Origin: Candidatus Latescibacterota bacterium
Lineage (GTDB): Bacteria; Latescibacterota; UBA2968; UBA8231
Direction of reading: 5' to 3'
Assembly (NCBI GenBank): GCA_965204725.1
Contig: OZ242005.1
Location: forward strand, 160,001 to 224,000
Length of the DNA: 64,000 nt
The translations under genes and the position numbers were made by a program. The notes below the pieces were generated by a model, which was not told the origin of the DNA, searched no databases, and worked only from the letters and a program-made list of their open reading frames with translations. This document shows positions 1 to 64,000 of the stretch, piece after piece; within the stretch, counting starts at the first letter, position 1, and the number at the start of each line of letters is the position of its first letter.

Positions 1-1
1 C

Positions 2-1171
2 CAGAACGGCACGTGGGTCATCGTCAAAATCATCACTGACCAACCCGGCCTCTACGGCATCGGCTCGGCCAGCGAGCACAACCACGCCGCCACGGTCGTC
101 ACAGCCCTCGAAGAGAGCTTGGGGCCGCTGCTGATTGGCCGCGAGGCCAGCCGCATCGAAGATATATGGCAGTGCCTCTACACCAGCGGCTACTGGCGCA
201 GCGGCTCCATTCTCAACGCCGCGCTGGGCGGGATCGACATGGCCCTGTGGGACATCAAGGGCAAGGAAGCCGGGATGCCGGTGTACGATCTGCTCGGCGG
301 AGCCTGCCGCGCGGCCGTGCCCTGCTACGCCCACGCAGGCGGCAGCGACCACGCGGCCCTCGCCGCTGACGTCCAGCGCTACATTGACGAAGGCTGGCCG
401 GTAATCCGCTGCCAACTCGGGGGCTACGGCGGCGGCGGGTTCGTGGAAAACGCTCCCAAGCCGCGCAACCCGTGGTCGGCGGCCCCGGCCTTTGACGACG
501 AAGCCTATCTCGAAGCCATCCCGGCCATGTTCGCCTATCTCCGCAAGCACCTCGGATTTGGCCCCAAGCTGACCCACGATGTCCACGAGCACCTCAAGCC
601 CCAAGTCGCGGTCGCCTTGGCCAAGCGGCTAGAGCCTTACCGGCTCTTCTTTCTCGAAGACGCGCTCGCGCCCGAGCAGATCGGCTGGTTCCGGCTCATG
701 CGCCAGCAATGCACCACGCCGCAGGCCATGGGCGAGCTATTCGTCAATGTCCACGAGTATCTGCCGCTGATTAGCGAACGCCTCATCGACTACGTCCGCG
801 TGCGGGTGGCCAAAGGCGGCGGCATCACCCCGTGCCGCAAAATCGCCGCGCTCTGCGAGTTCTACGGCGTCCAGACAGCTTGGCAGGAGGGCGGAGACAA
901 CGATCCGGTCAACCAAGCGGCCGCCATGCACCTAGACATGGCGAGCTACAGCTTTGGCATCCAAGAGGAGAACGGCTTTGGGCCAGAAGAGCTGGAGGCG
1001 TTTCCCGGACACGCGACCATGGAAGGGGGCTACATGTATCCCAACGGCCAGCCCGGCCTAGGGATCGACATCGACGAGGACAAGGCCAAGAAGCTGTTGG
1101 TCGGCGATCAGGTGCGCGCCTTTTACGCGGCCGAAGACCGCCGCGCCGACGGCAGCGTGGTGCGCCCCTAG
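2..1171 (+). CDS. Mandelate racemase/enolase superfamily acid-sugar dehydratase (RspA/ManD-like), 5' truncated by window
   Basis: Frame open from base 2 (QNGTWVIVKIITDQPGLYG...); motifs GGIDMALWDIKGK..GMPVYDLLGG, HDVHE, FLED, MGE; C-terminal RRADGSV. Confidence 0.9.
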   Translation, partial: QNGTWVIVKIITDQPGLYGIGSASEHNHAATVVTALEESLGPLLIGREASRIEDIWQCLYTSGYWRSGSILNAALGGIDMALWDIKGKEAGMPVYDLLGGACRAAVPCYAHAGGSDHAALAADVQRYIDEGWPVIRCQLGGYGGGGFVENAPKPRNPWSAAPAFDDEAYLEAIPAMFAYLRKHLGFGPKLTHDVHEHLKPQVAVALAKRLEPYRLFFLEDALAPEQIGWFRLMRQQCTTPQAMGELFVNVHEYLPLISERLIDYVRVRVAKGGGITPCRKIAALCEFYGVQTAWQEGGDNDPVNQAAAMHLDMASYSFGIQEENGFGPEELEAFPGHATMEGGYMYPNGQPGLGIDIDEDKAKKLLVGDQVRAFYAAEDRRADGSVVRP

Positions 1172-1173
1172 CA

Positions 1174-1205
1174 CTTCCCGCGCAAGTGCCTCGACACGGA
1201 GCGGG
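1174..1205 (-). repeat. Degenerate copy of composite REP (family at 28168 and 43746)
   Basis: cttcccgcgcaag-tgcctcgacacgg resembles the reverse complement of 43746-43800 with an internal deletion. Confidence 0.55.
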
Positions 1206-1225
1206 CTAGCGACCCGCTTTCCTAA

Positions 1226-1360
1226 GAAGCTGTCTGAAAACTCTGGTAGTCGTCCTTTGTGTCTAAACGATACCGGCTGGATTCCCGCTTTCGCGGGAAT
1301 GACGGATCCTGTCTCTACGGCTTGTTCAATATGCCCCAAGATGGGTTTTCAGACCGCCTC
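1226..1360. mobile_element. MITE with IS5-family (IS1031-like) ends carrying a REP
   Basis: 18-bp TIRs gaagctgtctgaaaactc / gaggcggtctgaaaaccc (15/18), flanked by TAA duplication (1223-1225, 1361-1363); no transposase. Confidence 0.7.
1277..1303. repeat. REP palindrome CTGGATTCCC-N8-GGGAATGAC
   Basis: ctggattcccgctttcgcgggaatgac; further copies at 53555 and 55701. Confidence 0.9.
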
Positions 1361-1361
1361 T

Positions 1362-1418
1362 AAGGATCGAGGGCATCTTGCCCTCGTCGAGGGCGGGACG
1401 CCCTCGATCCCGGACGCA
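1362..1418. repeat. REP family gatcgagggcatcttgccctcgatc with internal extra hairpin
   Basis: Reverse complement of 60125-60161 plus inserted tcgagggcgggacgccctcg. Confidence 0.8.
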
Positions 1419-1437
1419 AAGAGACGACCACCAGATC

Positions 1438-3039
1438 TCAGCGGGCGGTCAGCATCGTCACCCGATGGGGTTCGGTTCCCGGCGGCTGTTTTCGCGCCCC
1501 GTGAGCATCGCGGAGCGTGAACGGGTGGTGCATGAGGAGGTCCTGCTTGCCGTCTTCGTTGAGATCCACCAGCCATGCGTACTCCCGGTCATTGGGCAGG
1601 TCAGTCGCCACCCTCTGAGGCCGCGGGGCGAACAGGTCCGGTCCCGGGACGCCGACAAAGACATGCAATTCCTTATGGCCTCCCTCAATGAGCAGGTCCG
1701 AGCGACCATCGCCGGTCACATCGCCGATGAGCAGAGTCCGGTTGAACGCACGTCGGTACTGTTTTTGCGTCCGATGGCTTTCGTGCTTCCCCCCTCGAAG
1801 GACGACGTCGAGCGGCACCCACCCCGGCTCCCTATGGCTGGGCGCACCGTCTAACTGGATTCTGCGGGTAGCGTTAGGTCGGTCGCTGTAAAGGCCCCCT
1901 CGCGCTTGGTAGAACTCAATATCCAGCCATACATCATCGCCCATGAACCCCTTGAATCGCTTCCAGAGGCTGCTTTCGAGGTACTCGACCGCAATGGTTG
2001 TGAACATCAAGTCAACGTAGCCGTCGCGGTCCAAGTCGTGCCGGTCCATCCCAAGTTGGATTCTGCCATCCGACGCAAACGCGACATCGCTGCCCCGGGC
2101 AAACGCAGTGCCGCCGTCGGGGGTTGGCACACCGAAATGCACATTGAAGGCGGAACGTTTGCTGGAAATGCGCCGGCCCTCAAGCGAGAAGGTCGCCAAG
2201 TCGGCCACGCCATCGCCGTTCAGGTCCGCCAACGAGTGCAGCACCTTCCCAGTCATGTCTCCGGTGGCGAGCGAGCCGAGGTCGTCGGAGTCGAAGGCGA
2301 CATCAGTCGCAAAGGGCTTGGCCGCTGCGGCAAACAACCCGCGCTCGTCTTGGAGATGCACCTCAAAGTGGTCCGCGTTCCAGCACACCAAGTCGCCACG
2401 ACCGTCGCGGTTGAAGTCCACCTCGTGGATGCGGCTTTGAGACCAAGGGTCGTAGCGATAGCCGTCGACCCCGTAGATCCGACCCAATTCGGGGGCGGGA
2501 CCGATCTTCACGGGATCGGCAAACCCCCCGTCGTCCATCTGAACGAACACCGAGAAGCCATCGACGTCTGGCACGACCAAGTCGTCGCGTCCATCGCCGT
2601 TCACATCCCGCGTGACATCTACATGGGGGATTTCGCCGCGCCGAGGCGGAGTAAAGTGGGCAGTAACCGCGACCAAGGCGCGTTCCATCGCCGCGTCGGG
2701 GTCGAACCAGTTCAGGCGACCGCGCTCGTACGCAATCAAGCGGTCGCGTCCACCGATATTAGCCACATCCACGAACAACACGCCGGGCCGCAACGTTGCG
2801 TCGAGAACCGGCCCCCAAGCACCGTTATCGAACCCGTATATTTGCACGCGGCGGTCGCCATTGGCGTCGATGTTCACTACCACCAGTTCCGCCCTAGCAC
2901 CACCGAGGAGAAATCCCGTCAAAACAGTCAGGCGTTTCCCCGGGCCGATGACGACCTCGTACCGCTCAAAAGCGAACTCTTCGCCGAGCAGCCCCGAGCA
3001 GCTAAAAGCGAGTAGAAAAAGCGTCTTAAAAATAGGCAT
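1438..3039 (-). CDS. FG-GAP/VCBS repeat beta-propeller protein, secreted
   Basis: Repeated DVNGDGRDDL, DFNRDGRGDL, DLNGDGVADL, GDVTGDGRSDL motifs; signal-like MPIFKTLFLLAFSC start overlapping upstream stop. Confidence 0.85.
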   Translation of the reverse strand: MPIFKTLFLLAFSCSGLLGEEFAFERYEVVIGPGKRLTVLTGFLLGGARAELVVVNIDANGDRRVQIYGFDNGAWGPVLDATLRPGVLFVDVANIGGRDRLIAYERGRLNWFDPDAAMERALVAVTAHFTPPRRGEIPHVDVTRDVNGDGRDDLVVPDVDGFSVFVQMDDGGFADPVKIGPAPELGRIYGVDGYRYDPWSQSRIHEVDFNRDGRGDLVCWNADHFEVHLQDERGLFAAAAKPFATDVAFDSDDLGSLATGDMTGKVLHSLADLNGDGVADLATFSLEGRRISSKRSAFNVHFGVPTPDGGTAFARGSDVAFASDGRIQLGMDRHDLDRDGYVDLMFTTIAVEYLESSLWKRFKGFMGDDVWLDIEFYQARGGLYSDRPNATRRIQLDGAPSHREPGWVPLDVVLRGGKHESHRTQKQYRRAFNRTLLIGDVTGDGRSDLLIEGGHKELHVFVGVPGPDLFAPRPQRVATDLPNDREYAWLVDLNEDGKQDLLMHHPFTLRDAHGARKQPPGTEPHRVTMLTAR

Positions 3040-3553
3040 GTAGGCCCGACCCCACGTAAACGCCAGCAAGCCCCTTAGACTGATCACTCGCTTTTTCTCT
3101 GCCAAACCCCTGACCGACTGCTACGTTCAAGCCGAGCGGGATCCCGCCCAGTGAAAACACCAACTCGCCGCCAAAAGCAAGTCCAACGCCCAGCGTCGTG
3201 GTCTCGACGATCTTGCGGCGGGATCGCTGCCCTTCCTCAAATCGCCAGCCCCCTTCTAAGGTAAAATAAAGTCGGGCGATATTCCGTTTGTTTTGGTGCT
3301 CGAATATGGCATAGGAAACGCCAGCCCCTAGCATGTGGTCGCTGTTTTGATCTCTGAGAATAAAGCGTCCAACGGTTTGCAGATATACGGGGGCCAGCCC
3401 GGTATAACGAAGGCTAATTCCACCAAAGGCGGAGGTCGCTCCCTGAACTCCAATACCGAAACTCTTGGTCAGGTCTGTTGCTCGCGCCGGAGCCGAGAAA
3501 CTCAAGGTTGCACCCAACAAGATACCGATTAGGCAAGCAATCGAGCGCGTCAT
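3026..3553 (-). CDS. Small outer-membrane beta-barrel protein
   Basis: Signal peptide ending ARA, alternating amphipathic strands, C-terminal GLHAYF. Confidence 0.7.
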   Translation of the reverse strand: MTRSIACLIGILLGATLSFSAPARATDLTKSFGIGVQGATSAFGGISLRYTGLAPVYLQTVGRFILRDQNSDHMLGAGVSYAIFEHQNKRNIARLYFTLEGGWRFEEGQRSRRKIVETTTLGVGLAFGGELVFSLGGIPLGLNVAVGQGFGREKASDQSKGLAGVYVGSGLHAYF

Positions 3554-3584
3554 TGCATCCTCTCCGTGTTAAGGCGGGGTGCGC

Positions 3585-4526
3585 CTAGGGCCGGACCGAG
3601 AAGCCGAAGGAATCCACCGCGGCCGAGGCAAACAGGCCGATCCCGTTCTCCACGTGGAAGAGCGGCCGTTGAAAGCTCTGACCGGCCTCGCCGCTGCTCC
3701 GTTCCGCATCGAGATTGTCGGTGCGGACCAAGTCGAACCAATTCTGGTCAACGGCAAAGAGCTTGATTTTGTAACGCCCGGCATAGTAGATGCCGTCCCA
3801 AGGCAGGTAGAGTTCGCCGTCTTCCAAACTCAACAGGGGCAAGGTCTCTAAGCGCTCAAACTCAAAGTCTTCCAAGTCCTCAAACCAGTCGTCGTCAAAC
3901 AACAGCGGGCTGGAATCCTCTAGGTTGGCGACGCGCACTTGGTACGACAAGGCGACGCCCTCGTCCTGAAACCGGGCTGCGAGTGCGCCCTTATCGTACT
4001 CCAATCGGTTTTCCTCGGCCTCATAAACCCCGTCGCCGATCTCGGCAAACAACTTCAACCGCCGCAGTTCGGTTTCTAAATCGTCGTCCAAGAGCCACAA
4101 CTCGTCGATGCGGATGCGCGCTGGCGTCTGGGTCTGGGCGCGCACCGCCAACCCCTCTTCAGTGCCAACGCGCAACTCGTAGCGGCGGCTCGGCTCCACC
4201 ACCGGCGCGTCGTCCGGCGGCAGGTAGTTGCCGGCTCGGACTGGATCCGGGCGGTATGCAAACACCGCGTCGTCGCTGTGAATGGAGACAGTGGCCCCCT
4301 CCAGCAGGGTGGCCGCGGCCGAATAGGAACGACCGGGAGCGACCGTGCGCCGCAGGACGACCGGCGGCAGGGGCGCATCGACGATGAGAACGGCATCGAC
4401 GACCGGGAGGTCGGCCTCGCTGGGACCAAACAGTTCGGCCGGGTCGCGGTCGGCCGCGAGCGGCCCGGGGGCTTGGCAAGACAGGAGCGGGATGAGGGCC
4501 AGCAGCAAGAGGCATCTAGGCAGCAT
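3585..4526 (-). CDS. DUF4249-like lipoprotein
   Basis: Lipobox LLSC; PVVDAVL; C-terminal HVENGIGLFASAAVD; directly follows TonB receptor. Confidence 0.8.
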   Translation of the reverse strand: MLPRCLLLLALIPLLSCQAPGPLAADRDPAELFGPSEADLPVVDAVLIVDAPLPPVVLRRTVAPGRSYSAAATLLEGATVSIHSDDAVFAYRPDPVRAGNYLPPDDAPVVEPSRRYELRVGTEEGLAVRAQTQTPARIRIDELWLLDDDLETELRRLKLFAEIGDGVYEAEENRLEYDKGALAARFQDEGVALSYQVRVANLEDSSPLLFDDDWFEDLEDFEFERLETLPLLSLEDGELYLPWDGIYYAGRYKIKLFAVDQNWFDLVRTDNLDAERSSGEAGQSFQRPLFHVENGIGLFASAAVDSFGFSVRP

Positions 4527-4527
4527 C

Positions 4528-6804
4528 TTAAAACCTGAAGTCAAAGCCGAAGGTCGGCACAATGGGCAGCATTTTGACCACGATCGGTTGCTCGGTAGCG
4601 TCTTCGGGGTCGTACTGGACAAACCATTCGTTGCGGCGGTTATACGCATTGAAAATTTGCAGGTAGAACTCAACATCCGCCCCAAACAGCCCAAACGCCC
4701 ACCGCATCCCAACATCCAAGCGGTGGTAGGGCAGCAGCCGGGCGGTGTTGCGCCGCGCCGCCAGCAGCCGGTCAATGGGGCGGTCGGAGGCGGGGTCGCG
4801 CAAGGTGTAACGGGCCGCAGGCGGCGTGTAGGCTTGGCCCGTGCCGTACGAAAAATTGGCGGTCCAAGTCCAGCGGTCCAAGCGATAGGCCGCCGTCAAC
4901 GACACGTCGTGGCGTCGGTCGTATTTGGGCGGAAAGGTCTGGCCGCCATCTATATCCGGGAACGCCCGCCGCGTCCAGCCGAGGGTGTAGCCCAGCCAGC
5001 CCGTGAGACGCCCGCCGCGCTTTTCGGCAAACAGCTCCACGCCGGTAGCATAGCCCGTGCCGCCGGTTTTGAACACGTCCTCAGAGGTCTCCGGTTCGTA
5101 GTTTTCCTCCCGCTCCTCGTCGAGGACGACGAGGTGAGCCAAGTCCGTATAGTACGTCTCGAGACTGAGCCGATAGCGGTTGGAAGGCTCCCACTCCAAA
5201 CCCGCAACCCCCTGATAGGAGCGCCCCGGCTCGACCGTCTCGTCGAGGGGAAGCCACAGATCGCCGCCGCTGAAACCCTCGGACGACACCAGTTGCAAGT
5301 ACTGCCGATAGCTCCCCCCGGCCAGCTTGACGCGCCAGCCTTCGCCGAGTACGCGACTCAGGGAAAAACGCGGGTTGAGCGACAGGTGCCCGCCTTCTTC
5401 ATAATAAGTTCCGCGCAGGCCCAGCCGGGCTTCGGTCAGCGGCGTCACCTGCCAGTCGTCTTGGAGATAGGCCGAAATTAGATAGGGCCGTACTAATTGG
5501 TCGTTCTCGTACTGATCAAAGCGCACGCCGTAGTCAAAGCGGAAGAACGTAACGCCGACCCCGGCGCGGAGCGTGTGCGCGGCCGCGGCAAAGTAGTCGA
5601 GGTCGCCCTGTACGGAGACTTCCCGCACGCGATTGCGCACCGCAATGGGCGTACCGAACAAATTGAGAGTGATGTCGCTTTGGTATCTCGAATACAGGGC
5701 CATCACGCGCCCGAAGAGGGCCGGTGAAAACACGTGCGTCCAGCGCCCGGTCAGAGCCTCGTTGCCCCAGTTATTGCCAAAGGACAAGGTGTTGGTGCTA
5801 TCGCTGCGGGCGCTGCCCGCGCTCGCGCTGATGTCGAGGTGGTCGTTGCCGCCGTACGCGCTGAGCATGAGGTTGTCGTTCGGGCCGAGCTGGGTATTGA
5901 CCTTGGCGTTGACATCGTAAAACCAGTAGCCGAGGCCATTGAGGTCGTCGGTGCTTCGCCGCACTGCCCGCAGCACGGGATCGATGTACGTGCGCCGCCC
6001 CGCGACCATCCACGAGCCTTGGCCGAGCGGCCCCTCGCTCATGAGCCGGCTGGTGATCAGGCTAACGCCGCCGCGGGTGCTAAAGTCGCGGCGGTTGCCA
6101 TCGCGGTTTTGCACATCGAGGACAGCGCTTAGGCTACCGCCGTATTGGGCCGGATAAGTGCCCTTGTACAACGTGACGTTCTTGATGGCGTCTGGATTGA
6201 AGGTGGAGAAGAAGCCAAAGGCGTGCGACGGATTGTAGAGCCGCATCTGGTCGAGCAGGATGGCAGTCTGGTCGGGGCCACCCCCGCGCACATAGAGTCC
6301 ACTGCTAAAATCCGATGCCGCTTGTACCCCCGGCAGCAGTTGCAAGCTCCGCAGCAGATCCGGCTCGGCCATGGCCGCCATCTGTTGCAAGTCTGCCACT
6401 GGCATGGCGACCACACTCGGCCGCTGGTTCACGTCGCTTTCGACCGCGGTCGCCTCGGCCTCCACGACGACCTCCCCCAGCTCTAGGGCTTGTCGATTGA
6501 GTTCAATATCCCAGCGCAGCGCTTGGCCAGCGGTCAACGCCAGCGTGTCTTGGTGGGTTGTGTAGCCAATGTAGGACGCGGTGACGACCCACGTCCCGGG
6601 CGGGATGGCCGGGATGGCGTAATAGCCCTCGCTGTTGGTCAGCGCCCCCAACTCTCGGTCTGCAACGGCGATGGCGACCGCGGCATTGGGCAAGCGCTCG
6701 CCATCGCTGCGGTCGCGGACAAACCCGCTGAGGGTGCTCGTGGTCTGCGCCCATGCCGCGGTGGGCAGGATGACCATTGCAGCCCCTGCTATCCATCGAT
6801 TCAT
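4528..6804 (-). CDS. TonB-dependent receptor with carboxypeptidase-regulatory-like N-domain
   Basis: LSGFVRD..GERLPNA, plug EPDLLRSLQLLPGV..GLYVRGGGPDQ, YHRLD, C-terminal FDFRF. Confidence 0.93.
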   Translation of the reverse strand: MNRWIAGAAMVILPTAAWAQTTSTLSGFVRDRSDGERLPNAAVAIAVADRELGALTNSEGYYAIPAIPPGTWVVTASYIGYTTHQDTLALTAGQALRWDIELNRQALELGEVVVEAEATAVESDVNQRPSVVAMPVADLQQMAAMAEPDLLRSLQLLPGVQAASDFSSGLYVRGGGPDQTAILLDQMRLYNPSHAFGFFSTFNPDAIKNVTLYKGTYPAQYGGSLSAVLDVQNRDGNRRDFSTRGGVSLITSRLMSEGPLGQGSWMVAGRRTYIDPVLRAVRRSTDDLNGLGYWFYDVNAKVNTQLGPNDNLMLSAYGGNDHLDISASAGSARSDSTNTLSFGNNWGNEALTGRWTHVFSPALFGRVMALYSRYQSDITLNLFGTPIAVRNRVREVSVQGDLDYFAAAAHTLRAGVGVTFFRFDYGVRFDQYENDQLVRPYLISAYLQDDWQVTPLTEARLGLRGTYYEEGGHLSLNPRFSLSRVLGEGWRVKLAGGSYRQYLQLVSSEGFSGGDLWLPLDETVEPGRSYQGVAGLEWEPSNRYRLSLETYYTDLAHLVVLDEEREENYEPETSEDVFKTGGTGYATGVELFAEKRGGRLTGWLGYTLGWTRRAFPDIDGGQTFPPKYDRRHDVSLTAAYRLDRWTWTANFSYGTGQAYTPPAARYTLRDPASDRPIDRLLAARRNTARLLPYHRLDVGMRWAFGLFGADVEFYLQIFNAYNRRNEWFVQYDPEDATEQPIVVKMLPIVPTFGFDFRF

Positions 6805-6817
6805 GAATCACCTGCTC

Positions 6818-9493
6818 CTAGCGGATCAAGGCCATCCGTCCTGGCGCGGTAAAGTCCTCTCCAGCGGTGAGCCGGTACAAATAGACGCCGCTAGCGGCTG
6901 GCCGGCCCTCGTCGTCGCGACCGTTCCAAGGAGTGCGATAGTGCCCGGCCGGTAGCATCTCGCCGCGGTACAGGGCGCGGACGCGGCGTCCGAGCGCGTC
7001 GTACACCACCAAATGCACGGGTGCGGTCCTCGCCACGTCGAAAGCAATGGTCGTGCTGGCGTTGAATGGATTGGGCCAGTTGCCGTGCAACCGAAATGCC
7101 TCGGGCACACCGGCAGCCTGCTCAGCAATCGCCGTCTGAATGTGATTTGGAGCACCCGGCGAGGGATCGCTCACGGTCTGAAAGTCGCCCGTAATGTCGG
7201 GGACGCGGGCAAAGCTGGTTCCCTCATCGGCCTGTCCCTTTTCCCAATCAATACTAGCGACTAGGGTTCCGTCGGCCGTCCAGATGCCCAACTCTTCGTC
7301 GCGCCCGAGGGCAAACCCGGGCCATCCGTCTTTGTCTAGCTCAATCTGTAGATACGCACCCGCCTCAATGACCGTGCCGGCCGGAAAGGCCGTGCGCTTG
7401 CTGGCGTCCGTCAGATCGTCGGCCATCACAAAGTCCGCGAGATCGATCCGCTCATTTGAGGCATTGTACAGTTCAAACCAATCGAGCGGATCGCCTTGGG
7501 CGGCGACCTCGTTGATGATCAGGGCGATTTCGGCCTCGGCTTCGTCGTCTCCATCTTCTGACGCAGCGTCTCCGCCAAAGCCAAACAAGGTGCCGTAGAA
7601 TCGGCCCGCAACCCTTGCACCCGGTTCGGTGCTGGCCTCGTCAAACTCAACCCCGCCTTGGCCGATCAGGTCAAACTGCTCCGGGGGACTATCCGGGGAT
7701 GGCAACCACAAGCGGTAGCCGCTGACCGCATCCATGTCAATGGGCAAGTTGGCACCGCTCACCATGCGGTCAATCGGCAATTCCACCGCGAGGATGTCTA
7801 TGGTAGCGTCCGGCCCGAGGCTAATGATAGAGATAGACGCCCTCTCTTCAGCGTCGCGTCCTTCGCCCTCTGCTCCCACCGCGTCCTCAAATTCTCCTTG
7901 GTCAATGGCATCGTCGCCGTTGGCGTCTATGGTCAGAATTTCTTCCCACGGCGGCAGGTCTTCCACGCCGAGTGTGCGGGCCGCATCGTAGTCGGCTCGG
8001 TCAAAAACGCCATTGCCGTTGCCGTCGAGCGCACCCAAGGTTTCATCCCAGCTTTCACCTCGCTCGGCCTCGTCTTCTTCAATGCCGGCCGTGGCCCCCG
8101 AGCGCCCAAAGCGTTGCTTTTTTCCACCCAACTCGTAATCGACAAATTCGACCGTCCCTTCCCCCAGCGGATTCTCGCTGGCACTCGATCCCCAAGTCGT
8201 CTCAAAGCGCAGGTCAAAAGAGCCTATCTCCGCCCAGCAGATGTCGGCCGCAGCCAAGGGCCAAGGCCAAGCGGGCGGCTCCGGCTCGAGATCGGCCAAA
8301 ATCACCGCCCGCCGTGCGCGGATGAACCGGCGCACCCGGTCTGCGTCGCGGGCGGCAATCTCCCGCCTTTCAGGTAGGATGTGCTGCTGGACGATCGCCG
8401 CCATCTCGTCGGCGAGTTGCAATAGTTCTTCTTCGTTCCAGACCGCATCGAGCAGCTCCTTGAGGCGGCTCACATAAGCGGCTTGCATTGCGTCGTCGCG
8501 GTACAAACGGTGGGCAATGGCCCCGTGCGCCATGACCGCTGGCGGCGACTCAAAATCGTCAAAGGGGATGTCGCTCGACCCGAAGACGTCATCTGCGCCC
8601 CAAGGCATGAACACAAACGGCGCGTCCGGGGCGCGGTAGATGTAGAAGTTGTTGCGGTTGCCGGCGTATCCATCCCAGTGGCCGATGAGCACTTCGATGG
8701 CCCAGAAGGTCAGGAAGTGGTCGAGATCAACAGCCGCGGCGAGGGCTTCTAAGCCGGCCGGGGAAGGGTCTTGCAGCGCGGCGACGACCGCGTCGATGTC
8801 CGACCAGTCGGCCGCGTCCTCGTTGGTTTTCTTTTGAAAGGTGCCGCGCCATCCGGGGCGAAAATCGCTCAGGGTTCCCTCGTAGAGGTTGCCGCTTGGA
8901 TCGGAAAAATTGCGCTGCAAAAAGGCCGTTTTCATGCTCTCGACGTGGACGTACAAGCCCAAGTTTTCGCCGTTTACTGCAACGGTGGCAAAGTTGCAGC
9001 GCGGCGCGGGCAGGCCAGCGGCCGCGAAGACGCGGTACGCCATGCACGTATTGATCATCGAAGGGTCTTGCTGGACGTTGTTCAGGGTCAGGCGCTTCAT
9101 CGCGCCGCCGAGGAGTTGGCCGTCGACGAACTTGTCGAAGCGGACCTTGAGCGCGGGTTTTTCCTTACTCAGCGACCCGAGGAACCCTTTCTTGCGGACG
9201 CCGACTTGGGTGTGGGTTTCGCCATCTACCGTTACCGTCGCCTCGAACCAAGAGAACACATCGTCCGGCGGGCTATCGAGGCAGTCGGCTCCGCCGAGAA
9301 TATCCACAAGGGTCCGCGTCTGGGCGCGCAGCCGGTCCCAATCCTCGGGTGCCATCTCAATGGTCACAGCGAGGACGCGGTCGAGGGCAAAATAGGGGTC
9401 GCTAGCCCCAACCCCAAACGCTGGGCGGACAGCCCAGAGAAACGCCGCAAGCGCGATCCCTGTGGCTCTGAATAAGTTCCGGTGATTTTTCAT
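6818..9493 (-). CDS. CotH kinase family protein with EF-hand pair, lamin-tail domain and FlgD-Ig/T9SS-like C-terminal domain
   Basis: VGVRKKG, K..LKVRFDKF, LTLNN..QDPS, HWDGY..NRNNFY, FMPWGAD; IINEV..DWFELYN; NWPNPFN..VYDALGRRVR..SGVYLYRL; SD aaagga before ATG 9493. Confidence 0.9.
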   Translation of the reverse strand: MKNHRNLFRATGIALAAFLWAVRPAFGVGASDPYFALDRVLAVTIEMAPEDWDRLRAQTRTLVDILGGADCLDSPPDDVFSWFEATVTVDGETHTQVGVRKKGFLGSLSKEKPALKVRFDKFVDGQLLGGAMKRLTLNNVQQDPSMINTCMAYRVFAAAGLPAPRCNFATVAVNGENLGLYVHVESMKTAFLQRNFSDPSGNLYEGTLSDFRPGWRGTFQKKTNEDAADWSDIDAVVAALQDPSPAGLEALAAAVDLDHFLTFWAIEVLIGHWDGYAGNRNNFYIYRAPDAPFVFMPWGADDVFGSSDIPFDDFESPPAVMAHGAIAHRLYRDDAMQAAYVSRLKELLDAVWNEEELLQLADEMAAIVQQHILPERREIAARDADRVRRFIRARRAVILADLEPEPPAWPWPLAAADICWAEIGSFDLRFETTWGSSASENPLGEGTVEFVDYELGGKKQRFGRSGATAGIEEDEAERGESWDETLGALDGNGNGVFDRADYDAARTLGVEDLPPWEEILTIDANGDDAIDQGEFEDAVGAEGEGRDAEERASISIISLGPDATIDILAVELPIDRMVSGANLPIDMDAVSGYRLWLPSPDSPPEQFDLIGQGGVEFDEASTEPGARVAGRFYGTLFGFGGDAASEDGDDEAEAEIALIINEVAAQGDPLDWFELYNASNERIDLADFVMADDLTDASKRTAFPAGTVIEAGAYLQIELDKDGWPGFALGRDEELGIWTADGTLVASIDWEKGQADEGTSFARVPDITGDFQTVSDPSPGAPNHIQTAIAEQAAGVPEAFRLHGNWPNPFNASTTIAFDVARTAPVHLVVYDALGRRVRALYRGEMLPAGHYRTPWNGRDDEGRPAASGVYLYRLTAGEDFTAPGRMALIR

Positions 9494-9568
9494 CTGTCCT
9501 TTTCGCTTGCTTGGAGGGTGGAAAGCGCGGCTGCCCAACGATAGGGCCGCTAGCGATTTTCGGCAACG

Positions 9569-9622
9569 GCACCGCCGCCGCCTGTTTAACACCGCCGCCC
9601 GCCTGTTTTAACACCGCCGCCC
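9569..9622. repeat. Short tandem repeat (caccgccgcc(c)gcctgttt(t)aa) x2.5 between divergent genes
   Basis: Direct reading of sequence. Confidence 0.75.
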
Positions 9623-9654
9623 CGAACCTTTTGCAGCCGCAGGAGGCTATCTAG

Positions 9655-9689
9655 CTTGTAAATTGATGATGGCATCATTAATCTACAAG
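9655..9689 (+). promoter_or_regulatory. 17-bp-arm palindrome overlapping putative -35 TTGTAA / -10 TAATCT promoter of a probably leaderless gene
   Basis: cttgtaaattgatgatg-g-catcattaatctacaag (15/17); 17-bp spacing; -10 ends 7 nt before ATG 9691; no SD. Confidence 0.6.
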
Positions 9690-9690
9690 G

Positions 9691-10947
9691 ATGAATTACA
9701 GAAATCGCCACTTAGAGGCCAAAATTCTTCGCTATAAAGAAATTTTTCCCGTCCTGCTGGTGACTGGTGCTCGCCAAGTCGGCAAGAGCACCCTACTCGG
9801 CCATCTGTTCGGTGCTGGCATGCCCCATATTACCTTTGATCCGGTAATTGACGTTGGCAACGCCCGTCAAGACCCGGAATTCTTCATCGCTCAGCACCCG
9901 CCCCCTATCATATTGGACGAGATTCAGTACGCGCCCGAACTGCTGGCGGTTATCAAGCGCCGCGTCGATCGCGACGACGCGCCCGGACAGTATTTTCTGA
10001 CCGGTTCTCAGAACTTAGCCCTGCTCCGCGATGCGAGCGAAAGTCTAGCTGGCCGGGTCGTCGTCCTCGATCTAGGGCCTTTGACCCTGAGCGAACGTCA
10101 AGGGTGCGGATCCCGCGCTAGCCCTCGGTGGTTAGAGTTGCTGCTACAGGCCGGTGGTGCCCTGCCGGACTTGCACGACCAAGCCCGCATCCCATCGGTC
10201 GCGCCGCTGAGGACCGCATTCGAGGTGCTGTGGAGAGGAGGCTATCCCCGGACGCTGGACCAATCGCCGGACATCATTGCCGACATCATGCAATCCTACG
10301 TGCGGACCTATGTCGAGCGCGATGTGCGCCGCCTAGCCAGCGTGCAGGACCAGCAGCAGTTCACGCGCCTGCTGAGTCTGTGCGCCGCGTTGACCGCGCA
10401 GGAGGTCAATCACAGTCAGTTCGGCCGCGAAATCGGCATTACTCCGCAGACAGCCACCCGCTGGCTGCACATCCTCAAGGCGACCTACCAGTGGCTAGAG
10501 CTACCGCCCTACCACGGCAGCGCGATCAAACGGATCAGCGGCAAACCCAAAGGCTACCTGACCGACACCGGGCTGGCCGCTTTCCTACAGAGAATTTCTT
10601 CGCCCGCGGCCCTGTCTGGCCATCCCCTGCTCGGGGCACTTTTCGAGACGCACGTGGTGCTGGATATCCACCACACCTTCCACTGCTTGGCCATGCCGCC
10701 CCAAGTCTATCACTGGCGCACCCTCTCGGGTGCAGAGGTCGATTTGCTGCTGGAGCGCGATGGGATCTTCTGGCCGGTAGAAATCAAGAGCAGTACCCGC
10801 ATCACTAGCGCCGATGCGCGGGGCATTCGAGCATTCCGGGAGACGTATCCGACCCTGCGCCACGGCCCGGGCCTTATCGTCGCCCCAGTAGAAAAGGTTT
10901 TCGAGCTGCGCGACCAAGTACTCGTCATCCCCTATGATCTGCTGTAA
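9691..10947 (+). CDS. AAA_14 ATPase with DUF4143 domain
   Basis: Walker A GARQVGKST, Walker B IILDEIQ, LTGS, ESLAGR, GGYP, YVERDVR, C-terminal EVDLL..PVEIKS. Confidence 0.93.
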   Translation: MNYRNRHLEAKILRYKEIFPVLLVTGARQVGKSTLLGHLFGAGMPHITFDPVIDVGNARQDPEFFIAQHPPPIILDEIQYAPELLAVIKRRVDRDDAPGQYFLTGSQNLALLRDASESLAGRVVVLDLGPLTLSERQGCGSRASPRWLELLLQAGGALPDLHDQARIPSVAPLRTAFEVLWRGGYPRTLDQSPDIIADIMQSYVRTYVERDVRRLASVQDQQQFTRLLSLCAALTAQEVNHSQFGREIGITPQTATRWLHILKATYQWLELPPYHGSAIKRISGKPKGYLTDTGLAAFLQRISSPAALSGHPLLGALFETHVVLDIHHTFHCLAMPPQVYHWRTLSGAEVDLLLERDGIFWPVEIKSSTRITSADARGIRAFRETYPTLRHGPGLIVAPVEKVFELRDQVLVIPYDLL

Positions 10948-10949
10948 AC

Positions 10950-10987
10950 AGTAGCCGGCGATTAAGCCGATGAAGAACGGCGCGGCC
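10950..10987 (-). repeat. 38-bp direct repeat of 15715-15752 (3' part of membrane transporter gene)
   Basis: 36/38 identical, both differences synonymous in the AAPFFIGLIAGY frame. Confidence 0.9.
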
Positions 10988-11022
10988 CGGGAGTAGCGGT
11001 CAGCGGCTAGTCCACTGCCGCA

Positions 11023-11150
11023 CTAGGATTTTTTGCGCGCTTCAAGGGCGCGCTCCAACGGGGGCAAATCCGTCTGCCAGACGATGAGTAAATCCAAATC
11101 GCTGTCCCATTGGCTTATGACCCGTAGCATGGGAGCCGAATAGAACGATT
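11023..11150 (-). pseudogene. Fragment of minimal nucleotidyltransferase (MNT) gene
   Basis: IVLFGSHATG then frameshift then WDSDLDLLIVWQTDLPPLER; no start. Confidence 0.75.
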
Positions 11151-11154
11151 CACG

Positions 11155-11240
11155 CTTTTTGTCGCCGCCAGCGAGGGGGGTAACGGATACGGTGGTCGTG
11201 CCGCTGATTTCGCCGGCCTCAATCGTCAGGCCGCGCAAGA
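11155..11240 (-). repeat. 86-bp inverted copy of 14861-14946 (Ig-repeat surface gene fragment)
   Basis: 81/86 identical, 4 of 5 changes synonymous; LRGLTIEAGEI(S/T)GTTTVSVTPLAGGDKK. Confidence 0.92.
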
Positions 11241-11243
11241 CCG

Positions 11244-11269
11244 TCCCCCCATGCCTCGACACGGGGCGG
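11244..11269. repeat. REP hairpin cccc(a/g)tgcctcgacacgggg
   Basis: Inverse of inner hairpin of composite REPs at 28168 and 43746. Confidence 0.65.
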
Positions 11270-11434
11270 CAAGCCATAAAAGCGTCCGGCCCGAACAACT
11301 GAAATGTTCTTGCGCTTGCGCGGGATATAGACGTGACGCGCCGCTCATTTTCACTTATCTTGCAGGTATGGCCTAAACGCTCTCAGGCCATACCCAAACA
11401 GCCCCCCGAACCCCTCACTCGAAAGGAGTGAATC

Positions 11435-11851
11435 ATGACGGAACAACCCCTCCCCCTCACTCAAACGCAAGACCGTGACCTCCGCCTTGGCCGGTTAGAA
11501 GGCCTTGCCGATCAATTCGTTGAGCAAAGCCGCGAGACCAACGTCCGCTTAGGCCGCATGGAGCAAACCATTGACGCGCAAGGCCGCGAACTGCGGCAAG
11601 AGATCGCCGAGCAAAGCCGCGAGACCAACGTCCGCTTAGGCCGCATGGAGCAAACCATTGACGAACAAGGGCGCGACCTGCGGCAAGCAATCGCCGCACA
11701 AGGAATCCGCATCGACGAACAAGGCAGCGAACTGCGGCAAGAGATTGCCGTGCAAAGTCGGCGGATTGAGGTGCTGACGCGGTGGTTGGTGGGGATGCAG
11801 GTGGCTAGCTTGGTGGCGTTGGGGACGTTGATCTTGGTGCGCTTGCCCTGA
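11435..11851 (+). CDS. Coiled-coil protein with C-terminal TM anchor (DUF1640/CCDC90-like) and 87-bp internal tandem repeat
   Basis: SD aaaggag; EQSRETNVRLGRMEQTID.QGR.LRQ.IA repeated (11522, 11609); hydrophobic tail LTRWLVGMQVASLVALGTLILV. Confidence 0.75.
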   Translation: MTEQPLPLTQTQDRDLRLGRLEGLADQFVEQSRETNVRLGRMEQTIDAQGRELRQEIAEQSRETNVRLGRMEQTIDEQGRDLRQAIAAQGIRIDEQGSELRQEIAVQSRRIEVLTRWLVGMQVASLVALGTLILVRLP

Positions 11852-11859
11852 TCGAGCCG

Positions 11860-12312
11860 CCCCCCCCTACGTCGCCAGCGACGCGACCACAGCCTTCCTG
11901 TCATACTGAGCGTAGCGAAGTATCTCATACCCAACACTCCATACAGAACATCCCTTATAACGGCCTCGAAAGCATGTAAAGATGCTTCGGCTGCGCTGCG
12001 CTGCGCTCAGCAGGACACACAGGCGGCCTTTGCGTGAGGGCTTTTTTCGGCATATTTTAGTGTTTTATGAATGAGCAGGGACGAATCAGGAAGATGGTAA
12101 ATCAACTGAATTATGAGAGGATGTTGGCGGCGGGCCAGCCGACCGCGATGAACGCATCCTGCTTACAACATCAAGACTTAACGATTTGTCGTAACTCATT
12201 GAAAGACAAGCACTTACCCCCCCCCCCCCCCCCCCCCCCCCCACGACACCAGCGACGCGGCCACAGGCTTCCTGCTCCCTGTCATACTGAGCGCAGCGAA
12301 GTATCTCATACC
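11860..12312. repeat. Direct repeat pair (11860-11931, ~12235-12312) containing REP gtcatactgagcg(t/c)agcgaagtatctc, with inverted partner at ~11980-12016
   Basis: C-run + ccagcgacgcg.ccacag.cttcctg + gtcatactgagcg.agcgaagtatctcatacc in both copies. Confidence 0.85.
12192..12242. other. Imperfect palindrome TAACTCATTG-N5-CAAGCACTTA abutting a C26 homopolymer
   Basis: 12192-12216 palindrome, C run 12217-12242. Confidence 0.8.
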
Positions 12313-12496
12313 TCCCCCCCTTTGTGCCCTTTGTGCATTTTGTGGCTCTTTATGCCTTTTCTGCCTATCTTTCGGCCTTTCCCGCACGTTCATAAAAGGA
12401 AACGCAACTTATGCTTGCGAAAATACCCTTTTTAAGCATTTTTGAATGACCTAAACAATGTCTCTATCTAATTTGCATTCCACAGGAGGTTGAACG

Positions 12497-15400
12497 ATGA
12501 CATCCATGAGGCTTTTTGCATCCCGGCCCTACGCCCTTTACCTGCTGGTCTCAGGCTTGCTGCTGGGGTGGGCCGGCTCGGCAACCGCGACCATTACCCT
12601 GTCCGTCGATAAACCGCTAATACGCGAAGAAGACGACAGAGTCGAAATCACCGTGACAGCCGAAAGCGACGAAAACGTGACGGCGAATACGGTGGTCTCC
12701 CTGCAGCTTGGGGCCAAGACTTTCCCAAATGTCAACAATCCAGCAGAGAATCGCCTCCCCAACGGAGTAGGGAATATCTTCCCCGGCAGAACAATAGATG
12801 AACATGGTCGTATTGTGCTTACGTACCGATTGGCCTCAGGGGAACGCGCTGACTATGTAAGCCCGAACGCTCCGTGGTGGGCCTATCGCAATGCGGATCC
12901 TACGAGAGGTTCGATAGCTGCCAACAGGAAGCCGGGGGGGGATTGGAAAGACTGGCTCAATAGTCGCGCCCAGGTCAATAGCCAATTCTCCATCACGCTG
13001 CCGACGTTAGTGATCCCTAAGGACAAGAAAAAGGCGACCGGAACCATTGTCCTCACGAATCTCGATAACGACAAGCACGGTTTTTATAATACGTATGATG
13101 AGTTCACCATTCCTCATCAGCTTGACCTTGACGAGTCCGTTTATTTCTTCAATGGTGCTCTTAGGAACAGGGAGGGTTTTCAACGCCCCTGGGACTCTAA
13201 TTTGTTCAATTTCTACCGAAACCGCCCCCAGCGCGCGCTATCCCGATCTCATCATCAAAATTGACGGCCTTGCCGGTAGCGAGACGGTTAGGCAGACGGA
13301 GATTCGCGTAACGGACGACGAAAAGCTCAGCAGTCAGGTAAACCTTTCGTTTTCGCCGGCTAGTCTGAGCAAGGACGCGGGGCCGACCCCTGTTACCGTA
13401 ACCGCGACCTTAAACGGCTCTACGCTGCGGTCGGACCAAACCTTTACCTTGCTCTATCTGACACAGAGGGATATAACTGATCTCCCCGGCCCTGATTACC
13501 ATCATCTCCCGTTTGATGTTAATGCGTCCGATGTACTGACGCACGATACGGATTACTCGGCGCCGTCCGCGTCGATAACCATACGCCGGAACAAGCCATC
13601 GGGGAAGGCGACGATTACCATCGATCCCAAAGGCAAGGCTGGCCGCATCGCGTTATGGGGGGGGGGCGTCGAAGAAGAAGGTCCTCACAGGCGTTGACTT
13701 GAACCTCGATGGGGACATGAGCGACTCTCTGGCTCTTAGTAAACAATGGGGTTACGTCGCTGGTAATACTCATCGGCCCGACCGCGCCGTTACCTTCACC
13801 GAAGAAGGTCTAGGCTGCACCCCCACGACCCCCGGCGAACCCCTGTCCCAACACGATCTCAACTTTGATGGGCACTGCGACGGCCTTATTCGGGAAGCGT
13901 TAATCGGCGTCGACCTAAACGGTGATGGGACCATTCCTCCAGCGTTGAGAGATGGCCAACCCTTTACCTTCTCTGCCACTACCACACAAAATATCGGGGT
14001 TAATCCTAGTTTTGTTCTATTTGGCACAGACATAAGCTCAGTCCAAAACGGCGGAGCCCAGGTACTGACTGCGATAGCGGCTGGCCGGGTGCCTTGGATC
14101 GCTGACCGGGGTGCTCAGTATAGCCAACAGTTCAGTTTTGGTTATAATACTATCACTCTTCAGCCTGTTGATCCTTCTCGTCCCGCTCCCCAGTATTGGC
14201 CTACGTCGAATCCGAGGTTTGTGTTGGTTGAAAGCCAACTGCCGTACCATGTTGAGCTTCCCCTCCATCTCTTTGAGATAACGGACACCCCCGTTGTCAC
14301 CTTCAAAGACGCGACCGACGGCCTGACCGCCACCCCTTCAACGATCCGCGAGGGCGCCGGTCGGCAAGAAATCGCCCTGAAAGTCACCTTGAAGGCCGCC
14401 ACATCAGCGGATACGCGGGTGACGTTCACCATCACTCCGCAAGAGGGTCGCCGCGACATAGACTACACGGCCGTCTTGAGCGATCTCGTCATTCCCGAAG
14501 GCCAAACCTCCGCTTCAACCACGCTAGTGCTCACCCCGGTCGATAACGAGGTGGTAAACGACGCGCGGACATTCGACGTAGTCGCCACAATCGGCAGTTC
14601 GGACGACGCCCCCGAGGTCACCGAGACGATTACTATTGTAGATGACGAGACCCAGAGCACGCAGATCATGCTGACGGCCAGTCCCGCCGAACTCAAGGCC
14701 GGCACCGGAGCCAACAACGTCACGATCACCGGCACGTTAGACGGCCAAGCCTTCGACAAGGACGTGAACGTAGTCTTAGTCGTCACCACCGACACGGACG
14801 CCGACGGCGACGTGGACGACGCCGATAAAGCCGCCACCCGCGACACCGAATACACCGCCATCTTGCGCGGCCTGACGATTGAGGCGGGCGAAATCACCGG
14901 CACGACCACCGTATCCGTTACCCCGCTTGCCGGCGGCGACAAAAAGATCGGCCTAACCGCGCTGAAAAGCCCGGTCAAGAACAACGACGACGAGGACGTG
15001 ACGGTCACCACAACAGTCATCACCCTGAAAGACGGCGACCCAGAGACGGCCCTGGGCGGCCTCGTTTTCGACGAGGACGTAGATGTCGTCTCCACGGTAT
15101 TTGAATACGTCGTCGGCACGGCCATTGAGCCTTATGTCCTGCCCGCGGCCACCGGCGGCATTGGCGACAAGACCTACAGCGTGTCCGCCACGCTACCAGC
15201 CGGTCTGGTATTCGACGCGGAAACCCGCACCCTGTCGGGCACACCGCTGACAGCGGGCGACGCCACCGTCATCTACACGGTCATCGACAGCGCCCCGGAC
15301 GAAGTCAACACCGCCGTCCTCAGCCTGACCTTTGAGATCGGTACGGCCCCGCCCGCCACCGTGCGCGTCGCCAGCGTAACCTCAACGCATTCGTCCATCC

Positions 15401-15533
15401 GCGAGAACGGCGAGACCACCGCCATCCTCCTGACGGCAACGTTGACCGCTCCCGCCCCCAGTCCGAGACCATCCTGTTCACGATTGCCGCCCCCAGTTCC
15501 GGCACGCCCGCCGTGCGCGACGCCGATTACGCC
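12497..15533 (+). pseudogene. Secreted Calx-beta-like/He_PIG Ig-repeat surface protein, frameshifted three times and 3' truncated
   Basis: SD aggagg, signal peptide ..AGSATA; ORFs 12497-13264, 13047-13697 and 13699-15672 join by single-base changes at C5 13225, G10 13657, C5 15455; RDxDY repeats; LPAATGG..TYS..LPAGLVFD..TRTLSGTP; homology ends after AVRDADYA. Confidence 0.85.
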
Positions 15534-15637
15534 TCTCTCCAACAGAGGCCCCATTTTGCTTGCTAGTGGACGGTACGCAACGCATCGTTTCGGCTTACGA
15601 CCCGCCACCCGCCACCCGCCTGCCAAGGATCAAATCC

Positions 15638-17593
15638 TCACCCGTGCAGAATCGGATGCCCGTTGCCGGTAAAAAACGCCACATCTACGAGGAAGGAGAG
15701 GCCGACGCCGAGAAAGTAGCCGGCGATTAGGCCGATGAAAAACGGCGCGGCCTTGCGGTAGAGTTCAATGCCGCCAAAGCGCATGATCAAGCTCTTGGCC
15801 GCCCACGCGACAAAGATGGCCGCGGCTTGGTTCCGCACCATCCAAACTGCGGAGATGGCCAAGCCCACCGGATGCAGGGGCCACCACGGGAAGCGATACT
15901 GCATGAACGTCAAAACCGCCATGGCCGCAGCGCCGAGGCCGAAAAAGCCCAGCTTTTGCGCGTGCAAGTCGGCCGGGGTTTTTATCTTGGCCATCACATC
16001 GCCAAAGGCCATCACACCGGCGCCGGAGGAAACGCGAAAAATCCAAGAGTTGAAGTTGGAAGCCCCCTGCTCGTAAGCCATGGCAATGAGATTGGTCAGG
16101 GAAATCGCGAAGGATAGGACCACGGCCAAGGCGATGGCCAAGACAAAGCCGCGGCGGGCAATGCGCAGGCTGTGCTGCAACTTGGCGGCGTGCGCGGCCG
16201 AGGGCATGAAGATGGACTGCACGTCGCCGAAAAAGGAATAGGTCAGCCCCAAGGCCGCCAAACCCGTCGGCGAAATGGCGCTGGTGCCCAGCGTCATCAT
16301 CGTCATGGCCTGACTGACGACCGGCGTGGTCAGGTAAAACGCGCCCGTTTGAACCACCAAGCGCGTAATGCCCAAGTAGGCGATGAGCACGCCGGCCAAA
16401 AAGAGCGCGGCCACCGACCATTCCATGCCGGCCTTGTGCAGCCAAGTTAGCATGTAGAACGTGCCCAGCAAAAGGCCCAGCACGGCGGCGCGATAGGACA
16501 GCAACTCGCGGCGGTCGTCAATCGGGCAGGCTGGGTTCCACGCCTTGCGGAACACATCCTTGAGGTGGTCGCGTGCCATCCACAGCCCCCACAGCACGAG
16601 CATCACAAACGCCCCCCAACACTGCCACGAAGTCGAAGGCAGTCCCCAAACGAACTTATCCGCCTCGGTGACGCCGAGGCCAAAGCGGTTGAACAAACCC
16701 TCCTCGAGCAGCGTTAGCAAAAAGAAGAACCAGATACTGAAGGTGACGTTGAGGTTGGCAAAATACATGAAGCCGATGACCGGAAAGTAGAAGCGAATGT
16801 TGATGGTCGGAAAGCCGTGCGCGATTTGGATGGGGTGATGCCACTCGATTTTGGGGAAAAAGTGAAAAAAAAAGCCGACGATGTTCCACAAGACGATGCC
16901 CAAGGGAATGGCCGCCCCGGCCCAGAAGGCTTTGCTGTATAGGACCGCTGGCAACCGGCGGGCACTATCGGCGTTGGCGACGAGGGCTTGGGGCACTTCC
17001 ATCAGCGGGTAGGCCAACCGCTCGCGCTCGACCCACTGTTTGCGGAGGATGACCACCACGCAGAAGCAGACCCAGTACAAAGTCCATAGAAAGCTCAGCC
17101 ACCAAACCAGCGGCATGGCCCAAGCGGCGAGCAAGGTGCTCCACGGAATGGGTTCGCCGAGGGGCAGGCCCTCGAAAAACCAAGTCATGGCCAAGCCGTC
17201 GTTGGACGGCAGCAGCCAAGCGGGCAGGTAGGGCACCACGTAAGTGCCCCATTGATTCTCCGCGGACGCAAAGTAATACGGCGTCGTTGGTATCGCGAGG
17301 AAGTAGCCGATGAGGAAAACCGGGATGCCAGTACAGACCAACCCCATGACGACGACCGTGATCATCTCGGCCGGGCGCAGTGCCCAGTGGGGATTGAGGG
17401 TCTTGAGCAGGGCATTGGCAAAGATGAGGCAAATAAAGAGAAACCCCACCCCAATCGGAAAGAAGGACCAAGTCATCTCGGACGAGCCAAAGGTCCAGAT
17501 CGAGTGCGGCCCCCCCAAGCTGATCAACGCCACCACGGCGCAGCCCACGAACACGGAGCGCCCGGTGACGGCTGTTGCGGGATGGGTTGCCAA
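15638..17593 (-). CDS. Polytopic membrane protein, DUF6785/DUF6784-type putative peptide transporter, copy 2
   Basis: Many hydrophobic segments; LRKQWVERERLAYPL, RFPWWPLHPVG, KAAPFFIGLI. Confidence 0.8.
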   Translation of the reverse strand: MATHPATAVTGRSVFVGCAVVALISLGGPHSIWTFGSSEMTWSFFPIGVGFLFICLIFANALLKTLNPHWALRPAEMITVVVMGLVCTGIPVFLIGYFLAIPTTPYYFASAENQWGTYVVPYLPAWLLPSNDGLAMTWFFEGLPLGEPIPWSTLLAAWAMPLVWWLSFLWTLYWVCFCVVVILRKQWVERERLAYPLMEVPQALVANADSARRLPAVLYSKAFWAGAAIPLGIVLWNIVGFFFHFFPKIEWHHPIQIAHGFPTINIRFYFPVIGFMYFANLNVTFSIWFFFLLTLLEEGLFNRFGLGVTEADKFVWGLPSTSWQCWGAFVMLVLWGLWMARDHLKDVFRKAWNPACPIDDRRELLSYRAAVLGLLLGTFYMLTWLHKAGMEWSVAALFLAGVLIAYLGITRLVVQTGAFYLTTPVVSQAMTMMTLGTSAISPTGLAALGLTYSFFGDVQSIFMPSAAHAAKLQHSLRIARRGFVLAIALAVVLSFAISLTNLIAMAYEQGASNFNSWIFRVSSGAGVMAFGDVMAKIKTPADLHAQKLGFFGLGAAAMAVLTFMQYRFPWWPLHPVGLAISAVWMVRNQAAAIFVAWAAKSLIMRFGGIELYRKAAPFFIGLIAGYFLGVGLSFLVDVAFFTGNGHPILHG

Positions 17594-17600
17594 CGCGGCC

Positions 17601-19586
17601 TCAGCCGTGCAGGATGGGGTGGCCGTTGCCGGGGAAGAAAATCATATCGACGATAAACGAGATCCCCACGCCAAAGAAGTGCCCGAGAATGAGGCCGATG
17701 AAAAACGGCGCGGCCTTGCGGTAGAGCTCGATGCCGCCAAAGCGCATGATCAGGCTCTTGGCCGCCCACGACACAAAAATCGCCGGGGCTTGGTTCCGCA
17801 CCATCCAGATCGCGGAAATCGCCAAGCCCACCGGATGCAGGGGCCACCACGGGAAGCGATACTGCATAAACGTCAAAACCGCCATGGCCGCGGCGCCAAG
17901 GCCGAAAAAGCCCAACTTTTGTGCGTGGAAATCGGCCGGGGTTTTTATTTTGCTCAGCGCGTCGTCAAAGGAGCGCACCCCCGCGCCCGAGGAGACGCGG
18001 AAAAACCAAGAGTTGAAGTTGGAGGCCCCCTGCTCGTAGGCCATGGCAATGACGTACACAATGGCGGCGACAAAGCCGACCACTAGGGCCAGTGCAATGG
18101 CCAAGCACAGGCCGCGGCGGCTCATCCGCATGGCGTCGTGCAGCCGGGCGGCATGGGCGGCCGACGGCATGAAAATCGACTGCACATCGCTGAAGAACCC
18201 ATAACTCATCCCCAAGGCCGCCAAGCCCGTCGGCGAAATCGCACTCGTGCCAAAGGTCATCATGGTCATGGCTTGGCTGACTACGGGCGTCGTCAGGTAA
18301 AAGACGCCGGCCTGCACCACCAAGCGGGTGATGCCCAAGTAGGCAATGAGCACGCCGCCCAAGAAAAACGCGGCTACCGACCATTCCATGCCAGCTTTGT
18401 TGAGCCACGCCAGCATATAGACGACCCCGACCAATAGGCCGACGACCGCACTGCGATAGGACATCAACTCGCGGCTGTCGTCAACCGGATGGGCGGGATT
18501 CCACGCTTTGCGCGCCACGTCTTTTAGGTGATCGCGCGCCATCCACAGCCCCCACAGCACCAGCACCACAAAAGCCCCCCAGCACTGCCAAGACGTCGAG
18601 GGCAAGCCCCACACGAAGTTGTCCGCCTCGGTGACGCCCACGCCAAAGCGGTTGAACAGCCCCTCTTCGACCAGCAGCAACAAAAAGAAGAACCAGATAC
18701 TGAAGGTGACGTTGAGGTTGGCGAAATACATGAAGCCGACGACCGGGAAGTAGAAGCGAATGTTGATCGTGGGAAAGCCGTGCGCGATTTGGATGGGATG
18801 GTTCCATTCGATCGTGGGAAAAAAGTGAAAGAAAAAGCCGACGATGTTCCACAAGACGATGCCCAACGGAATAGCCGCCCCCAGCCAAAAGACCTTGTTG
18901 CGCAAAACGGCGGGCACACGCGCCGGGCCATCGGCGTCCGCCACGAGGGCTTGGGGCACTTCCATCAGCGGATAGGCCAGCCGCTCGCGCTCGACCCACT
19001 GCTTGCGCAATATGACGACCAAGCAAAAACAGACCGCGTACAAGGTCCAGATAAAGCTCAGCCACCAAAACAGCGGCATGGCCCACGCATCAAGCAAGGT
19101 GCCCCAAGGCATCGGCTCGCCCAAGGGTAGCCCCTCGAAGAACCAAGTCATGGCCAAACCGTCGTTGCTCGGCAACAGCCACGCCGGCAGGTAGGGCAAC
19201 ACGTAGGTTCCCCACTGGTTTTCAGCCGAGGCAAAGTAGTAGGGCGTAGTGGGGATCGACAGCACGTAGCCCATCATAAAGATGGGGATGCCGGTCGTCA
19301 CCAAGCCCATGACGACGACCGTGATCATCTCGGCCGGGCGCAAAGCCCAGCCGGGGTTGATCGTCTTGAGCAGGATGTTGAGCAGGATGAGGCAGCAGAA
19401 CGAGAAGCCGACCGCAATCGGAAAGAACGACCACGTGATTTCGGACGACCCCAAGACCCAAATGGCGTAGGGCGCACCCAAACACACCACGAGGACTTGG
19501 ACGACGCCGAGCACCAACGAGCGGAGCGTGAGGCCGCTAGCCGCGCCTCGGTGCTGGGTAGGGGCCGCAGTCGGCGAAGTCATCAA
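17601..19586 (-). CDS. Polytopic membrane protein, DUF6785/DUF6784-type putative peptide transporter, copy 1
   Basis: Close tandem paralog of 15638-17593; LTLRSLVLG N-terminus and the same motifs. Confidence 0.8.
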   Translation of the reverse strand: MMTSPTAAPTQHRGAASGLTLRSLVLGVVQVLVVCLGAPYAIWVLGSSEITWSFFPIAVGFSFCCLILLNILLKTINPGWALRPAEMITVVVMGLVTTGIPIFMMGYVLSIPTTPYYFASAENQWGTYVLPYLPAWLLPSNDGLAMTWFFEGLPLGEPMPWGTLLDAWAMPLFWWLSFIWTLYAVCFCLVVILRKQWVERERLAYPLMEVPQALVADADGPARVPAVLRNKVFWLGAAIPLGIVLWNIVGFFFHFFPTIEWNHPIQIAHGFPTINIRFYFPVVGFMYFANLNVTFSIWFFFLLLLVEEGLFNRFGVGVTEADNFVWGLPSTSWQCWGAFVVLVLWGLWMARDHLKDVARKAWNPAHPVDDSRELMSYRSAVVGLLVGVVYMLAWLNKAGMEWSVAAFFLGGVLIAYLGITRLVVQAGVFYLTTPVVSQAMTMMTFGTSAISPTGLAALGMSYGFFSDVQSIFMPSAAHAARLHDAMRMSRRGLCLAIALALVVGFVAAIVYVIAMAYEQGASNFNSWFFRVSSGAGVRSFDDALSKIKTPADFHAQKLGFFGLGAAAMAVLTFMQYRFPWWPLHPVGLAISAIWMVRNQAPAIFVSWAAKSLIMRFGGIELYRKAAPFFIGLILGHFFGVGISFIVDMIFFPGNGHPILHG

Positions 19587-19637
19587 AAGCCAACTTCAGA
19601 GGCACTGCGAGCGGGATTCAACACACCCAAGCATCTC

Positions 19638-21236
19638 CTATAGCCCGGCCGCGTGGCGACCGGCCGCCGGATCGCCCGCCGCGTAGTACGTGCCCGCGTC
19701 GGCCCACAGCATCACCGGCGTGGCGATGGGGCCTGTGCGGGCCTCAACTTGGTGCCCGCGCCGCGCCAGCTCGCCCCGGACCTGTGAGTCAACGGCCGCG
19801 CTGATGGCCAGCGAGCCAGCCTGAATGAACGTCTGCTCGCGCACTGGGTTGGGGTCAAACGAGTCCTCGTGGTGATCCGTAGCAAAGCGCGGCGCGACGA
19901 CCGCCTCGGCCGGGCGCATCCCAAACTCCACAAAGTCGAGCAAAAGGTTCAAGGTGGCTTGGTCTTGTAGGTCGCCGCCGGCCACGCTGATGGCCAACAC
20001 GGGCGCACCGTCTTTGAGTACCAGCGTAGGCGTCAGGGTGATGCGGGGGCGCTTGCCCGGCGCGATGCAGTTGGGGTGCCCAGCGGTGGTGTTGAGGCTG
20101 CGCAGGCGGTTGCCATAAGAGATGCCCGTGCGGCCGCTGCCCCCAGCGTGATAGACATTCGCGCTCGGCGTAGCCGACACGACCATGCCCCAGCGGTCGG
20201 CCACCACGCACGTGGTCGTGCCGCCGACCCCGGGCCGGAACGCGCCCCCCTCCTGCACCGCCCTCATGCCGAGCGGGTCGCCCGGGCGGGCGTCCAGTGC
20301 CGCTTGGCCCATGTCGATTAGGGGCCGCCGGAGTTGGGTGTACTCGTCGGACAGCAAGGCGTTCATGGGCACCTCCACGAACAGAGGGTCGCCGTAGTGC
20401 GCGTCGCGGTCGGCCATGGCCAATTTCATGGCTTCGACCACCGCGTGGACGTAGTCGGCCGAGCAAGGCCCCATGCTTTTGAGGTCAAACCCTTCGAGCA
20501 GGCGCAGTGCTTGACACAGATAGGGGCCTTGGGTCCACGGGCCGCACTTGTACACTTGGTAGCCCCGGTAATCAACCCTCACCGGCTCTTCGATCAAGGT
20601 CCTATGAGCGGCCAAGTCCGCCCGGCGCAAGAACCCGCCCTGCTCCACGTAGAACGCCTCTAGGTCCTCGGCTATATCGCCGCGCTCGGCTCGGCGACCA
20701 TAGAAGTGATCGCCGGCCGCTTGCAACTTCTCTGCGCGATTGCCCGCCGCGCAGTGCTCTTGCTCAACGAGGCGTCGCAGCGTCCGCGCTAAGCAGGGGT
20801 GCCACTCCTCTTCGCCTTTGTCGAGCAGGGCCAAGGTCGGCGCGACAATCTCGGCAAAGCTCTGCGTGCCGTAGTGCTGCAAGAGGGTGATGCACAAATC
20901 CACGACCGCGGGCACCGGCGCCATCTTGATGTCGTGGTCCGGGATGCCGTGCTCCATGTACCAAGCAATGGCCGCCGGCGACAGCGGCGCCCGCCCTTGG
21001 CCCGACAGCGACTTGACCGCCTGCCCGTCCCAAATAAGCACCGGCACTTCCCCACCGATGGAGCAGGCCCCGTGATCGGTGACGTTGAGCGCGAGAATCG
21101 CGCCGGCCGTGGCGTCGGCCGCATTGCCGCCTTGGCCGAGGATTTCAAGGCCAGCAGCTACCGCCCCGGCCCCACCGGCCGCAATGACGCCGGTCTTGCT
21201 CTGGGCCTGCCAGCCGATCTGATTTACCCTAGTCAT
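19638..21236 (-). CDS. ggt: Gamma-glutamyltransferase family protein
   Basis: GGNAADA, SIGGE, MKLAMADRDAHYGDP, nucleophile GTTTCVVADRWG, PGKRPRITLTP, GGDLQDQ. Confidence 0.9.
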   Translation of the reverse strand: MTRVNQIGWQAQSKTGVIAAGGAGAVAAGLEILGQGGNAADATAGAILALNVTDHGACSIGGEVPVLIWDGQAVKSLSGQGRAPLSPAAIAWYMEHGIPDHDIKMAPVPAVVDLCITLLQHYGTQSFAEIVAPTLALLDKGEEEWHPCLARTLRRLVEQEHCAAGNRAEKLQAAGDHFYGRRAERGDIAEDLEAFYVEQGGFLRRADLAAHRTLIEEPVRVDYRGYQVYKCGPWTQGPYLCQALRLLEGFDLKSMGPCSADYVHAVVEAMKLAMADRDAHYGDPLFVEVPMNALLSDEYTQLRRPLIDMGQAALDARPGDPLGMRAVQEGGAFRPGVGGTTTCVVADRWGMVVSATPSANVYHAGGSGRTGISYGNRLRSLNTTAGHPNCIAPGKRPRITLTPTLVLKDGAPVLAISVAGGDLQDQATLNLLLDFVEFGMRPAEAVVAPRFATDHHEDSFDPNPVREQTFIQAGSLAISAAVDSQVRGELARRGHQVEARTGPIATPVMLWADAGTYYAAGDPAAGRHAAGL

Positions 21237-21296
21237 CTGTTTCTCCTTGTCAAAAAAAGATGGGCCGCACTTGGCGCCGCTTGGGACGGCAGAGTG

Positions 21297-21848
21297 CTAG
21301 AAAATCTCGTCTAGATCCATAGTGAAGCCGGCGAGCGTGGGCGAGGTCATCGTCTGCCCCTCGCCATAGATGGCCTCCACCTCAAAGGCACCCTCGCCGA
21401 GCCGCAGGACTGTCGCTGTCCGAGCGTCTGGATCGACCAGCCAGTACTCCTTTACGCCGTGTTTGGCGTACAGAGCGCGTTTGAGCGTCCGGTCCCGCCC
21501 AGCGGTGGAAGAGGACAGGATTTCGACGACCAAATCCGGCGCACCGCAGACATTTGCGCCGCCGAACAGCAGATGCGCTCGCTCATTGGAGACGAACAGC
21601 AGGTCCGGCTGCACCACGTCCGCGTCCGACAGCACCACGTCGCAGGGCGCGAAAAAGACTTCACCTAAACCTCTCTCTTCCACAAAGGTATAGAGCCGTG
21701 TTCCTATCCTAGTGCCAATTCTCTGGTGCCCCAGATTGGGCGCGGGGGCCATAATCAACGCTCCTTCCAATAACTCATAGCGCTTGTCCTCCGGGGTGTG
21801 CTGGTAGTCCTCATAAGTGAACTTGACGGCTGGGTTGGGGCTGAGCAT
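21297..21848 (-). CDS. Uma2 family endonuclease
   Basis: RYELLEG, VVQPDLLFV, GAPDLVVEILS, KRALYAKHGVKEYWLVDP. Confidence 0.95.
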   Translation of the reverse strand: MLSPNPAVKFTYEDYQHTPEDKRYELLEGALIMAPAPNLGHQRIGTRIGTRLYTFVEERGLGEVFFAPCDVVLSDADVVQPDLLFVSNERAHLLFGGANVCGAPDLVVEILSSSTAGRDRTLKRALYAKHGVKEYWLVDPDARTATVLRLGEGAFEVEAIYGEGQTMTSPTLAGFTMDLDEIF

Positions 21849-21899
21849 AGCACCCTCCTCTCTCGTCGCTTGCTGTGCGGTTTACGGACTTCGGGGCAA

Positions 21900-22721
21900 C
21901 TATTCGGCGAGCCGCCCAATCGGCTGGCGCGGGCCGACCAAGATCATCCGGCCCCACGTGTTGTCGTCGTCGCCGTTGCCGTAGATCATGAAGTGGCCGC
22001 CGTACGCGCCGCCGTCCGGGTCGGTGTGGACGATTTCCATGCTGTATTCGTCGCCCACTTGCGGCGGCTGCCAGCGGGGGTCGCTTTGGCCAAAAGTCGG
22101 CGTCATTTCGACGCGGGCCTCTAGAATAAAATCAGCCGCACTCCGGCCCCAAGGATCCATGCGGACGACGTAGTCGCAAGCGGCCTCGGGAATCGGCTCT
22201 TCAATGTAGGTCTGGCCGGGCGCTCCGTGCCGCCACCACGCGTTTCGCCGGGCGGGCTGAGGATCGGCGATAAAGCAAAAGGCGTTGTCGCCTTGGCCGA
22301 AGCGCTCGTTGGCCCGGTCGCGCGGGCCTTCCATAAACCAGCAAATCGCATCCTTGAAATACCAGCGCTTGTCGGCCGGCTCCGGGTCGTCGAGGTCGTT
22401 GACATTGTCCCAGACCTCGGCTCCTAAGTAGAAGTTGTGCGCGTCCCAAGCAATGTAGTAGCGGGCGCTCAAGTCCTCGGCGAGCGACGGCTCGTCGCCG
22501 TGGTCCGTAAGGCGGTTGCGCGCCCCGCGATCGAGGCGGTAAAAGCCGGCCTCGCTGATGCGGCGCATGTCCCAGACGCCATCGTTGTGGGCGCGGTCCT
22601 TCCACTCGGAGAGATCGCCGTCGATCGTCGGGGCCGCCTCCAACAAGGGGGCGTTGATGTTCACGTCCGCACGCGCGGCCGAGGCCGCGAGCAAAATCGC
22701 GCATACAGCAAAGGGCAGCAT
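21900..22721 (-). CDS. Secreted CBM9-like sugar-binding domain protein
   Basis: Signal peptide ..AARA; APTIDGDLSEW, DLSARYYIAWD..NFYLGAEVWD. Confidence 0.75.
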   Translation of the reverse strand: MLPFAVCAILLAASAARADVNINAPLLEAAPTIDGDLSEWKDRAHNDGVWDMRRISEAGFYRLDRGARNRLTDHGDEPSLAEDLSARYYIAWDAHNFYLGAEVWDNVNDLDDPEPADKRWYFKDAICWFMEGPRDRANERFGQGDNAFCFIADPQPARRNAWWRHGAPGQTYIEEPIPEAACDYVVRMDPWGRSAADFILEARVEMTPTFGQSDPRWQPPQVGDEYSMEIVHTDPDGGAYGGHFMIYGNGDDDNTWGRMILVGPRQPIGRLAE

Positions 22722-22732
22722 GAGTGGTCTCC

Positions 22733-23479
22733 TCAGCGATAGTCTTCGGCTCGGTCCGCGGGCACAAAGCCCACCGTCTGGCGAGCGTGCTCCAAGTCGC
22801 GGTAGCCCCATTTGTTGTCCGAGTTGACGAAGAAGGTGTCGAAGGGCAAATCGGGCGGGGCGGCAAGGCATTTTTCGATCATCTGCACTGCGTCGCGCTG
22901 GCTACACCAGACGCAGTATTCGCGGGCTTGGGTCGGGCGGTCTTCCGGGTTGACGCGGCCAAAGCGCAGGCAGAAGACCGACATGCCGTGGGCCGCGGCG
23001 TATTCGCGGCTCAGCGCTTCGCCCCACACCTTGCTGGCCGCGTACAGGCCCGTAGGCCGCAGGGGCGATTGCGCCGTCAGCATGGGCCACGCCGCCGGTA
23101 CTTGGTCGTACTCGCCGGCCAAAAGCTCCTTGTATGGAGAAAGCACCGCGTACCCGCCCATGACCGACCCGCTGCTGGCAAAGAGGACGCGCCGCACCCC
23201 GGCCTCGCGGGCCGCGGCGAAAACGTTGCCGGTGCCCTGCAAGTTGGCGCGGAAGATCGCCGACAGGTCGTTGGCGATGTGGGCGGCGAGATGGACAACC
23301 GCATCCACCCCGGCAAAGGCCGGCCGGATGGCGTCGAGATCGGCGATGTCGGCCCGGTGGCAGTCGATCCCGGACAGGGGGCGGCGGTTGAGGGCGCGCA
23401 GGGTATAGTGCCGGCCGAGGCTGGCGACCGCGGCCGTGCCGATCAGGCCGGTGGCTCCGGTGATGAGGACGGTTTGCAT
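22733..23479 (-). CDS. NAD-dependent epimerase/dehydratase (uronate dehydrogenase-like SDR)
   Basis: LITGATGLIG, VVHLAA, FASS, YAASK, LRFG. Confidence 0.9.
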   Translation of the reverse strand: MQTVLITGATGLIGTAAVASLGRHYTLRALNRRPLSGIDCHRADIADLDAIRPAFAGVDAVVHLAAHIANDLSAIFRANLQGTGNVFAAAREAGVRRVLFASSGSVMGGYAVLSPYKELLAGEYDQVPAAWPMLTAQSPLRPTGLYAASKVWGEALSREYAAAHGMSVFCLRFGRVNPEDRPTQAREYCVWCSQRDAVQMIEKCLAAPPDLPFDTFFVNSDNKWGYRDLEHARQTVGFVPADRAEDYR

Positions 23480-23581
23480 GGCGTGTCGTGTCTGATGTAT
23501 AAACCAACCTGCTTAACATGGCAAGCTCCCACCCAGCCGCGCGGATTGTCGGCAAGGGGCGGTTTGGCTAATATAACCCCC

Positions 23582-24862
23582 GTGAAATCCGCGAAAAAAC
23601 GACTCATTCCATTACTTATACTTACGAGCCTACTCGTCGCCTGCGGGGGCGACGACCGCCCGCGGCCCGGCGAGCCGACCGAGGTGGTGTTGTGGGAGTT
23701 CGGGGGCGTACCGGGGCTGCGCGCATGGGTGCAGCAGGCCGTGGCCGACTTCAACGCCGAGCGCAGCGACATCCAAATCGAGCTGGAATTCCGCGATTGG
23801 GCTACCCAGCGCGAGAGCCTGATCAGCACCACCATCGTCGGCGATGGGCCGGATATTGTGCGGGTGCATCACAAGTACGCGGTGGAGTTCGGCGAGTTGG
23901 GGGGCTTGTACGCGCTGGAGAATTTCCCCGACTTTCCCCAAGTCAAGGAGCGCGTCCTCGACAACGTCTGGGATCTGGTCGAATACGACGACCAGCACTA
24001 CGGCCTGCCGGTGACCATGCTGCCCTTCGTGCTGGCGGTCAATACCGACATCATGGCGAGGATGGGGCTCGAAGTCCCCCAGACTTGGGACGAGATGCTG
24101 GCCCTCGGCCCCAAGTTCGCCGGTACGGGGATCGATCCTTTTACCATGCCCGGGGGCGTCAACCTAGACACGGCCTACCGCTTCTTGCCGCTGCTGTACA
24201 AAGCGGGCGGGCGCGTCTTTAACGAAGATTGGTCGGCCGCCGCCTTTAACGGCCCGGCCGGGCAGGCGGCGCTGGAGTTTTTGGTCGAGATGAAGGTCAA
24301 GGGCTATTTGCCGGCCGGCAGCGCGGCGTATCGCTTCGACGAGAACGCCGCGCACTGGTCAACGGGCAAGGCGGCCCTGTCGATTGAGGGGCCGTGGTGG
24401 CAGGACATCGTCCACGGCAACTACGGCTTCGATCTGAACAATCTGGCGCTGGCGCAAATCCCCGCGCCCGCCACGCATATCGGGCCACGCGAATCGCGGA
24501 CGTTGCTCGACGTAATCATGATTTCCATAACGGGCTATACCAAGGTGCCCAATGAGGCTTGGGAAGTGGTCAAGGTGCTGGACTTGGACCATCCGGTCTG
24601 GCGCAATCCCAACCCGACCATGGGGGGTATTCCCACGCTCAAGGCGGCTTATGCCGAAGGCGTCCAGTCCGATTACATCGACTTAGACCAACTCGCTCTA
24701 GCCGGGGCCAATGGGCTGGGCTGGCCGGGGCATCCGGCCATTACCCAAATCCAGCGGCACATTGCCGACGCGGTCAATATGGCCCTGACCGGCACGCTAA
24801 GTCCCAAGGAGGCGTTGGACTTGGCGGCCGAAGAAGTGGATGAGGTGTTGAGTGATTACTAG
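23582..24862 (+). CDS. Carbohydrate ABC transporter substrate-binding lipoprotein (CUT1)
   Basis: GTG start MKSAKKRLIPLLILTSLLVAC lipobox; GPDIV, YGLP, PQTWDEM, LSPKEALD. Confidence 0.9.
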   Translation: MKSAKKRLIPLLILTSLLVACGGDDRPRPGEPTEVVLWEFGGVPGLRAWVQQAVADFNAERSDIQIELEFRDWATQRESLISTTIVGDGPDIVRVHHKYAVEFGELGGLYALENFPDFPQVKERVLDNVWDLVEYDDQHYGLPVTMLPFVLAVNTDIMARMGLEVPQTWDEMLALGPKFAGTGIDPFTMPGGVNLDTAYRFLPLLYKAGGRVFNEDWSAAAFNGPAGQAALEFLVEMKVKGYLPAGSAAYRFDENAAHWSTGKAALSIEGPWWQDIVHGNYGFDLNNLALAQIPAPATHIGPRESRTLLDVIMISITGYTKVPNEAWEVVKVLDLDHPVWRNPNPTMGGIPTLKAAYAEGVQSDYIDLDQLALAGANGLGWPGHPAITQIQRHIADAVNMALTGTLSPKEALDLAAEEVDEVLSDY

Positions 24863-25745
24863 AAAAAACTTGACGCCGTACTATTTCTTGCTGCCGGCCA
24901 TGCTGGTTTTGGCGGTGGTCATCCTCTACCCGGTGTTTAGCAACCTGATCATGAGCCTGCACAAGGTGAAGCTCTTTCGCGGGGCTGGCGACGAGTTCAT
25001 CGGCCTGACCCACTACGCCAAGCTCCTCGGCAGCCGCACCTTTGTCAACAGTATATGGAGTTCGGTGCGCTTCGCGCTCTACTCCCTGCCGGTGGCCTTC
25101 GTCTTGGGCTTGGGTATGGCCTTGATCTTCAACGAAATTCGCAAGTATCGGCCGGTCTTTACTGGCTTTCTGCTCATCCCTTGGGCCATCGCCCCGGTCG
25201 TAACCGGCTACTTATGGCGCTGGCTCTTCCACGACAGCTTCGGGCTGGTCAATCACCTGCTTTTGAGCCTCGGCTTCATCGACGCCAATATCCCTTGGCT
25301 GGCGCAGCCCGACGCGGCCCTCGGCGCGGTGGTGGTCGCCAATGTTTGGCGCTTCATGCCTTATATAACCATCATGCTGCTGGCGGGTTTGCAGGGGGTT
25401 TCGGCCGAGCTATACGAGGCCGCGCACGTCGATGGGGCCAATGTGTTCGAGCGCTTCTTCCACGTGACCCTGCCGCAGCTCAAACACGTGATCGGCGTAG
25501 TCTTTCTCTTCGCCACGATTTGGATGGTCAACGACTTCGCCCTGATCTTCATAATGACCGAGGGCGGCCCGGCCAAGGCCACGCAAGTGGTGCCGATAAC
25601 GGTCTATCGCATCGCCTTTGAGCACCTGCGCCTCGGCAAGGGCGCGGCCGCCGCGCTCATTCTGCTGCTCTTTTTGCTGGCCATGAGCATCGTCTTTATC
25701 CGCGTACTCTTCCGCGAGGAGAGGCGAGGGGCGAATGCGAATTAA
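24852..25745 (+). CDS. Carbohydrate ABC transporter permease
   Basis: FLLPA, LYEAAHVDGA EAA motif, TEGGP. Confidence 0.93.
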   Translation: MITRKNLTPYYFLLPAMLVLAVVILYPVFSNLIMSLHKVKLFRGAGDEFIGLTHYAKLLGSRTFVNSIWSSVRFALYSLPVAFVLGLGMALIFNEIRKYRPVFTGFLLIPWAIAPVVTGYLWRWLFHDSFGLVNHLLLSLGFIDANIPWLAQPDAALGAVVVANVWRFMPYITIMLLAGLQGVSAELYEAAHVDGANVFERFFHVTLPQLKHVIGVVFLFATIWMVNDFALIFIMTEGGPAKATQVVPITVYRIAFEHLRLGKGAAAALILLLFLLAMSIVFIRVLFREERRGANAN

Positions 25746-26574
25746 AACCCAAGCGACGCTCCGCGCCTATCTCGCCTACGGCTTAGGCTCGATTTTCGTC
25801 CTCGCGCTGGTGATGCCGCTGCTTTGGGTGGTGACCACGTCCATGCGCCCCCTGTCCGAGATGACGCAGACGCCGCCTTTAGTCTTTCCGCGCTCCCTCA
25901 CCTTGCGTGCGTACGTCGAGATGTGGGACACCGGGCCGTTTGTCAAATACTTTGCCAACAGCGTGGCGATTTCCCTTTCGACCGCCCTCATTGCCCTCGC
26001 GTTTAGCGTCTGCGCGGCCTACGCCTTTGCCCGCTTCCGCTTTCGCGGCAACACCTTGTTGCTGATGGTGGTGGTGATGTCGCAAATGCTGCCCGGCTCG
26101 TCGATCCTCATCCCGCTCTTTCAGGTGATTCGCTCGCTCGGCTTGCTCGACACGCACGTGGGCATGGTGCTGATCTACACGGGCTTTGCCATCCCCTTTT
26201 GCACTTGGCTGCTCAACGGCTATTTCCGCGCCATCCCCACCGACCTAGAGCAGGCCGCGCTCATCGACGGCTGCAATCGCCTCCAGCTACTCTACCGCAT
26301 CGTCTTGCCGCTGGCCGCGCCGGCAATCGTGGCGGTGGGGACCTTTGCGTTTTTGCTTTCGTGGAATGAATTTTTGTTCGCCTTTGTGTTTACCAAATCC
26401 CAAGCCCTGACCATTCCGGTGGGGCTGCGCGCCGCTTTTTTGGGGCAATACGTCAACAAATACGACCAGCTATTCGCCGCGTCGCTGATTTTTAGCCTGC
26501 CGCCCATCGCGCTCTTCGTGGGGTTGCAGCGGTATTTTGTGCAGGGACTGACGGCTGGGGCTGTCAAGGGATAA
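25735..26574 (+). CDS. Carbohydrate ABC transporter permease
   Basis: IPTDLEQAALIDG, SWNEFL, QRYFVQGLTAGAVKG. Confidence 0.93.
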   Translation: MRIKTQATLRAYLAYGLGSIFVLALVMPLLWVVTTSMRPLSEMTQTPPLVFPRSLTLRAYVEMWDTGPFVKYFANSVAISLSTALIALAFSVCAAYAFARFRFRGNTLLLMVVVMSQMLPGSSILIPLFQVIRSLGLLDTHVGMVLIYTGFAIPFCTWLLNGYFRAIPTDLEQAALIDGCNRLQLLYRIVLPLAAPAIVAVGTFAFLLSWNEFLFAFVFTKSQALTIPVGLRAAFLGQYVNKYDQLFAASLIFSLPPIALFVGLQRYFVQGLTAGAVKG

Positions 26575-26586
26575 GGAGTCCGCGCG

Positions 26587-28161
26587 ATGCGTTTTTTTAA
26601 TACCAGCGGTCCGGTGGTCGCCGCCGACCACTACTGCATCCCGCCGTTGGAGCGGCTGAACCTTGCCGAGGTGCGTCGGCTCATTCGCGACAAACGCTAC
26701 TTCGTCCTACACGCGCCGCGGCAAACGGGCAAGACCTCGGCCCTGCTAGCCCTGCGCGATCTGCTCAACGCCGAAGGGAACTACGGCTGCGTGTACGTCA
26801 ACGTGGAAGGCGGGCAGGCCGGGAACGACGATGTGGAACAGGTGATGCGTACCATCTTGGGCGAACTAGCGTCTTGGGCGCGTTCGACGCTGGGCGACGA
26901 GTTTTTGGATGCCATCTGGCTCGATATTTTGGCAAAGTACGGTCCACGCAGCGCACTGCGCGAGGCCCTGACGCGCTGGTCAGCGGCGGCACCAAAGCCG
27001 CTGGTGCTGCTCATCGACGAAATCGATGCCCTGATCGGCGATTCGCTGCTGTCGGTGCTGCGGCAGTTGCGGGCGGGCTACGTGCGTCGGCCCGGGGAGT
27101 TTCCGCAGAGCGTGGTGTTGTGCGGGGTGCGCGATGTGCGCGATTACCGCATTCAATCGACGGCCGAGAACGCCATCGTCACCGGCGGCAGCGCGTTCAA
27201 CATCAAGGCGCGGTCGCTCCGGCTGGGCGACTTTTCCCGCGAGGAGGTGTCCGCCTTGCTGGGGCAGCACACCGCCGAGACCGGCCAAGCGTTCACCGCC
27301 GAGGCGGTGGAGACGGTGTGGACGCAGACCCAAGGGCAGCCGTGGCTGGTCAACGCCCTCGCTGACGAAGCCTGCTTTTACGGCGTCGCCCAAGACCGAC
27401 GCCATCCGGTTGCGGCCGACGCCATCCACACCGCACAAGAGCAACTCATCCTGCGGCGCGAGACGCATCTGGACCAGTTGGCCGACAAGCTCAAGGAGGA
27501 GCGGGTGCGCCGGGTAGTCGAGCCGCTGCTGAGCGGCGGCGAGCAGCGCCGCTTTGTGGACCGCGATTTGGAGTATGTGCGCGATCTGGGGCTGGTCGCG
27601 CAAGACCGTCCACTCCGCATTGCCAACCCCATCTACGCTGAAGTCGTGCCGCGCGAGTTGACGTGGGTCGTGCAAGAGGAGTTTGATCAAGAAACCGCGT
27701 GGTACGTAGATAGCGACGGGAGGTTGGACGTGGGCGAGTTGCTATCGGCGTTCCAAGCGTTCTTCCGCGAGCACTCCGAGCACTGGGTGGAGCGGTTCGA
27801 GTACAAGGAAGCGGGGCCGCAGTTGCTGTTGCAGGCGTTTTTGCAGCGCGTCGTCAACAGCGGCGGCCGCATCGAGCGCGAATACGGCCTCGGTCGGGGT
27901 CGGACGGACTTACTCATTGTATGGCCGCAGGGCGAACAGACGCGCCGGTTCGTGGTCGAGTGCAAGGTGCTGCACAAGAGCTTGGCGCAGACCGTGGCCG
28001 AGGGGGTCGAGCAGACCGCCGGGTACGTGGACCGTTGCGAGGCTGAGGCCGGTCATCCGGTGATTTTCGACCGACGTGTGGACCGACGGTGGGCGGACAA
28101 AGTGTTCCACGACCGCCGGACCGCGGACCGCGGGGTGCCGATCGATATTTGGGGAATGTAA
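26587..28161 (+). CDS. AAA-like ATPase with C-terminal PD-(D/E)XK nuclease-like domain
   Basis: FFNTSGP, APRQTGKT, LIDEID, GGSAFNI, GQPWLVN, EREYGLGRGRTDL..VVECK. Confidence 0.9.
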   Translation: MRFFNTSGPVVAADHYCIPPLERLNLAEVRRLIRDKRYFVLHAPRQTGKTSALLALRDLLNAEGNYGCVYVNVEGGQAGNDDVEQVMRTILGELASWARSTLGDEFLDAIWLDILAKYGPRSALREALTRWSAAAPKPLVLLIDEIDALIGDSLLSVLRQLRAGYVRRPGEFPQSVVLCGVRDVRDYRIQSTAENAIVTGGSAFNIKARSLRLGDFSREEVSALLGQHTAETGQAFTAEAVETVWTQTQGQPWLVNALADEACFYGVAQDRRHPVAADAIHTAQEQLILRRETHLDQLADKLKEERVRRVVEPLLSGGEQRRFVDRDLEYVRDLGLVAQDRPLRIANPIYAEVVPRELTWVVQEEFDQETAWYVDSDGRLDVGELLSAFQAFFREHSEHWVERFEYKEAGPQLLLQAFLQRVVNSGGRIEREYGLGRGRTDLLIVWPQGEQTRRFVVECKVLHKSLAQTVAEGVEQTAGYVDRCEAEAGHPVIFDRRVDRRWADKVFHDRRTADRGVPIDIWGM

Positions 28162-28167
28162 CCGCAT

Positions 28168-28221
28168 CTGGATTCCCGCCCCGTGTCGGGGCACGGGGTG
28201 ACGTCCGTTCGCGGAAATGAC
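28168..28221. repeat. Composite REP: ATTCCC..GGAAT palindrome with nested ccccgtgtcggggcacgggg hairpin
   Basis: Same architecture at 43746-43800. Confidence 0.85.
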
Positions 28222-28252
28222 TCCTAGTAACGCTTCTTAGAAAGGAATATCT

Positions 28253-29233
28253 ATGAAAAAAACATGGCTGCTGAGTCTGCTGCTGATCGCCTGCGGTCCG
28301 CTAGACGACGCGCCCGATGCACTCAAGATCGGCTACGTGATCAACTTCATGTCGCACGAGTGGTATCAAAACATTAGCAAGTCGGCAACGGCGCGGGCCG
28401 CCGAGTTGGGCGTTGAACTGATCGTCGCCGATGCCAACCTCGACGTGGCAGCGCAAATCTCCAAGGCCGAGAACCTGCTCGCCCAAGGGGTCGAGGTGCT
28501 GATTTTGTCGCCCGTCGATGCCAAGGCGATGGGGCCGGTGGTGCGGCAGGCCAAGGCCGCGGGGACCAAGGTGATTACCGAGTCCAACCCCGTGCCTGGG
28601 GCCGATAGCTACGTGGGGATCGACAACTACGCCGGCGGGGTCAAGGCCGGCGCGTGGTTTGCCGAGCACGCCCAAGCCAAAGGACTCGACCCCCAGATCC
28701 TCATCGTCGGCTTCCCCAACTTTGAGGACTGTCGGCAGCGGGTCGCCGGGTTCAAGGACGCACTCGCGGCCTCGGGGCTGGCCTATCGGATCGTCCAAGA
28801 GGTCGATGGGCAGGGCCTTAAGGAAAAGGCCTTCAAGGTGGCGCAAGACGCGCTGACGGCCAACCCGCACATCAACGCGATCTACGGTATCAACGACGAT
28901 TCGACGACCGGCGGCATGGCGGCCTACAAAGCCGCGGGCCTCGACGAAGCAGCACTAACGGCGATCGGCTTTGGCTTCGAGGGCACGGTCGGGCAGACAG
29001 CCCTCACCGGCGACACGCCCTACGAGGCGGCCCTAGCCATGTTTCCCAACTTCGTCGGCGCGACCCTGATTGACGCGGCCTTGCAGTTGAGCGAGGGCCA
29101 AGCGTTGCCCCCCCACTACGAGACGCCGACGGTCGTGGTCACCCGCGACGCGCTCGGCCGCTTCTACGACGTGAGCACCGAGCCGCCCTTCGCGCTCAAG
29201 GTGGATGCGGTGCGGGCCTTGATGGTGCAATGA
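28253..29233 (+). CDS. Monosaccharide ABC transporter substrate-binding lipoprotein (RbsB-like)
   Basis: Lipobox LIAC; VGIDNY..G, INAIYGINDD. Confidence 0.9.
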   Translation: MKKTWLLSLLLIACGPLDDAPDALKIGYVINFMSHEWYQNISKSATARAAELGVELIVADANLDVAAQISKAENLLAQGVEVLILSPVDAKAMGPVVRQAKAAGTKVITESNPVPGADSYVGIDNYAGGVKAGAWFAEHAQAKGLDPQILIVGFPNFEDCRQRVAGFKDALAASGLAYRIVQEVDGQGLKEKAFKVAQDALTANPHINAIYGINDDSTTGGMAAYKAAGLDEAALTAIGFGFEGTVGQTALTGDTPYEAALAMFPNFVGATLIDAALQLSEGQALPPHYETPTVVVTRDALGRFYDVSTEPPFALKVDAVRALMVQ

Positions 29234-30201
29234 ACCGCTTGCTGTCGAGGATGCTACACAGCGAGCAGGCCGGGCTGCTGCTGGCGCTGGTCTTGCTCTG
29301 CGTGGGGATTTCCCTGCTGACGCCGGTTTTCTTTACGGCCGTCAACATCAAGAATGTGCTGCGCGACGCCTCGCTGGTGGCCATCGTCGGGATCGGCATG
29401 GTCATGATCATCCTACTCGGGGAGATCGACCTGAGCGTCGGCTCAACCCAAGCCGTAGTCGGGATCATCGCCGTGGCGGTGCTCAATCAATTTGAGAGCG
29501 TGGCACTGGCACTGGGGGCCGCATTGGCCGCCGGGGCCCTCATCGGGCTGTGCAACGGCCTGTTGGTCACCAAGACGGGCATCAACTCCCTGATCGCGAC
29601 CTTAGGCATGATGGCGATTTTGCGCGGCGCGGCCATGGTCAGCACCCAAGCGGTATCCATCCAAGGCAAAGTAGAAGGCTTCGTCGAAGTGGGGACCGGC
29701 TACTGGGGGCCAATTCCGATCCCGGTGGTGGCGACCTTTGCCCTCTTAGGGCTGTTTTACTACGTGCTGCACCACACCATTCTCGGCCGCTATATCTACG
29801 CCATCGGCGGCAACATCCAAGCGGCGCGGCTGGCGGGCTTGGCCGTCGATCGCACGCGCATCTTGGTCTTTGTGCTCGGCGGCGTGCTGGCCGCGTTGAG
29901 CGCCTTTATCTTGGCCTCGCGCCTCAACTCCGGGCAGCCGAATGCCGGCTTGGGGTTTGAGTTGCAGGTGATCGCGGCGGTGATCTTGGGCGGCATAAGC
30001 CTGACCGGCGGCGTGGGGACGCTCGGCGGTGCTTTTATCGGCATCCTGATCCTGACGGTGCTCTCCAACGGCTTGGTGCTTTTGAACGTGTCGTCCTTCT
30101 ACCACGATATAGTGCGCGGCGCGGTAATTATCCTAGCCGTGTATCTGGACACTCGGCGCAAGCAGAGCCTGCTGCGGCGGCTCCTCGCCCCCCCGACATG
30201 A
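29230..30201 (+). CDS. Monosaccharide ABC transporter permease (RbsC-like)
   Basis: IDLSVGS, GRYIYAIGGN..AARLAG, GFELQVIAAVILGG. Confidence 0.93.
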   Translation: MNRLLSRMLHSEQAGLLLALVLLCVGISLLTPVFFTAVNIKNVLRDASLVAIVGIGMVMIILLGEIDLSVGSTQAVVGIIAVAVLNQFESVALALGAALAAGALIGLCNGLLVTKTGINSLIATLGMMAILRGAAMVSTQAVSIQGKVEGFVEVGTGYWGPIPIPVVATFALLGLFYYVLHHTILGRYIYAIGGNIQAARLAGLAVDRTRILVFVLGGVLAALSAFILASRLNSGQPNAGLGFELQVIAAVILGGISLTGGVGTLGGAFIGILILTVLSNGLVLLNVSSFYHDIVRGAVIILAVYLDTRRKQSLLRRLLAPPT

Positions 30202-31688
30202 CCCCGCTTTGCTCCTTAGAGGATATTCACAAGCGCTTCCCCGGCGTCTATGCGCTCAAAGGCGTTGATTTTGCGGTGCGGCGCGGGGAAGTCCACGCGC
30301 TGGTCGGGGAAAACGGCGCGGGCAAGAGCACCTTGATAAAAATTGCGGCCGGCGTGTACCGCTGCGACCGGGGCCGCTATCAGATCGCCGGCCGCCCCGT
30401 AGATATGCGCCATCCGCGCCAAGCCCTCGACCACGGGCTGGCGGTCGTGTACCAAGAGTTGGAGTTGGTCCCCTCGCTGTCGGTGGCCGAGAATTTGTTC
30501 TTTGGCCGCCTGCCGCACGGGCGCGGTGGGCGCGTCCAGTGGAACGCGCTCTACGACGCTTCCGCAACGCTGTTGGCCGAAGTCGGGCTGGCGGTCGATC
30601 CGCAGACCAAGGTAGGGCATTTAGGCGTGGCCGCGCAGCAATTGGTCGAGATCGCCCGGGCCTTGGCCGGCGACGCCCAAATAATCGTCATGGACGAGCC
30701 GACCTCGGCCCTGAGTACGCGCGAGATCGACAAGCTGTTCGCGCTCATCGGCCGACTCAAGGCGCGCGGCGTGGGCGTGGTCTATGTATCTCATAAGCTC
30801 GCCGAGGTCATGGCGCTGGCCGACCGGGTGACGGTCTTGCGCGACGGAGTGCGCGTCGCCTGCGCGCCGGCCACCGACCTCGACGAGGAGCAACTCATCG
30901 CGCTCATGGTCGGGCGGGCGTTGGGCCAAGGGTTTCCGGCGGCCGATCGCACCCTGGGGCCGGGGGTGCTAACGGTGGAGGGGTTGACCACGGACCGGGT
31001 GCGGGATATTTCCTTCCGGGTGTGCGCTGGGGAAATCGTCGGGTTTTCCGGGCTGATGGGCGCGGGGCGCACCGAACTGGCGCGGGCCGTGCTGGGGGCG
31101 GATCGCCGCCGCGCTGGGACGGTCGCCATCGGCGGGGTCGCCGTGCCGGCAAACGCACCGGAGCGGGCGCGCACCTTGGGGTTGGGACTCGTGCCGGAGG
31201 ATCGCCGGGCCGACGGCCTGTTCGCGCAGCAGAGCGTACGGGCCAACGCGAGTGTCGCAGCCTTGGAGCAGTTTTGCCGCGCTGGGCACGTGCAAACGGG
31301 CCTGGAGCGGCAGCAAGTTGGCGCACTCATTGCGCGCCTGCGCGTCCGTCCCCCCGACCAAGAGCAGGCCATCGCCCGGCTCAGCGGCGGCAATCAGCAA
31401 AAGGCGCTGCTGGCCCGCTGGCTGCTCAAGGAAAACCTGCGGGTGCTGCTCGTGGATGAGCCGACCCGGGGAATCGATGTCGGCGCCAAGGCCGAAATTT
31501 ATCAACTGCTGGACGAACTGGCGCGCGAGGGGCTGGCGATCGCGATCTTCTCCTCGGAAATGCCCGAAATTTTGGGGCTGTGCGACCGGGTGTACGTGAT
31601 GCGCGCCGGGCGGATCGCCGCCGAGTACAATCGAGCCGAGGCCACGCCGGAAAAACTCTTGGCCAGCGCCCTGCCCGGGGGCCGCTAA
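30198..31688 (+). CDS. Monosaccharide ABC transporter ATP-binding protein (RbsA-like)
   Basis: GENGAGKST, MDEPT, LSGGNQQK, DEPTRGIDVGAK. Confidence 0.95.
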   Translation: MTPLCSLEDIHKRFPGVYALKGVDFAVRRGEVHALVGENGAGKSTLIKIAAGVYRCDRGRYQIAGRPVDMRHPRQALDHGLAVVYQELELVPSLSVAENLFFGRLPHGRGGRVQWNALYDASATLLAEVGLAVDPQTKVGHLGVAAQQLVEIARALAGDAQIIVMDEPTSALSTREIDKLFALIGRLKARGVGVVYVSHKLAEVMALADRVTVLRDGVRVACAPATDLDEEQLIALMVGRALGQGFPAADRTLGPGVLTVEGLTTDRVRDISFRVCAGEIVGFSGLMGAGRTELARAVLGADRRRAGTVAIGGVAVPANAPERARTLGLGLVPEDRRADGLFAQQSVRANASVAALEQFCRAGHVQTGLERQQVGALIARLRVRPPDQEQAIARLSGGNQQKALLARWLLKENLRVLLVDEPTRGIDVGAKAEIYQLLDELAREGLAIAIFSSEMPEILGLCDRVYVMRAGRIAAEYNRAEATPEKLLASALPGGR

Positions 31689-31726
31689 GATCTTTCATCC
31701 CTATCCATTCCATAGAGAGGTGTACC

Positions 31727-32767
31727 GTGAAAATCCTAATCACCGGCGGCACTGGCCGCGTCGGAGCCAACCTAGCCAAAGCCCTGCTCGACAAAGGGCA
31801 CACCATCCGCTCGTTTGTCTATCCCGGCGACCAAAGCCGCGCCCACAAGCTCGACGACTTTGAGCGCGTCGAGACCCTCGAAGGCGATTTACGCAATTTT
31901 GCCGATGTGCGCCGCGCTGTTGAGGGCGTCGATGCGGTGTACCACATTGCTGCGGCCTTTGGCGGCCCCTTTGACAACCGCGAATACCTCGACATCAACG
32001 GCATGGGCACCATCAACCTGCTGGAGGCCATCCGCGAGCTAACGCCCGACCTGCACCGCTTGGTCTATGCTTCGACCGAGGCGATTTACTGGAGCAACCC
32101 TTACAGCGGCCGCTGCTTTGAAGAGCCGATCCGCGAAGATCAGGTCGCCCGCTACCAGATGATGCCTTATTTCCTGACCAAGTGGATCGGCGAAGAGTTG
32201 GTGATGAGCTATCACTTGCAGTTCGGGCTGCCATCGGTGACCACGCGCTTTGCCACGATCATTGAGCCGGGCGAATTCCTCAACGCAAACGGCTTGCCGC
32301 CCCTGTTCTTGTTGGGGCCGATCTACGAGCGGTGCAAGGACCAAGAGGGGGCCTTTGCCGAGGAGATCAGGGCCCTGTGGACGGGCCAAGACCAATTCTT
32401 GCTATCGCGGAATCCAGACGGGCGGCCCTATCGGCAGCAGTTTGCCGACGTGCGCGACATCGTCCAAGGGCTGGTATTGGCACTGGAGCGGGACGGGGCC
32501 GTGGGCGAGATGTTCAATCTGGGCGGGGCCGCGCTGTTCGATTGGGGCGAGGCTGTCCCCTATCTCGCCGAGCGCTTCGGGCTGGAGTTCGTGGAGGCGC
32601 GACGACCGGATTGGAACTTTTTCGAGCTGGATTTGACGAACATCAAGGAAAAGCTGGGGTTTGTGCCCGAGCACGACTTGGCGAGCATACTCGATGCGGC
32701 CGAGGCCATGCGGCGCGGAGAGGACGTGGGGATTATACCGACGGGGGTGCCCTTTGGGAAGGCGTAA
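31727..32767 (+). CDS. NAD-dependent epimerase/dehydratase
   Basis: SD gagagg + GTG; ILITGGTGRVG, YHIAA, YFLTK. Confidence 0.9.
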   Translation: MKILITGGTGRVGANLAKALLDKGHTIRSFVYPGDQSRAHKLDDFERVETLEGDLRNFADVRRAVEGVDAVYHIAAAFGGPFDNREYLDINGMGTINLLEAIRELTPDLHRLVYASTEAIYWSNPYSGRCFEEPIREDQVARYQMMPYFLTKWIGEELVMSYHLQFGLPSVTTRFATIIEPGEFLNANGLPPLFLLGPIYERCKDQEGAFAEEIRALWTGQDQFLLSRNPDGRPYRQQFADVRDIVQGLVLALERDGAVGEMFNLGGAALFDWGEAVPYLAERFGLEFVEARRPDWNFFELDLTNIKEKLGFVPEHDLASILDAAEAMRRGEDVGIIPTGVPFGKA

Positions 32768-32826
32768 TCACCCATATCGTGGGTGATTTTCACCCATGTC
32801 GCGGGTGATTTTCACCCATATCGTGG
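32768..32826. repeat. Tandem 22-bp palindromic repeat tcacccat(a/g)tcg(t/c)gggtgattt x2.7
   Basis: Units at 32768, 32790, 32812. Confidence 0.85.
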
Positions 32827-32868
32827 AGCGGCATCTGCATGCGTTCCTCACTAACGACGGAGGACAAA

Positions 32869-33999
32869 ATGAAAATTACTGATTTGCAGGTGATGCGGAT
32901 GGGATCGGAGGGTGCGAACAATTGGACGTTTGTAAAAATTGAGACGGACGCCGGGATTTGCGGGTGGGGCGAGGCCAGTTTGCAGTTTAAGGACGACGGA
33001 TTGATCGGCGAGTTTGCGGCGTTCAAGCGTTTTCTGCTAGGCAAAAATCCGTTTGAAATCGAGCGGATCTGGACTTCCCTGTATCGGCGGGTGACGTGGT
33101 CGGGTGGGCCGGTGACGACGAGCGCGATTAGTGCGATTGATCTGGCGTTGTGGGACATCAAAGGCAAAGCCTTGGGCGTCCCCGTGTACGAATTGCTAGG
33201 CGGAAGATCGCACGACAAAATTCGCATGTACGCCAATGGGTGGCCGCGAAAGAACAACACGCCTGAAGGGATTGCCGAGGGCGTAAAACGGGTGGTCGAT
33301 CAGGGCTATGAAGCGTTGAAGTTTTACCCTTTTCGCGGCGCACAGGTGGCGACGATCGCACGGATTCAGCACGGGATCGTCCTCGTGGAAGCGGCGCGCA
33401 AAGCGGCCGGGTCGCAAATTGAAATAGGGATTGACATTCGCGCGCGATTGAATATGTGGAGCGCACGGCGGGTGGCGCAGGAATTGGAACCTTATAACAT
33501 TGCGTGGATGGAAGAGCCGATTTTGTGGGACAATCCACACGCGCTGGCGCAATTTGCCCACGAGGTGAATGTGCCCATTGCGACCGGGGAACAGTTGTAC
33601 ACGCGCTGGGAATTTCGCGAACTATTGGAGCTAAACGCGGTCGGGCTTATTCAGCCGGATATTTGCCATGCCGGCGGCATCACTGAATTGAAGAAAATTG
33701 CCGCCATGGCCGAAACCTATTACGTGCCAATAGCACCCCACAACTCCAACGGGCCGATTTCAACCATCGCCAGCCTGCATTTAGATATGTGCATTCACAA
33801 CAGTTTGATGCAGGAAATTTTTGTGTCGTCTATTGAGCGGTACAACAAGGTGCTCACCCAGCCGATTGAAGTAACCGATGGACATTGTGTGCCACCTGAA
33901 GGGCCGGGTTGGGGCGTGGAGTTGCAAGAAGACGTCGTGGCGCAACATCCTCCTAAGTCGTTTACGCCGATTGAGTCTGAACCCTACATGGAATTTTAG
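32869..33999 (+). CDS. Mandelate racemase family, galactonate dehydratase-like
   Basis: FVKIETDAG..GWGEA, SAIDLALWDIKGK, WMEEP, ATGE, QPDICHAGGITE, APHN; visibly lower GC than neighbours. Confidence 0.9.
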   Translation: MKITDLQVMRMGSEGANNWTFVKIETDAGICGWGEASLQFKDDGLIGEFAAFKRFLLGKNPFEIERIWTSLYRRVTWSGGPVTTSAISAIDLALWDIKGKALGVPVYELLGGRSHDKIRMYANGWPRKNNTPEGIAEGVKRVVDQGYEALKFYPFRGAQVATIARIQHGIVLVEAARKAAGSQIEIGIDIRARLNMWSARRVAQELEPYNIAWMEEPILWDNPHALAQFAHEVNVPIATGEQLYTRWEFRELLELNAVGLIQPDICHAGGITELKKIAAMAETYYVPIAPHNSNGPISTIASLHLDMCIHNSLMQEIFVSSIERYNKVLTQPIEVTDGHCVPPEGPGWGVELQEDVVAQHPPKSFTPIESEPYMEF

Positions 34000-34081
34000 A
34001 GCAACTCGACTTTTCGGCTTTGGTGCATAAATCGGCGGTTTTTTGCTGTTGAACAAAGACAATTTTCAATGTCGATACGGC

Positions 34082-35044
34082 TTACGTTTTCGCCGCGATC
34101 TCGGCCGCCTCAATCTGATCCACGAGCGCAACCGAGTGTATCACGTCGCGGATGTCGGTAATCGGCGGCCGGTTTTCAACCACGCAATCCACAAAGTGCT
34201 CGTGCATGGTCAAAACCCCTTCGTAGCAAGGCACGTCGTCTGGGGGCATCCCGTCGATTTCCCAGCCGCCGAGGGTGCGGACTTGGTTGTCCTCGTGGAT
34301 TTCGATTTCACCGGGAATTTTCATGTAGCAGCCAATGCCCACGCCGTGTAGCTCCGAGCGCAACACCCGCCCGCCCGAGGCGCGGTTGCCGAGCATCACG
34401 CCGGTCGCGCGGTTGTCAAAGCGCACCAGCGCGGTGTAGTGGTCGAAACCCGCGCCGCCGAATTGGTCTTGGTACGCGGTGACCTCCACCGGCTCGCCGC
34501 CAGCCATGTAGCGCAGGAGATCGACGATGTGGATCAGGTCGTTCCACAAGGTGGTGGTGAACTCGTCGCCGCGCTGGGGGAGCTGTTTGTTGAAGGTCGT
34601 CGTCGCCAGCGACACGGGGCCTTTAGCCGCAACCAGACGCATGGCTTCGCGGGTGACGGCCGCGTAGCGGCGCTGGAGACCCACCATCACCCAGACGCCG
34701 CGGCGCTCGGCCGCCGCCAAAATCGCCCGGGTCTCGTCGCTGTTGGCCCCCGGCGGCTTTTCGATAAACAGGTGCTTGCCGGCCTCGATGCAGTCGAGGG
34801 CGGGCCGCAGCAGCCACTGCTCGTTCATCACGCAATAGACCAAGTCCGGGTCGATCTCGTCGAGCAGGGCGCGGTGATCGCGGTAGGTGCGCGTAAAGCC
34901 GTATTTTTCCGCTACTTGCGCGAGGCGTTGCTCGTCCAATTCGCACACCGCGGCCATCTGCACTCGGTCGGCGAGGCGCTGGACCGACGGGTAGTGGGCG
35001 CTCTGGGCGCGGCCTCCCGCGCCGATGAATCCCGCTTTAAGCAT
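34082..35044 (-). CDS. Gfo/Idh/MocA oxidoreductase
   Basis: GFIGAGG, HLFIEKP, VGLQRRY, IHIVDL. Confidence 0.92.
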   Translation of the reverse strand: MLKAGFIGAGGRAQSAHYPSVQRLADRVQMAAVCELDEQRLAQVAEKYGFTRTYRDHRALLDEIDPDLVYCVMNEQWLLRPALDCIEAGKHLFIEKPPGANSDETRAILAAAERRGVWVMVGLQRRYAAVTREAMRLVAAKGPVSLATTTFNKQLPQRGDEFTTTLWNDLIHIVDLLRYMAGGEPVEVTAYQDQFGGAGFDHYTALVRFDNRATGVMLGNRASGGRVLRSELHGVGIGCYMKIPGEIEIHEDNQVRTLGGWEIDGMPPDDVPCYEGVLTMHEHFVDCVVENRPPITDIRDVIHSVALVDQIEAAEIAAKT

Positions 35045-35876
35045 GACCTTCCCCCCTCTGGCACAAAGCCGCAAAAAAGCGCACATCAATGCGCGCCAAG
35101 TCGATAACGGTCTCAACCGGCTCGCCGCTGTACTCGCTGTGGAAACTAACCGGGCCGGTAAAATCCAGCCGCTTTAAGGTCTCGACGACTGCGGGCCAAT
35201 CGACAAAGCCCTGCCCCAGGCGCACGACGCCCGTGGTGGGCGCGCCCTGCCGAGCGATGCCCAAAGGCCGCTGGTGAACCAAATCCTTAAACGCGACCAG
35301 ACACAAGTGCGAGCGCACAATGTCGAGGGCCATGGCGATCGGCTCGCCGCACAGCGCCAAGTGCCCCGGATCGGCGAAGATGCCCACGTATTGCGGGTCG
35401 CAGTCGCGGACGATGTTCATGGCGGCGCAGGCATTAAGGCCCATAGACGCGCCCGAATGATTGTGAATGGCGGTTTTGACGCCGTACTTTTCCGACAGCG
35501 CTTGAAACCCCTGCACCCAGCCGCGCACCTCGTCTAACTGCGTCCAATAGGGCACGTCCGGCTGCCAGTGCCAGTAGCCGAGCTTGACGTGGGCCACGCC
35601 CGCCGCGCCCAAGGCCGCGTAATACCGTTCCGCGTAGTCAAGGTCCGGGCGGTTGAAGTCGCCCGGGGCCGTGACCAAGGGGATGCAGAGGCCCGCGTCG
35701 GCAAAGCGGCGCACGGCCTCCGGCAGGGCCGTGGCCACATTGGCCGGGTTGACTGGGTAGCCATCGCGCACGCATAAATCGGCCCCTTCGACGCCAATGG
35801 AGTGCAAAGCGTCGATGAGTTGCGGAACATCAAGGCCCTCTAAGTGCTTGGTAAATGCGATATACGTCCGGTCCAC
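35037..35876 (-). CDS. Sugar phosphate isomerase/epimerase (xylose isomerase-like TIM barrel)
   Basis: IHNHSG, DPGH, AFKD, LGQGFVDW, SFHSEY. Confidence 0.88.
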   Translation of the reverse strand: MDRTYIAFTKHLEGLDVPQLIDALHSIGVEGADLCVRDGYPVNPANVATALPEAVRRFADAGLCIPLVTAPGDFNRPDLDYAERYYAALGAAGVAHVKLGYWHWQPDVPYWTQLDEVRGWVQGFQALSEKYGVKTAIHNHSGASMGLNACAAMNIVRDCDPQYVGIFADPGHLALCGEPIAMALDIVRSHLCLVAFKDLVHQRPLGIARQGAPTTGVVRLGQGFVDWPAVVETLKRLDFTGPVSFHSEYSGEPVETVIDLARIDVRFFAALCQRGEGHA

Positions 35877-35898
35877 GATTTGCTCCTTTCTCTATTGT

Positions 35899-35927
35899 TT
35901 GACAAAGCCTCGTAAGGGTATCAAAAT
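35899..35927 (+). promoter_or_regulatory. Putative sigma70 promoter for dioxygenase gene
   Basis: TTGACA-17-CAAAAT. Confidence 0.5.
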
Positions 35928-35968
35928 ATCGACCCAATGCCAACCAATTAAACGGAGCCTGTCGCACT

Positions 35969-36901
35969 ATGGAAGCAATCAAAATGGAACCCAGTTCTCC
36001 CATTGAGGTCCCCAAGCCGCTCGCCGCCGCCCAAGTGCAGTCCTTTGTTGACGACGGCTACCTCGTCGTGCCGGGTCTGATGGACCAAGCCGAGCTCGCC
36101 GAGCTCAAACGCGATCTCCTCGCTGTGGCGCGTGGCCGCTACGAGTGCGACAACATCGAGCCGGTCGATCCCACCACGAGCGATCAAGCGGTGCTGGAAA
36201 GCATCCTCTGTATCCACCAGCCGCACTACGTCAGTCCAGTCATCGAAAAGTACGTCCGCCACCCCAAGATATGCGGCATCCTGAGCCAGATCACGGCCGC
36301 GCACCTGCCCTTTTGGGATGGCAGCGTCAAGTGCATGCAGTCCATGTACTTCGTCAAGCCGCCCAACTTTCAGGGGCAGGCTTGGCACCAAGACGAGATC
36401 TACATCCCCACCCGGGATCGCTCGCTTATTGGCGCGTGGATCGCCGTGGATGACGCCACCGTAGGAAACGGCTGCCTATACGTCATTCCGGGGTCGCACC
36501 GGCCCGGATACCTCTACCCGCAGCGGCCCCACGAAAACCCGGACGAGTTCGACTTTGCGCCGGAGAGCTACGGCTTTGACGAGCGCGTCGAGGTTCCGGT
36601 TGAAGTGCGCGCCGGGACCCTCGTATTCTTCAACGGCTATCTCCTCCACCGCTCGTACAAGAACCGAGGCTCGACCTATCGCCGCGTCTTGGTCAACCAC
36701 TACTGCAACGCTTGGAGCCTGTTGCCTTGGAGCCTTGAAGAGGGCGAGTCGCCCGCCCGCGCCGACCGGCGCACCATCGTACCCGTGGCCGGCATTGACC
36801 CCTATGCTTGGAAGGGCTATCAAACACCGGCCAAGTCCGTGGGGCTGCGGCACTGCAAGGCCATCGACGAAATCCGCGCCGACCGCACGGAGGACGCATG
36901 A
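35969..36901 (+). CDS. Phytanoyl-CoA dioxygenase (PhyH) family 2OG-Fe(II) oxygenase
   Basis: FVDDGYLVV, KPP..GQAWHQD, WIAVDDAT..NGCL..IPGSH, LLHRS..N. Confidence 0.92.
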   Translation: MEAIKMEPSSPIEVPKPLAAAQVQSFVDDGYLVVPGLMDQAELAELKRDLLAVARGRYECDNIEPVDPTTSDQAVLESILCIHQPHYVSPVIEKYVRHPKICGILSQITAAHLPFWDGSVKCMQSMYFVKPPNFQGQAWHQDEIYIPTRDRSLIGAWIAVDDATVGNGCLYVIPGSHRPGYLYPQRPHENPDEFDFAPESYGFDERVEVPVEVRAGTLVFFNGYLLHRSYKNRGSTYRRVLVNHYCNAWSLLPWSLEEGESPARADRRTIVPVAGIDPYAWKGYQTPAKSVGLRHCKAIDEIRADRTEDA

Positions 36902-36963
36902 AAGGCACCCCGGTCAAGCTGAAGGCTCTGAAATATGTCGGGTTGAAATCCGATTGAGCGCTG

Positions 36964-38994
36964 CTATCGGCTTGGGCCAGAACCACTGCGGCCACTCCGT
37001 CGCGGAGTTCGGCGATGCCGGCGGCGAAAGCGGGCCAAGTCTTCGGCAAAACGAGGCTCATCCGGTAGAAGTTCCCGCGCCTTTTGAAAGGCGGACTCCA
37101 CTTCACTCCGAGGGGCACGGAGCCAGTCGAGGGTACGGGCGAGTTCGCGCCACGCCCAAGCATGGCGAGCGGGCGAGGCGTCCATCTGGATCACGCGCCC
37201 CAACAATTCCCGAGCTTCGACGAGAAGGCGTCGGTTCACTTCCCGCCACGATGGCTTTTTTTTCCGCATGACCTGTTGCGCCAGTCCAATTTTGGTCTGG
37301 GCGAACTCGAGAAGCGCCCGGGAATCATTCAAGACTACATGGCCCGCTTGCTTGAAATAACGATGCGCGGCCTGCTGATCGCCCAAGCGGTAGGCCAGAA
37401 TCGCCGTGTCAATGGCGTCCTGCGCTGAGACCACTTCGGACAGACTGCCGAGCAGCCGCCGGGCATCGTCTCCTCTCCCACCCGCGAGGAGAGCCTCGAT
37501 CAGCGTATTCGCCACGTAGGCGCGAGCAATCTGTGGCCCTCGCTCCTGGAATCTGGCAAATACGGCTTCGGCATCTTCCAATTGGCCTTGGGCCGCGTGT
37601 AGGCGAATCATCTCAATCGCCAGAATCGCAGACGCTTCGTTTGCCTCCCAAGCCCTTTGCACTCGGTTGAAGGCCTCTCTGGCACTCCCAACGGCGCTGA
37701 GATAGGCGGCATCCTGTATGGCTGAAACAGCCGCGTACTCTGGATGCGCTGGCAGCGTCACCCGGAAATAGGTTCGACCGGCGTCAAAATCGAACCTCGG
37801 AGTCGGCGATCCGTTTTGCTCCATCGCGTCGTAGATTTGCGGCAACCCCGTCAGGCGTCCCTCCGCAAGTTTGAGTTCCTTGAGGAACTCGCCTATTCGC
37901 CGGCTGCGAGCCGGAACCGGCGGTACGGAGCCGCCCGGCACTAGATGATCTTCCTCAATACCGGAAACCGGGCCGGGATAGCTGATCACTTCAATGCGGT
38001 CGGGATAGAGATACACCTTGGTCGGCTCGACTATATTCTTATCGTAACCCCGATGATAGACGGCGTTGACGATCGCCTCCCGCAAGGCGATTTGTGGGTA
38101 ACTGACCCACCCCCGCACTTGGCTGCGGTCGCGCTCCTTTTGTAGGTGGGTGTGCGAAAAATGCGCTAGATAGTTCAGGCACCCCCTCACCTGATCGGCG
38201 AGCGGGCCGCGAAAAGAACGCTCGGCCTGAACGCTTCCGGCGCGATCTCCTGCAAACTGAACTACTTCGATTTTTGCACCCGCAAACCAACGCTCAGGGT
38301 CTTCAGAAAAGAACAGCAGGCCGACGTTGCGAGGGACCTCGTGGTCGTTGACGGCTTTGGTTAGACGCATCCTCCGGTAGATTTCGAGGGGGTCCAGTGG
38401 CTTGCTTGCGTGGATAAGACCACTTCCCATGTCGTGCAAGTGCTCCCGCACTTTGATTGCTCGCAGATCCTCAACTTGCGCATCCGATGCTACCCGATCG
38501 TCCCAAGGAACACGGGCCGTTTGTTCGAGGAGCATTCCCAACTGGCCGCTCGTTTCTGCATCAACAGTAGCAGACCCCACCCGTATCCAGTACTTCCAGT
38601 TTCCCTTTGCATCCGGTGCGCGGTGGGGCCGATTTTCGCTGGCTGGGACCCATAAGACGAGGACGAGCCGGTCCGCTACCAATTCGGGAGAAAAGATGGG
38701 ATCGTACGATGGTCTCATGGCCTTGCAGCGGCCACGCAGCCACTTTTCCGCCCGCTCCACATCTTCGGCTCCAAGTCCGGCCGGCGGCAGCACCGCTTGA
38801 CCATTCTGTTCGGCGACCCCCATGACGATATAGCCACCGTTCAGATTCTGGTAGTCGTTTGCGAACGCGCAAACGGTCCTTAGAACTTGGCTTCCCGTGT
38901 GTTCGCTCCAGCTTGCCTTGAACTCCACGCGGGCCGATTCTACGGAGCGTTGGTGCAGAAGGTCATCGAGATTGACGGGCAGGATGGTGCTCAT
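36964..38994 (-). CDS. Schlafen/AlbA_2 + HATPase_c_4 protein with C-terminal TPR-like region
   Basis: ESARVEFK, CAFAN..GGYIVMGV, REAIVNAVYHRGY, IEVISYPG, EGRLTGLP; helical repeats in last ~250 aa. Confidence 0.88.
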   Translation of the reverse strand: MSTILPVNLDDLLHQRSVESARVEFKASWSEHTGSQVLRTVCAFANDYQNLNGGYIVMGVAEQNGQAVLPPAGLGAEDVERAEKWLRGRCKAMRPSYDPIFSPELVADRLVLVLWVPASENRPHRAPDAKGNWKYWIRVGSATVDAETSGQLGMLLEQTARVPWDDRVASDAQVEDLRAIKVREHLHDMGSGLIHASKPLDPLEIYRRMRLTKAVNDHEVPRNVGLLFFSEDPERWFAGAKIEVVQFAGDRAGSVQAERSFRGPLADQVRGCLNYLAHFSHTHLQKERDRSQVRGWVSYPQIALREAIVNAVYHRGYDKNIVEPTKVYLYPDRIEVISYPGPVSGIEEDHLVPGGSVPPVPARSRRIGEFLKELKLAEGRLTGLPQIYDAMEQNGSPTPRFDFDAGRTYFRVTLPAHPEYAAVSAIQDAAYLSAVGSAREAFNRVQRAWEANEASAILAIEMIRLHAAQGQLEDAEAVFARFQERGPQIARAYVANTLIEALLAGGRGDDARRLLGSLSEVVSAQDAIDTAILAYRLGDQQAAHRYFKQAGHVVLNDSRALLEFAQTKIGLAQQVMRKKKPSWREVNRRLLVEARELLGRVIQMDASPARHAWAWRELARTLDWLRAPRSEVESAFQKARELLPDEPRFAEDLARFRRRHRRTPRRSGRSGSGPSR

Positions 38995-39142
38995 TGAGCG
39001 GACATCCCTTTACGCGGGTTGGTATCGCTATACATACAAAAGGATAATATGCCAGCGTCTAAGAGGCGCAAGTCCAAGCCGAAATCGACGCGGTGCTGGG
39101 CATCGGCTAACTAACGCGAGGCCAGACCTGTCCACCGCGGCC

Positions 39143-42100
39143 CTACCTGAGCAGCACCATCTTTTCGACCCGAGAGATCGAGCCGGCTTGCAGCCGGTAG
39201 AAGTATATCCCCGACGCCAAGGGCTGCCCGTGGTCGTCGCGCCCGTCGTAGTTGACGGCGTAGTGGCCCGCTGACTGATGCTCGGCCACGAGGGTGCGGA
39301 CCACCTGCCCCAAGGCGTTGTGAACGGTCAACTGCACTGCGGCGGCTTGCGGCAGTCCGTACTGAATCGTCGTGGTGGGGTTGAACGGGTTGGGGTAGTT
39401 GGGGCCGAGGGCAAACTTGCCGATGGAGCCGACGCGCCCTTCGGTGGCGGTCATGGCCGATTGCGCGACCGGCGCGGCTTGGCTCTTCAGGGCGGCGTCC
39501 TGCTCGGTAAACGCGAATGCTTCCGGCAGCAGCACGGCCACGTCTTGCGCGCCTTGCGGATTGAGCCGCACCTCTGAGGATACGGCTTTGGGCCGAGCGG
39601 CCCCATTGGTGCCGGAGGTGATCCTAAGGTACGTCCGCTGGCCGCCGCACTCGGCGGCTACCGCCCAGCGAGTAGCCCGATAATCCAGCGTCTGCACGAG
39701 GGCACTGCCCACTGAAACGCCCGGAACCGCATCCACCCTAGCCCACGGGATGAACTCGGCACGGGGTTCGGCCAGCGCGACCACTCGGCCGTGCTCGTCG
39801 GCACTGTGAGTCATCCACACCTCGCGGTAAATGCGGTACGCGTCCACAGCGGCGTGTTCACTCGGCAGCGCCCACGTCAGCAGGACCGAGCCGCGCCAAC
39901 CGCCAGCGAGATCGGCCCCGAGGTAGTCTTCAGCGCGCACCCATTCGGGAGCGTCCCGGGGGCATCCAACCCTACAACCCGAGCCGGGATCCCCTGCCAC
40001 CCTTAAACAGGCGCGCTGGCCGCCGCACTCAGCGGCTACGGCCCAGCGAGTGGCCCGATAATCCAGCGTCTTCACGAGGGCACTGCCCACCGAAACGCCC
40101 GGAACCGCATCGATCCTAGCCCACGGGACGAACTCGGCGCGGGGCTGGTCCAGCGCGACCACCCGGCCGTGTTCATCGGCGCTGTGGGTCATCCGCACCT
40201 CGCGGTAAATGCGGTACGCGTCCAAGAGGGCGTGATTCCTCGACAACGCCCACGTCAGCAGGACCGAGCCATCCCAACCGCCAGCGCGGTCCGCGCCGAG
40301 GTAGTTTTCAGCACGCATCCAATCGGGAGCATCCAAACCCATCTGGACCGTTATGCTAAATGGCAGGGTGGCCGCATCGCCATCGGCATCGGTGGCCGCG
40401 TAGATACTTGTATAAGCGATCATCCGGCCCTCGTCACCCAAGACTGCGGGGGAGCCTTTCAACTGGCGAGAGTTGGCGTTGAACACCAAGCCGTCCGGCA
40501 GGTTCCGCAGACTATACGTCAGCGGGCCGTTGCCGCCGGTGGCGGCTGGCAGGGGCCGAGCAACCGCTTGGCAAGCGGTCGCCGTCAGCGGCTCAATCGT
40601 TGCGTCGCCAAAGGTCGGCTCTAGATCCGAGGGGACGATGGTGATAGTACAGAGCAGCGTCGCCGCATCGCCATCGGCGTCGGTGGCCATGTACGTGGCG
40701 ACGGTCGTGTCGGTCGCCGTCGCCGCACCGCCCAACTGCCGCTTCACCGCGTTGAACACCAAGCCATCCGGCAGGTTCAAAAAGCTATACGTCAGCGGAT
40801 CGTTGCCGCCGATAGCCTGCGGCAGCGTCCGTGGGGCAATCGCTCGGTCCACCTCGGCGAACAGATCGGCAAGCGTTGCGTCACCAAAGGTCGGCACTAG
40901 ATCCGGGGAAATGATGGTGATGGGAAACGGCAGGGTGGCTACATCGCCATCGGCGTCAATGGCCGCGTAGGTAGCGACGGTCGTGTCGGTCGCCATCGCC
41001 GCGCCAACCAACTGCCGCTTCACCGCGTTGAACACCAAGCTGTCCGGCAGATCCCACAGGCTATACCGCAGCGGGGGATCGCCGCCGGTGGCCGACGGCA
41101 GGGGCCAAACAACCGCTTGGTCCACTTCGGCGAACAGAGCGGGAATGCTCGCGTCGCCAAAGGACGGTTTTAGATCCGGGGGCGTGACCGTGATGGTGAA
41201 CAGCAACGAGTCGGCATCATAGTTGGCATCGCGAACCCGATAAATCATGGTCTCGGCACTGTCGGTTTCGGTGGTGGGAGTGCCCCGCAACTGGCGGGTG
41301 TCGGCGTGGAACATCAAGCTGTCCGGCAGGTTGCCGAGCAAGCTATAGGTCAGCGGGGGGTCGCCGCCGGTGGCCTTAGGCAGCTTCCGCGGGGCAATCG
41401 GTTGATGGACCTCGGCGACGAGGTCGGCAATCATCGCGGTGTCCGCGAAAGCCGGGAACCGATCCTCAAAGGAGGACGGCGGGACTGAGGAGACTGGGGG
41501 GACTGAGGAGACTGGGGGAGACGCGGCGGGAGGACCGACCACGTCGTTGTCGATGAGGCCGACGGTCATCTCAAGGGTGCGGCCATCGTAGTCCGCACCA
41601 CTTGCGGTAAACCTGAATGTCGCACGCCGACGAGGCCCAGCGTTGTACTCCGTGTCTTCTACCCCGGAAAACGTCACGTTCTGCTTGGTCTTCCAGTTCG
41701 ATGGCGTAAAACTCAACGACGTTTTATCCATGGTCACCAGCGTCGGATCCTGATTGGTGGTGAGGTTTATCGTGACATTCCCCTTGGGTTCGCTCGTTAT
41801 CCACACTTTTTGAGTAACGGTGCCGCCCTCGCGGACGCTCAAAGACGAGTCAAAAACGCGGATGTCCACCTGTTCATTATTTGCCACAACGACTCGCACC
41901 GTGCCGCTGACATTGTTGTAGTCCCCGCCGCTCGCAGTATGGGTAATCGTCGTCCGCCGTCCGAACTCATCGGCTACATCGTCATCAACCGCTGTCGCGG
42001 TGACCGTCTGCGCTGTATTCCAGTTCATTGTGGTGAAGGTCAAGCTCGAAGCTGACACCGTCGCCACGGTCTGGTCGCTGCTCGCCACCGCCACGGTGAC

Positions 42101-43720
42101 CTGCGTGGTCGGCTCGGTAGCCAGCACCACGGTGTAGCTTTTCGTGCCCCCGGCCTCATCGGCTATGTGAATGTCGCTCGCCGAAAACGACAACGCCGGG
42201 CTTGGCGCGGCCTCATTGTCGATGAGGCCGACGGTCATCGTATGGGTAAGGCCGTCGTAGTCCGCACCGCTTGCAGTAAACTTGATGGTCGCCTGCCGAC
42301 TAGCCCCTTGGTTGTACTCCGTATCTTCCACCCCGGAAAATGTCACGTTCTGCTTGGTCTTCCAGTTCGATGACGTAAAACTCAACGACGTTTTATCCAT
42401 AGTCACCAGAGTCGGGTCCTGATTGGTGAGGTTTATCGTGACATTCCCCTTGGGTTGGCTCGTTATCCACACCTTTTGAGTAACGGTCCCGCCCTCACGG
42501 ACGCTCAAAGACGAGTCGCGAACCTGTATGGTCGTCTGTTCATTGCTTGCCACAGCGACTCGCACTATGCCGCTGACATTGTTGTAGTTCCCGCCGCTCG
42601 CAGTGTGGGTGATCGTCGTCCGCCGTCCGAACTCATCGGCTACATCGTCATCAACCGCTGTCACGGTGATCGTCTGCGCTGTGTTCCAGTTCATTGTGGT
42701 GAAAGTCAAGCTCGAAGTTGACACCGTCGCCACGGTCTGATCGCTGTTCGACACCGCCACGGTGACCTGCACGGTCGGCTCGGCAGCCAGCACCACGGTG
42801 TAGCTTTTCGTGCCCCCGGCCTCATCGGCTATGTGAATGTCGCTCGCCGAAAACGACAACGCCGGGCTTGGCGCGGCCTCATTGTCGATGAGGTCGACGG
42901 TCATCCTAAGAGTAAAGCCGTCGTAGTCCGCATCGCTTGCAGTAAGCTTGATGGTCGCACGCCGACGAGCCCCACCGTTGTACTGAGTGTCTTCTACCCC
43001 AGAAAACGTCACGTCCTGCTTGGTCTCCCAGTTCGATGGCGTAAAACGCAACGACGTTTTATCCATGGTCACCAGCGTCGAGTTCTGATTGGTGAGGGTT
43101 ATCGTGACAATCCCTTTAGGTTCGCTCGTGATCCACACCTTTTGAGTAACGGTGCCGCCCTCGCGGACGCTCAAAGACGAGTCGCGAACCTGTATGGTCG
43201 CTTGGTCATCGTCTTGCACAGTGACTCGCACCGTGCCGCTGACATTGTTATAGCCCCCGCCGCTCGCAGTGTGAGTGATCGTCGTCCGCCGTCCGAACTC
43301 ATCGTCTATGTCGTCATCAACCGCTGTCACGGTGACCGTCTGCGCTGCATTCCAGTTCATTGTGGTGAAAGTCAAGCTCGAAGGAGATACCGTCGCCACG
43401 GTCCGGTCACCACTCGACACCGCCACGCTGACCGGCCCGGTCGGCTGGGTAGCCAGCACCACAGTATAACTCGTCGTGCCGGCGGCCTCACTGGCTATGT
43501 GAACGTTGCTCGCCGAAAACGTCAACGCCGGCGTGGTCTGCGCGTAGAGGGGGGCCGCGACGACGAGCGCGTACGCCAGACCGACAAACGCGCTGCCCAT
43601 TCGCCGACGCACGAGGAGATGTCTGCTACACCTTCGCAAGGGAGCCACAAACCGCACAAGGCCGGCGCTGCGGGGGCGCGTCAGACGACGGCTGCTTCCT
43701 ACAAAGGCTTTACTGACCAT
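39143..43720 (-). CDS. Large secreted Ig-repeat protein (3x Calx-beta-like pairs, 4x He_PIG-like, duplicated unknown domain, FlgD-Ig/T9SS-like CTD)
   Basis: LTFT..NWN.AQTVTVTAVDD repeats; LP.ATGGD.PL.YSL..LPDGL.F repeats; NYPNPFNPTTTI..NALGQVVRTL..SGIYFYRL. Confidence 0.9.
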   Translation of the reverse strand: MVSKAFVGSSRRLTRPRSAGLVRFVAPLRRCSRHLLVRRRMGSAFVGLAYALVVAAPLYAQTTPALTFSASNVHIASEAAGTTSYTVVLATQPTGPVSVAVSSGDRTVATVSPSSLTFTTMNWNAAQTVTVTAVDDDIDDEFGRRTTITHTASGGGYNNVSGTVRVTVQDDDQATIQVRDSSLSVREGGTVTQKVWITSEPKGIVTITLTNQNSTLVTMDKTSLRFTPSNWETKQDVTFSGVEDTQYNGGARRRATIKLTASDADYDGFTLRMTVDLIDNEAAPSPALSFSASDIHIADEAGGTKSYTVVLAAEPTVQVTVAVSNSDQTVATVSTSSLTFTTMNWNTAQTITVTAVDDDVADEFGRRTTITHTASGGNYNNVSGIVRVAVASNEQTTIQVRDSSLSVREGGTVTQKVWITSQPKGNVTINLTNQDPTLVTMDKTSLSFTSSNWKTKQNVTFSGVEDTEYNQGASRQATIKFTASGADYDGLTHTMTVGLIDNEAAPSPALSFSASDIHIADEAGGTKSYTVVLATEPTTQVTVAVASSDQTVATVSASSLTFTTMNWNTAQTVTATAVDDDVADEFGRRTTITHTASGGDYNNVSGTVRVVVANNEQVDIRVFDSSLSVREGGTVTQKVWITSEPKGNVTINLTTNQDPTLVTMDKTSLSFTPSNWKTKQNVTFSGVEDTEYNAGPRRRATFRFTASGADYDGRTLEMTVGLIDNDVVGPPAASPPVSSVPPVSSVPPSSFEDRFPAFADTAMIADLVAEVHQPIAPRKLPKATGGDPPLTYSLLGNLPDSLMFHADTRQLRGTPTTETDSAETMIYRVRDANYDADSLLFTITVTPPDLKPSFGDASIPALFAEVDQAVVWPLPSATGGDPPLRYSLWDLPDSLVFNAVKRQLVGAAMATDTTVATYAAIDADGDVATLPFPITIISPDLVPTFGDATLADLFAEVDRAIAPRTLPQAIGGNDPLTYSFLNLPDGLVFNAVKRQLGGAATATDTTVATYMATDADGDAATLLCTITIVPSDLEPTFGDATIEPLTATACQAVARPLPAATGGNGPLTYSLRNLPDGLVFNANSRQLKGSPAVLGDEGRMIAYTSIYAATDADGDAATLPFSITVQMGLDAPDWMRAENYLGADRAGGWDGSVLLTWALSRNHALLDAYRIYREVRMTHSADEHGRVVALDQPRAEFVPWARIDAVPGVSVGSALVKTLDYRATRWAVAAECGGQRACLRVAGDPGSGCRVGCPRDAPEWVRAEDYLGADLAGGWRGSVLLTWALPSEHAAVDAYRIYREVWMTHSADEHGRVVALAEPRAEFIPWARVDAVPGVSVGSALVQTLDYRATRWAVAAECGGQRTYLRITSGTNGAARPKAVSSEVRLNPQGAQDVAVLLPEAFAFTEQDAALKSQAAPVAQSAMTATEGRVGSIGKFALGPNYPNPFNPTTTIQYGLPQAAAVQLTVHNALGQVVRTLVAEHQSAGHYAVNYDGRDDHGQPLASGIYFYRLQAGSISRVEKMVLLR
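41545..43532 (-). repeat. Three tandem 666-bp intragenic repeats
   Basis: caacgccgg anchors end at 43531, 42865, 42199 (period 666). Confidence 0.92.
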
Positions 43721-43745
43721 ATAGCAATCCTACATCATTGCAAGA

Positions 43746-43800
43746 CTGGATTCCCCCCCCGTGTCGGGGCACGGGGGGAACGTTCTTGCGCGGGAAGGAC
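43746..43800. repeat. Composite REP with nested hairpin
   Basis: ctggattccc-ccccgtgtcggggcacgggg-..gcgggaaggac. Confidence 0.85.
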
Positions 43801-43840
43801 AGCTTAAACGGGTTCGGATAGAACGATATTACGCGGTGCC

Positions 43841-44095
43841 CTACTCGGCTCGGTCTAACAGGAGCCTAAAGGCGTCAAGGCTCGGCACCTGTATAGCCTC
43901 CCGATGCAACTGCTTGAGGCGCTGCACATCGTCGGTGGCCTCAATGCGAGCGGCCAACGGATCCGACGCAGCCAGCCCAAAGCGAATCTCTAGCACCTCA
44001 AGCAGAGCTTCAATGGTGCGTTCTCGGCCGCCCTGCTTAATCCCCTGCTCAATGCCCTTTTCCGTGAAATACTGCGCTACCGACGACTCGTACAT
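43841..44095 (-). CDS. Putative intragenic Rpn-S small protein (84 aa)
   Basis: In-frame ATG (MYESS) preceded by GAGGAGG at 5 nt spacing, just before GIEQG repeats. Confidence 0.65.
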   Translation of the reverse strand: MYESSVAQYFTEKGIEQGIKQGGRERTIEALLEVLEIRFGLAASDPLAARIEATDDVQRLKQLHREAIQVPSLDAFRLLLDRAE

Positions 44096-44728
44096 AGTTT
44101 CCTCCTCGATGATGGTCATAATCGTCTCTAAGTTATACACCAACCCACTTAACATCGCAAGATCGGCCATATAATTGGCCTTGCGGCTCTCGTCCATCGG
44201 CACCTGTTGCGCCCGGTTGACGCACTGGCGTAGCCATCCTTCGGCGTCCATCCCCTCAGGCGGCTGCATCAGTGGCGCAAACGGCAGCAAGCCCGAAGGC
44301 CCCGCGGCGAGGATGCGTTGGCCATCTATCTCGATCAGCCGAATGACCTTGTATTGGACTAAGACGCGGTAGCCGCGCCGCTCTTGGACGTAGTAGCCCG
44401 GATCGTTTCGGCCGGCGTCTGGACGGAGATAGATGACGTTGGAATAGATCGGCCGGCGGTGTTGCTCAATGCCGCGTCCGATATAGCCGGCCATGCGGAG
44501 CGGCATAGGGGGGTTGCTGTCGGTGGTTTGGAACTCGTGATGGACCAACGCCTTCTGATCGCCAATTTTGACGCGGATGAGGCTGTCGGTGCGGTGGGTT
44601 TCGACGGTGGTTTGCTCGGTATCGACGACGCCGAGGATTTGGATGTCGTCTTGCTGGAGGGCGAAGCGGGCGAAGTCTGCCGGGTAGGTGTGGATGAGGT
44701 GTTTGGCGATGGTGTCGAATTCGGCCAT
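43841..44728 (-). CDS. Rpn family recombination-promoting nuclease-like (PD-(D/E)XK) protein
   Basis: FD..AK.L, RTDSL..HHEFQT..MPLRMAGY, LLPFAPLM, C-terminal EKGIEQGIKQG..LEVLEIRFG. Confidence 0.88.
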   Translation of the reverse strand: MAEFDTIAKHLIHTYPADFARFALQQDDIQILGVVDTEQTTVETHRTDSLIRVKIGDQKALVHHEFQTTDSNPPMPLRMAGYIGRGIEQHRRPIYSNVIYLRPDAGRNDPGYYVQERRGYRVLVQYKVIRLIEIDGQRILAAGPSGLLPFAPLMQPPEGMDAEGWLRQCVNRAQQVPMDESRKANYMADLAMLSGLVYNLETIMTIIEEETMYESSVAQYFTEKGIEQGIKQGGRERTIEALLEVLEIRFGLAASDPLAARIEATDDVQRLKQLHREAIQVPSLDAFRLLLDRAE

Positions 44729-44774
44729 GGGTTTTGCCTTGGTTGCGGGTGGGGTGGGCTGGTATGTGCAACCG

Positions 44775-44789
44775 GCAAGAATCGTGCCA
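44775..44789 (-). promoter_or_regulatory. Putative sigma54 -24/-12 promoter upstream of rpn
   Basis: TGGCAC-GATTC-TTGC, 46 nt before ATG. Confidence 0.55.
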
Positions 44790-44904
44790 CGGCGGCGGCT
44801 CATAGGGGAGGGCTGGGGATCGGCGGCGTGGGTGTGTAGCGAAAAGGGGACAGGCGTGGGGCGTTGGGGAGAAAGTTTGACTGGCTTCCCGCATGACCCA
44901 AAGT

Positions 44905-44922
44905 GGGTTCTCAGACAGCCTC
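44905..44922. mobile_element. Solo IS5/IS1031-like terminal inverted repeat
   Basis: gggttctcagacagcctc, 16/18 to MITE end at 1343-1360, followed by TTA (stop of aldolase gene). Confidence 0.6.
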
Positions 44923-46074
44923 TTACATTTTTCTAACCTCGTCAAAGAACGTCTTAAAGGAGCCCGTGGCGGCGTGATCCCAACGGTCAAAGGTCGCTTG
45001 CAGCACGGCTAGCCAACGCTCTTTGGGCAGGCTTTGCACCGCTAAGCAGACGTAATAGGCATCGGTCAACGCCAAGCCGCGTCGCCCCTCCACGAGGGCT
45101 TGCTCTATGCGCTCGACCCATGGCGTCACCTCGGGCAAGGCTTCGACGCACCGCGCCTTGTGCTGGACAAAGTTGGCCAAGTGTTTGACCAAGCTCCGGC
45201 TGACGTCGTGCCGCTTTGCCGTGCCGGATACGTCGTTGAGGTCCAACTCGCCCCGGTGATACAATGCCAACAACTGCTGAGTGAGCGTGCGTTGCTGAGC
45301 ACTAACGGTTGCTTGCCGAGCGCGGCGCAAGCCACTGGTGAGGGCTGACATCTCGTGGCAGCAGTTGAGCCAGCGCACCCCTTTGGAGACCACCGAGCGC
45401 ATGGACGCGCCCGGGCCGACAGCCGTGCCCATGGCCTTGCCGCTGGCCGCACACGCCGCCCCCACGCGGCTGAAGGCCTCCTGCACGCGCTCGTGGTCTA
45501 TGTGGGGGACGCCGGCGCGCTCGACGCCGTAGCTGTGCGCCAAGTCGCTCGGCCCCACGAAGAGCAAGTCGATTCCTTCAACCGCGGCAATCGCTTCCAC
45601 CGCCTCCACGCCCTCGGCGTCTTCGATCATCACGCCGAGCAAGGTCTCGGCATCGGCCCTTCCCATGTACTCGGCCGAATCGAGCGTCCCGTAGTCCGAA
45701 TCCCGGCCGCAGCCTACGCCGCGCAAGCCCAGCGGCCGGAACTTGGCCATCCGCACGAAGGCGCGTGCTTCGTCGGCACTCTTGCAATGGGGCCAAACCA
45801 ACCCCTCGGCCCCTAACTCCAGCGGCTTGATCACTTGGTTGTACGGTCCCTTGGGGATGCGAACCACGGAATTGACCCCGGTGGCTCGCGCCGCCAAAAT
45901 CAGCGGCGAAAGCGCGTTTAGCTCTAGATGGGAATGCTCCATGTCGATCCAGACGCAGCCAAAACCCGCTTGGGCGGCCAGCTCGACTACGACCGGGTCG
46001 AAGATCCGGTTGATTTCGACGACCTCTACCGTCGCCCCTCCGAGCAGGGCGGCCTTAGTCTGATTGGTTTTCAC
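44923..46074 (-). CDS. HpcH/HpaI aldolase family protein with ~125-aa C-terminal extension
   Basis: VWIDMEH, VVRIP, KFRPLGLRG, MIEDAEGV, LFVGPSDL; SD ggagg + GTG. Confidence 0.9.
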   Translation of the reverse strand: MKTNQTKAALLGGATVEVVEINRIFDPVVVELAAQAGFGCVWIDMEHSHLELNALSPLILAARATGVNSVVRIPKGPYNQVIKPLELGAEGLVWPHCKSADEARAFVRMAKFRPLGLRGVGCGRDSDYGTLDSAEYMGRADAETLLGVMIEDAEGVEAVEAIAAVEGIDLLFVGPSDLAHSYGVERAGVPHIDHERVQEAFSRVGAACAASGKAMGTAVGPGASMRSVVSKGVRWLNCCHEMSALTSGLRRARQATVSAQQRTLTQQLLALYHRGELDLNDVSGTAKRHDVSRSLVKHLANFVQHKARCVEALPEVTPWVERIEQALVEGRRGLALTDAYYVCLAVQSLPKERWLAVLQATFDRWDHAATGSFKTFFDEVRKM

Positions 46075-46173
46075 GATGCCTCCTAATTGGCGTACCCTGC
46101 TCGCTTTCTCAGGGCGTTTTTTCTATATTCGCCCACTTGTCAACGCCCATTGTAAAATCACAGGAGACCTGTT

Positions 46174-46905
46174 ATGGCAGCAAGTGGACCCGTTCCCGCC
46201 GCCCGCGCCCAAGGCCGTGGCCCCACCATCTGGCTGGCCGGATCGCCCGACGAGCTAAAGGAGTGGATGCCCCTCGGAATCGCCGGAATCGTCACCAACA
46301 CGGTGGTGCTCAACCAATACGCCCAGCAATGCGGCTCGGTCATCGGCCTGATAGAGCAATACCTCGCGCTCACCGACAAGCCCGTGGTGGTGGAAATCGA
46401 CGGGCACTGCGTTGAAGAGCTTTTGGAAGTCGGGGAAGTTTTCACCAACTTGTCCGATCAGATCATCCTCAAGATACCCTGCAACGTCAACGGACTCAAA
46501 GCATTCAGCATCCTCAAGGACCGCGGGGTCGAGACCTTCTGTACCACGGTGTTCTCCCTGACGCAAGCCGCGGCCGTCGCCCAAGCCGGGGTCAATCACA
46601 TCTTGCCGTTCTGCGAGCCTGTTAAGGAAGTGGGCGGCGACCCGACCAAGCTGATCCGCGAGTGCGCCCAAATGTTCGGCGGCTGGGGCCAGCGGCCCTT
46701 CATTATGGCCGCCCTCATCCGCTCGGTGGAGACCGCGCACGCCGCCTTCCGCGACGGGGCCGACGAGCTGGTCACCATGTGGACGGTGTACCGCGACATG
46801 ATGGACCACCCGCTAACCGCCCAGTGGAACAAGACCTTTATGGACGAGTGGATCGACATGCACCAGAGCGGCTTGTTGGAGGGCGTCCCCGTCCGCTCCC
46901 ACTGA
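46174..46905 (+). CDS. Transaldolase/fructose-6-phosphate aldolase family, divergent
   Basis: GIVTN, IILKIP (Schiff-base Lys), TTVFSLTQA, IMAALIRS, MDHPLT. Confidence 0.85.
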   Translation: MAASGPVPAARAQGRGPTIWLAGSPDELKEWMPLGIAGIVTNTVVLNQYAQQCGSVIGLIEQYLALTDKPVVVEIDGHCVEELLEVGEVFTNLSDQIILKIPCNVNGLKAFSILKDRGVETFCTTVFSLTQAAAVAQAGVNHILPFCEPVKEVGGDPTKLIRECAQMFGGWGQRPFIMAALIRSVETAHAAFRDGADELVTMWTVYRDMMDHPLTAQWNKTFMDEWIDMHQSGLLEGVPVRSH

Positions 46906-46912
46906 CGCGACG

Positions 46913-46961
46913 CGCCCTCACCCGCGCTCGGCCGGGATCTGGCGCAGCAATTCGCTCCAAG
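46913..46961 (+). repeat. 49-bp direct repeat, left copy (duplicate of hpcH-like gene 3' end)
   Basis: 48/49 identical to 49434-49482. Confidence 0.95.
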
Positions 46962-46991
46962 GGGAACTCAACATCAACCAAGGAGTTCGTC

Positions 46992-49403
46992 ATGTTCAGT
47001 CAAGCCTTTGTAGGAATCAGTCGTCGGTCTGGCGTTCGCGCTCGTCAGTCGTCGGTCTGGCGTTCGCGCTCGTCAGTCGTCGGTCTGGCGTTCGCGCTCG
47101 TCGTCGCGGGAACCTTCGGGCCGTATCCGCTCTACGCGCAGGATGGTGGTACGCCCCCACCGCCGGACTTGTCGTTGTCGACAAGCATTATCGAAATATC
47201 TGAGGGCGACACGGGGACCTACGCCGTGGTCCCCGTTGGTCAGACGACCGGGATTGTCACCGTGATGGTGTCAACTGGCGACCCTAATGTAGCGACGGTA
47301 TCGCCTTCGATATTGGTCTTCAGCCCACCGACGTACAGTGAAACGTCGGTAACGGTGAGAGCGATTGATAACGATATAGTCAATCCGCCCCGGAGTACGA
47401 CGATCACCCACACTGCGACTGGCTACCCCTCCCGCACATTGGTCGTCCGCGTGACAGACGATGAGGCGAGCATATCTGAACCTTATGTCCCGGAGAATCT
47501 GCTGCCGGCTTTCGCGGACACCGCGATGATTGCCGACCTCGTCGCCGAGGTCCGCCAACCGATTGCCCCGCGGAGACTGCCTAAGGCCACTGGCGGCGAC
47601 CCCCCGCTGACCTATAGCTTGCTCGGCAACCTGCCAGATGGCTTGATGTTCCACGCCGCCACCCGCCAGTTGCGGGGCACTCCCACCACCGAAACCGACA
47701 GCGCCGAGACCATGATTTACAGGGTCCGCGATGCCAACTATGATGCCGATACTCTGATGTTTGCCATCACGGTCACGCCCCCGGATCTAAAACCGTCCTT
47801 TGGCGACGCGAACATTCCCGCTCTGTTCGCCGAAGTGAACCAAGCGGTTGTTTGGCCCCTGCCGGCGGCCACCGGCGGCGATCCCCCGCTGCGGTATAGC
47901 CTGTCCAACCTGCCGGACGGCTTGGCACTCAACCCGGTGTGGCAACAGTTGCAGGGTGCGGCGACAGCCACGGACACGACCATCGCCGCCTATACAGCTA
48001 CGGATGTCGATGGCGATACAGCGACGTTGACGTTTGCCGTCACCATCATCAACCCAGACCTAACGCCGACCTTTGGCGACGCGAGGGTGGCCGATCTCGT
48101 CGTCGAGGTGGACCAAGCGATTGATCCGGTGGACCTGCCGGCCGCTGGCGGCGGCAACGGTCCGCTGCGATATAGCCTGTCGAACCTGCCAGACGGCTGG
48201 GCGTTCCATGCCGCCACCCGCCAGTTGCGCGGCGCAGCGACAGCCCCCGACACGATCACCGCCACCTACACGGCCACCGACGCCGACGGCGATGCGGCCA
48301 CCCTGACGTTTACCATCGTCATCATCGCCCCGGATCTAACGCCCGCCTTTGGCGACGCGACGCTTGGGCTGCTGACGGCGACCGCTTGCCAAGCGATTGA
48401 TTGGACGCTGCCGGCCGCCAGTGGCGGCAACGACCCGCTGACGTATAGTCTGTCAAACCTGCCGGACGGCCTTGTGTTCCACGCCGACACCCGCCGGTTG
48501 CAGGGCATTCCCACAGCCCTGAGCGACGAGGGCCAGACGATCACCATACAGGGAACCTACACGGCGCAAGATGCCGACGGCGATGCAGCCACCCTGCCCT
48601 TCACTCTAACGGTCTATACTGGATTGGATGCTCCCGATTGGGTGCGAGCCGAAAACTACCTCGGGGCCGATAGCACGGGTACTTGGGGCGGCTCGGTGCT
48701 GCTGACGTGGGCTTTGCCGAGTCAGCATGCCGGCGTGGACGCTTACCGCATTTACCGCGAGGTGCGGATAACGCACAGCACCGACGAGCACGGTCAGTTG
48801 GTCGCGCTGGACGAACCCCGCGACGAGTTCGTCCCGTGGGCTCGGGTGGATGCGGTGCCGGGCGTTTCGGTGGGGCGCGCCCTCGTGCGGACGCTGGATT
48901 ATCAGGCGACCCGCTGGGCGGTAGCTGCCGAGTGCGGCGGCCAGCGCACCTCCTTGACGGTCGCCCAAGCCAAAGCAGTGCCCCGCGACAGGGCCGCGCT
49001 GCTGCCGCAAGCCTTCGTCTTTGCCCAGCAGGGCGCGGCTCCGCCGCCGAAACGCCAAGCGGTCGTGCAATCGGCCATGACCACCACCGAAGGGCGCGTC
49101 GGGGCCATCCACCCCAGCACCCCGGCCGCATTGGCCCTCGGCCCCAACTATCCCAACCCGTTCAACCCGGCCACGACGATTCAATACTGGCTGCCGCAAG
49201 CTGCCGAGGTGCAGTTGACCATTCACAATGCCTTAGGGCAGGTGGTCCGCACCCTCGTGGCCGAGCATCAGTTCGCGGGTCGCTACGCCGTCAACTACGA
49301 CGGGCGCGACGACCACGGGCAGCCCTTGGCGGCGGGGCTATACTTCTACCGGCTGCAAGCCGGCCCGGTTTCTCAGGTCGGGAAGATGGTCCTGCTCAAG
49401 TAG
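46992..49403 (+). CDS. Secreted Ig-repeat protein (1 Calx-beta-like, 4 He_PIG-like, FlgD-Ig/T9SS-like CTD), paralog of 39143-43720
   Basis: SD aaggag + ATG 46992; near-identical PAFADTAMIADL.. block; NYPNPFNPATTI CTD. Confidence 0.9.
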   Translation: MFSQAFVGISRRSGVRARQSSVWRSRSSVVGLAFALVVAGTFGPYPLYAQDGGTPPPPDLSLSTSIIEISEGDTGTYAVVPVGQTTGIVTVMVSTGDPNVATVSPSILVFSPPTYSETSVTVRAIDNDIVNPPRSTTITHTATGYPSRTLVVRVTDDEASISEPYVPENLLPAFADTAMIADLVAEVRQPIAPRRLPKATGGDPPLTYSLLGNLPDGLMFHAATRQLRGTPTTETDSAETMIYRVRDANYDADTLMFAITVTPPDLKPSFGDANIPALFAEVNQAVVWPLPAATGGDPPLRYSLSNLPDGLALNPVWQQLQGAATATDTTIAAYTATDVDGDTATLTFAVTIINPDLTPTFGDARVADLVVEVDQAIDPVDLPAAGGGNGPLRYSLSNLPDGWAFHAATRQLRGAATAPDTITATYTATDADGDAATLTFTIVIIAPDLTPAFGDATLGLLTATACQAIDWTLPAASGGNDPLTYSLSNLPDGLVFHADTRRLQGIPTALSDEGQTITIQGTYTAQDADGDAATLPFTLTVYTGLDAPDWVRAENYLGADSTGTWGGSVLLTWALPSQHAGVDAYRIYREVRITHSTDEHGQLVALDEPRDEFVPWARVDAVPGVSVGRALVRTLDYQATRWAVAAECGGQRTSLTVAQAKAVPRDRAALLPQAFVFAQQGAAPPPKRQAVVQSAMTTTEGRVGAIHPSTPAALALGPNYPNPFNPATTIQYWLPQAAEVQLTIHNALGQVVRTLVAEHQFAGRYAVNYDGRDDHGQPLAAGLYFYRLQAGPVSQVGKMVLLK
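47017..47102 (+). repeat. Three perfect 28-bp tandem repeats within signal peptide coding region
   Basis: tcagtcgtcggtctggcgttcgcgctcg at 47017, 47045, 47073. Confidence 0.95.
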
Positions 49404-49433
49404 GACCAAGGTGCTTATGGACGAGTTGCTTGC

Positions 49434-49482
49434 CGCCCTCACCCGCGCTCGGTCGGGATCTGGCGCAGCAATTCGCTCCAAG
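49434..49482 (+). repeat. 49-bp direct repeat, right copy
   Basis: Covers stop and last 13-14 codons of 49439-50224. Confidence 0.95.
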
Positions 49483-50224
49483 CCGCGCCCAAGTCCATCA
49501 CGTCGCCGCCGCAGATTACCAAGTCGCAGCCCGCGTCCATGGCGGCCGTCAGCAGCGACCCCGGCAAGGTGAAGATGCCGCTCAGCTTGCCGACCGCCCG
49601 CGCTTTGGCCACGCACGAGAGCACGGCCTCGCGCAGCCCGGGATCGTCCATCTGGCCGGTGCAGCCCATGCTGACGGCCAAATCGCTCGGCCCCATGAAA
49701 ATCCCAGAGAGGCCCTCCACTGCGAGTATTGCATCGACATTCTTCACGGCCTCCACAGTCTCAATCTGGACCAAGAGATGGGTGCGCGCATTGGCGCGGG
49801 CTAGGGCGTCTTGGAGGTTTTCCATGCCAAAGCCCATGCCGCGCGTCCGCACGTTGAAGCCGCGCCGCCCCAACGGCGGGTACTTGCCGGCCTCGACGAT
49901 GCGGCGTGCGTACTCCGCATCGTCCACCATGGGGACGAGAATGATCCGCGCCCCGATTTCGAGTGCGCGCAGCACGTGGTGGCGCTCGCCGTCGGGCAGG
50001 CGGATGAGCGGGAAAATGCCGCCGGCCTCTGCGGCCAAGCACAAGGTCTCGGCGCGCTCAAAGCCGACCGGGCCGTGTTCGCTTTCGATCCACACCGCTT
50101 CAAAACCGACCTGCGCCGCCAGCGAGACGAGCAAGGGCGAGGCGCTGTTGACGGTGACGCCGCGAATTCGGCGCGGCCGCCCAGCCTGATCCAAGAATAC
50201 ATCGTCGGTGATTTTTAAGGCCAT
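49439..50224 (-). CDS. HpcH/HpaI aldolase family protein
   Basis: VWIESEHG, ILVPMV, KYPPLGRRG, VQIET, IFMGPSDL. Confidence 0.92.
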   Translation of the reverse strand: MALKITDDVFLDQAGRPRRIRGVTVNSASPLLVSLAAQVGFEAVWIESEHGPVGFERAETLCLAAEAGGIFPLIRLPDGERHHVLRALEIGARIILVPMVDDAEYARRIVEAGKYPPLGRRGFNVRTRGMGFGMENLQDALARANARTHLLVQIETVEAVKNVDAILAVEGLSGIFMGPSDLAVSMGCTGQMDDPGLREAVLSCVAKARAVGKLSGIFTLPGSLLTAAMDAGCDLVICGGDVMDLGAAWSELLRQIPTERG

Positions 50225-50248
50225 GAACGTTTCTCTCGTTTGAATGAT

Positions 50249-50285
50249 AAAAAAACCCCGTGCCGGGGAAGTTGGCACGGGGGTT
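50249..50285 (-). terminator. Rho-independent terminator after low-GC gene pair
   Basis: Minus strand ccccgtgcc-aacttcccc-ggcacgggg followed by T7. Confidence 0.7.
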
Positions 50286-50303
50286 GCCTGGGGGTGGGTT
50301 CAG

Positions 50304-50582
50304 CTATTGGTTGAGCGATTTTATGATTACATGAACTACAATCGTGCCAATTAAGGTTGCAGCGATGGAAATAGCAGTATATAGGAGTTGCTTCGTTGTA
50401 ATCATGCTGGCTTTGATTTCTGTTACGGTCGTTTTTATTTCATCTACTGTTGCTTCAAGATTGGAAATTCTCTCTTCTAGTTTATCTAGCCTGTAATCTC
50501 TTACGCGATTTCCATTTCCATTATACCCACGAGCGTTTTCTTGATTTGGGTCTTGCCGAAAATCAGGTTTAATAGTACTCAT
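50304..50582 (-). CDS. Hypothetical protein, coiled coil + C-terminal TM helix (low GC)
   Basis: RLDKLEERISNLEATVDEIK..; LLYTAISIAATLIGTIVVHVII; overlaps upstream stop. Confidence 0.7.
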   Translation of the reverse strand: MSTIKPDFRQDPNQENARGYNGNGNRVRDYRLDKLEERISNLEATVDEIKTTVTEIKASMITTKQLLYTAISIAATLIGTIVVHVIIKSLNQ

Positions 50583-50853
50583 CGTGTTTCTCCACCCACT
50601 TAAACCAATCCCATAGAGCGCGTGCAGTAAAACCCGCGTATGAACCTTCTAATTTTAGAACGACGCCAGGAGCTATAGATTCCTCTCCTTTAATTCCCAG
50701 TCTCCTCGCTATGGTTTCAGGAATATCGTCGTCTTGAATAAAGAATATAGTCTCCGAAAATTCATAGTGTTTTGAATACCACTGATCGATTAGATTTCGG
50801 AATTGCGGATCGGCTGAATCATTTAATAAAACAACAAAGGTTGACGTCGCCAT
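50569..50853 (-). CDS. Hypothetical small alpha/beta protein (low GC)
   Basis: 94-aa ORF, TFVVLL..YAGFTARALWDWF; SD-like aaaggg. Confidence 0.7.
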   Translation of the reverse strand: MATSTFVVLLNDSADPQFRNLIDQWYSKHYEFSETIFFIQDDDIPETIARRLGIKGEESIAPGVVLKLEGSYAGFTARALWDWFKWVEKHDEYY

Positions 50854-50907
50854 TACTCGGACCCTTTCTCGGCGAGGCTTGTACCCCTACTTAGTGGGGC
50901 TTCACTA

Positions 50908-50937
50908 ATTAAATAACGTACCCTGAACAATTGTCAA
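50908..50937 (-). promoter_or_regulatory. Putative sigma70 promoter of low-GC pair
   Basis: Minus strand TTGACA-16/18-TATTTA/TTTAAT. Confidence 0.45.
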
Positions 50938-50974
50938 GTTTTCGTGCTTTGCCCACTTCAGAGGAGGTGCTGTT

Positions 50975-51679
50975 GTGACACCACTAGATTACGGACGCTC
51001 GTTTGTACTGGGCAACGGCCCGGAAAACGAAGTGCGGTTTTGGGTCGAGTCGCGGACGCGCATCGTCAGCGAAGCCTCCGGCCAGAGCGAGGATTACGTG
51101 CAGGTGGGGTCGTGCAAGAGCGAGCACACCTTTGCCCGAGAAAACCTCCTGCACGAGGACAACTACGACTTTCTGCCGGTCTTTGGCCCGGAGTGGTCGG
51201 TCGTCTATCGGCGTCACGCCGACCTGCGCGACAGCTATCGAGAAATCCGCCGCTCACAGGAGTGGTGGAATGGGCAACAATACCGCCTGATCGTCGGGCG
51301 CGAGGTGGAGGAACTGACCAGCGCGGCGGCCGTGCGCGAAGCGACCTACGCTGCCGTGCCAATCGTCGCGCAAACCCACGTGCGGAACGAGGAAACCGGG
51401 TTGCAGGCGATCCTAGAGTACCCGGTCAAAACCATGAACACCAATCGCGCCAACGACCTCTATCAAGTGGATACCGGCCCGGTGGCCTTCCCCGACCTGA
51501 GCCAGCGTCGCGCCCGCCACGTCGAGGCCCTATCCCTCGCCTTTGTGGTTTTCAATGCCCCGCACTTTGCCGACTTCGTCCTCGAAGCACCGACTCGCGT
51601 AGGCGACGAGCAGGTGTATCACTATTCCAAGCTAGTGTCCCTATCGGCGGTAAACAGGCTCTATGCGGTGCGCGCTTAG
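50975..51679 (+). CDS. Hypothetical protein
   Basis: SD gaggagg + GTG; host-like codon usage; CKSEHTF..NYDF, EYPVKTMN..YQVDTGP. Confidence 0.75.
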   Translation: MTPLDYGRSFVLGNGPENEVRFWVESRTRIVSEASGQSEDYVQVGSCKSEHTFARENLLHEDNYDFLPVFGPEWSVVYRRHADLRDSYREIRRSQEWWNGQQYRLIVGREVEELTSAAAVREATYAAVPIVAQTHVRNEETGLQAILEYPVKTMNTNRANDLYQVDTGPVAFPDLSQRRARHVEALSLAFVVFNAPHFADFVLEAPTRVGDEQVYHYSKLVSLSAVNRLYAVRA

Positions 51680-51736
51680 AAGCTGGTTGGAAGTTTTGTC
51701 CAAATCCCTCATTCACTATGGCTTAAAGGAGATGCT

Positions 51737-52738
51737 ATGTACAGAGTAGGAGTTATTGGCTGCCGGGGCATTGGCAAGCGGCACGCCCAAGGGGCCGCGC
51801 AACTGGAAAACGCCGAGGTCGTGGCCGCTTGCGATCTCGTGCCGGAGCAACGCGACGAATTTGCCGCGCAGTTTAAGGAGACTAGTCCCGCGCTGAAGAT
51901 GTACGCCGACTATCGGGAGATGCTGGAAAAGGCCCAGCTCGACATCGTTACGGTGGCCACCGGCGACAACCGGCACGCCGACTTGGTGGTAGCCGCGGCC
52001 GAAGCCGGTGCCAAGGGGATTTTCTGCGAAAAGCCACTGGCGACCAGCGTGGAGGACGCGGACCGCATGGTGACGGCCGCAGAACGCCACAACGCCTTGC
52101 TGTCCGTCGATCACACTCGCCACTGGATGCCCGTCTGGCATCGCTGCCACGAACTGGTGACGGCCGGCGAGATTGGCGACGTGAGAGCGGTCTTGTGCGA
52201 ACACTACGGCACGCGCTCAATGCTGTTCCGCAACGGCACCCACCTGCTCGACGCCATTTTCTGGTTCGCCGGTAGCAAACCAGAGTGGCTCGTCGCCGAG
52301 TTGGAGGACGGGTACGAAGACTACAGCGAGTATCGCGGCGACGGCGGACACGACCCAGCCACCGAGCCGAGTGCCAACGCTTACATCCATTTTGCCAACG
52401 GCGTACGCGGGGTCTATCTCGGAGAAAAACAAACTCCCAACCGACTCGACTTCACTGTGGTCGGCACTACGGGTGCCATTTTCATCGAGCGGGAAGGCGA
52501 TGCGTACCTCGAGCGGGGCGGAGAGCGAGTGTTGGTTGAACCGCGCCCGTGGGAGGTGGATGGAATCGAAGCGGGCGTCCATGAACTCGTGCGCGCACTC
52601 GACGGCACCGGTGCGCTATCGTGTACTGGCCGCGATGGTCTGATCGTTGTGGAGATGATGATCGCCTGCCTGCAATCGCAGCAGCAGAACAACTCAAAAG
52701 TCGCGCTGCCGCTACCCCGCGTACGCGGAGGCAGTTGA
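51737..52738 (+). CDS. Gfo/Idh/MocA oxidoreductase
   Basis: VGVIGC.GIG..H, IFCEKPLA, NGTHLLD. Confidence 0.92.
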   Translation: MYRVGVIGCRGIGKRHAQGAAQLENAEVVAACDLVPEQRDEFAAQFKETSPALKMYADYREMLEKAQLDIVTVATGDNRHADLVVAAAEAGAKGIFCEKPLATSVEDADRMVTAAERHNALLSVDHTRHWMPVWHRCHELVTAGEIGDVRAVLCEHYGTRSMLFRNGTHLLDAIFWFAGSKPEWLVAELEDGYEDYSEYRGDGGHDPATEPSANAYIHFANGVRGVYLGEKQTPNRLDFTVVGTTGAIFIEREGDAYLERGGERVLVEPRPWEVDGIEAGVHELVRALDGTGALSCTGRDGLIVVEMMIACLQSQQQNNSKVALPLPRVRGGS

Positions 52739-52757
52739 GTAGGTGGGGCGACCTATT

Positions 52758-53471
52758 TCAGCAACAGCCCTTCACCTCTCGGTTGGAAGAGGCTTGACAG
52801 CGCATGAACTCGTAGAACAGTGCCCCGGCTGCCGCCCCTAGCACCGGACCGACGACGTAGGCCGCAAAAGCCGTCCATTCGCCGGCTGCCAGCGCGGGGC
52901 CTAAGCTGCGGGCTGGATTCATCGAGGCTCCGCACAACGGCCCGGCGAATAGGGCCTCTAGCCCCACCGTGCCGCCAATGGCCAAACCAGCCGCCGGCCC
53001 TACGGCGCGAAAATCGGTCGCCATGCTCATAATGACCAGCATCAGCAAAAAGGTCAGCATGAATTCCCACACTAGGGCCGTGGTGAACAGGCCATCTACC
53101 GGCCGGGTGACTCCCAAGTTCAGCACCTGTTGAGGTTGCGTGGCGGCCAGCACCGACGACAAACTCGCCACGTGTATGCCGCTGGCCGCCACGGCCCCGG
53201 CGCATTGGGCCGAGATATAGGGCGCGATCTCCCTTGTGGGAAAATGCCGCGTCAGGGCGAACGCGAGGGTCACCGCCGGGTTGAAATGCGCTCCAGAAAT
53301 GTGGCCGGTGGCATAGATCATCACCATGACGACCAGCCCAAACGCAGCGGCAATGCCGACATGGCTGACCGCGCCGCCGGAAATCTGGTCGATGGCCACC
53401 GCGCCGCAACCGGCAAAGACAATGGCAAACGCGCCGATGAATTCGGCGGCGCATTTTCGCAATAGATTCAT
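52758..53471 (-). CDS. MIP family channel (aquaporin/NIP-like)
   Basis: AEFIGAF, GHISGAHFNPAVT, GASMNPARSLGP; C-terminal GCC. Confidence 0.95.
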   Translation of the reverse strand: MNLLRKCAAEFIGAFAIVFAGCGAVAIDQISGGAVSHVGIAAAFGLVVMVMIYATGHISGAHFNPAVTLAFALTRHFPTREIAPYISAQCAGAVAASGIHVASLSSVLAATQPQQVLNLGVTRPVDGLFTTALVWEFMLTFLLMLVIMSMATDFRAVGPAAGLAIGGTVGLEALFAGPLCGASMNPARSLGPALAAGEWTAFAAYVVGPVLGAAAGALFYEFMRCQASSNREVKGCC

Positions 53472-53554
53472 GGTTTTCCGAACTCTCCAGCGGGACACTC
53501 CCGCACTGGGCGCGGGCGACCTTTTCGCAGCCTGATGATGCGCTTGGTCCTTTT

Positions 53555-53581
53555 CTGGATTCCCGCGTTCGCGGGAATGAC
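53555..53581. repeat. REP palindrome
   Basis: ctggattcccgcgttcgcgggaatgac, bracketed by gcctgatga/tcatcaggc inverted ends (53530-53598). Confidence 0.88.
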
Positions 53582-53631
53582 CCCTAGAGTCATCAGGCAA
53601 GATTGCCCCGTCAAACGATCTCTCAGGGCGG

Positions 53632-55635
53632 TCACCGCTCCAATCGCGTCAACGCACGCTGGGCCTTGGCGTACTCAGGGGCCAAGCGCAGCGTCAGGCG
53701 GTAGAACTTTGCTGCCTCGTCGAATTGGCCTAAGTCGTGGTAGGCCGCTCCTAGGTTGAAGGCGATCAAGTGATTGTCGGGCGCGGCCTTTAGCGCTATG
53801 GAGAAATAATCAACCGCCCGCTCCAACGCCCCTTGCCGAACCTCGATCAAGCCCAGCGCATTGGCCGCCTGCGCCCGCACCACGTCGCCACGCAGCGCCG
53901 CGACAAAGGCGGCCCGAGCCTGCTCGGTTGCTCCCATGCTCTCATAGACCCGTCCCAGCGACAGAAAAACCGCGGCGTCGGCCTTTGTGGCCAGCGCTCG
54001 GCGGTAGTGGTCCACCGCTTGCTCGTATCGTCCCGTAGCCCGGTACAAAGCCGCCAAGTTGAGGTGCAGTCCCCGGTCGTCGGGCACTTGCGCCAAGGCT
54101 CGCCGATAAACCGCTTCAGCTTCGGAGTAGCGCCGCATCGCGGCCAACGCCGCGCCTAGATTGTGGCGGGCCTGTAGGTAACTGGAATCGAGTTGCACGG
54201 CGGTTCCAAAGGAGCGCACCGCAGCCGCGTACTGCCCCTGTTGGGCCTCGACGCGCCCTAGATCAAAGTGTATTTCCGCGTCGGCCCAAGGGTCGGCCGG
54301 CCGCAGACCAGCGTTGGCTACGACCGCCAGCAAGACGACAACCGCCATCCCGATCCCCAAGCGACGCCACTGCCGGGCCTGCCCCTGTTGCACCAGCCAG
54401 ACCAGAGCGTACCCGGCAAACGGCAACAGCAGCGGCACTAAGGGCAAGCGATAGCGGCTAGTAATAAAAAAGAGCAGCAGCGAGGCGCTGTACGCGCCGA
54501 TGCAGAGCAGCAGCAAACCCGCTTGGGGCCGATACCGCCAAGCGAGCACCATGCCCACAGCGGCCAAAGGTCCCAGCAGCCCAAAAGGAACGGCGAAGTG
54601 GTCGATTTTCCACAGCAAGACGCCTAGCAGCCAAGAATAGGTGCGGGCAAAGTACACGTCTTGGTTGCGTTTGATCTCCTCGCCGCGCACCAACAAGAAC
54701 GCCTTGTATCCCAACAACCGCACAAAATCCCCCGGCGCGCTGGCGATCCAGTCGCCGGCTTGCCGGTAGAAGTACGCCGAGCGGTCTGCGTACCCTACGT
54801 GGCCCGCGGTCACCGGCTGCTCCATAAGGGCCTCCCAAGCCGGCCCGGGGCGGATTGCCACCAAGCGGTCGTAATCGGGATGGTTGCCCAAGTAGAAATT
54901 CACGCCGCCGTTCCAAGACAAGGGGATAAACTCGCCGCTGACCACCCAATTCCTCGCGGTCACCGCCCCGACCACGGCACTGGCGGTCGCCGCAAAAAGC
55001 AGGCACCAAGCCAGCTTGCTCCGCACGGCTCGCTCGGCGCTCTTCCAGTACCACAGGCCGGCGCAAAAAGCCAGCACCGCCGCATTGGGCACGGCGATTA
55101 TGGCCAAGCCTTGGACGAGGCCGGCGGCTAGGGCCTGTCCCCAGCCCCGGCCGGGCTGGAGCAGGATAAAGAGCAACAGGAGATTGAGGAAAACGGCCAG
55201 CGCGGTGGGCAGCAGCTCGCCTTCAAAATAGATGGAGGGGCCGTATAGACAGGCCATGCCCCCAGCCAAGAGCCCGACTCGGGTGCCAAAAACCTGCCGA
55301 CCAAGACCAAAAACCAAGGCACAAGAGGCCGCTCCCAAGAGCAACTGGATAAATCGGGGCGTCCAGAACAAGTCGCCGGAAACAGCGTAGATCGCGGCGA
55401 GAACATAAGGGTATAAAGGCGGTTGCCAAAAGGGCTTAGTGCCGATCCAAGAGTCCTCGGCGAGCTGCCGCGCCTGAGCACAGTACGAGTGCGCGTCCAC
55501 GACCGGGGCCGCGAAGAAGGGATTGTCCGCGCTGTGCTCCAGATAGACCAGCCGCACGGCCAAAGATAGGAGCCCCAGCCCGCCAGCCATCCCCAAGGCG
55601 CGCCGACTCATGGGGGCCGAGGGCGGCTTATTCAT
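53632..55635 (-). CDS. GT-C (ArnT/PMT-like) glycosyltransferase with C-terminal TPR repeats
   Basis: VVDAHSY, PFWQPPLYPY, NGGVNFYLGN, FFITSRYRLP; multiple TPRs. Confidence 0.88.
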   Translation of the reverse strand: MNKPPSAPMSRRALGMAGGLGLLSLAVRLVYLEHSADNPFFAAPVVDAHSYCAQARQLAEDSWIGTKPFWQPPLYPYVLAAIYAVSGDLFWTPRFIQLLLGAASCALVFGLGRQVFGTRVGLLAGGMACLYGPSIYFEGELLPTALAVFLNLLLLFILLQPGRGWGQALAAGLVQGLAIIAVPNAAVLAFCAGLWYWKSAERAVRSKLAWCLLFAATASAVVGAVTARNWVVSGEFIPLSWNGGVNFYLGNHPDYDRLVAIRPGPAWEALMEQPVTAGHVGYADRSAYFYRQAGDWIASAPGDFVRLLGYKAFLLVRGEEIKRNQDVYFARTYSWLLGVLLWKIDHFAVPFGLLGPLAAVGMVLAWRYRPQAGLLLLCIGAYSASLLLFFITSRYRLPLVPLLLPFAGYALVWLVQQGQARQWRRLGIGMAVVVLLAVVANAGLRPADPWADAEIHFDLGRVEAQQGQYAAAVRSFGTAVQLDSSYLQARHNLGAALAAMRRYSEAEAVYRRALAQVPDDRGLHLNLAALYRATGRYEQAVDHYRRALATKADAAVFLSLGRVYESMGATEQARAAFVAALRGDVVRAQAANALGLIEVRQGALERAVDYFSIALKAAPDNHLIAFNLGAAYHDLGQFDEAAKFYRLTLRLAPEYAKAQRALTRLER

Positions 55636-55700
55636 ATTGCAGTCCTAAATGACTTGAAAGCATGGAATGTTCATCGGCACCGTCTTTTTGCATATCAGGC

Positions 55701-55727
55701 GTCATTCCCGCGAAAGCGGGAATCCAG
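55701..55727. repeat. REP palindrome supplying stop codon of CRTAC1-like gene
   Basis: gtcattcccgcgaaagcgggaatccag. Confidence 0.9.
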
Positions 55728-57558
55728 TCTTGAATGATGTAGGATTGCTATATTGCACGCCCCGTCCTTGCTCAATGAGCAAATGCCGGTCGGCAGGTAA
55801 CGCCCGAAAGACCTGCATGGCACCATGGGGCCATTGGACTTCGAGCCGGTCAATGCGCGGGTGGTCGCCCAATCCTACATGCAGCCGCCGATCGCCGGCC
55901 GATAAATAGCTGCTCCCGCTTCTGACGAGACGGCGCTGGTCCAACGAACCGGTCACCACGCGCACCTCGGCCCCCACAGCATCGCGGTTGGCCCCGGTAG
56001 CCACGAGCTTGATCGAGGCCCAGTGACGCCCGTTGCCGTTGTGGTTGCGCACCAGCTTGGCCGGGCCGCCGCAATTGGTCACCAAAAGGTCCAAATCGCC
56101 GTCGCCATCCCAGTCGCCCCGGGCCAGCCCCCGGCTTATTTGCTCTTGCGCGAACCAACTCCCCGCGCTATCGGCCACCTCAACGAACCGGCAGGCGCCA
56201 TCGTTGCGAAACAACTGATGCGCTTGGGCGTAGCGCACCCCAGGTTGCAACACCTCGACGCGGTCCAAAACATGGCCGGTGGCTACGTACAGGTCGGAGT
56301 CGCCATCGTGGTCGTAGTCGAAAAACGCGGTGCCAAAGCCCAAATAGAGCCAGCTCGGCCGGCCCAAGCCCGCCGCCGCGGTCACATCCTTGAAGTAGGT
56401 TCCCTCGTTGCGATAGAGCGTATTGGTTTCGCGGGAGAAATTGGTGACGAACAGATCCCAGTCACCATCGCGGTCGCAATCGCTAATATCGACTCCCATG
56501 CCGGCCTCGGGTTGGCCGCGCACATTGTAGGCCACCCCGGCTTGCAGGGCTATATCGCGGAACGTGCCATCGCCAGCGTTTTGGTAGAGAAAGTTGGCTA
56601 CCCCGTCGTTGGCTACGTACAGATCTTGGTAGCCGTCCTCGTTCCAGTCCCAAGCCACCACGCCCAGCCCCTTGCCCTTGGGATTGGCAATGCCAGCGGC
56701 CATGGACACCTCGACAAAAGTACCGTCCCCCGCGTTGTGGTAGAGCACATCGGGCACCCCCCCATACTCGCTGGGCGCGCAGTACGAGCGCGAATTTTCG
56801 CCAATGGCGCGCAAGCCCGCGTCGTCCGTGTGGATGAAGCCGCCGCAGACTTTGTTGGTCGCTAGGGTAAAATCGAGATAGTTGACCACGTACAGATCGA
56901 GCGAGCCGTCGTTGTCGCGGTCGAAAAAGGCGGCGCTGGTGCTCCATTGGGGAGCCTCGACGCCCCGGCCGCGGACGAAGGTAGCGTCCCCGCGGTTGCG
57001 ATAGAAGGCGTTGGGGCCGTAGTTGGTCGCGTACAGGTCTTGGTCGCCATCGTTGTCAGCATCGGCCACGGCGACGCCCATGCCATAGCCTGAGTCCGCG
57101 GCCCCACCAGCCTGGGGCACTTCGACAAAAGTACCCGTCCCTTCGTTGCGGTAGAGCGCGTTGCCCCTCGGTTCCACTCCAGCCGGGGGGGCCAGCTCAA
57201 CCGCATAATCGGCTGGGTCGGCCGAGCGTTCCTCCGGGCTGGGGGCCGATGGAGCCACCCAATAGAGGCCGCTTTCTCGGCGCACCAAGTTGATCGGCCG
57301 GGCGTCCAAGCCCCTTAGATCAAAGCCGTCAACCAGATAGACATCCAAGTCGCCGTCCTCGTCAAAGTCGGCCAAGGCCCCGCCGGCCCCCATGGTCTCG
57401 ATGAGAAAGTACTGCCCGGCCGCGCCGTTTTCGTGGACAAAGGAAAGGCCCGCTTGGTCGGTCGCATCGGTGAAATACACGGCCGGCGGCTCGCTTTGGC
57501 AGCCCAAGGCCCAGCCAAGCACCCCAATAGCCGTCCATCGTTGGACTGGGCGGCCCAC
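55702..57558 (-). CDS. CRTAC1 family protein (FG-GAP repeats + ASPIC/UnbV)
   Basis: DFDEDGDLDVYL, GYGMGVAVAD.DNDGD.DLY, NRDAVGAEV, GSSYLS..LHVGLG..LEVQWP. Confidence 0.93.
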   Translation of the reverse strand: MGRPVQRWTAIGVLGWALGCQSEPPAVYFTDATDQAGLSFVHENGAAGQYFLIETMGAGGALADFDEDGDLDVYLVDGFDLRGLDARPINLVRRESGLYWVAPSAPSPEERSADPADYAVELAPPAGVEPRGNALYRNEGTGTFVEVPQAGGAADSGYGMGVAVADADNDGDQDLYATNYGPNAFYRNRGDATFVRGRGVEAPQWSTSAAFFDRDNDGSLDLYVVNYLDFTLATNKVCGGFIHTDDAGLRAIGENSRSYCAPSEYGGVPDVLYHNAGDGTFVEVSMAAGIANPKGKGLGVVAWDWNEDGYQDLYVANDGVANFLYQNAGDGTFRDIALQAGVAYNVRGQPEAGMGVDISDCDRDGDWDLFVTNFSRETNTLYRNEGTYFKDVTAAAGLGRPSWLYLGFGTAFFDYDHDGDSDLYVATGHVLDRVEVLQPGVRYAQAHQLFRNDGACRFVEVADSAGSWFAQEQISRGLARGDWDGDGDLDLLVTNCGGPAKLVRNHNGNGRHWASIKLVATGANRDAVGAEVRVVTGSLDQRRLVRSGSSYLSAGDRRLHVGLGDHPRIDRLEVQWPHGAMQVFRALPADRHLLIEQGRGVQYSNPTSFKTGFPLSRE

Positions 57559-57570
57559 TGCGCCTCCGCC

Positions 57571-60084
57571 TCAATACACCACGTGAACGAGGCGCGTTAT
57601 CTGGGTTCGCACGTTGCGGCGCGCATCCGCCTGAACCGCCACTCGCACGATATACGTCCCCGGCCGCACCCGCTCGCCCGCGTCATTGACCCCGGCCCAA
57701 GCGACTGAGTATTGGCCGCTCGCCCGGGCGCGCCCCTGCTCCAGCGTCCAAACGCGCCGACCGGCCAGATCGTACACCGAGACGATTGCGGCCTCGGCTC
57801 CGTCCAAGCGCAGCACTTCAAAGCCAATCCGCGCGGCGTCGTTGATCCCATCGCCATTGGGCGTCACGGCCTTGGGAACTAGCGTCAGGTGCGCCAATCC
57901 CGCCGGTCCCGAGGGCACCAGCACCCGGAGGACGCCGCTTTCCACTTCGGCCACAGCCTCTTGATCGGCTTCAACCAATTGCCAAGTGCCCGAATCGGCG
58001 CGGTTGCCCACCCGCCCGGCAAAGGAAACGCCGTGGCCAAACAGGGAGGTCCATACATCAAGGGCTACGATCTCGTCGCGGCCCACCGCAGCGGGCAGCC
58101 GCACCCACAGGGAGTCGGCCGCCGTCTCGCGCACCTCCACTTCCTCTAAACCGAGCGCTTGGCCCCCGCCGGCCGCTACGGCTGCGGCCGCGCCGAGGCG
58201 AACCGCCCGCAGCGACAGCGGCGTCTCCCCGGAACTGACCAACAACACCTCGTCAATGCCCGGATCGCCCGGCCGCCGCACCGGTCGCACGAAAAAGGTC
58301 AGGGGCATATCCTCGCCCGGGCGTTCCACCCGCACCGGAAAGACCTCGCCCAAGGCCCGGCCCACCCAGGGTTGGGAAAACGACACCGCCAACCGCCGCA
58401 ATAAGACGGCATGTTGCGGGTCGTCGCTGCTCAGCCGCACTTGGGTCTTGAGGAAGCGGCGCGGCGATGGCGAAGTGATGACTTGGCCCGACCGCAGGTG
58501 CGGCTTGCTCCAAGGGCTCCAAGTCTCCTCGTCAACGACCAACACATTGAGCGAATCCCCCCGGAGCGCGGCAATCAGCTTGTGGTACGCTTTTTTATCG
58601 ACTTCGGCCCCGTCGCTCCGGTAGTAGGTAGTGTTGACTTTGGTCTGATCGCCGGTGCGGGTGGCGACCTCAATGCGCGTGCCGGGCGGGATGTCGGCGT
58701 CCCAGTGGAGCGCGGTCAAATTCCGGCTGCTGCTCAAGTCGATCAACGGCGATTCCAACACCACCTCCGGCTGATAGCCCTCGCCGTAGGCCTGTAGTTC
58801 GGACCAGCCGGCTCGGCTCCCCCCTCGGCCCACCAGATAGTCGAAGGCGATGTAGCGGACCTTTTGCAGCGCAAAGCGCACCGCTTGGAACCGAGGCTGG
58901 CGAAAGGCCCGCCGCTCTTCGACTTGCACCCACTGCAAGCTCCCGTCCGGCGCGAGCGAACCGTCCGACAGCTTCATCCGATAGTTGCCCAACGTACCGC
59001 CGGCACTGCGGGCGGCGGGCGGCAAAAAGTGGAATAGGTCCAGCCAGTACAAAGCCCCTAGGTCAAAGAGGACTTGCCGTTCGGGCTGGGCCGCCTCGCG
59101 GGTGTAACTCTGTTGCAGCCCGTACCAAGTGGTGTAGTCCCCATCGAGGCTGCGGGTGGGATTAAAGCCGTGCCCTTCCACCGTGCCACCCCGCTGAATC
59201 GCCCCCAGCGCTATGTTCTCGCCCAAGGTCCAGACCTCGACCTCGGCGAGGCGCGGTTGTTCGCGGCGGTAATAGCGGATTGAGCCTTGCTCAGCCGGGT
59301 CGAGCAGCGCATAGGCTTCCTCGTCGAGTAGCCACTCGGTCCCGGTGCGGCTGCGGCCAAAGTACTCCACGGCACCCTGTAGCTCCGCGGGCAAACTCTG
59401 GTAGGTCGAGCGGTCCACTTCCCCGGCCTTGCCCAAGCGGCTGTCCGTCATCACCACCTGCACAAAGCGAAAGGCATCGCCGATAAAATGGGGATCGGCC
59501 TGTTGGAAGGGCTGGAGGTCAAAAGAAAATTCGCGTTGATCCACATTGGGCCGCTCGGTCTTGCCGACCAAGTGATAATCGAGATTGTCGCCTACTTTGC
59601 CCTCGCCGTCGGCCACCATCAGGCGAAATTGGTAAAAGGGATCGCCCTCGCCAGCATTGGCAAAGCGCAACACAATGCGCTGGGCCGAAACGATCCGCCC
59701 CAAGTCAATCGCCACCCACCACAGATCCGGTGGATCGTCTAGATCAGGCTCCCAATAGGTATCGACCTGACCGTCGAGGAGGTGCGCGGCCCCGGCCAAG
59801 CCCGATCCAGCCGCTAGGATCCCCCCCTCCTTTTCGTCCTCGTCGGCCCCCAAGGGAAAGCGGTGGGCATTGAGGCTGGCGTTGAGTTCCGCCGCCACAA
59901 AGTGCGGCCGAGCGCCCTCGGAGTCGATATCGACCGTGCCAAAGGGGAACAGCCATTGCCGCCACTGGTCCGCGCCGTGCGTGATAATGCGGTCGCCTTG
60001 AATAGCGTACCCCTCCTCGGCCGCTGCGGCCCGGCAACCGAGCGCGACGACCAAAATCCAGATCGCCCAATGCCTGCTCGCCAT
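57571..60084 (-). CDS. Large secreted protein with discoidin-like segments and C-terminal FlgD Ig-like domain
   Basis: SD ggagga + ATG 60084; LLDGQVDTYWEP..IDLGR; TPNGDGIND..VYDLAGRRV..WAGVND.G..PGTYIVRV. Confidence 0.82.
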   Translation of the reverse strand: MASRHWAIWILVVALGCRAAAAEEGYAIQGDRIITHGADQWRQWLFPFGTVDIDSEGARPHFVAAELNASLNAHRFPLGADEDEKEGGILAAGSGLAGAAHLLDGQVDTYWEPDLDDPPDLWWVAIDLGRIVSAQRIVLRFANAGEGDPFYQFRLMVADGEGKVGDNLDYHLVGKTERPNVDQREFSFDLQPFQQADPHFIGDAFRFVQVVMTDSRLGKAGEVDRSTYQSLPAELQGAVEYFGRSRTGTEWLLDEEAYALLDPAEQGSIRYYRREQPRLAEVEVWTLGENIALGAIQRGGTVEGHGFNPTRSLDGDYTTWYGLQQSYTREAAQPERQVLFDLGALYWLDLFHFLPPAARSAGGTLGNYRMKLSDGSLAPDGSLQWVQVEERRAFRQPRFQAVRFALQKVRYIAFDYLVGRGGSRAGWSELQAYGEGYQPEVVLESPLIDLSSSRNLTALHWDADIPPGTRIEVATRTGDQTKVNTTYYRSDGAEVDKKAYHKLIAALRGDSLNVLVVDEETWSPWSKPHLRSGQVITSPSPRRFLKTQVRLSSDDPQHAVLLRRLAVSFSQPWVGRALGEVFPVRVERPGEDMPLTFFVRPVRRPGDPGIDEVLLVSSGETPLSLRAVRLGAAAAVAAGGGQALGLEEVEVRETAADSLWVRLPAAVGRDEIVALDVWTSLFGHGVSFAGRVGNRADSGTWQLVEADQEAVAEVESGVLRVLVPSGPAGLAHLTLVPKAVTPNGDGINDAARIGFEVLRLDGAEAAIVSVYDLAGRRVWTLEQGRARASGQYSVAWAGVNDAGERVRPGTYIVRVAVQADARRNVRTQITRLVHVVY

Positions 60085-60124
60085 AGAAATCCTCCTAAGT
60101 ACGCGACACTTACTTTGAACTCGC

Positions 60125-60161
60125 TGCGTCCGGGATCGAGGGCAAGATGCCCTCGATCCTT
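60125..60161. repeat. REP gatcgagggcaagatgccctcgatc
   Basis: Inverse of 1362-1418. Confidence 0.8.
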
Positions 60162-60175
60162 GGGAAGCTGTTTTC

Positions 60176-62905
60176 CTACTCCAGACCCGCGTAGAACGAG
60201 ACAAAGACGAGGCTGCCGGTCTGAGTCTCAGCAGTGCGACTAACGCGCTCAAACTGGTCCCGATCAAAGCGCAGGCCGCACTGCATGATGGAGCGGTAGC
60301 CCAAGTACGTGCCGTAATGGGTCAGCTCAATCGCCACAACCGTCTGCTGGCCATCGCCCGTGCGCTCGCCCGCGGCCCTCTGCTGGGGGGCTGCGGCTAG
60401 GTCGGTGGTGAAAACCTGTTCGACGCCCGTCTCAATCCACGACTCCCTGAAAACGGGGAACCGCACGCTGAACGACAGGAGCTGTTTCCACCACTGCCGC
60501 TCGCTCTCTCGCTGGAGATAGGGGACATCCCAGAACAACTCGTTTTTGAGGCGCGGCCGGAGGTGGACTCGGCCCATGTTGCGGCCGTACTCGGCCTTGT
60601 TGACCACGCCCCAAAAGTGCCCCCGGCGCCGGGCGCCGCGCTCGGTGAGCACTGGCTGCGCGTCGCGCTGGTGAAAAACCTCGTACTTGAACTTGTTGAT
60701 GACCTCCAGCGACTGTAGGCCCGTGTAATCAAACCCCAGCCACGCGGTGTTGATCCAAGTGTTTTGGGCCGCTAGCGGGTCCGCTACCAAAGCCTGCTGA
60801 TCGCCCAGCGCCAGCGGGGCCGCCAAGCGGTCGTCCGCTATATTGTCGCGCACCTTCTTTAGCTGCTCAAAGAAGCGCAGGCGACCTATGCCGGGCCAGT
60901 CTTGCTCTAGGACGAAAAGGCCGTACGCGGCCTCGCTGCGCCGCTTGCTCGACAACTGCCACTGCTGCGTCTGCCCCGCGAGCAGGCGCACCTTGGGCAC
61001 GATGTCCACGCCGCCGTACACATTGTATCCCCGCAGATCCCGGTCGTAGGGATAGTCCGGGTCTGCGTCGTCCTCAAAGCGGTCAACCCAGCCGTTGTTG
61101 TTCATGTCGAGGCCAAAGAGGAACTCGGGGCGATCGACGTTGAAGCGCAAAAAGGGCTCCTCGTAATCGGCCAGTGCATTGCGGCGCGTCGGCGTATCAT
61201 TCTGATTAAAATCGGAGATGAAATCGCCATTCTCGTCCCACCCGGGGAACACGGCTGGATCGGCCGCTCCCTCGCCCGTGGAAAGGGTTTGCCCCAACCG
61301 CGAGGATTGCCACCGCCGCTTTTGATCCGGGAAGCGATCCAAATCGTCGTTGTCATCGACATAGTCGTATAAAAAGGACGCTTGATCGACGTAATCGACG
61401 CGCCCGTTGGTCTCGGTCATAAAGACGCTGGTGGTGTAATCCGGGTCCATACTAAAGACTTCGCCGTGCAAAAAATAGGGCACTCGCCTATGCGCGAACT
61501 CCACCATCCACGCCGCGGCCCGGCGAGCAGAGGTTCGGTGGGTCGTCAGCAGAGGGCTGGGGTACTGGGCAAAGCGGTGGTTCACGTTTAATTCGGCGTA
61601 CACGTCAAACCCCCACAGTTGGCGCACCTCTAAGGTGAGGCCGGCGAGCTGATTGGCCGTGGGTAAGCCGTAGTCAAACCGGACGGTGCGCCGATTGGAC
61701 GTATCGCCGACATTGCCCGGGGCGCGCTCGACCAAGAGAAAGACCGGCTGCGCCTCTATATTGGTCTGGCGGTTTGAAGCGACCTCGACCCGATAATCAT
61801 TGGCCAAGGCCAATTCAAAGCGCACCTCCGCGAGGGAATCGACCGTCGTTGGCTGCCAGGTAGGCTCGCCATCGACCACCACGACCCGCGCCGCGGCCAA
61901 GGCTTCGAGATTGTAGCGCAGCACCATGCGGTCGCCGCCATCGGCCACGGCAAAACCGTCGCGCAATTCGCCGCCCGTGCGCGCCGGCGCGTACCCGACC
62001 TGAGCGCCGTTCCACTGATGGCCGAGAACGTCCTTGAGGATGATATTCTCGGCAAAGAGAACGGCCCCATTCTCGCCGTCTTCGGGCGAATCGTCGCCGA
62101 GGCGCACCTCGACAAACGTGACCGCGTTGCTGGCTTGGTCGGTGGTGAGAAACCCCTTGAACATATTGCCGGCAAAGCGCTCCAAGGTGGCGCGGCTGTT
62201 GTGGCTGTTGACGTACGTCCCGCCGACCGTGAGGTGATCTCCTAGCTGGGCGGTGAGACGCCCGGCGGTCAATTCGGTCGCATTGGTCAGCCCCACGTCA
62301 AACGACGAGGTCGTGACCAGCGGCGCGCTGATCCGCGACAACAGCACCGTGCCCGCGTAGCGGTTTTGCAGATAGTGAAACTGGACGCCGTTGAAGGCGG
62401 CCTTGCGGAACGTCATCGGCGTGAGGGTAGTGGCTATTTCATCGCCTATGGTCAGGGAGAAGTGGTGCTGCCCCTTGGAGTCGGAGGCGATGATCAGGTT
62501 CTGGAAATTGCCGCCGTAGGGCAGGCCCTTGAGCAGGCTGTTGCCCTCCGAAGCTCTGGGCTGTTCCTTTCTCGCCTCATACACCAACCACCCGTGCATC
62601 ACGCGGCGGCCAAACAAGTCGTAGAAGTAATCTCCTTCGAGCGTGGCCGATAAATAGCTGCGATAGAAATTCCGCGCATAATTGGTGTATTCCCACTGCT
62701 TTAGGCGGTATTCGCGGTACAGCTCTTGGGGCATGTACCACTTCTGCACCCGCGGATCAATGGCGTTGATGAGCGTGCTGCGGCTGCGGGTGACGTATTG
62801 CAGCCCGACGCCGTGCCCCTGCCCCAAGCGATTGCCGTATTCCTCGGCGTAGAGGCCGCCGCCGAGTGACGACAGGGCGAGTATGGCAATGACCGCCCGG
62901 GGCAC
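60176..62905 (-). CDS. Large secreted/outer-membrane hypothetical protein with Asp-rich Ca-binding-like loops
   Basis: Signal peptide; DDNDDLDRFPD, DENGDFISDFNQND, DMNNNGWVDRFEDD; amphipathic strands; ends SFYAGLE. Confidence 0.8.
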   Translation of the reverse strand: MPRAVIAILALSSLGGGLYAEEYGNRLGQGHGVGLQYVTRSRSTLINAIDPRVQKWYMPQELYREYRLKQWEYTNYARNFYRSYLSATLEGDYFYDLFGRRVMHGWLVYEARKEQPRASEGNSLLKGLPYGGNFQNLIIASDSKGQHHFSLTIGDEIATTLTPMTFRKAAFNGVQFHYLQNRYAGTVLLSRISAPLVTTSSFDVGLTNATELTAGRLTAQLGDHLTVGGTYVNSHNSRATLERFAGNMFKGFLTTDQASNAVTFVEVRLGDDSPEDGENGAVLFAENIILKDVLGHQWNGAQVGYAPARTGGELRDGFAVADGGDRMVLRYNLEALAAARVVVVDGEPTWQPTTVDSLAEVRFELALANDYRVEVASNRQTNIEAQPVFLLVERAPGNVGDTSNRRTVRFDYGLPTANQLAGLTLEVRQLWGFDVYAELNVNHRFAQYPSPLLTTHRTSARRAAAWMVEFAHRRVPYFLHGEVFSMDPDYTTSVFMTETNGRVDYVDQASFLYDYVDDNDDLDRFPDQKRRWQSSRLGQTLSTGEGAADPAVFPGWDENGDFISDFNQNDTPTRRNALADYEEPFLRFNVDRPEFLFGLDMNNNGWVDRFEDDADPDYPYDRDLRGYNVYGGVDIVPKVRLLAGQTQQWQLSSKRRSEAAYGLFVLEQDWPGIGRLRFFEQLKKVRDNIADDRLAAPLALGDQQALVADPLAAQNTWINTAWLGFDYTGLQSLEVINKFKYEVFHQRDAQPVLTERGARRRGHFWGVVNKAEYGRNMGRVHLRPRLKNELFWDVPYLQRESERQWWKQLLSFSVRFPVFRESWIETGVEQVFTTDLAAAPQQRAAGERTGDGQQTVVAIELTHYGTYLGYRSIMQCGLRFDRDQFERVSRTAETQTGSLVFVSFYAGLE

Positions 62906-62907
62906 GG

Positions 62908-63999
62908 CTAGAGACCCAGCCCGGCGTACACCGTGATGAAGGTCGTGAAGCCGGTCGAGGTCCTGTTCCCCAAGCCGAAATCATTGGCTTTCTCTTCGAC
63001 GATCTCCGCCGCTCGGCACTCGTATTGGAAACCGAGCTGGGTGATCAGTTTATAGCCCAAATAATCGCTGATGTTGGTCGCCTGAATCGCCAGAATCGTC
63101 TCGCGCTGATCCCCGGTATCCACCCCCTCGGCCCCGGTCGCCACGAGGGCCGCTTCGTCGCGGCGCAACTCCCAGCGATAATTTTGCTCCAAGCCCGCTT
63201 CGATCTGGGTGCGCGGCATCAGCGGCAGGCGGGTAATAAAAAACAGGCTCGGAGTCCACTGCTTGCGCTCGTCTTCGGCCCGCAGAAAGGGCGAGTCAAT
63301 CAGGTACTCGCTTTTGACCCGAGGCATCAGCTCCACCCCGGCTAGGGCGAGGGAATACTCGGCCTTATTGATCAGCCCGAAAAAGCGCGAATCTCGCCGC
63401 GCCCCCCGCTCGGCCAAGACCTCATCGTCGAGCAGTTGGTGGAAAAGTTCCCACTTGAGCTTGTTTTCCACCACGAGGTTGGCCGTGCCCGTGTACTTAA
63501 AGCCCAGCCACACCGTGTTGATCCACGTGTCTTGGGCCGGCAGCACATCTTGGACGGGCAACTGCGGCCCGCGAAAAAAGGGCAGGGGCGCGATGCGGTC
63601 GTCGGCAATGGTGTCGCGCGCCCGTTTTAGGTGTTCAAAGACCCGGACGCGCCCCAAGCCGGCGATGTCCTTGTCCAAGGTGAAGAGGGCATAACTAGTC
63701 TCGCTGCGCTGTGCCGCCGAGATCAACCACTGCCGGGTCCGCCCCGCCGTCAGCCGAATCTCCGGCGTCAGGTGAACGCCGCCGTAGGCGTTGTACCCCC
63801 GATGGTCGCGCTTGTAGGGGAAGTCGGGCTCGGTGTCGTTTTCAAAGCGGTCGATCCAGCCGTTGTTGTTGAGATCAATGCCAAAGAGAAACTCGGGGCG
63901 GTCGCTGTGATAGCGCAGGAAGGGTTCTTCGTAATCGGGCAACTGGTTCTCGCGCGTGCGGTTGTCGTTTTGGTTGAAGTCGTTGATGAAATCGTTGTT
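62908..63999 (-). CDS. Paralog of 60176-62905, 5' truncated by window
   Basis: Frame open to window end (NNDFINDFNQND..PDYEEPFLRY..DRPEFLFGIDLNNNGWIDRFEND); ends TVYAGLGL. Confidence 0.85.
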   Translation of the reverse strand, partial: NNDFINDFNQNDNRTRENQLPDYEEPFLRYHSDRPEFLFGIDLNNNGWIDRFENDTEPDFPYKRDHRGYNAYGGVHLTPEIRLTAGRTRQWLISAAQRSETSYALFTLDKDIAGLGRVRVFEHLKRARDTIADDRIAPLPFFRGPQLPVQDVLPAQDTWINTVWLGFKYTGTANLVVENKLKWELFHQLLDDEVLAERGARRDSRFFGLINKAEYSLALAGVELMPRVKSEYLIDSPFLRAEDERKQWTPSLFFITRLPLMPRTQIEAGLEQNYRWELRRDEAALVATGAEGVDTGDQRETILAIQATNISDYLGYKLITQLGFQYECRAAEIVEEKANDFGLGNRTSTGFTTFITVYAGLGL

Positions 64000-64000
64000 T

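Follow-up and report, generated by a model that had tools for sequence, protein, structure and literature searches.

How did a surface-protein gene come to sit between two convergent genes, bracketed by a long direct repeat copied from the 3' end of one of them, with no recombinase inside the insert or nearby? The question arises at locus 2 of the window, by which we mean the whole 64,000-nucleotide stretch analysed, taken from a metagenome-derived assembly of 5.43 Mb (G000; other G numbers denote the relatives with which it was compared). The host bacterium is sponge-associated. A preliminary description of the window had proposed a system of adhesin cassettes that dock at the 3' ends of convergent genes and are moved and reshuffled without a linked recombinase. 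Every sequence feature that it listed is present, and a Pfam scan of 45 window ORFs likewise found no integrase, transposase or reverse transcriptase domain. Of the proposed system, the insertion at locus 2 stands, but locus 1, the specificity for adhesins and the docking mechanism do not.

Table 1. Features of loci 1 and 2 and of the third adhesin paralog (positions in the window).
Feature	Position	Strand	Basis or remark
AAA_14/DUF4143 ATPase gene, accessory	9691..10947	+	Pfam
Relic of DUF6785/6784 gene 3' coding end	10950..11002	.	Left copy of an old target duplication of ~110 bp
Nucleotidyltransferase (MNT-type) 3' remnant	11023..11154	-	5' part replaced by adhesin cassette
Adhesin cassette, G000-specific at locus 1	11155..15631	+	Boundaries approximate, from relatives
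Tandem DUF6785/DUF6784 membrane-protein genes	15638..19586	-	Pfam; paralogs 15638-17593 and 17601-19586
Inverted adhesin paralog, 1525 aa, tandem module expansions	39143..43720	-	Pfam, repeat comparison
TAL_FSA (transaldolase-like) gene, left flank of locus 2	46174..46905	+	Pfam PF00923
Repeat copy 1 of locus 2	46913..46961	.	Non-coding; 48/49 identical to copy 2
Inserted segment, 2472 bp	46962..49433	+	Absent from 13/13 relatives examined, G046 excepted
Surface-protein gene, He_PIG/FlgD_ig	46992..49403	+	Pfam; ATG start at 46992
Tandem array, three perfect 28-bp units	47017..47102	+	Within signal-peptide coding region
Repeat copy 2 of locus 2, working 3' end of HpcH gene	49434..49482	.	Sequence match
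HpcH/HpaI aldolase gene, convergent right flank	49439..50278	-	Pfam PF03328

Locus 2 is a true insertion between the convergent TAL and HpcH genes. The insert consists of a single adhesin gene with 30 nt on either side, the upstream 30 nt bearing a ribosome-binding site, and the encoded protein has a signal peptide, four He_PIG Ig-like repeats and a C-terminal FlgD_ig/Por_Secre_tail domain (Pfam), the C-terminal sorting domain expected of type IX secretion cargo. The 49-bp repeat brackets the adhesin and was copied from the HpcH 3' end, as first described: its left copy duplicates the final 44 nt of that gene, stop codon included, plus 5 nt past the stop, and matches the single copy in G005 with 0 mismatches. 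Exactly two copies exist in the whole genome. The TAL orthologue adjoins HpcH in relatives, with HpcH orthologues sharing 76-95% amino acid identity in 23 of 24 same-genus genomes (the best match in G015 reaches 33%), and the check for empty orthologous sites found a single 49-bp copy in all 13 relatives examined besides G046. The latter, consistently the closest relative of G000, carries a homologous adhesin at the same site that is 76% identical over the insert, far below the adjoining TAL sequence in the alignment; its site is without the left repeat copy, and both of its junctions are unlike those of G000.

That these repeats and inserts are assembly artefacts is hardly credible. The metagenome-derived assembly has an estimated contamination of 9.97%, and an assembly error in the length of a G10 homopolymer at locus 1 is plausible, but when contigs of four sequencing runs (from which rare variants are dropped) were compared with the window, contigs from other studies' runs bridged both locus 2 junctions. 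X12 covers 46000-47046 and 49302-50300 with 0 differences, and X5 covers 46582-47046 and 49411-49678. Homologous inserts also occur in the independent assemblies G046 and G021.

The expected enrichment of flanking repeats at adhesin genes did not emerge, with 5 of 38 isolated repeat pairs genome-wide overlapping a FlgD_ig gene, about the chance expectation; at least 148 genes in the genome carry a C-terminal FlgD_ig/Por_Secre_tail domain. Nor is the pattern confined to adhesins. Three further insertions, with an Mrr nuclease, large surface proteins and an unknown protein of 1421 aa as their cargoes, have the same geometry as locus 2 and empty sites in relatives, which points to ordinary error-prone DNA insertion rather than to a system that moves adhesins. 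At locus 2 and these three sites the direct repeats overlap the 3' end of the target gene, with duplications of 29, 49, 61 and 68 bp. The ClpX site (C1:4515824/4518108) has a perfect 61-bp repeat around the Mrr nuclease gene and is empty, its flanks overlapping on one copy, in 25 of 30 relatives; the more distant G015-G017 and G024 keep the flanks on one contig with an overlap of about one repeat length, and in G018 they fall on two contigs. A perfect 68-bp repeat bounds the insert at C1:441308/449282, with precise empty sites in G046, G019 and G007. The third insert (C1:1119353/1123771), with a 29-bp repeat, has nine precise empty sites; in G021 it recurs together with both copies of the repeat, whereas the repeat in G019, which shares the left junction, is longer, at least 69 bp. 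These insertions, their empty sites and duplications, and their varied, mosaic and recombinase-free cargo are direct observations.

Integrase-borne genomic islands and mobilisable elements insert in the 3' ends of tRNA or protein genes, and the inserts described here resemble them in that the repeats rebuild the 3' end of the target gene and the cargo includes surface proteins and defence genes. On a model of this kind, cassettes without an integrase could be mobilised in trans by a site-specific recombinase whose gene lies elsewhere, with the repeats serving as attL and attR as in mobilisable islands. Consistent with such a model are the classic attachment-site geometry at gene 3' ends, the three tyrosine recombinases encoded in the genome, and the filling of the TAL/HpcH site in two genomes with different junctions. 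We nevertheless consider it very unlikely, since three recombinases are too few for many unrelated sites, and a search of the genome with Pfam models gave no serine recombinase, rve integrase or RVT_1 reverse transcriptase. Unlike islands, the inserts have no integrase inside or beside them (at the sites beyond the window, no recombinase or transposase domain in ORFs of ≥90 aa) and no conserved element ends, and the repeat sequences (29-68 bp) are unrelated between sites; read by eye, those of the four verified sites share no motif and the inserts have no inverted terminal repeats. The locus 1 cassette, moreover, came in with a deletion and no repeat, and the cargo ends are arbitrary, with pieces of unrelated genes among them, in place of the defined ends and common core of a genomic island.

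The clearest such case is the ClpX-site cargo, whose first 86 bp come from the 3' end of gene A, which is unrelated, and which also includes 233 and 65 bp of gene B, a neighbour of gene A, at 91-98% identity. It appears to retain pieces of genes that were its neighbours at an earlier location; in G044 both cargo ends are matched 135 bp apart at a different locus. Microhomology was judged at one junction in each of two events with stand-in donors: the left junction of locus 2 sits on CCAAG (5 nt), which occurs in the 3' end of HpcH as well as upstream of the cassette in G046, and the ClpX-site junction sits on AAAAT (5 nt), common to the target and to the genome's own gene A. Arbitrary cargo ends together with microhomology suggest illegitimate recombination and not the trans-acting docking that had been proposed, and the mosaic cargo at the ClpX site and the variable outcome, duplication of target or, at locus 1, a loss of ~105 bp, are what such joining should produce. 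We therefore favor, at a probability of roughly 0.6, the view that the inserts reflect illegitimate, microhomology-mediated insertion of segments copied from related genomes rather than the work of a dedicated docking machine.

The enzymology is our inference, as is the direction in which DNA passed between genomes, and donor sequences are deduced from relatives. DNA would enter a tightly packed gene junction through template switching at a replication fork or, alternatively, through a recombination event with homology at one end and an illegitimate join at the other. Rejoining of the strand upstream of its departure point would copy a stretch of the target twice (29-68 bp in the recent events and ~110 bp in one old event), and rejoining downstream would lose target DNA, as at locus 1. 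Selection would retain those events in which the flanking gene regains a complete 3' end from the duplicate, leaving both neighbours intact, and filled alleles would then spread or vanish among related strains through ordinary homologous recombination.

The template-switching models FoSTeS and MMBIR come mainly from eukaryotes. They predict microhomology at junctions, short templated patches from nearby and flanking duplications upon upstream resumption, as seen here; in the right-end spacer of locus 2, 12 nt (TTATGGACGAGT) match TAL sequence that lies ~70 nt upstream of the site. Unlike the standard case, the cargo differs by 6-24% from every copy that the genome contains, which requires a foreign template. 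Homology-facilitated illegitimate recombination, described in naturally transformable bacteria and in E. coli conjugation, has published junctions with 3-10 bp of microhomology (PMC3240628, in the part cited here), compared with 5 nt at the two junctions above, and shares with our inserts foreign linear DNA, arbitrary cargo ends and no element-encoded enzyme. Its one-sided homologous anchor is plausible here at locus 2 only. Several points count against our preferred explanation. Its donor sequences are deduced from relatives, and microhomology could be judged at a single junction in each of two events. According to the same part of that source, homology-facilitated events usually yield deletions rather than duplications (PMC3240628) and delete about as much as they insert, unlike the 29-68 bp duplicated in four events here. 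Four recent long duplications in one genome may also exceed what random illegitimate joining would produce, and two independent events, or an event plus a rearrangement, at TAL/HpcH in G000 and G046 would fit a site-directed process as well.

Another possibility is that the inserts are mobile islets that need no recombinase, in which recombination between the repeats frees a circle with one repeat and a short-homology single crossover reinserts it at empty sites of other cells, in a cycle driven by homology. A precedent is the E. coli circle with a short homologous piece that integrates by single crossover with flanking duplications of 109-950 bp (PMC3240628, in the part cited here); this Campbell-type event likewise leaves the homologous segment directly duplicated on both sides of the insert, but it concerned an engineered plasmid; in our case a circular donor is not known, and the model does not account for how each cargo first came to lie beside its target. 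The filled state is patchy, as at the HepT site, which is filled in G000 and G021 and not in the closer relative G046, and locus 2 of G000 matches the product expected if a circle were excised at CCAAG from a locus like that of G046. We judge this route unlikely all the same, in that ordinary double crossover through long flanks would spread filled alleles far more efficiently, and 29-68 bp of homology is near the lower limit for RecA-dependent recombination. Similarly doubtful is a combined scenario in which the genus repeatedly gains accessory genes by recombinase-independent copy-in and the islets then loop out and re-enter empty sites enzyme-free. The scars of such copy-in may be the 29 to ~110 bp duplications of a neighbouring gene's 3' end, its cargoes may comprise adhesins, nucleases, toxin-antitoxin pairs and perhaps eukaryote-like proteins, and repeat-bounded islets could re-enter via short-homology recombination, mobile without an enzyme of their own.

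An unrecognised enzyme with a long, variable stagger that inserts arbitrary DNA at gene ends in this genus is a distinctly improbable source, even though one genome has acquired duplications of 29 to ~110 bp in four or more recent events and in an old one. Such an enzyme could be analogous to the transposases of IS1634 and IS1549, insertion sequences that reportedly make long direct repeats of variable length, or linked to the abundant DUF4143 ATPases. The genome has 25 DDE_Tnp_1 transposase matches, none in the window, so that the absence of transposases does not extend genome-wide, and DUF4143 genes adjoin three repeat-flanked loci against a rough expectation of ~0.15 given 28 such genes, an excess that also counts against illegitimate insertion. 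The duplications of IS1634 and IS1549, however, flank an insertion sequence with a transposase and terminal repeats, neither of which was found in the verified inserts; the junctions show microhomology; and DUF4143 genes are themselves accessory and gather in variable spots.

Locus 1 had been described as a second adhesin bracketed by a repeat. The 38-bp match exists (10950-10987 and 15715-15752, 36/38 identical, extending to 53 bp at 85%), but its left copy does not bracket the adhesin cassette, and its right copy (15715-15767), said to lie at or near the convergent gene's end, is actually 77 nt inside the first DUF6785/DUF6784 gene; a third copy at 17678 is explained by the tandem paralogy of these genes. 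The relic at 10950 is also present in G007, G013 and G002, all without an adhesin at locus 1, which unties the repeat from the adhesin. In G013 the relic is longer, extending to the stop codon, and locus 1 holds intact nucleotidyltransferase and HEPN genes (Pfam). The repeat is the relic of a ~110 bp duplication left by an older insertion of a HEPN/nucleotidyltransferase pair and belongs to that different cargo; the adhesin arrived afterwards. The adhesin cassette displaced ~105 bp and is not flanked by a repeat, so both possible results of illegitimate joining, duplication and loss of target, are represented. Within the cassette lie a piece of adhesin in inverted orientation (11155-11240), REP-like repeats and an ORF for a coiled-coil protein (11435-11851). 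The adhesin itself is a pseudogene (12497 to ~15540) that has two frameshifts and lacks the C-terminal domain. Of 10 relatives, 4 lack the adjacent AAA_14/DUF4143 gene at this site and another 4 keep remnants of it.

The adhesin-docking proposal thus gives way to a more general and better-supported picture, in which many kinds of genes would enter tight junctions in this lineage by illegitimate joining and the duplicated gene end is the scar. Such scars are easily mistaken for the attachment sites of mobile islands, which calls for caution in island prediction from metagenome-assembled genomes. The kind of event is already known, and we regard the finding as ordinary to moderately interesting; if long-duplication insertions are unusually frequent here, the genus would provide a natural system for the gain of surface and defence genes without classical mobile elements in uncultured symbionts.

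Two tracts had been proposed as slippage-prone frame switches. The locus 2 gene does contain three perfect 28-bp units, and a perfect repeat in 5' coding sequence whose unit is not a multiple of 3 has the form of a slipped-strand switch, but as assembled from its ATG the array is in frame as a triple; a one-unit change would shift the frame. Contigs built from 31-letter words break inside the array, so its units are not countable there, and the counterpart in G046 has no tandem array. The G10 tract (13657-13666) exists in the locus 1 adhesin pseudogene but is private to this already broken copy: aligned across its position, six paralogs all lack a G run, five being shorter by 4 nt and the other by 7 nt.

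The third adhesin paralog is inverted with module expansions, as described, and its internal repeats are 3 x 666 bp, 2 x 378 bp and 3 x ~276 bp. It sits in a variable island (36887-44931) that is missing from G007 and G009, and at this island G019 carries three tandem adhesin copies, two of them then followed by a 320-aa gene.

The adhesin segment between the TAL_FSA (TAL) gene (+ strand) and the HpcH/HpaI aldolase gene (HpcH; - strand), here locus 2, is a true insertion. The 49-bp repeat reported around it is real, with copies that are 48/49 identical and are the only two in the genome, and the layout between them is tight: 30 nt containing a ribosome-binding site, the gene, and 30 nt more. 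TAL and HpcH adjoin in all 11 relatives' loci fetched with the aldolase (L002 to L012) and are arranged likewise in the relatives G009 and G001. Alignment with sister genomes found the site empty in 13 of 13 relatives other than G046; both window repeat copies match one single stretch in L002 to L012, which lies within 8 substitutions of the 49-mer in 9 of these 11 loci. Among 31 genomes of the genus, only the source genome (G000) and G046 hold a full-length match to the insert or a match to its 5' end. The structure is not an assembly artefact, since contigs from other studies' runs span both junctions; the public runs that hold this stretch are sponge and marine metagenomes. Metagenome contig scans with the cassette 5' end and the TAL 3' end returned 0 stretches and thus no additional filled or empty alleles, and a contig joining 46961 to 49483 was absent among those listed for four runs.

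Positions of the features discussed (window positions; C1: marks the source-genome contig, on which the window is C1:160001-224000)
Feature	Position	Remarks
DUF4249 gene	3585-4775	
TonB-dependent receptor gene	4528-6804	CarboxypepD_reg domain
CotH/FlgD_ig gene	6818-9592	
DUF4143 genes directly beside insertions	9691-10947; C1:703560-704789; C1:3902202-3903356	
Locus-1 38-bp match	10950; 15715	third copy at 17678
Locus-1 repeat fragment	10950-11002	
Nucleotidyltransferase piece	11035-11149	
Locus-1 adhesin cassette	~11155-15631	paralog homology ends at 15533/15540
Inverted 86-bp fragment of the cassette	11155-11240	
Short dispersed repeats	11231-11276; 11899-11958; 11970-12026; 12277-12312	include a hairpin-like pair
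Coiled-coil gene	11435-11851	138 aa
26-nt poly-C tract	12217-12242	upstream of locus-1 adhesin
G10 tract	13657-13666	
DUF6785/DUF6784 gene insertion spots	C1:83828-85732; C1:449356-451335; 15638-19586	
Variable island	36887-44931	between PhyH gene and HpcH paralog
Inverted third paralog (locus 3)	39143-43720	
Identical 12-mer	46839-46850; 49416-49427	TAL 3' coding region; insert right-end spacer
Locus-2 49-bp repeat	46913-46961; 49434-49482	
Locus-2 adhesin gene	ATG 46992, stop 49403	four He_PIG repeats, FlgD_ig/Por_Secre_tail end
28-bp array	47017-47102	three perfect units
Insertion beside another DUF6785 gene	C1:441308/449282	
Insertion at HepT-like gene	C1:1119353/1123771	
CobW-site island	C1:2554139-2562663	fetched as L051
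Gene A	C1:4085032-4085913	A/B region C1:4085.8-4086.5 kb
ClpX-site insertion	C1:4515824-4518168	fetched as L049
Coiled-coil gene upstream of adhesin paralogs	C1: 1929.5, 3706, 4923, 3701, 5210 and 4917 kb	

G046, consistently the closest relative by flanking genes, carries a homologous adhesin at the same TAL/HpcH site that is 76% identical over the insert, well below the identity of the adjoining TAL sequence in the alignment. The left repeat copy is missing from G046, whose two junctions are unlike those of G000. The two G000 copies differ at one base, and copy 1 matches the one copy in the relative G005 exactly, so the duplication looks younger than the split of G000 and G046. The left junction in G000 carries CCAAG, which ends the 49-mer and also lies upstream of the cassette in G046. 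The insert's right-end spacer shares an identical 12-mer with TAL sequence ~70 nt upstream of the site, which may be a short templated patch. Taken together, the CCAAG junction, the comparison with G046, the copy identities and the 12-nt match fit the entry of a G046-like allele into the empty site, in which one join would be homologous, within HpcH, and the other a microhomology join 49 bp inside the HpcH homology.

A second adhesin cassette (locus 1) had been described as bracketed by a 38-bp direct repeat. The match exists (36/38 identical, extending to 53 bp at 85%) but does not flank an adhesin insertion, and it has a third copy because two DUF6785/DUF6784 genes stand in tandem. The cassette is present in 0 of 10 relatives' loci around this pair. 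The CotH/FlgD_ig gene lies just 69 to 216 bp from the DUF6785 stop in G045, G001, G019 and G044; the gap is ~1.18 kb in G002, G013, G011 and G012 and 4.5 kb in G007. These gaps contain DUF4143 gene remnants and the nucleotidyltransferase piece (6/10 loci), the latter being the sole window match upstream of the DUF6785 gene in G046. The repeat fragment also occurs in the gaps of G007, G013 and G002; in G013 it runs on through a DUF6785-type 3' end as far as the stop codon, and is separated from the working gene by intact HEPN and nucleotidyltransferase genes. Given the fragment in relatives without the adhesin and the layout in G013, the left repeat is evidently the decayed left copy of a ~110-bp duplication that arose with the insertion of a toxin-antitoxin-like pair. 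The cassette with the adhesin evidently arrived after that pair, in G000 only; it took the place of ~105 bp, the 5' portion of the nucleotidyltransferase gene among them, and left no flanking duplication.

The locus-1 cassette belongs to a family that occupies at least six more genomic loci, and it is broken: it has two frameshifts and an inverted fragment of itself, and the ~1.4-kb 3' part with the sorting domain is missing beyond the end of paralog homology. The cassette also encodes a coiled-coil protein that has a membrane anchor at its C-terminus and 87-bp tandem repeats; no Pfam family matches it above threshold, and its gene is kept upstream of the adhesin paralogs at six other loci. 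The short dispersed repeats here have dozens of genome copies, and the poly-C tract is one of three C26 runs in the genome. Insertions recur at the 3' ends of DUF6785/DUF6784 genes, where segments just downstream are repeat-flanked or replaced at three separate loci.

We compared four recent events with relatives: locus 2 and three others. At the ClpX site, a Mrr-type nuclease gene and an unknown ORF lie between two perfect copies of 61 bp from the ClpX 3' end. The site is empty in 25 of 30 relatives, with both flanks overlapping on one copy; in the more distant G015 to G017 and G024 the flanks lie on one contig and overlap by about one repeat length, and in G018 they are split over two contigs. 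The cargo was found in G000 alone among 31 genomes. Its first 86 bp match the gene A 3' end, and pieces of 233 and 65 bp match the neighboring gene B (91 to 98% identity), with AAAAT common to target and gene A at the junction; in G044 both cargo ends are matched, 135 bp apart, at another locus. The A and B fragments suggest that this cargo is a copy, taken with its flanks, of an A-Mrr-B locus in a related genome. Beside another DUF6785 gene, a perfect 68-bp repeat encloses genes for a 1675-aa PKD/fn3/cadherin-like protein, a FlgD_ig protein and a nucleotidyltransferase; this cargo is 92 to 94% identical to the region just upstream, and empty sites in G046, G019 and G007 are precise. Finally, a gene for a 1421-aa protein with no Pfam match stands between the copies of a 29-bp repeat located at the 3' end of a HepT-like gene. 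The site is precisely empty in nine relatives, G021 has the same insert with both repeat copies, and at this left junction G019 carries a longer repeat, of at least 69 bp. A fifth candidate, an 8.4-kb island encoding a protein kinase and several ankyrin-repeat proteins between copies of a 96-bp repeat that lies at the 3' end of CobW, was set aside as a hotspot of varied content with no clean single-copy empty site in relatives.

We argue from these comparisons for illegitimate, microhomology-mediated insertion as the probable origin, rather than site-specific recombination or transposition. The repeats differ in length and have unrelated sequences, the cargo ends are arbitrary and one cargo brought bits of its previous neighbors, duplication and deletion outcomes were both seen, and 5-nt microhomology is present at both junctions that could be judged, with stand-in sequences as donors. 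Inspection by eye revealed no shared repeat motif or inverted ends. The join could occur by template switching at a replication fork, by recombination with one homologous and one illegitimate side, or by a single crossover of a circularised fragment. According to PMC3240628, homology-facilitated illegitimate recombination usually deletes recipient DNA and uses 3- to 10-bp microhomology, and single crossover of a circle gave duplications of 109 to 950 bp. The duplicated gene end would be a by-product, retained by selection because it keeps the neighboring gene whole.

The window lacks integrase, transposase and reverse transcriptase domains among its 45 scanned ORFs, in agreement with the preliminary description. 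Pfam models run against the genome (two contigs, 5.43 Mb, 60% G+C) matched tyrosine recombinases (3), DDE_Tnp_1 transposases (25, belonging to a few multi-copy insertion sequences, none in the window) and a Y1 transposase (1, partial). Serine recombinase, rve integrase, Ku and RVT_1 reverse transcriptase each gave 0, counts that do not prove absence since the assembly is 94% complete. Retroposition of mRNA, raised because the genes of each insert share orientation, was rejected given the lack of RVT_1 matches and a cargo unlike any resident copy, and end joining via Ku was rejected given the lack of a Ku match.

The proposal of a dedicated trans-acting or homology-driven system for adhesin genes implied flanking repeats enriched at such genes, and this was not borne out. 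FlgD_ig-type C-terminal domains occur in at least 148 of the genome's encoded proteins, so that genes of this kind make up ~6% of the sequence. A whole-genome k-mer scan for isolated two-copy direct repeats (28 to 120 bp, 0.3 to 12 kb apart) returned 38 pairs, five of which overlap a FlgD_ig gene, against a rough expectation of ~14% for such spans. Of the 31 pairs at least 1 kb apart, about twelve were judged by eye to place one copy over a flanking gene's 3' end, with varied cargo; the annotated pairs include those at 82177/83779, 704737/709257 and 3900377/3902080 of the source genome. A per-gene scan for flanking repeats (14/148 FlgD_ig genes scoring at least 25 versus 52/1552 controls) was rejected as a test because its top matches were the ends of tandem paralogs and it missed locus 2, whose stop-to-stop frame overruns the repeat. 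Three of the 28 AAA_14/DUF4143 ATPase genes lie directly beside repeat-flanked insertions, above rough expectation. The TonB-dependent receptor and DUF4249 genes, together with the many sorting-domain proteins, suggest an FCB-group-type organism that has an outer membrane.

What the earlier proposal says about diversification is ordinary: Ig-like repeat genes grow by tandem module duplication, and paralogs recombine. Both slippage-prone tracts exist, but the G10 is specific to the broken locus-1 copy and absent from the six paralogs aligned. Slipped-strand changes in the 28-bp array could switch the gene on and off, since the frame is kept only by multiples of three units; a joint at 47026>47079 inside the array appears in 3 of 4 runs, in contigs built from 31-letter words, which cannot interpret it. 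The third paralog is indeed inverted and module-expanded, and the copy number of its island differs between genomes. The island is missing in G007 and G009, and in G019 it contains a Schlafen/AlbA_2 gene plus three adhesin copies in tandem, with an unknown 320-aa gene after two of them.

Follow-up and report, generated by a model that had tools for sequence, protein, structure and literature searches.

Copy A and its surroundings

The window analysed here is a 64,000-nucleotide stretch from the genome of a sponge-associated Candidatus Latescibacterota MAG, with an estimated completeness of 94% and an estimated contamination of 9.97%. The chromosome was assembled as a single 5.38-Mb contig with a median GC3 of 0.77. 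Between positions 12497 and 15532 lies one long gene that runs through three reading frames, contains at least three frameshifts and is truncated at its 3' end (Table 1). This pseudogene, copy A, had been described in a first-pass annotation as an antibody-like gene at 12497-14280. The block architecture that was proposed for it holds. The stretch is not a single open frame.

Table 1. Features of copy A and its upstream region, in window coordinates. Identity is the mean pairwise value among copies A-E. F and I blocks follow the intervals of the first-pass annotation; H regions come from an independent, alignment-based partition.
Feature	Position	Strand	Remarks
Duplicated 3' end piece of the adjoining DUF6785 gene	10950..11002	+	85% identical to 15715-15767
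Inverted 86-nt family-stalk fragment	11155..11240	-	94% complementary to 14861-14946
Tail-anchored coiled-coil repeat gene	11435..11851	+	Travels with the surface-protein family
Terminator-like hairpin with T run	12025..12051	+	Closes the upstream tail-anchored gene
25-nt motif TAASTNNTTGWAARACAANNNNTTA	12192..12216	+	13 genome copies
Poly-C tract, 26 nt	12217..12242	+	255 nt upstream of copy A start; candidate slippage switch
AGGAGG ribosome-binding site and ATG start of copy A	12484..12499	+	Direct sequence reading
Reading-frame segment 1	12497..13229	+	Ends at frameshift 1
F1 framework	12497-12712		Identity 0.78, GC3 0.71
I1 insert	12713-12975		Identity 0.50, GC3 0.56
H1	12719..12754	+	Identity 0.14
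H2	12782..12931	+	Identity 0.30; A groups with B
F2 framework	12976-13070		Identity 0.87, GC3 0.72
I2 insert	13071-13237		Identity 0.34, GC3 0.57
H3	13121..13235	+	Identity 0.17; length varies
Reading-frame segment 2	13230..13666	+	Second Calx-beta-like sandwich (predicted) with H4
F3 framework	13238-13455		Identity 0.88, GC3 0.67
I3 insert	13456-13535		Identity 0.34, GC3 0.42
H4	13458..13529	+	Identity 0.33
F4 framework	13536-13655		Identity 0.92, GC3 0.75
Reading-frame segment 3	13667..15461	+	Calcium-motif insertion with H5-H8, then conserved Ig-like stalk
I4 insert	13720-14270		Identity 0.62, GC3 0.51
H5	13747..13767	+	Identity 0.34
H6 and H7	13930..14085	+	Identity 0.38; matching model part pLDDT <50
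H8	14122..14187	+	Identity 0.21
Conserved stalk part	14188..15532	+	Identity 0.92, GC3 0.78
F5 framework	from 14271		Identity 0.92, GC3 0.79

Segment 1 begins with a putative signal peptide (12497-12589), followed by the first predicted Calx-beta-like sandwich, in which H1-H3 are found. The segment stops inside H3, where frameshift 1 falls in a C5 run (13225-13229). Frameshift 2 coincides with a G10 run (13657-13666) at the end of segment 2; one extra G (G11) is present there in a contig of the public run X1. The calcium-motif insertion at the beginning of segment 3 contains three DxNxDG-type motifs and two invariant Cys residues. In the conserved stalk part, Calx-beta-like domains are accompanied by one He_PIG domain (28.4 bits; cut-off 24). 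Frameshift 3 is a 1-nt deletion after 15461, outside any homopolymer. Beyond 15532 the sequence is no longer homologous to the paralogs; ~460 aa, among them the T9SS sorting domain, are thus lost, and a profile search for the sorting domain among the window ORFs gave no match. With three frameshifts and no sorting domain, copy A cannot make a surface protein. It retains its leader, ribosome-binding site and putative signal peptide.

The terminator-like hairpin marks the start of a conserved leader that is kept in paralogs A-E. No RNA family from Rfam was found in 10900-12600 at E-values up to 1. The 25-nt motif in the leader is followed by a C tract in all 13 genomic copies, and a reversed-pattern control gave 0 matches. 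This motif with a poly-C tract of 16-26 nt is present upstream of every close paralog, which suggests candidate phase variation. Public contigs break at the tract and none crosses it. An upstream poly-proline ORF that would read through the C tract (12067-12435) was not adopted, because the tract lengths in the different copies are not multiples of three and stop codons lie between this ORF and the main gene. For the tail-anchored gene, 13 genomic tblastn matches reach the C-terminal membrane segment and several of them flank family members. The duplicated piece of the DUF6785 gene indicates that the locus has been rearranged.

Public runs were compared as assembled contigs, which drop rare variants. 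One contig joint connects 11958 to 15637 and skips 3678 nt; its shorter side is 25 letters long and may come from a repeat. Joints skipping 72-78 nt at 14124, and likewise loose contig ends at 13236 and 15530, fit the presence of paralogs with common conserved flanks.

The paralog family and its predicted fold

Copy A has four close paralogs that are intact, B, C, D and E (1467-1485 aa), and a more distant one, F (1380 aa). Two 3' fragments are further remains of the family in the genome. Intact members consist, in order, of a putative signal peptide, a ~570-aa head, an Ig-like stalk and a T9SS type A sorting domain. All copies begin with a hydrophobic N-terminus ending in Ala-x-Ala, visible by eye, which is a candidate Sec signal peptide. 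The head matches no Pfam family above threshold, with sub-threshold hints alone (FixG_C, Dockerin_1, EF-hand_5). In paralog C, He_PIG (80.3 bits, cut-off 24), FlgD_ig (50.9 bits, cut-off 27) and the TIGR04183 sorting domain (35.8 bits, cut-off 23) were detected.

By their C-terminal sorting domain, the family members can be assigned as predicted T9SS type A cargo, copy A excepted. The secretion machinery was searched for by its PorU sortase, which the genome encodes (NF033707; 623.3 bits, cut-off 420; C1:347348-350497). Fifty more matches to NF033707 are restricted to the C-terminal part of the model, a sorting-domain-like region. If the intact protein behaves like known T9SS type A cargo, its sorting domain would anchor it to the cell surface and the Ig-like stalk would hold the head at the far tip.

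Relatives of the family occur outside this genome. Thirteen metagenomic homologs from other assemblies carry the identical set of eight variable regions in other combinations of types. A family scan of the genome_contigs collection returned three loci only, all from one other Latescibacterota MAG, and JGI metagenome contigs gave no matches in scans with either the family alignment or the motif followed by C6.

The head is predicted to form two Calx-beta-like sandwiches and a calcium-motif insertion (model mean pLDDT 75). Foldseek matches the model to the CBD12 region of NCX1/CALX (3rb7, 3us9, 8sgt) with a probability of 1.0 and with low TM-scores, which result from the presence of several domains in the model. 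VIA gives Z-scores of 8.2-8.4 to CALX CBD1 (3ead, 3e9t), a range that VIA itself calls common, and the alignment to the sandwich core takes in only ~100 of the first 241 residues. The Calx-beta family (PF03160) does not appear in the match lists for paralog C (E <=0.1) and for its head (E <=10); some distant relatives bear a precomputed PF03160 annotation. ESM Atlas contained no usable match for the calcium-motif insertion. In the predicted fold, coil makes up 69% and strand 18% of the variable residues, compared to 52% coil and 39% strand for framework residues. The Ig-like frameworks of the first-pass annotation may find a counterpart in the modelled Calx-beta-type sandwich. "Antibody-like" is no more than an analogy. 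Roughly half of the variable sequence sits in the calcium-motif insertion and not in a plain Ig loop.

Frameworks, variable cassettes and probable exchange between copies

The first-pass annotation had divided the head into alternating frameworks and inserts. Scored on those same intervals against paralogs A-E, this division was borne out nearly exactly. Framework blocks in the head are near-invariant (identity 78-92%, GC3 0.67-0.79), whereas inserts are indel-rich and diverged (identity 34-62%, GC3 0.42-0.57). The alignment of paralogs and orthologs reveals a sharp contrast between frameworks and inserts, with neither uniform conservation nor uniform divergence.

The compositional features ascribed to the inserts are also present. 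The GC3 contrast (conserved minus variable) amounts to 0.15-0.24 in copies A-E and was reached by few circular shifts (A 6/532, B 4/527, C 4/529, D 6/516, E 1/538). At codon positions 1 and 2, the variable blocks are no poorer in GC. In copy A, the variable blocks are richer than the head framework in aromatic residues (12.0% vs 5.6%), Asn (8.6% vs 4.6%) and Pro (8.6% vs 5.6%). CCWGG sites occur in copy A at 12970, 13188, 14058 and 15051, the first three of which lie inside inserts, as had been noted. Across the genome this site is depleted nine-fold (0.21 per kb, observed/expected 0.11). Variable blocks of A-F contain 8 sites in 3615 nt (2.2 per kb), which is the random density, while 2 sites in 6177 nt are found in the head framework and 1 site in 14997 nt in the stalk. 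With their low GC3 and no share in the genome-wide CCWGG depletion, the variable cassettes are marked by composition as probably younger than, or foreign to, the remaining genome.

Frameworks and stalk differ little from copy to copy and evolve under purifying selection, with a dN/dS of 0.21-0.54 in the head framework and 0.06-0.24 in the stalk. In the variable blocks dN/dS is 1.05-1.50 in 10/10 pairs, values limited by unreliable alignment within these blocks. Values of 1-1.5 are no proof of positive selection, and absence of constraint fits them too. Synonymous divergence is ~2-3 times higher in the variable blocks (0.32-0.73) than in the head framework (0.14-0.27) in 9/10 pairs; in B/D the values are 0.13 and 0.08.

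Exchange of loops between paralogs through conserved frameworks, also proposed in the first-pass annotation, is supported by the alignment contrast together with recombination tests. The observed PHI was 0.277 compared to a permuted mean of 0.350 (sd 0.004), with 0/500 permutations at or below the observed value, and again 0/500 when B-E were tested at full length. In a GENECONV-like longest-run test, the count was 0/2000 permutations for B/D, B/C, C/D and C/E; the longest identical B/D run covers 236 of 907 polymorphic sites, or ~1.1 kb. B and D are 100% identical in nucleotides over columns 359-821 and 59-70% identical in H1-H3. Site patterns change along the alignment: in columns 108-167, 17 sites support an AB split and 2 a BD split, and in columns 304-641 the BD split is supported by 61 sites. 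In H2, A is 75% identical to B and 53-58% identical to C, D and E. When the variable-region types were put to a four-gamete-style test, the complete set of combinations appeared in just 2/28 region pairs, because most types are singletons.

The aligned sequences show variable segments that are differently combined across copies and strains, with recombination breakpoints that fall in the frameworks. Some of the mosaicism seen between strains could be artificial, since a number of the foreign homologs lie on short contigs (4.5-6 kb), in which assembly could have crossed from one copy to another within the conserved frameworks. We consider it probable that copy A is a decayed member of a T9SS surface-protein family whose head loops are shuffled between copies. 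Homologous recombination or gene conversion between copies, pairing at the 60-220-nt frameworks, would reshuffle the loop cassettes, and new combinations may be favoured by selection through phages or host recognition. GC-biased conversion may account for the higher GC3 of the frameworks.

The variation may also be programmed, with slippage at the upstream poly-C and intragenic poly-G tracts switching paralogs on and off, and with broken copies, among them copy A, serving as silent donors of loop cassettes that gene conversion would carry into expressed copies. This would extend the shuffling of loops and does not exclude exchange. Motif and C tract are present in 5/5 close copies (lengths 26, 18, 26 and 19; interrupted in B, with 16 C), and 11 of the 19 chromosomal G/C runs of >=10 nt are located at the motif or within a family gene. 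Paralog B contains an in-frame G11 run in H2, and the frame-breaking G run of copy A differs in length between the window and the X1 contig. An intact foreign homolog (P0012) has H2 and H4 types similar to the ones in copy A, and in another Latescibacterota MAG the same motif precedes a C9-T-C6 tract upstream of a family gene. However, contigs are cut at the poly-C tract, and the G10/G11 difference between two data sets, in a long-read MAG with error-prone homopolymer lengths, is the only length difference seen. The tract is separated from the downstream starts by 213-425 nt, and a sigma-70 promoter scan of 11800-12520 found none, other promoter types being outside that scan. Several full-length copies have their own leaders, as opposed to a single expression site with promoterless cassettes. 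One frameshift of copy A is outside repeats and, together with the truncation, fits plain decay. Programmed switching is therefore a tentative reading that we regard as possible but doubtful.

Ordinary divergence of paralogs, in which loops evolve faster under relaxed constraint and no exchange occurs, would agree with a variable-block dN/dS near 1 and with variable parts that are mostly coil and modelled at low confidence. It is improbable, as one common history is incompatible with the PHI and longest-run tests, B equals D over the ~1.1-kb run yet groups with A in H2, and identical variable modules recur in differing combinations across assemblies.

Slightly less probable still is an assembly artefact, by which repeat collapse or chimeric joining would have created both the mosaic and the frameshifts. 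The estimated contamination of the MAG, the location of two of the three frameshifts at homopolymers (C5, G10) and the unequal G-run length between data sets would be in line with it. Against this, the chromosome is one contig and the remaining long genes of the window are intact. Contigs from runs X9 and X10, which are one sample and possibly the source sample, bridge frameshift 1 (12959-13265) with 0 differences, and contigs from X9, X10 and X11 bridge frameshift 3 and the truncation junction (15408-15700), also with 0 differences.

A diversity-generating retroelement (DGR), for which the general picture of localised surface-protein hypervariability is the sole support, can practically be dismissed, since no reverse transcriptase was found (RVT_1, PF00078: 0 matches in the 94%-complete genome; controls positive in 3/14 genomes) and the variation is indel-rich and spread across eight regions in the N-terminal half, while DGR variation is template-driven substitution at adenines.

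Relation to known systems and meaning

Opa proteins of Neisseria are small beta-barrel outer-membrane proteins. Their hypervariable segments are surface loops, and their pentamer repeat switch is found within the coding region. The proteins described here differ from them in being ~1470-aa predicted T9SS cargo, with variable parts carried on modelled Calx-beta-like sandwiches at the predicted stalk tip. The associated repeat is a poly-C tract upstream of the gene, a candidate switch, and the host is a sponge-associated bacterium and no pathogen. In common with the Opa family (PMC3745409; bioRxiv 10.64898/2026.02.02.703239), the family described here has multiple complete loci around the chromosome, conserved frameworks with hypervariable surface segments, mosaic-forming recombination of loci and a simple-repeat tract per locus. 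The family thus appears to work like Opa-type multi-locus variable antigens, with no homology to Opa.

In TprK of Treponema pallidum, pilE/pilS, VlsE and Msp2/P44, one expression site is supplied by many promoterless donor cassettes. The likeness to these systems consists of discrete variable regions set apart by conserved stretches, which here would steer segmental gene conversion, and of partial or broken genomic copies. In contrast to them, four intact full-length close copies are present here, each with its own leader, and the genome yielded just one 5' pseudogene and two 3' fragments. A single expression site with promoterless donors, as in a silent-cassette arrangement, was not found; even copy A keeps its leader, ribosome-binding site and start.

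The predicted beta-sandwich fold of the frameworks may correspond to that of Calx-beta domains (NCX1/CALX CBD1-CBD2) and of the Ig-like stalks of large bacterial adhesins. Unlike in Calx-beta, each sandwich here would bear insertions of ~75-190 residues that hold the variable regions. With DGR targets the family has in common a focused hypervariability in a ligand-binding surface protein, whereas the variation here consists of indels and cassette exchange.

Hypervariable, recombining surface-protein families are tools of pathogens against adaptive immunity. A literature search, in which subscription journals were thinly covered, found nothing that describes such a family in sponge symbionts or among T9SS cargo. 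It is conceivable, albeit rather unlikely, that a non-pathogenic, uncultured sponge symbiont runs pathogen-style surface variation, with an eight-cassette head at the distal end of T9SS-anchored proteins that gene conversion reshuffles continually, reservoirs in broken copies and a poly-C-switched mobile leader that is shared with ankyrin, LRR and other secreted eukaryote-like genes.

The logic found at these loci combines frameworks as putative recombination handles, eight loop cassettes and a repeat tract at every locus. Low GC3 together with unpurged CCWGG sites may serve as a simple finder for such cassettes in other genomes, and the head domain, its variable regions and the poly-C leader are targets for metagenomes, transcriptomes and binding assays. 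The question raised is what recognises these bacteria so specifically, candidates being innate receptors of the sponge, its phagocytic cells and the dense phage community. If the pathogen-style surface variation is true, the sponge or its phages would exert recognition specific enough to select for antigenic variation.

Copy A and its family

The interval 12497–14280 is the front part of a single long coding region (copy A) that runs through three frames; the ORF listing and three-frame translation gave no separate genes there. According to the nucleotide alignment with the paralogs, the third frameshift is a 1-nt deletion with no homopolymer at the site, and family similarity ends abruptly at 15532, about 460 codons short of the normal end. 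Public contigs were compared with the region. Those of sequencing runs X9 and X10, which are one sample and maybe the source sample, bridge 12959–13265, and those of X9, X10 and X11 bridge 15408–15700, in both cases with 0 differences, which confirms frameshifts 1 and 3 and the truncation junction as real sequence. An assembly artefact is unlikely given these bridging contigs and a chromosome assembled as a single contig, but for the foreign homologs it has still to be borne in mind. At the G run of copy A, a contig of run X1 carries one G more; either length is out of frame. Copy A retains the leader, an AGGAGG ribosome-binding site, the start codon and the signal peptide. With three frameshifts, loss of the end and breaks backed by public contigs, it is a pseudogene and thus a dead member of the family.

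Directly past its end lies the convergent DUF6785/DUF6784 gene, one of a tandem pair for membrane proteins. Two short pieces upstream match this gene and the copy A stalk, and the inverted one and the 3' fragment H begin at roughly one family position; judged by these matches, both are apparently rearrangement remnants at the copy A locus. A neighboring small tail-anchored protein is built from 29-residue (87-nt) coiled-coil repeats. Genome-wide tblastn gives 13 matches to it, several of them immediately flanking family members on one side or the other, and its sole Pfam hint, DUF16, is under the cut-off. A G8 run marks the conserved KPGGDW motif in all close copies, and in the close paralog B the variable region H2 contains a G11 run that stays in frame (C1:4922141). 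Such coding-region poly-G runs may be hot spots for frameshifting, comparable to the G10 run at which copy A is broken.

Coordinates of features in and around copy A (window positions unless a chromosome position, C1, is given)
Feature	Position	Strand	Remark
CotH kinase with lamin-tail domain, large gene	6818–9592	−	T9SS-type C-terminal domain
Piece of DUF6785 gene	10950–11002		85% copy of the gene's 3' end (15715–15767)
Inverted stalk piece	11155–11240		94% copy of copy A 14861–14946
Tail-anchored coiled-coil protein	11435–11851	+	
Leader motif + C tract	12192–12242		elsewhere e.g. C1:973506, 1929265, 3825543, 4824809, 4855153, 5205941
Copy A segment 1	ATG 12497 to C5 run 13225–13229		frame 2
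Copy A segment 2	up to G10 run 13657–13666		frame 0
Copy A segment 3	up to 15461		frame 1
Copy A segment 4	up to 15532		frame 0 again
G8 run at KPGGDW	12934–12941		
CCWGG sites	12970, 13188, 14058, 15051		
Membrane proteins, DUF6785 + DUF6784	15638–17593; 17601–19586	−	360 and 378 bits
He_PIG protein, large gene	39143–43720	−	T9SS-type C-terminal domain
He_PIG protein, large gene	46662–49403	+	T9SS-type C-terminal domain

Whole-genome tblastn (5.38 Mb plus 51.7 kb, 60% GC) detected four intact close paralogs, B, C, D and E (1467–1485 aa), the more distant F (1380 aa), the still more distant G, F0, F2 and F3, and two 3' fragments, E2 and H. Paralog C has three He_PIG stretches and, at the C-terminus, FlgD_ig and the T9SS type A sorting domain, above cut-offs; the Pfam search assigned no family to the first ~570 residues. 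The T9SS sortase PorU, too, is encoded in the genome and scores above cut-off. A further 50 matches to the PorU model are all limited to its C-terminal, sorting-domain-like part, so T9SS cargo seems abundant in the genome.

The C-terminal two-thirds of the protein is widespread, occurring in 26 of 31 genomes including G000 (30 relatives plus the source genome; E-values up to 1e-30). Outside its own genome the head was found, among the matches listed for the 30 related genomes, only in G007 and G004, at 45–48% identity. Related family loci occur in a Candidatus Latescibacterota MAG, and part of the stretch is present in all 11 listed runs (5 sponge metagenome, 3 marine metagenome and 3 with coded organism names).

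Variable cassettes and their probable exchange

The first-pass annotation had described alternating framework and insert segments in the head. This alternation is confirmed by the protein alignment of A–F, in which indel-rich blocks are interleaved with near-invariant ones. On the intervals of that annotation the contrast is sharp: mean pairwise identity is 0.78–0.92 and GC3 0.67–0.79 in frameworks, versus 0.34–0.62 and 0.42–0.57 in inserts. An independent partition from the alignment yields seven variable blocks in window coordinates, and eight regions (H1–H8) once 13 foreign homologs join. The GC deficit of the variable blocks is confined to third positions, is seen in every copy, pseudogene and others, and is matched by only 1–6 of 516–538 circular shifts of the block labels. 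In copy A the variable blocks are enriched in aromatic residues, Asn and Pro.

Nei–Gojobori dN/dS is 0.06–0.24 in the stalk, 0.21–0.54 in the head frameworks and 1.05–1.50 in the variable blocks (10 of 10 pairs), where alignment is poor, so that the last value is read as no purifying selection, possibly diversifying. In 9 of 10 pairs the variable blocks are ~2–3 times as diverged at synonymous sites as the frameworks beside them; in the B/D pair this divergence is low in both (0.13 versus 0.08). We read this as evidence for homogenisation of the frameworks and not of the cassettes.

The earlier remark that inserts keep CCWGG sites was correct and informative. The sequence is avoided about nine-fold genome-wide (1146 sites, observed/expected 0.11), which points to a putative history of Dcm or EcoRII-type methylation or restriction. 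Across six copies, the variable blocks contain 2.2 sites per kb, the head frameworks 0.32 and the stalk 0.07; by our own arithmetic, 2.2 is about the random expectation for sequence of such composition. The variable blocks thus lack the genome-wide depletion, suggesting that the cassettes have not been resident, or not unchanged, long enough for purging.

Exchange of variable loops between paralogs, also proposed in the first-pass annotation, is supported by several lines of evidence. Nucleotide identity between B and D is 97–100% in the signal peptide, 59–70% in H1–H3 and 100% in columns 359 to 821. In H2, the nearest sequence to A is B (75%), and C, D and E form their own group. Site patterns switch accordingly along the alignment: in columns 108–167 the AB split has 17 informative sites and BD 2, and in columns 304–641 the BD split has 61. 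In our own implementation PHI is 0.277; permuted values average 0.350 (sd 0.004) and none of 500 falls to the observed value, which also holds (0 of 500) for B–E over the full length. The longest identical B/D run spans 236 of 907 polymorphic sites (0 of 2000 permutations), and B/C, C/D and C/E give significant results in this test as well.

The 13 homologs of other assemblies (head identity 67–83%) have the same frameworks and variable positions in different combinations, with the caveat that the short contigs among them are possibly chimeric. P0015 matches B in H1–H4, yet P0008 in H6; P0004 and P0013 have H3 and H5 in common and nothing else. On the other side, a four-gamete-style count of variable-region types gave a weak result, 2 of 28 pairs. 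Passive divergence of the paralogs is contradicted by the recombination tests and is rejected. No reverse transcriptase was found, which, within the limits of a 94%-complete genome, rules out a diversity-generating retroelement. The data support the swapping of loop cassettes between paralogs via conserved frameworks.

Predicted fold of the head

Residues 31–700 of paralog C were modeled with AlphaFold2 from a 50-row alignment. Mean pLDDT is 75, falling below 50 chiefly in H1, H2 and H6. Calx-beta CBD12 structures take the top Foldseek ranks (probability 1.0). By VIA-align, the first sandwich comprises model residues 1–245, with just ~100 residues aligned, and the second extends from 244 to about 564. 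A calcium-motif segment contains three motifs of the DxNxDG type as well as two Cys that do not vary across 31 sequences. The model suggests that H1–H3 and this whole segment, with H5–H8, may be insertions into the two sandwiches. The predicted share of coil is 69% in variable and 52% in framework residues, that of strand 18% and 39%.

A shared leader and comparison with known systems

A conserved leader precedes each of A–E and ends in a 25-nt motif, TAASTNNTTGWAARACAANNNNTTA, followed by a C tract that begins 213–425 nt ahead of the start codon. The tracts of the close copies are C26, C18, C26 and C19; that of B is interrupted. All 13 genome copies of the motif are followed by a C tract, either pure (C6–C26) or broken by T or A. 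Five are located at close family members and eight ahead of other secreted or eukaryote-like protein genes, encoding an LRR lipoprotein, an ankyrin lipoprotein, two FN3/PQQ-dehydrogenase-like proteins, a TPR protein and others. At two of these eight loci, an ORF runs from within the motif through the tract, read as prolines, into a signal peptide. Among chromosomal G/C runs of at least 10 nt, 11 of 19 lie at the motif or within a family gene. The motif was not found in 30 relatives searched. Another Latescibacterota MAG has it, with a C9-T-C6 tract, ahead of a family gene (L002:1229–1271), adjoining what is left of the N-terminus of a gene of the dehydrogenase type. This gives the leader the look of a portable module. 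Motif and tract possibly form a shared phase-variable leader, and phase variation is plausible from this arrangement.

Our full-text literature search turned up no account of a comparable family, either from sponge symbionts or among T9SS cargo. In the passages considered here, an article about the Latescibacterota of sponges (PMC12993501) names proteins of the ankyrin, LRR, TPR and similar kinds and mentions neither T9SS nor Ig-like proteins. The family is a member of neither the Opa-type nor the TprK-type systems: its fold and export route differ from both, it has no single expression site, and its candidate repeat switch is of another kind. In the way it works it is like multi-locus variable antigen families, being nearest in logic to Neisseria Opa, and it resembles segmental-conversion systems such as TprK.

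Follow-up and report, generated by a model that had tools for sequence, protein, structure and literature searches.

In the window, the whole 64,000-nt stretch of DNA that was analysed, a single gene for a predicted secreted surface protein lies between two convergent genes and is bracketed by two near-identical 49-nt copies of the 3' end of one of them. The anatomy of the locus, the empty sites in relatives, the orthology with the filled site of the genome L002 and the absence of recombinase features are direct observations. Our preferred explanation, to which we assign a probability of about one half, is that one gene was inserted into a spacer of ~12 nt and that the 49-nt repeat is a by-product of illegitimate recombination at the level of microhomology, not the attachment site of a dedicated element. 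The locus looks like the scar of sloppy recombination in a variable region rather than a new kind of mobile element. A literature search covering titles and the opening lines of abstracts returned nothing on this kind of structure.

Anatomy of the locus and its empty counterparts

The sequence-only reading of this DNA had described a cassette flanked by a 49-bp duplication, and this description was borne out (Table 1). The two copies are identical at 48 of 49 positions, with C/T at position 20. A search of the window that allowed up to three mismatches gave 2 matches to the repeat; at least two matches were obtained in 0 of 100 shuffles. The 2,472 nt between the copies consist, as that reading had also stated, of a leader with a Shine-Dalgarno sequence, one gene of 803 aa and a tail of 30 nt. 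Both strands of the insert were searched for further genes; nine other overlapping ORFs of at least 80 aa were found, none of which matched a Pfam family. The left neighbour is a TAL/FSA-family gene (Pfam TAL_FSA, 60 bits; NCBIfam TIGR00875, 97.6 bits, which is under the cut-off of that model) with an identity of 84-96% across 28 related loci. The right neighbour is an aldolase gene (Pfam HpcH_HpaI, 104 bits) with an identity of 71-94% in the Latescibacterota- or Gemmatimonadota-labelled loci L001-L031, L036 and L037.

Table 1 Features of the inserted gene, its flanks and its paralog in the window
Feature	Position	Strand	Basis or remark
Paralog of inserted gene, 1,525 aa	39143..43720	-	same He_PIG repeats and sorting domain (Pfam); 3.2 kb away
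TAL/FSA-family gene, left neighbour, 243 aa	46174..46905	+	stop TGA 46903-46905
Spacer CGCGACG, 7 nt	46906..46912	.	matches empty-site spacer of L001/L006; absent in L002
Left repeat copy, non-coding duplicate of aldolase 3' end	46913..46961	.	begins 7 nt past TAL-family TGA
Leader of inserted gene, 30 nt	46962..46991	+	Shine-Dalgarno AAGGAG at 46980-46985, read from sequence
Inserted surface-protein gene (predicted), 803 aa	46992..49403	+	ORF and domain matches
28-nt unit x 3.2, signal-peptide region	47017..47106	+	Tandem Repeats Finder score 173, 98% matches
Tail, 30 nt, gene stop to right repeat copy	49404..49433	+	read from sequence
Right repeat copy, functional aldolase 3' end	49434..49482	.	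5 nt past stop, stop 49439-49441 and 41 coding nt
HpcH/HpaI-family aldolase gene, right neighbour	49439..50278	-	longest ORF 279 aa; likely start ATG at 50224

Genome contigs were searched with the aldolase gene as query, and 37 related Latescibacterota loci were compared. The empty site that had been predicted for sister genomes is present in 27 of them, where the two genes stand tail to tail and the duplicated 49 nt are single-copy; one locus (L002) is filled, seven have no adjacent TAL-family gene and two are cut off inside the aldolase gene. Taking the insert and one repeat copy out of the window yields, again as proposed, the tail-to-tail junction of these relatives. In L001 and L006, both flanks of the window map, overlapping, onto one 49-nt stretch. 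The L006 junction reads ...CTTGGAGCG...GCGCGGGTGAGGGCG-CGTCGCGG-TCA, which equals the left copy of the window plus its spacer except for one extra G, and the empty-site spacer in both genomes is CCGCGACG, 1 nt longer than the CGCGACG of the window. The locus is a genuine insertion polymorphism, and CGCGACG is, as read from the empty sites, the spacer that originally separated the convergent pair. This spacer is prone to indels, with gaps of 2-81 nt across relatives. Compared with 23 relatives, the right repeat copy has one derived change, from Ala to Thr (IPAERG to IPTERG). The left copy is identical at 49/49 positions to the aldolase end of L006; against the aldolase end of the window (44 nt compared) its sole difference lies where that end is derived, and there the left copy retains the base of the relatives.

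Unrelated inserts have used the same place. A 31-nt hairpin insert at the same stop codon has repeats of 21 nt in L010, L011 and L027 and of 14 nt in L014. A palindromic insert has repeats ranging from 26 nt (L008) down to 9 nt (L012), and is also present in L007 and L016, where its repeats were read by eye only. Both kinds end 2-5 nt past the aldolase stop, are mutually unrelated and share no end motif; over all inserts at this site the duplications span 9-49 nt. Judged from these alignments, the aldolase stop is an indel hotspot reused by unrelated inserts, and duplication-flanked inserts recurring at one stop codon offer a small lead on recombination in these genomes. That three independent inserts each duplicate the end of one gene could mean that a systematic mechanism, not chance, is at work. 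Perhaps the last codons and stop of the aldolase gene are a reusable docking point for a hairpin, a multi-copy palindromic element and a surface-protein gene, through an undescribed insertion process of Latescibacterota driven in trans or by replication at convergent gene ends. In this reading the three landed in different lineages, 2-5 nt beyond the stop, and each came with a second copy of the final 21-49 nt of the gene. We hold this to be quite unlikely; if true, it would mean recombinase-free gene cassettes that are lost and regained through long flanking repeats.

The inserted gene and its relatives

The product of the inserted gene is a predicted secreted cadherin-like (He_PIG) surface protein with a predicted type A sorting domain for type IX secretion. 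The protein begins with a signal-peptide-like N-terminus, and its N-terminal domain of 110 residues matched no Pfam family. Four stretches match He_PIG (PF05345; 80.8 bits, Pfam cut-off 24), in agreement with a periodicity of 273-276 nt in the DNA of the gene. The C-terminus (residues 720-800) matches TIGR04183 Por_Secre_tail with 28.8 bits, over the cut-off of 23; in Pfam, FlgD_ig reached 46.7 bits and Por_Secre_tail 22.4 bits, under its cut-off of 27. A comparison with PDB returned the SraP adhesin chain 4m03_A (E = 7e-9) as well as chains 4m00 and 4m02. Adhesin would be a name suggested by this domain content.

The paralog of 1,525 aa (Table 1) is housed in a variable island of 8 kb (36887-44931) that is missing from L001 and L006, and a search for direct repeats around this island found none. 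Insert and paralog gene align (blastn) with 82.6% identity over 1,474 nt and 78% over 845 nt, and a leader-like sequence is also present upstream of the paralog in L004. A protein of the same length from another record (P0004, 803 aa) is 98% identical to the product of the inserted gene; P0021 and P0005 follow with 88% and 86%. P0004 shares the N-terminus with the 28-nt triplication, which is missing from P0021, P0017, P0011, P0015 and L002. The 28-nt unit is translated in every frame, and a set of three copies, 84 nt in length, leaves the reading frame intact. With a dN of 0.17, versus 0.02-0.05 for its neighbours, the inserted gene diverges rapidly. In the more distant L030, the aldolase gene is followed, in convergent orientation, by a type IX secretion cargo gene with a WD40 propeller; the sorting domain alone is common to it and the inserted gene (52.7% over 93 aa). 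Short ectopic copies of coding fragments were also seen at other rearrangement junctions (59 nt in L002 and 38 nt in the window), and one of these two rearranged places with ectopic gene-end copies adjoins another He_PIG gene.

The cassette had been called promoterless, and indeed the 86-nt gap from the TAL-family stop to the start of the inserted gene contains no sigma-70-like promoter. A terminator-like site or a stable fold was likewise not found in this gap (z = -0.57). As promoter, terminator and stable fold are all missing from it, the further claim of expression by read-through survives as plausible: the inserted gene would most likely be read from the upstream TAL-family gene and translated from its own ribosome-binding site.

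Age of the gene, age of the repeat and rival explanations

That the insertion is recent, as the sequence-only reading had it, conflicts with the orthologous gene at the same site in the sister genome L002. In a nucleotide tree of the TAL-family and aldolase genes (28 rows, repeat columns removed; L028 and L031 left out for gene coverage below 90%), window and L002 are sisters with a support of 99/98. In a tree of the inserted gene (5 rows), the genes of window and L002 group together, separate from three paralogs (98/98). In the 50 nt that run from nt 6 of the 30-nt leader to nt 25 of the gene, the two agree at 48/50 positions. The inserted gene is not a recent arrival and was probably in place before the window/L002 split.

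L002 has neither the left repeat copy nor the 7-nt ancestral spacer, and just outside the 30-nt leader and the stop codon the sequences of window and L002 differ on both sides, which two separate insertions of the same cassette would fit as well as later remodelling. The tail of L002 is 10 nt long and by eye not alignable with the 30-nt tail of the window, and the right junctions of the two genomes lie within 2-3 nt of each other's position. CCAAG closes the repeat in the window, and in L002 it stands before the leader. When the L002 spacer was aligned locally with that of the window, 1,228 of 2,000 shuffles did as well, so that the 32 nt of L002 do not stand out from background as a decayed spacer plus repeat; nor do they as sequence from upstream of a paralog (225 of 2,000 shuffles as good).

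The 49-nt repeat, in turn, looks young, either later than the arrival of the gene or homogenised. Between window and L002, dS is 0.157-0.268 in six flanking genes ('orf 52753-53454' and 'adhesin C-part' were removed from this table as out of frame or badly aligned). If the left copy is neutral, ~5.2 changes are expected in its 49 nt since the split, with P(0) = 0.006. Because about five neutral changes are expected and the copies differ by one, the repeat would be younger than the split or homogenised, and gene conversion between the copies could equally account for their likeness. The left copy differs from the right copy of the window at 1/49 positions and from the aldolase end of L002 at 3-4/47, a small contrast.

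Under the preferred explanation, a gene for a fast-evolving surface protein would have been copied from the local adhesin gene family and would have entered the aldolase spacer before the window/L002 split. Later, as we infer the order, an allele with the gene probably recombined with one that lacked it at the same locus. One end of this exchange would have been anchored by ordinary homology within a flanking gene, and the other joined out of register, linking the end of the last 14 codons of the aldolase (...GCTCCAAG) to sequence upstream of the leader. At that place upstream of the leader L002 reads ...GGCCCAAG, and the join may have occurred at CCAAG, the 5 shared nt. By its nature, such a join would put the ancestral spacer and a second aldolase 3' end upstream of the gene. 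Mismatch profiles along the TAL-family and aldolase genes showed no visible imported tract and no run of bins favouring another relative, and L002 is the closest relative across the whole of both genes. As no imported tract is visible, the donor would need to be a very close relative; one almost identical in sequence would go unnoticed in such profiles. Once in place, the repeats could plausibly recombine or slip, which would delete the gene and restore the exact empty site.

Features of a mobile element were looked for throughout. No recombinase, integrase or transposase family was detected by Pfam in 39 ORFs of the window (9 of which have no Pfam family at all) or in the nine ORFs overlapping the insert, and the claim that no integrase is present holds. 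Terminal inverted repeats were not found, as 1,304 of 2,000 shuffles matched the first 60 nt of the insert to its reverse-complemented last 60 nt equally well. Searches for dyad symmetry within the 49-nt repeat, for a tRNA, for an Rfam family, for plasmid or phage similarity, and for a second copy of repeat or leader elsewhere in the window or the 37 loci were also negative. Tail and right repeat together have a marginal fold (z = -2.1; 9 of 200 shuffles as good; no Rfam match). A conserved hairpin of tail and repeat was rejected, since L002 is not predicted to form this pairing (z = 0.0), and covariation seen by eye was dropped. Two further candidates were also set aside: the tail as a copy of 46838-49 in the 3' region of the TAL-family gene (a 12-mer match with score 24, at the 99.9th percentile of window chunks, tying with an unrelated place) and a resemblance of the tail to the end of an inverted repeat (score 17, within background).

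These results bear on the att-like nature of the repeat, which the sequence-only reading had proposed. In that case a recombinase-less integrative unit would be flanked by attL and attR derived from a circle with an aldolase 3' end. Integration would be site-specific, through a recombinase supplied from another locus, or would follow a Campbell-type single crossover, and the unit could excise and re-insert. Integrative elements in gene 3' ends restore the end of their target gene, and the present repeat does so as well; it brackets the insert exactly, is single-copy in empty sites, and its near-perfect state beside an old, diverged cassette would fit a recent re-integration. The same stop-codon region also took two other inserts with duplications. 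Those duplications, however, measure 9-26 nt and the inserts have no common end motif, no recombinase is encoded in the insert or the 64-kb window, the repeat shows no dyad or core-type structure and the insert no terminal inverted repeats. Repeat and leader do not recur in the window or the 37 loci, and in L002, where the one further copy of the cassette among them was seen, the left repeat is missing and the junctions are different. We consider an att-flanked unit unlikely. Alternatively, the duplication could have been made when the gene first entered the site, before window and L002 separated: a template switch or the repair of a staggered break would have copied the final 49 nt of the aldolase gene a second time. 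L002 would then have lost left copy and spacer by local replacement, and gene conversion or chance would have kept the copies of the window alike. A single gain is the most parsimonious history on the tree (one change, 99/98). The near-coincident right junctions, the indel-prone spacer and the small inserts of the same geometry that arose independently, as template switching predicts, point the same way. Yet none of the ~5 changes expected in 49 neutral nt is seen against the inferred state of the lineage (P ~0.006-0.02), the 32 nt in L002 resemble a decayed spacer plus repeat no better than shuffles do, and an extra replacement event is needed in L002; such an early duplication is possible but doubtful.

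Two explanations would remove the insertion event, or the repeat, altogether. Deletion between the copies gives exactly the observed empty junction, so the filled state could be ancestral for the clade and the 27 empty sites the outcome of repeated deletions through the flanking repeat, and the cargo gene behind the aldolase gene of L030 might be taken as a further filled site. On the rooted tree, though, the two filled genomes are one clade and the other 22 ingroup and 4 outgroup rows are empty, and therefore one gain is to be preferred to at least two losses. The L030 gene resembles the inserted gene in its sorting domain only, and in the outgroup the spacers contain an ordinary terminator-like hairpin but no gene remnant, which renders a filled ancestor very unlikely. 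The bracketed structure could also be an artefact in which reads from a filled and an empty strain were joined: the window is most likely metagenome-assembled, like its relatives, and both alleles would occur naturally if the best explanation is right. On the other side, the adjacency of repeat end and leader is contained in neither an L002-like filled allele nor the empty allele, so that no graph path or overlap could create it. In addition, the two copies differ by one base, and a second record contains the gene, 28-nt triplication included, at 98% identity. An artefact is hardly credible.

Comparison with known systems

Under illegitimate recombination, the locus would illustrate how the repertoire of secreted surface proteins changes in an uncultured lineage: a member of the gene family would have been copied into the narrow space separating two housekeeping-type genes, and the repeats now around it could allow its clean removal. 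Homology-facilitated and microhomology-mediated illegitimate recombination, including short-patch events, has been described in naturally transformable bacteria. As in those systems, foreign or ectopic DNA of one gene would be joined here without an element-encoded enzyme, perhaps at a few shared bases, and short duplicated coding patches lie at rearrangement junctions. Classic cases mostly delete recipient DNA, whereas 49 nt are duplicated here in uncultured bacteria. The candidate microhomology amounts to 5 nt and has no statistical support (1,228 of 2,000 shuffles as good).

Prophages in protein-coding or tRNA genes integrate at the gene 3' end and carry a replacement end. The present locus resembles such integrative elements, and Campbell-type insertion-duplication, in that the repeat spans the last codons and the stop, the target gene is intact and empty sites have one copy. 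It differs in having a single-gene cargo with no integrase or excisionase in insert or window, a sister copy without the repeat, and no recombinase-site symmetry. Insertion sequences, MITEs and casposons also duplicate target sequence directly around the inserted DNA; their target duplications are 2-15 nt long, compared with 49 nt here and a variable 9-49 nt at the same site, and the insert has neither terminal inverted repeats nor a transposase. For annotation, a long flanking duplication without an integrase should not be taken for a new mobile element until other copies have been examined.

Integron gene cassettes share with the insert the form of a promoterless single-ORF unit that has its own ribosome-binding site and is apparently expressed from upstream. 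No attC-like imperfect palindrome follows the ORF here, the fold of the tail being marginal (z ~ -2) and not predicted in L002, and no IntI gene was found by Pfam among the window ORFs. To our knowledge, integron cassettes are never flanked by duplicated host coding sequence. The cargo itself has counterparts: its predicted sorting domain, four He_PIG repeats and matches to SraP chains liken the product to type IX secretion cargo with cadherin-like/He_PIG repeats of the kind found among the SraP modules.

The bracketed insert and its empty site

The structure first seen at this locus, a flanking repeat around a one-gene insert, held up on analysis. The two 49-nt copies are identical at 48 of 49 positions, the repeat has no further copies in the window, and two matches arose in 0 of 100 shuffles. 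The 2,472 nt between them hold a leader, a single gene and a tail (see table), and none of the nine other ORFs overlapping the insert matched a Pfam family.

Coordinates of features in the window
Feature	Position	Strand	Remark
Multi-copy repeat elements	1359-1414; 11897-11931; 12278-12312		
Gene preceding 38-nt repeat	9691-10947	+	
38-nt repeat, copy 1	10950-10987		begins 2 nt beyond stop of preceding gene
He_PIG gene	13699-15672		between 38-nt copies
DUF6785 gene	15638-17593	-	convergent
38-nt repeat, copy 2	15715-15752		within DUF6785 gene, 77-114 nt from its stop
DUF6785/DUF6784 membrane-protein genes	15638-19586		tandem, 1,963 nt apart, 82-93% identical DNA
Variable island	36887-44931		8 kb
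Schlafen/AlbA_2-type ATPase gene	36964-38994		in island
Adhesin paralog	39143-43720	-	1,525 aa, 666-nt internal repeats; in island
320-aa ORF			no family match; in island
TAL/FSA-family gene	46174-46905	+	stop 46903-46905
Left repeat copy	46913-46961		starts 7 nt past TAL/FSA-family stop
Leader			30 nt, AAGGAG at 46980-46985; in insert
Inserted gene	46992-49403		803 aa
28-nt unit	47017-47106		x3.2, in adhesin signal-peptide region
Tail			30 nt, 3' part of insert
Right repeat copy	49434-49482		5 nt past aldolase stop, stop, last 41 coding nt
HpcH/HpaI aldolase gene	49439-50278	-	stop 49439-49441
Low-G+C stretch	50200-51000		0.40-0.43 vs ~0.62 around; upstream of aldolase gene
Two small ORFs	50304-50582; 50569-50853	-	no family match; in low-G+C stretch
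Ortholog of L002 59-nt source gene	50975-51679		copied piece at 51380-51436
Oxidoreductase gene	51737-52738		

Genome contigs were scanned once with the aldolase protein, giving 37 related loci, the majority labelled as Latescibacterota MAGs, and site states were read from tblastn of three proteins against these loci and from junction sequences. In 27 of the 37 the aldolase-family pair stands tail-to-tail, with last aligned codons 2-81 nt apart, while one locus, L002, the nearest relative of the window, carries an adhesin gene between the two. The TAL-family gene is not adjacent in seven (L029-L035; the match in L031 is partial and ~9.6 kb downstream), and two (L036, L037) stop within the aldolase gene. 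In the empty relatives L001 and L006 both window flanks map to overlapping coordinates, the overlap being exactly 49 nt (10767-10815 in L001), so relatives with an empty site do exist, against the refuting condition named at the outset. The L006 junction reads ...CTTGGAGCG...GGGTGAGGGCG-CGTCGCGG-TCA, which is the window left copy and the window spacer plus one additional G. The low-G+C stretch beside the aldolase gene is common to the window and L002; L001 has ~2.7 kb instead. In L030, a more distant relative whose aldolase is 71% identical, the convergent gene behind the aldolase (11288-13792, minus strand) is a different type IX secretion cargo gene; its product is a WD40 beta-propeller protein with a sorting domain 52.7% identical to that of the adhesin.

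The N-terminus of the inserted protein resembles a signal peptide, and the protein carries four He_PIG repeats (80.8 bits), which match cadherin-like modules of the SraP adhesin (PDB 4m03_A, E = 7e-9). Its C-terminus is a FlgD_ig/Por_Secre_tail region, with a TIGR04183 type A sorting domain above the cut-off (28.8 against 23). The adhesin label, drawn from this domain content, seems reasonable. Among 7,999 candidates scored, 321 protein relatives were found at E <= 1e-10, the nearest being P0004 (98%, 803 aa), P0021 (88%) and P0005 (86%). The inserted gene also has a paralog in the window (82.6% identical at the DNA level across 1,474 nt) within a variable island that is missing from L001 and L006 and shared only in part by L002 and L004; direct repeats flanking this island were looked for and not found.

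The signal-peptide region contains a 28-nt unit read in three frames (ISRRSGVRAR, QSSVWRSRS, SVVGLAFALV). Three copies make 84 nt and keep the frame; because gain or loss of one copy would shift it, the repeat could switch the gene on and off by strand slippage. P0004, which comes from another record, shares this N-terminus, the triplication is missing from P0021, P0017, P0011, P0015 and L002, and P0005 and P0010 are predictions shortened at the N-terminus.

Ages of the gene and of the duplication

A nucleotide tree of the TAL-family and aldolase genes (28 rows, repeat columns excluded, L028 and L031 omitted for partial coverage) placed the window and L002 as sisters (support 99/98), with the remaining 22 ingroup rows and four outgroup rows all empty; a single gain is therefore most parsimonious. 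The opposite polarity, a filled ancestor whose descendants lost the gene several times, is accordingly the costlier history on this tree. Deletion of the gene through the 48/49 repeat is physically plausible and would restore the empty site. The inserted genes of window and L002 form one clade separate from three paralogs (98/98, 5 rows) and match at 48 of 50 positions across leader and gene start. By sequence they are orthologous, and the gene therefore arrived before the two lineages split, which overturns the proposal of a recent insertion. In the divergence table of the pair (two unusable rows excluded), six flanking genes show dS of 0.157-0.268 and dN of 0.024-0.054, against dS 0.39 and dN 0.17 for the cassette, which has therefore evolved fast.

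Neither the left copy nor the ancestral 7-nt spacer was found in L002, where the TAL-family stop is followed by 32 unrelated nt and then by the leader common to the window; its 10-nt tail could not be aligned by eye with the 30-nt tail of the window. The left copy is identical to the aldolase end of L006 (49/49) and nearly so to the window right copy (48/49) and the L002 aldolase end (44/47), and at the one base where the window copies disagree it is the coding copy that is derived. If neutral and dating from the split, a 49-nt copy would be expected to carry ~5.2 changes (mean flank dS 0.211), and the probability of none is 0.006, or 0.02 at the lowest dS. The left copy thus looks young, and the duplication, or its last homogenisation, therefore postdates the arrival of the gene. 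This count speaks against the alternative that the duplication was made at the original insertion and later lost in L002.

Origin of the bracketed structure

The best-supported reading of these sequences is illegitimate recombination without a dedicated enzyme, with the duplication as a by-product. Most likely, a filled allele later recombined with an empty one: one end would have been anchored through homology within a flanking gene, and the other joined out of register, repeat end to sequence just upstream of the leader. Such a join would yield exactly the arrangement seen: spacer and repeat, then leader, gene and tail, and finally the second repeat. The repeat end reads ...GCTCCAAG and L002 directly upstream of the common leader reads ...GGCCCAAG; the 5-nt microhomology at the proposed join is without statistical support, and no imported tract is visible.

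The sequence-only reading had instead seen an att-like cassette, which as a less likely rival would be mobilised in trans. The absence of an integrase was confirmed, with no integrase, transposase or recombinase family in the insert or in 39 window ORFs (nine without any family). Searches for tRNA genes and Rfam families returned none, and megablast gave no similarity to plasmid or phage records. Neither terminal inverted repeats of the insert nor dyad symmetry in the repeat rose above shuffles (1,304 and 1,446 of 2,000 as good, respectively). Across the window and the 37 loci, the repeat recurs only at aldolase ends and the untranslated part of the leader nowhere, although the paralog begins with the same 21 nt as the inserted gene. 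Nothing in these features marks the insert as an att-type mobile cassette, and L002 holds the gene without a left copy. An assembly artefact is unlikely because the adjacency of repeat end and leader occurs in neither an L002-like filled allele nor an empty one. Of the earlier interpretation, the insertion, the real flanking duplication and the missing integrase stand; the insertion is not recent, and its att-type mobile character is unsupported.

Expression of the inserted gene through read-through would fit its 86-nt upstream gap, which showed no promoter-like site (in a scan of sigma-70 type only), no terminator-like site and no stable fold (z = -0.57).

Recurrent inserts and comparison with known loci

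Directly behind the aldolase stop, two unrelated small inserts occur in other lineages with 9-26-nt gene-end duplications. A 31-nt hairpin (L010, L011, L014 and L027, about 10810-10865; 9603-9656 in L010) is flanked by 21-nt aldolase-end repeats in L010, L011 and L027, with only 14 nt detected in L014. A palindromic insert (L007, L008, L012 and L016, about 10800-10880) is flanked in L008 by 26-nt and in L012 by 9-nt repeats, those of L007 and L016 being judged by eye only; in these last two it contributes a new TAG stop that leaves the aldolase two residues shorter. With the adhesin gene as the third insert type, every duplication has one end 2-5 nt beyond the same stop codon and an opposite end that varies. 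The aldolase stop region is, on these comparisons, an indel hotspot.

Small ectopic copies of coding pieces also lie at two further rearranged sites. L002 has an ectopic 59-nt copy (54/59 identical; 7735-7792 and 8828-8886, the latter corresponding to the internal gene piece in the table) of a source present just once in each of 19 other sequences, and the copy lies at an L002-specific rearrangement with 2.4 kb of extra DNA and the oxidoreductase gene missing. The second long direct repeat of the window (38 nt, 36/38 identical, 4,765 nt apart) encloses 4.7 kb of ORFs without family match and another He_PIG gene; its geometry resembles the 49-nt case, but the stop codon is not included. Short multi-copy elements are common to the window, L001 (14010-14099), L002 (7029-7084) and L003 (12804-12926, 15366-15491); one is a 56-nt palindrome, 98% identical between window and L002, and another, of 35-61 nt, contains ...CTGAGCG(A/T)AGCG....

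The palindromic insert, TAGGGGCGAsCG..CGsTCGCCCCTA then CAATTCGG, recurs at L007 17736 and is therefore a multi-copy element, like a REP sequence. The boldest reading, a systematic process that docks DNA at convergent gene ends without a recombinase, is improbable; the locus belongs to a kind already known, an indel polymorphism that bears a recombination scar and lies in a variable region of surface-protein genes.
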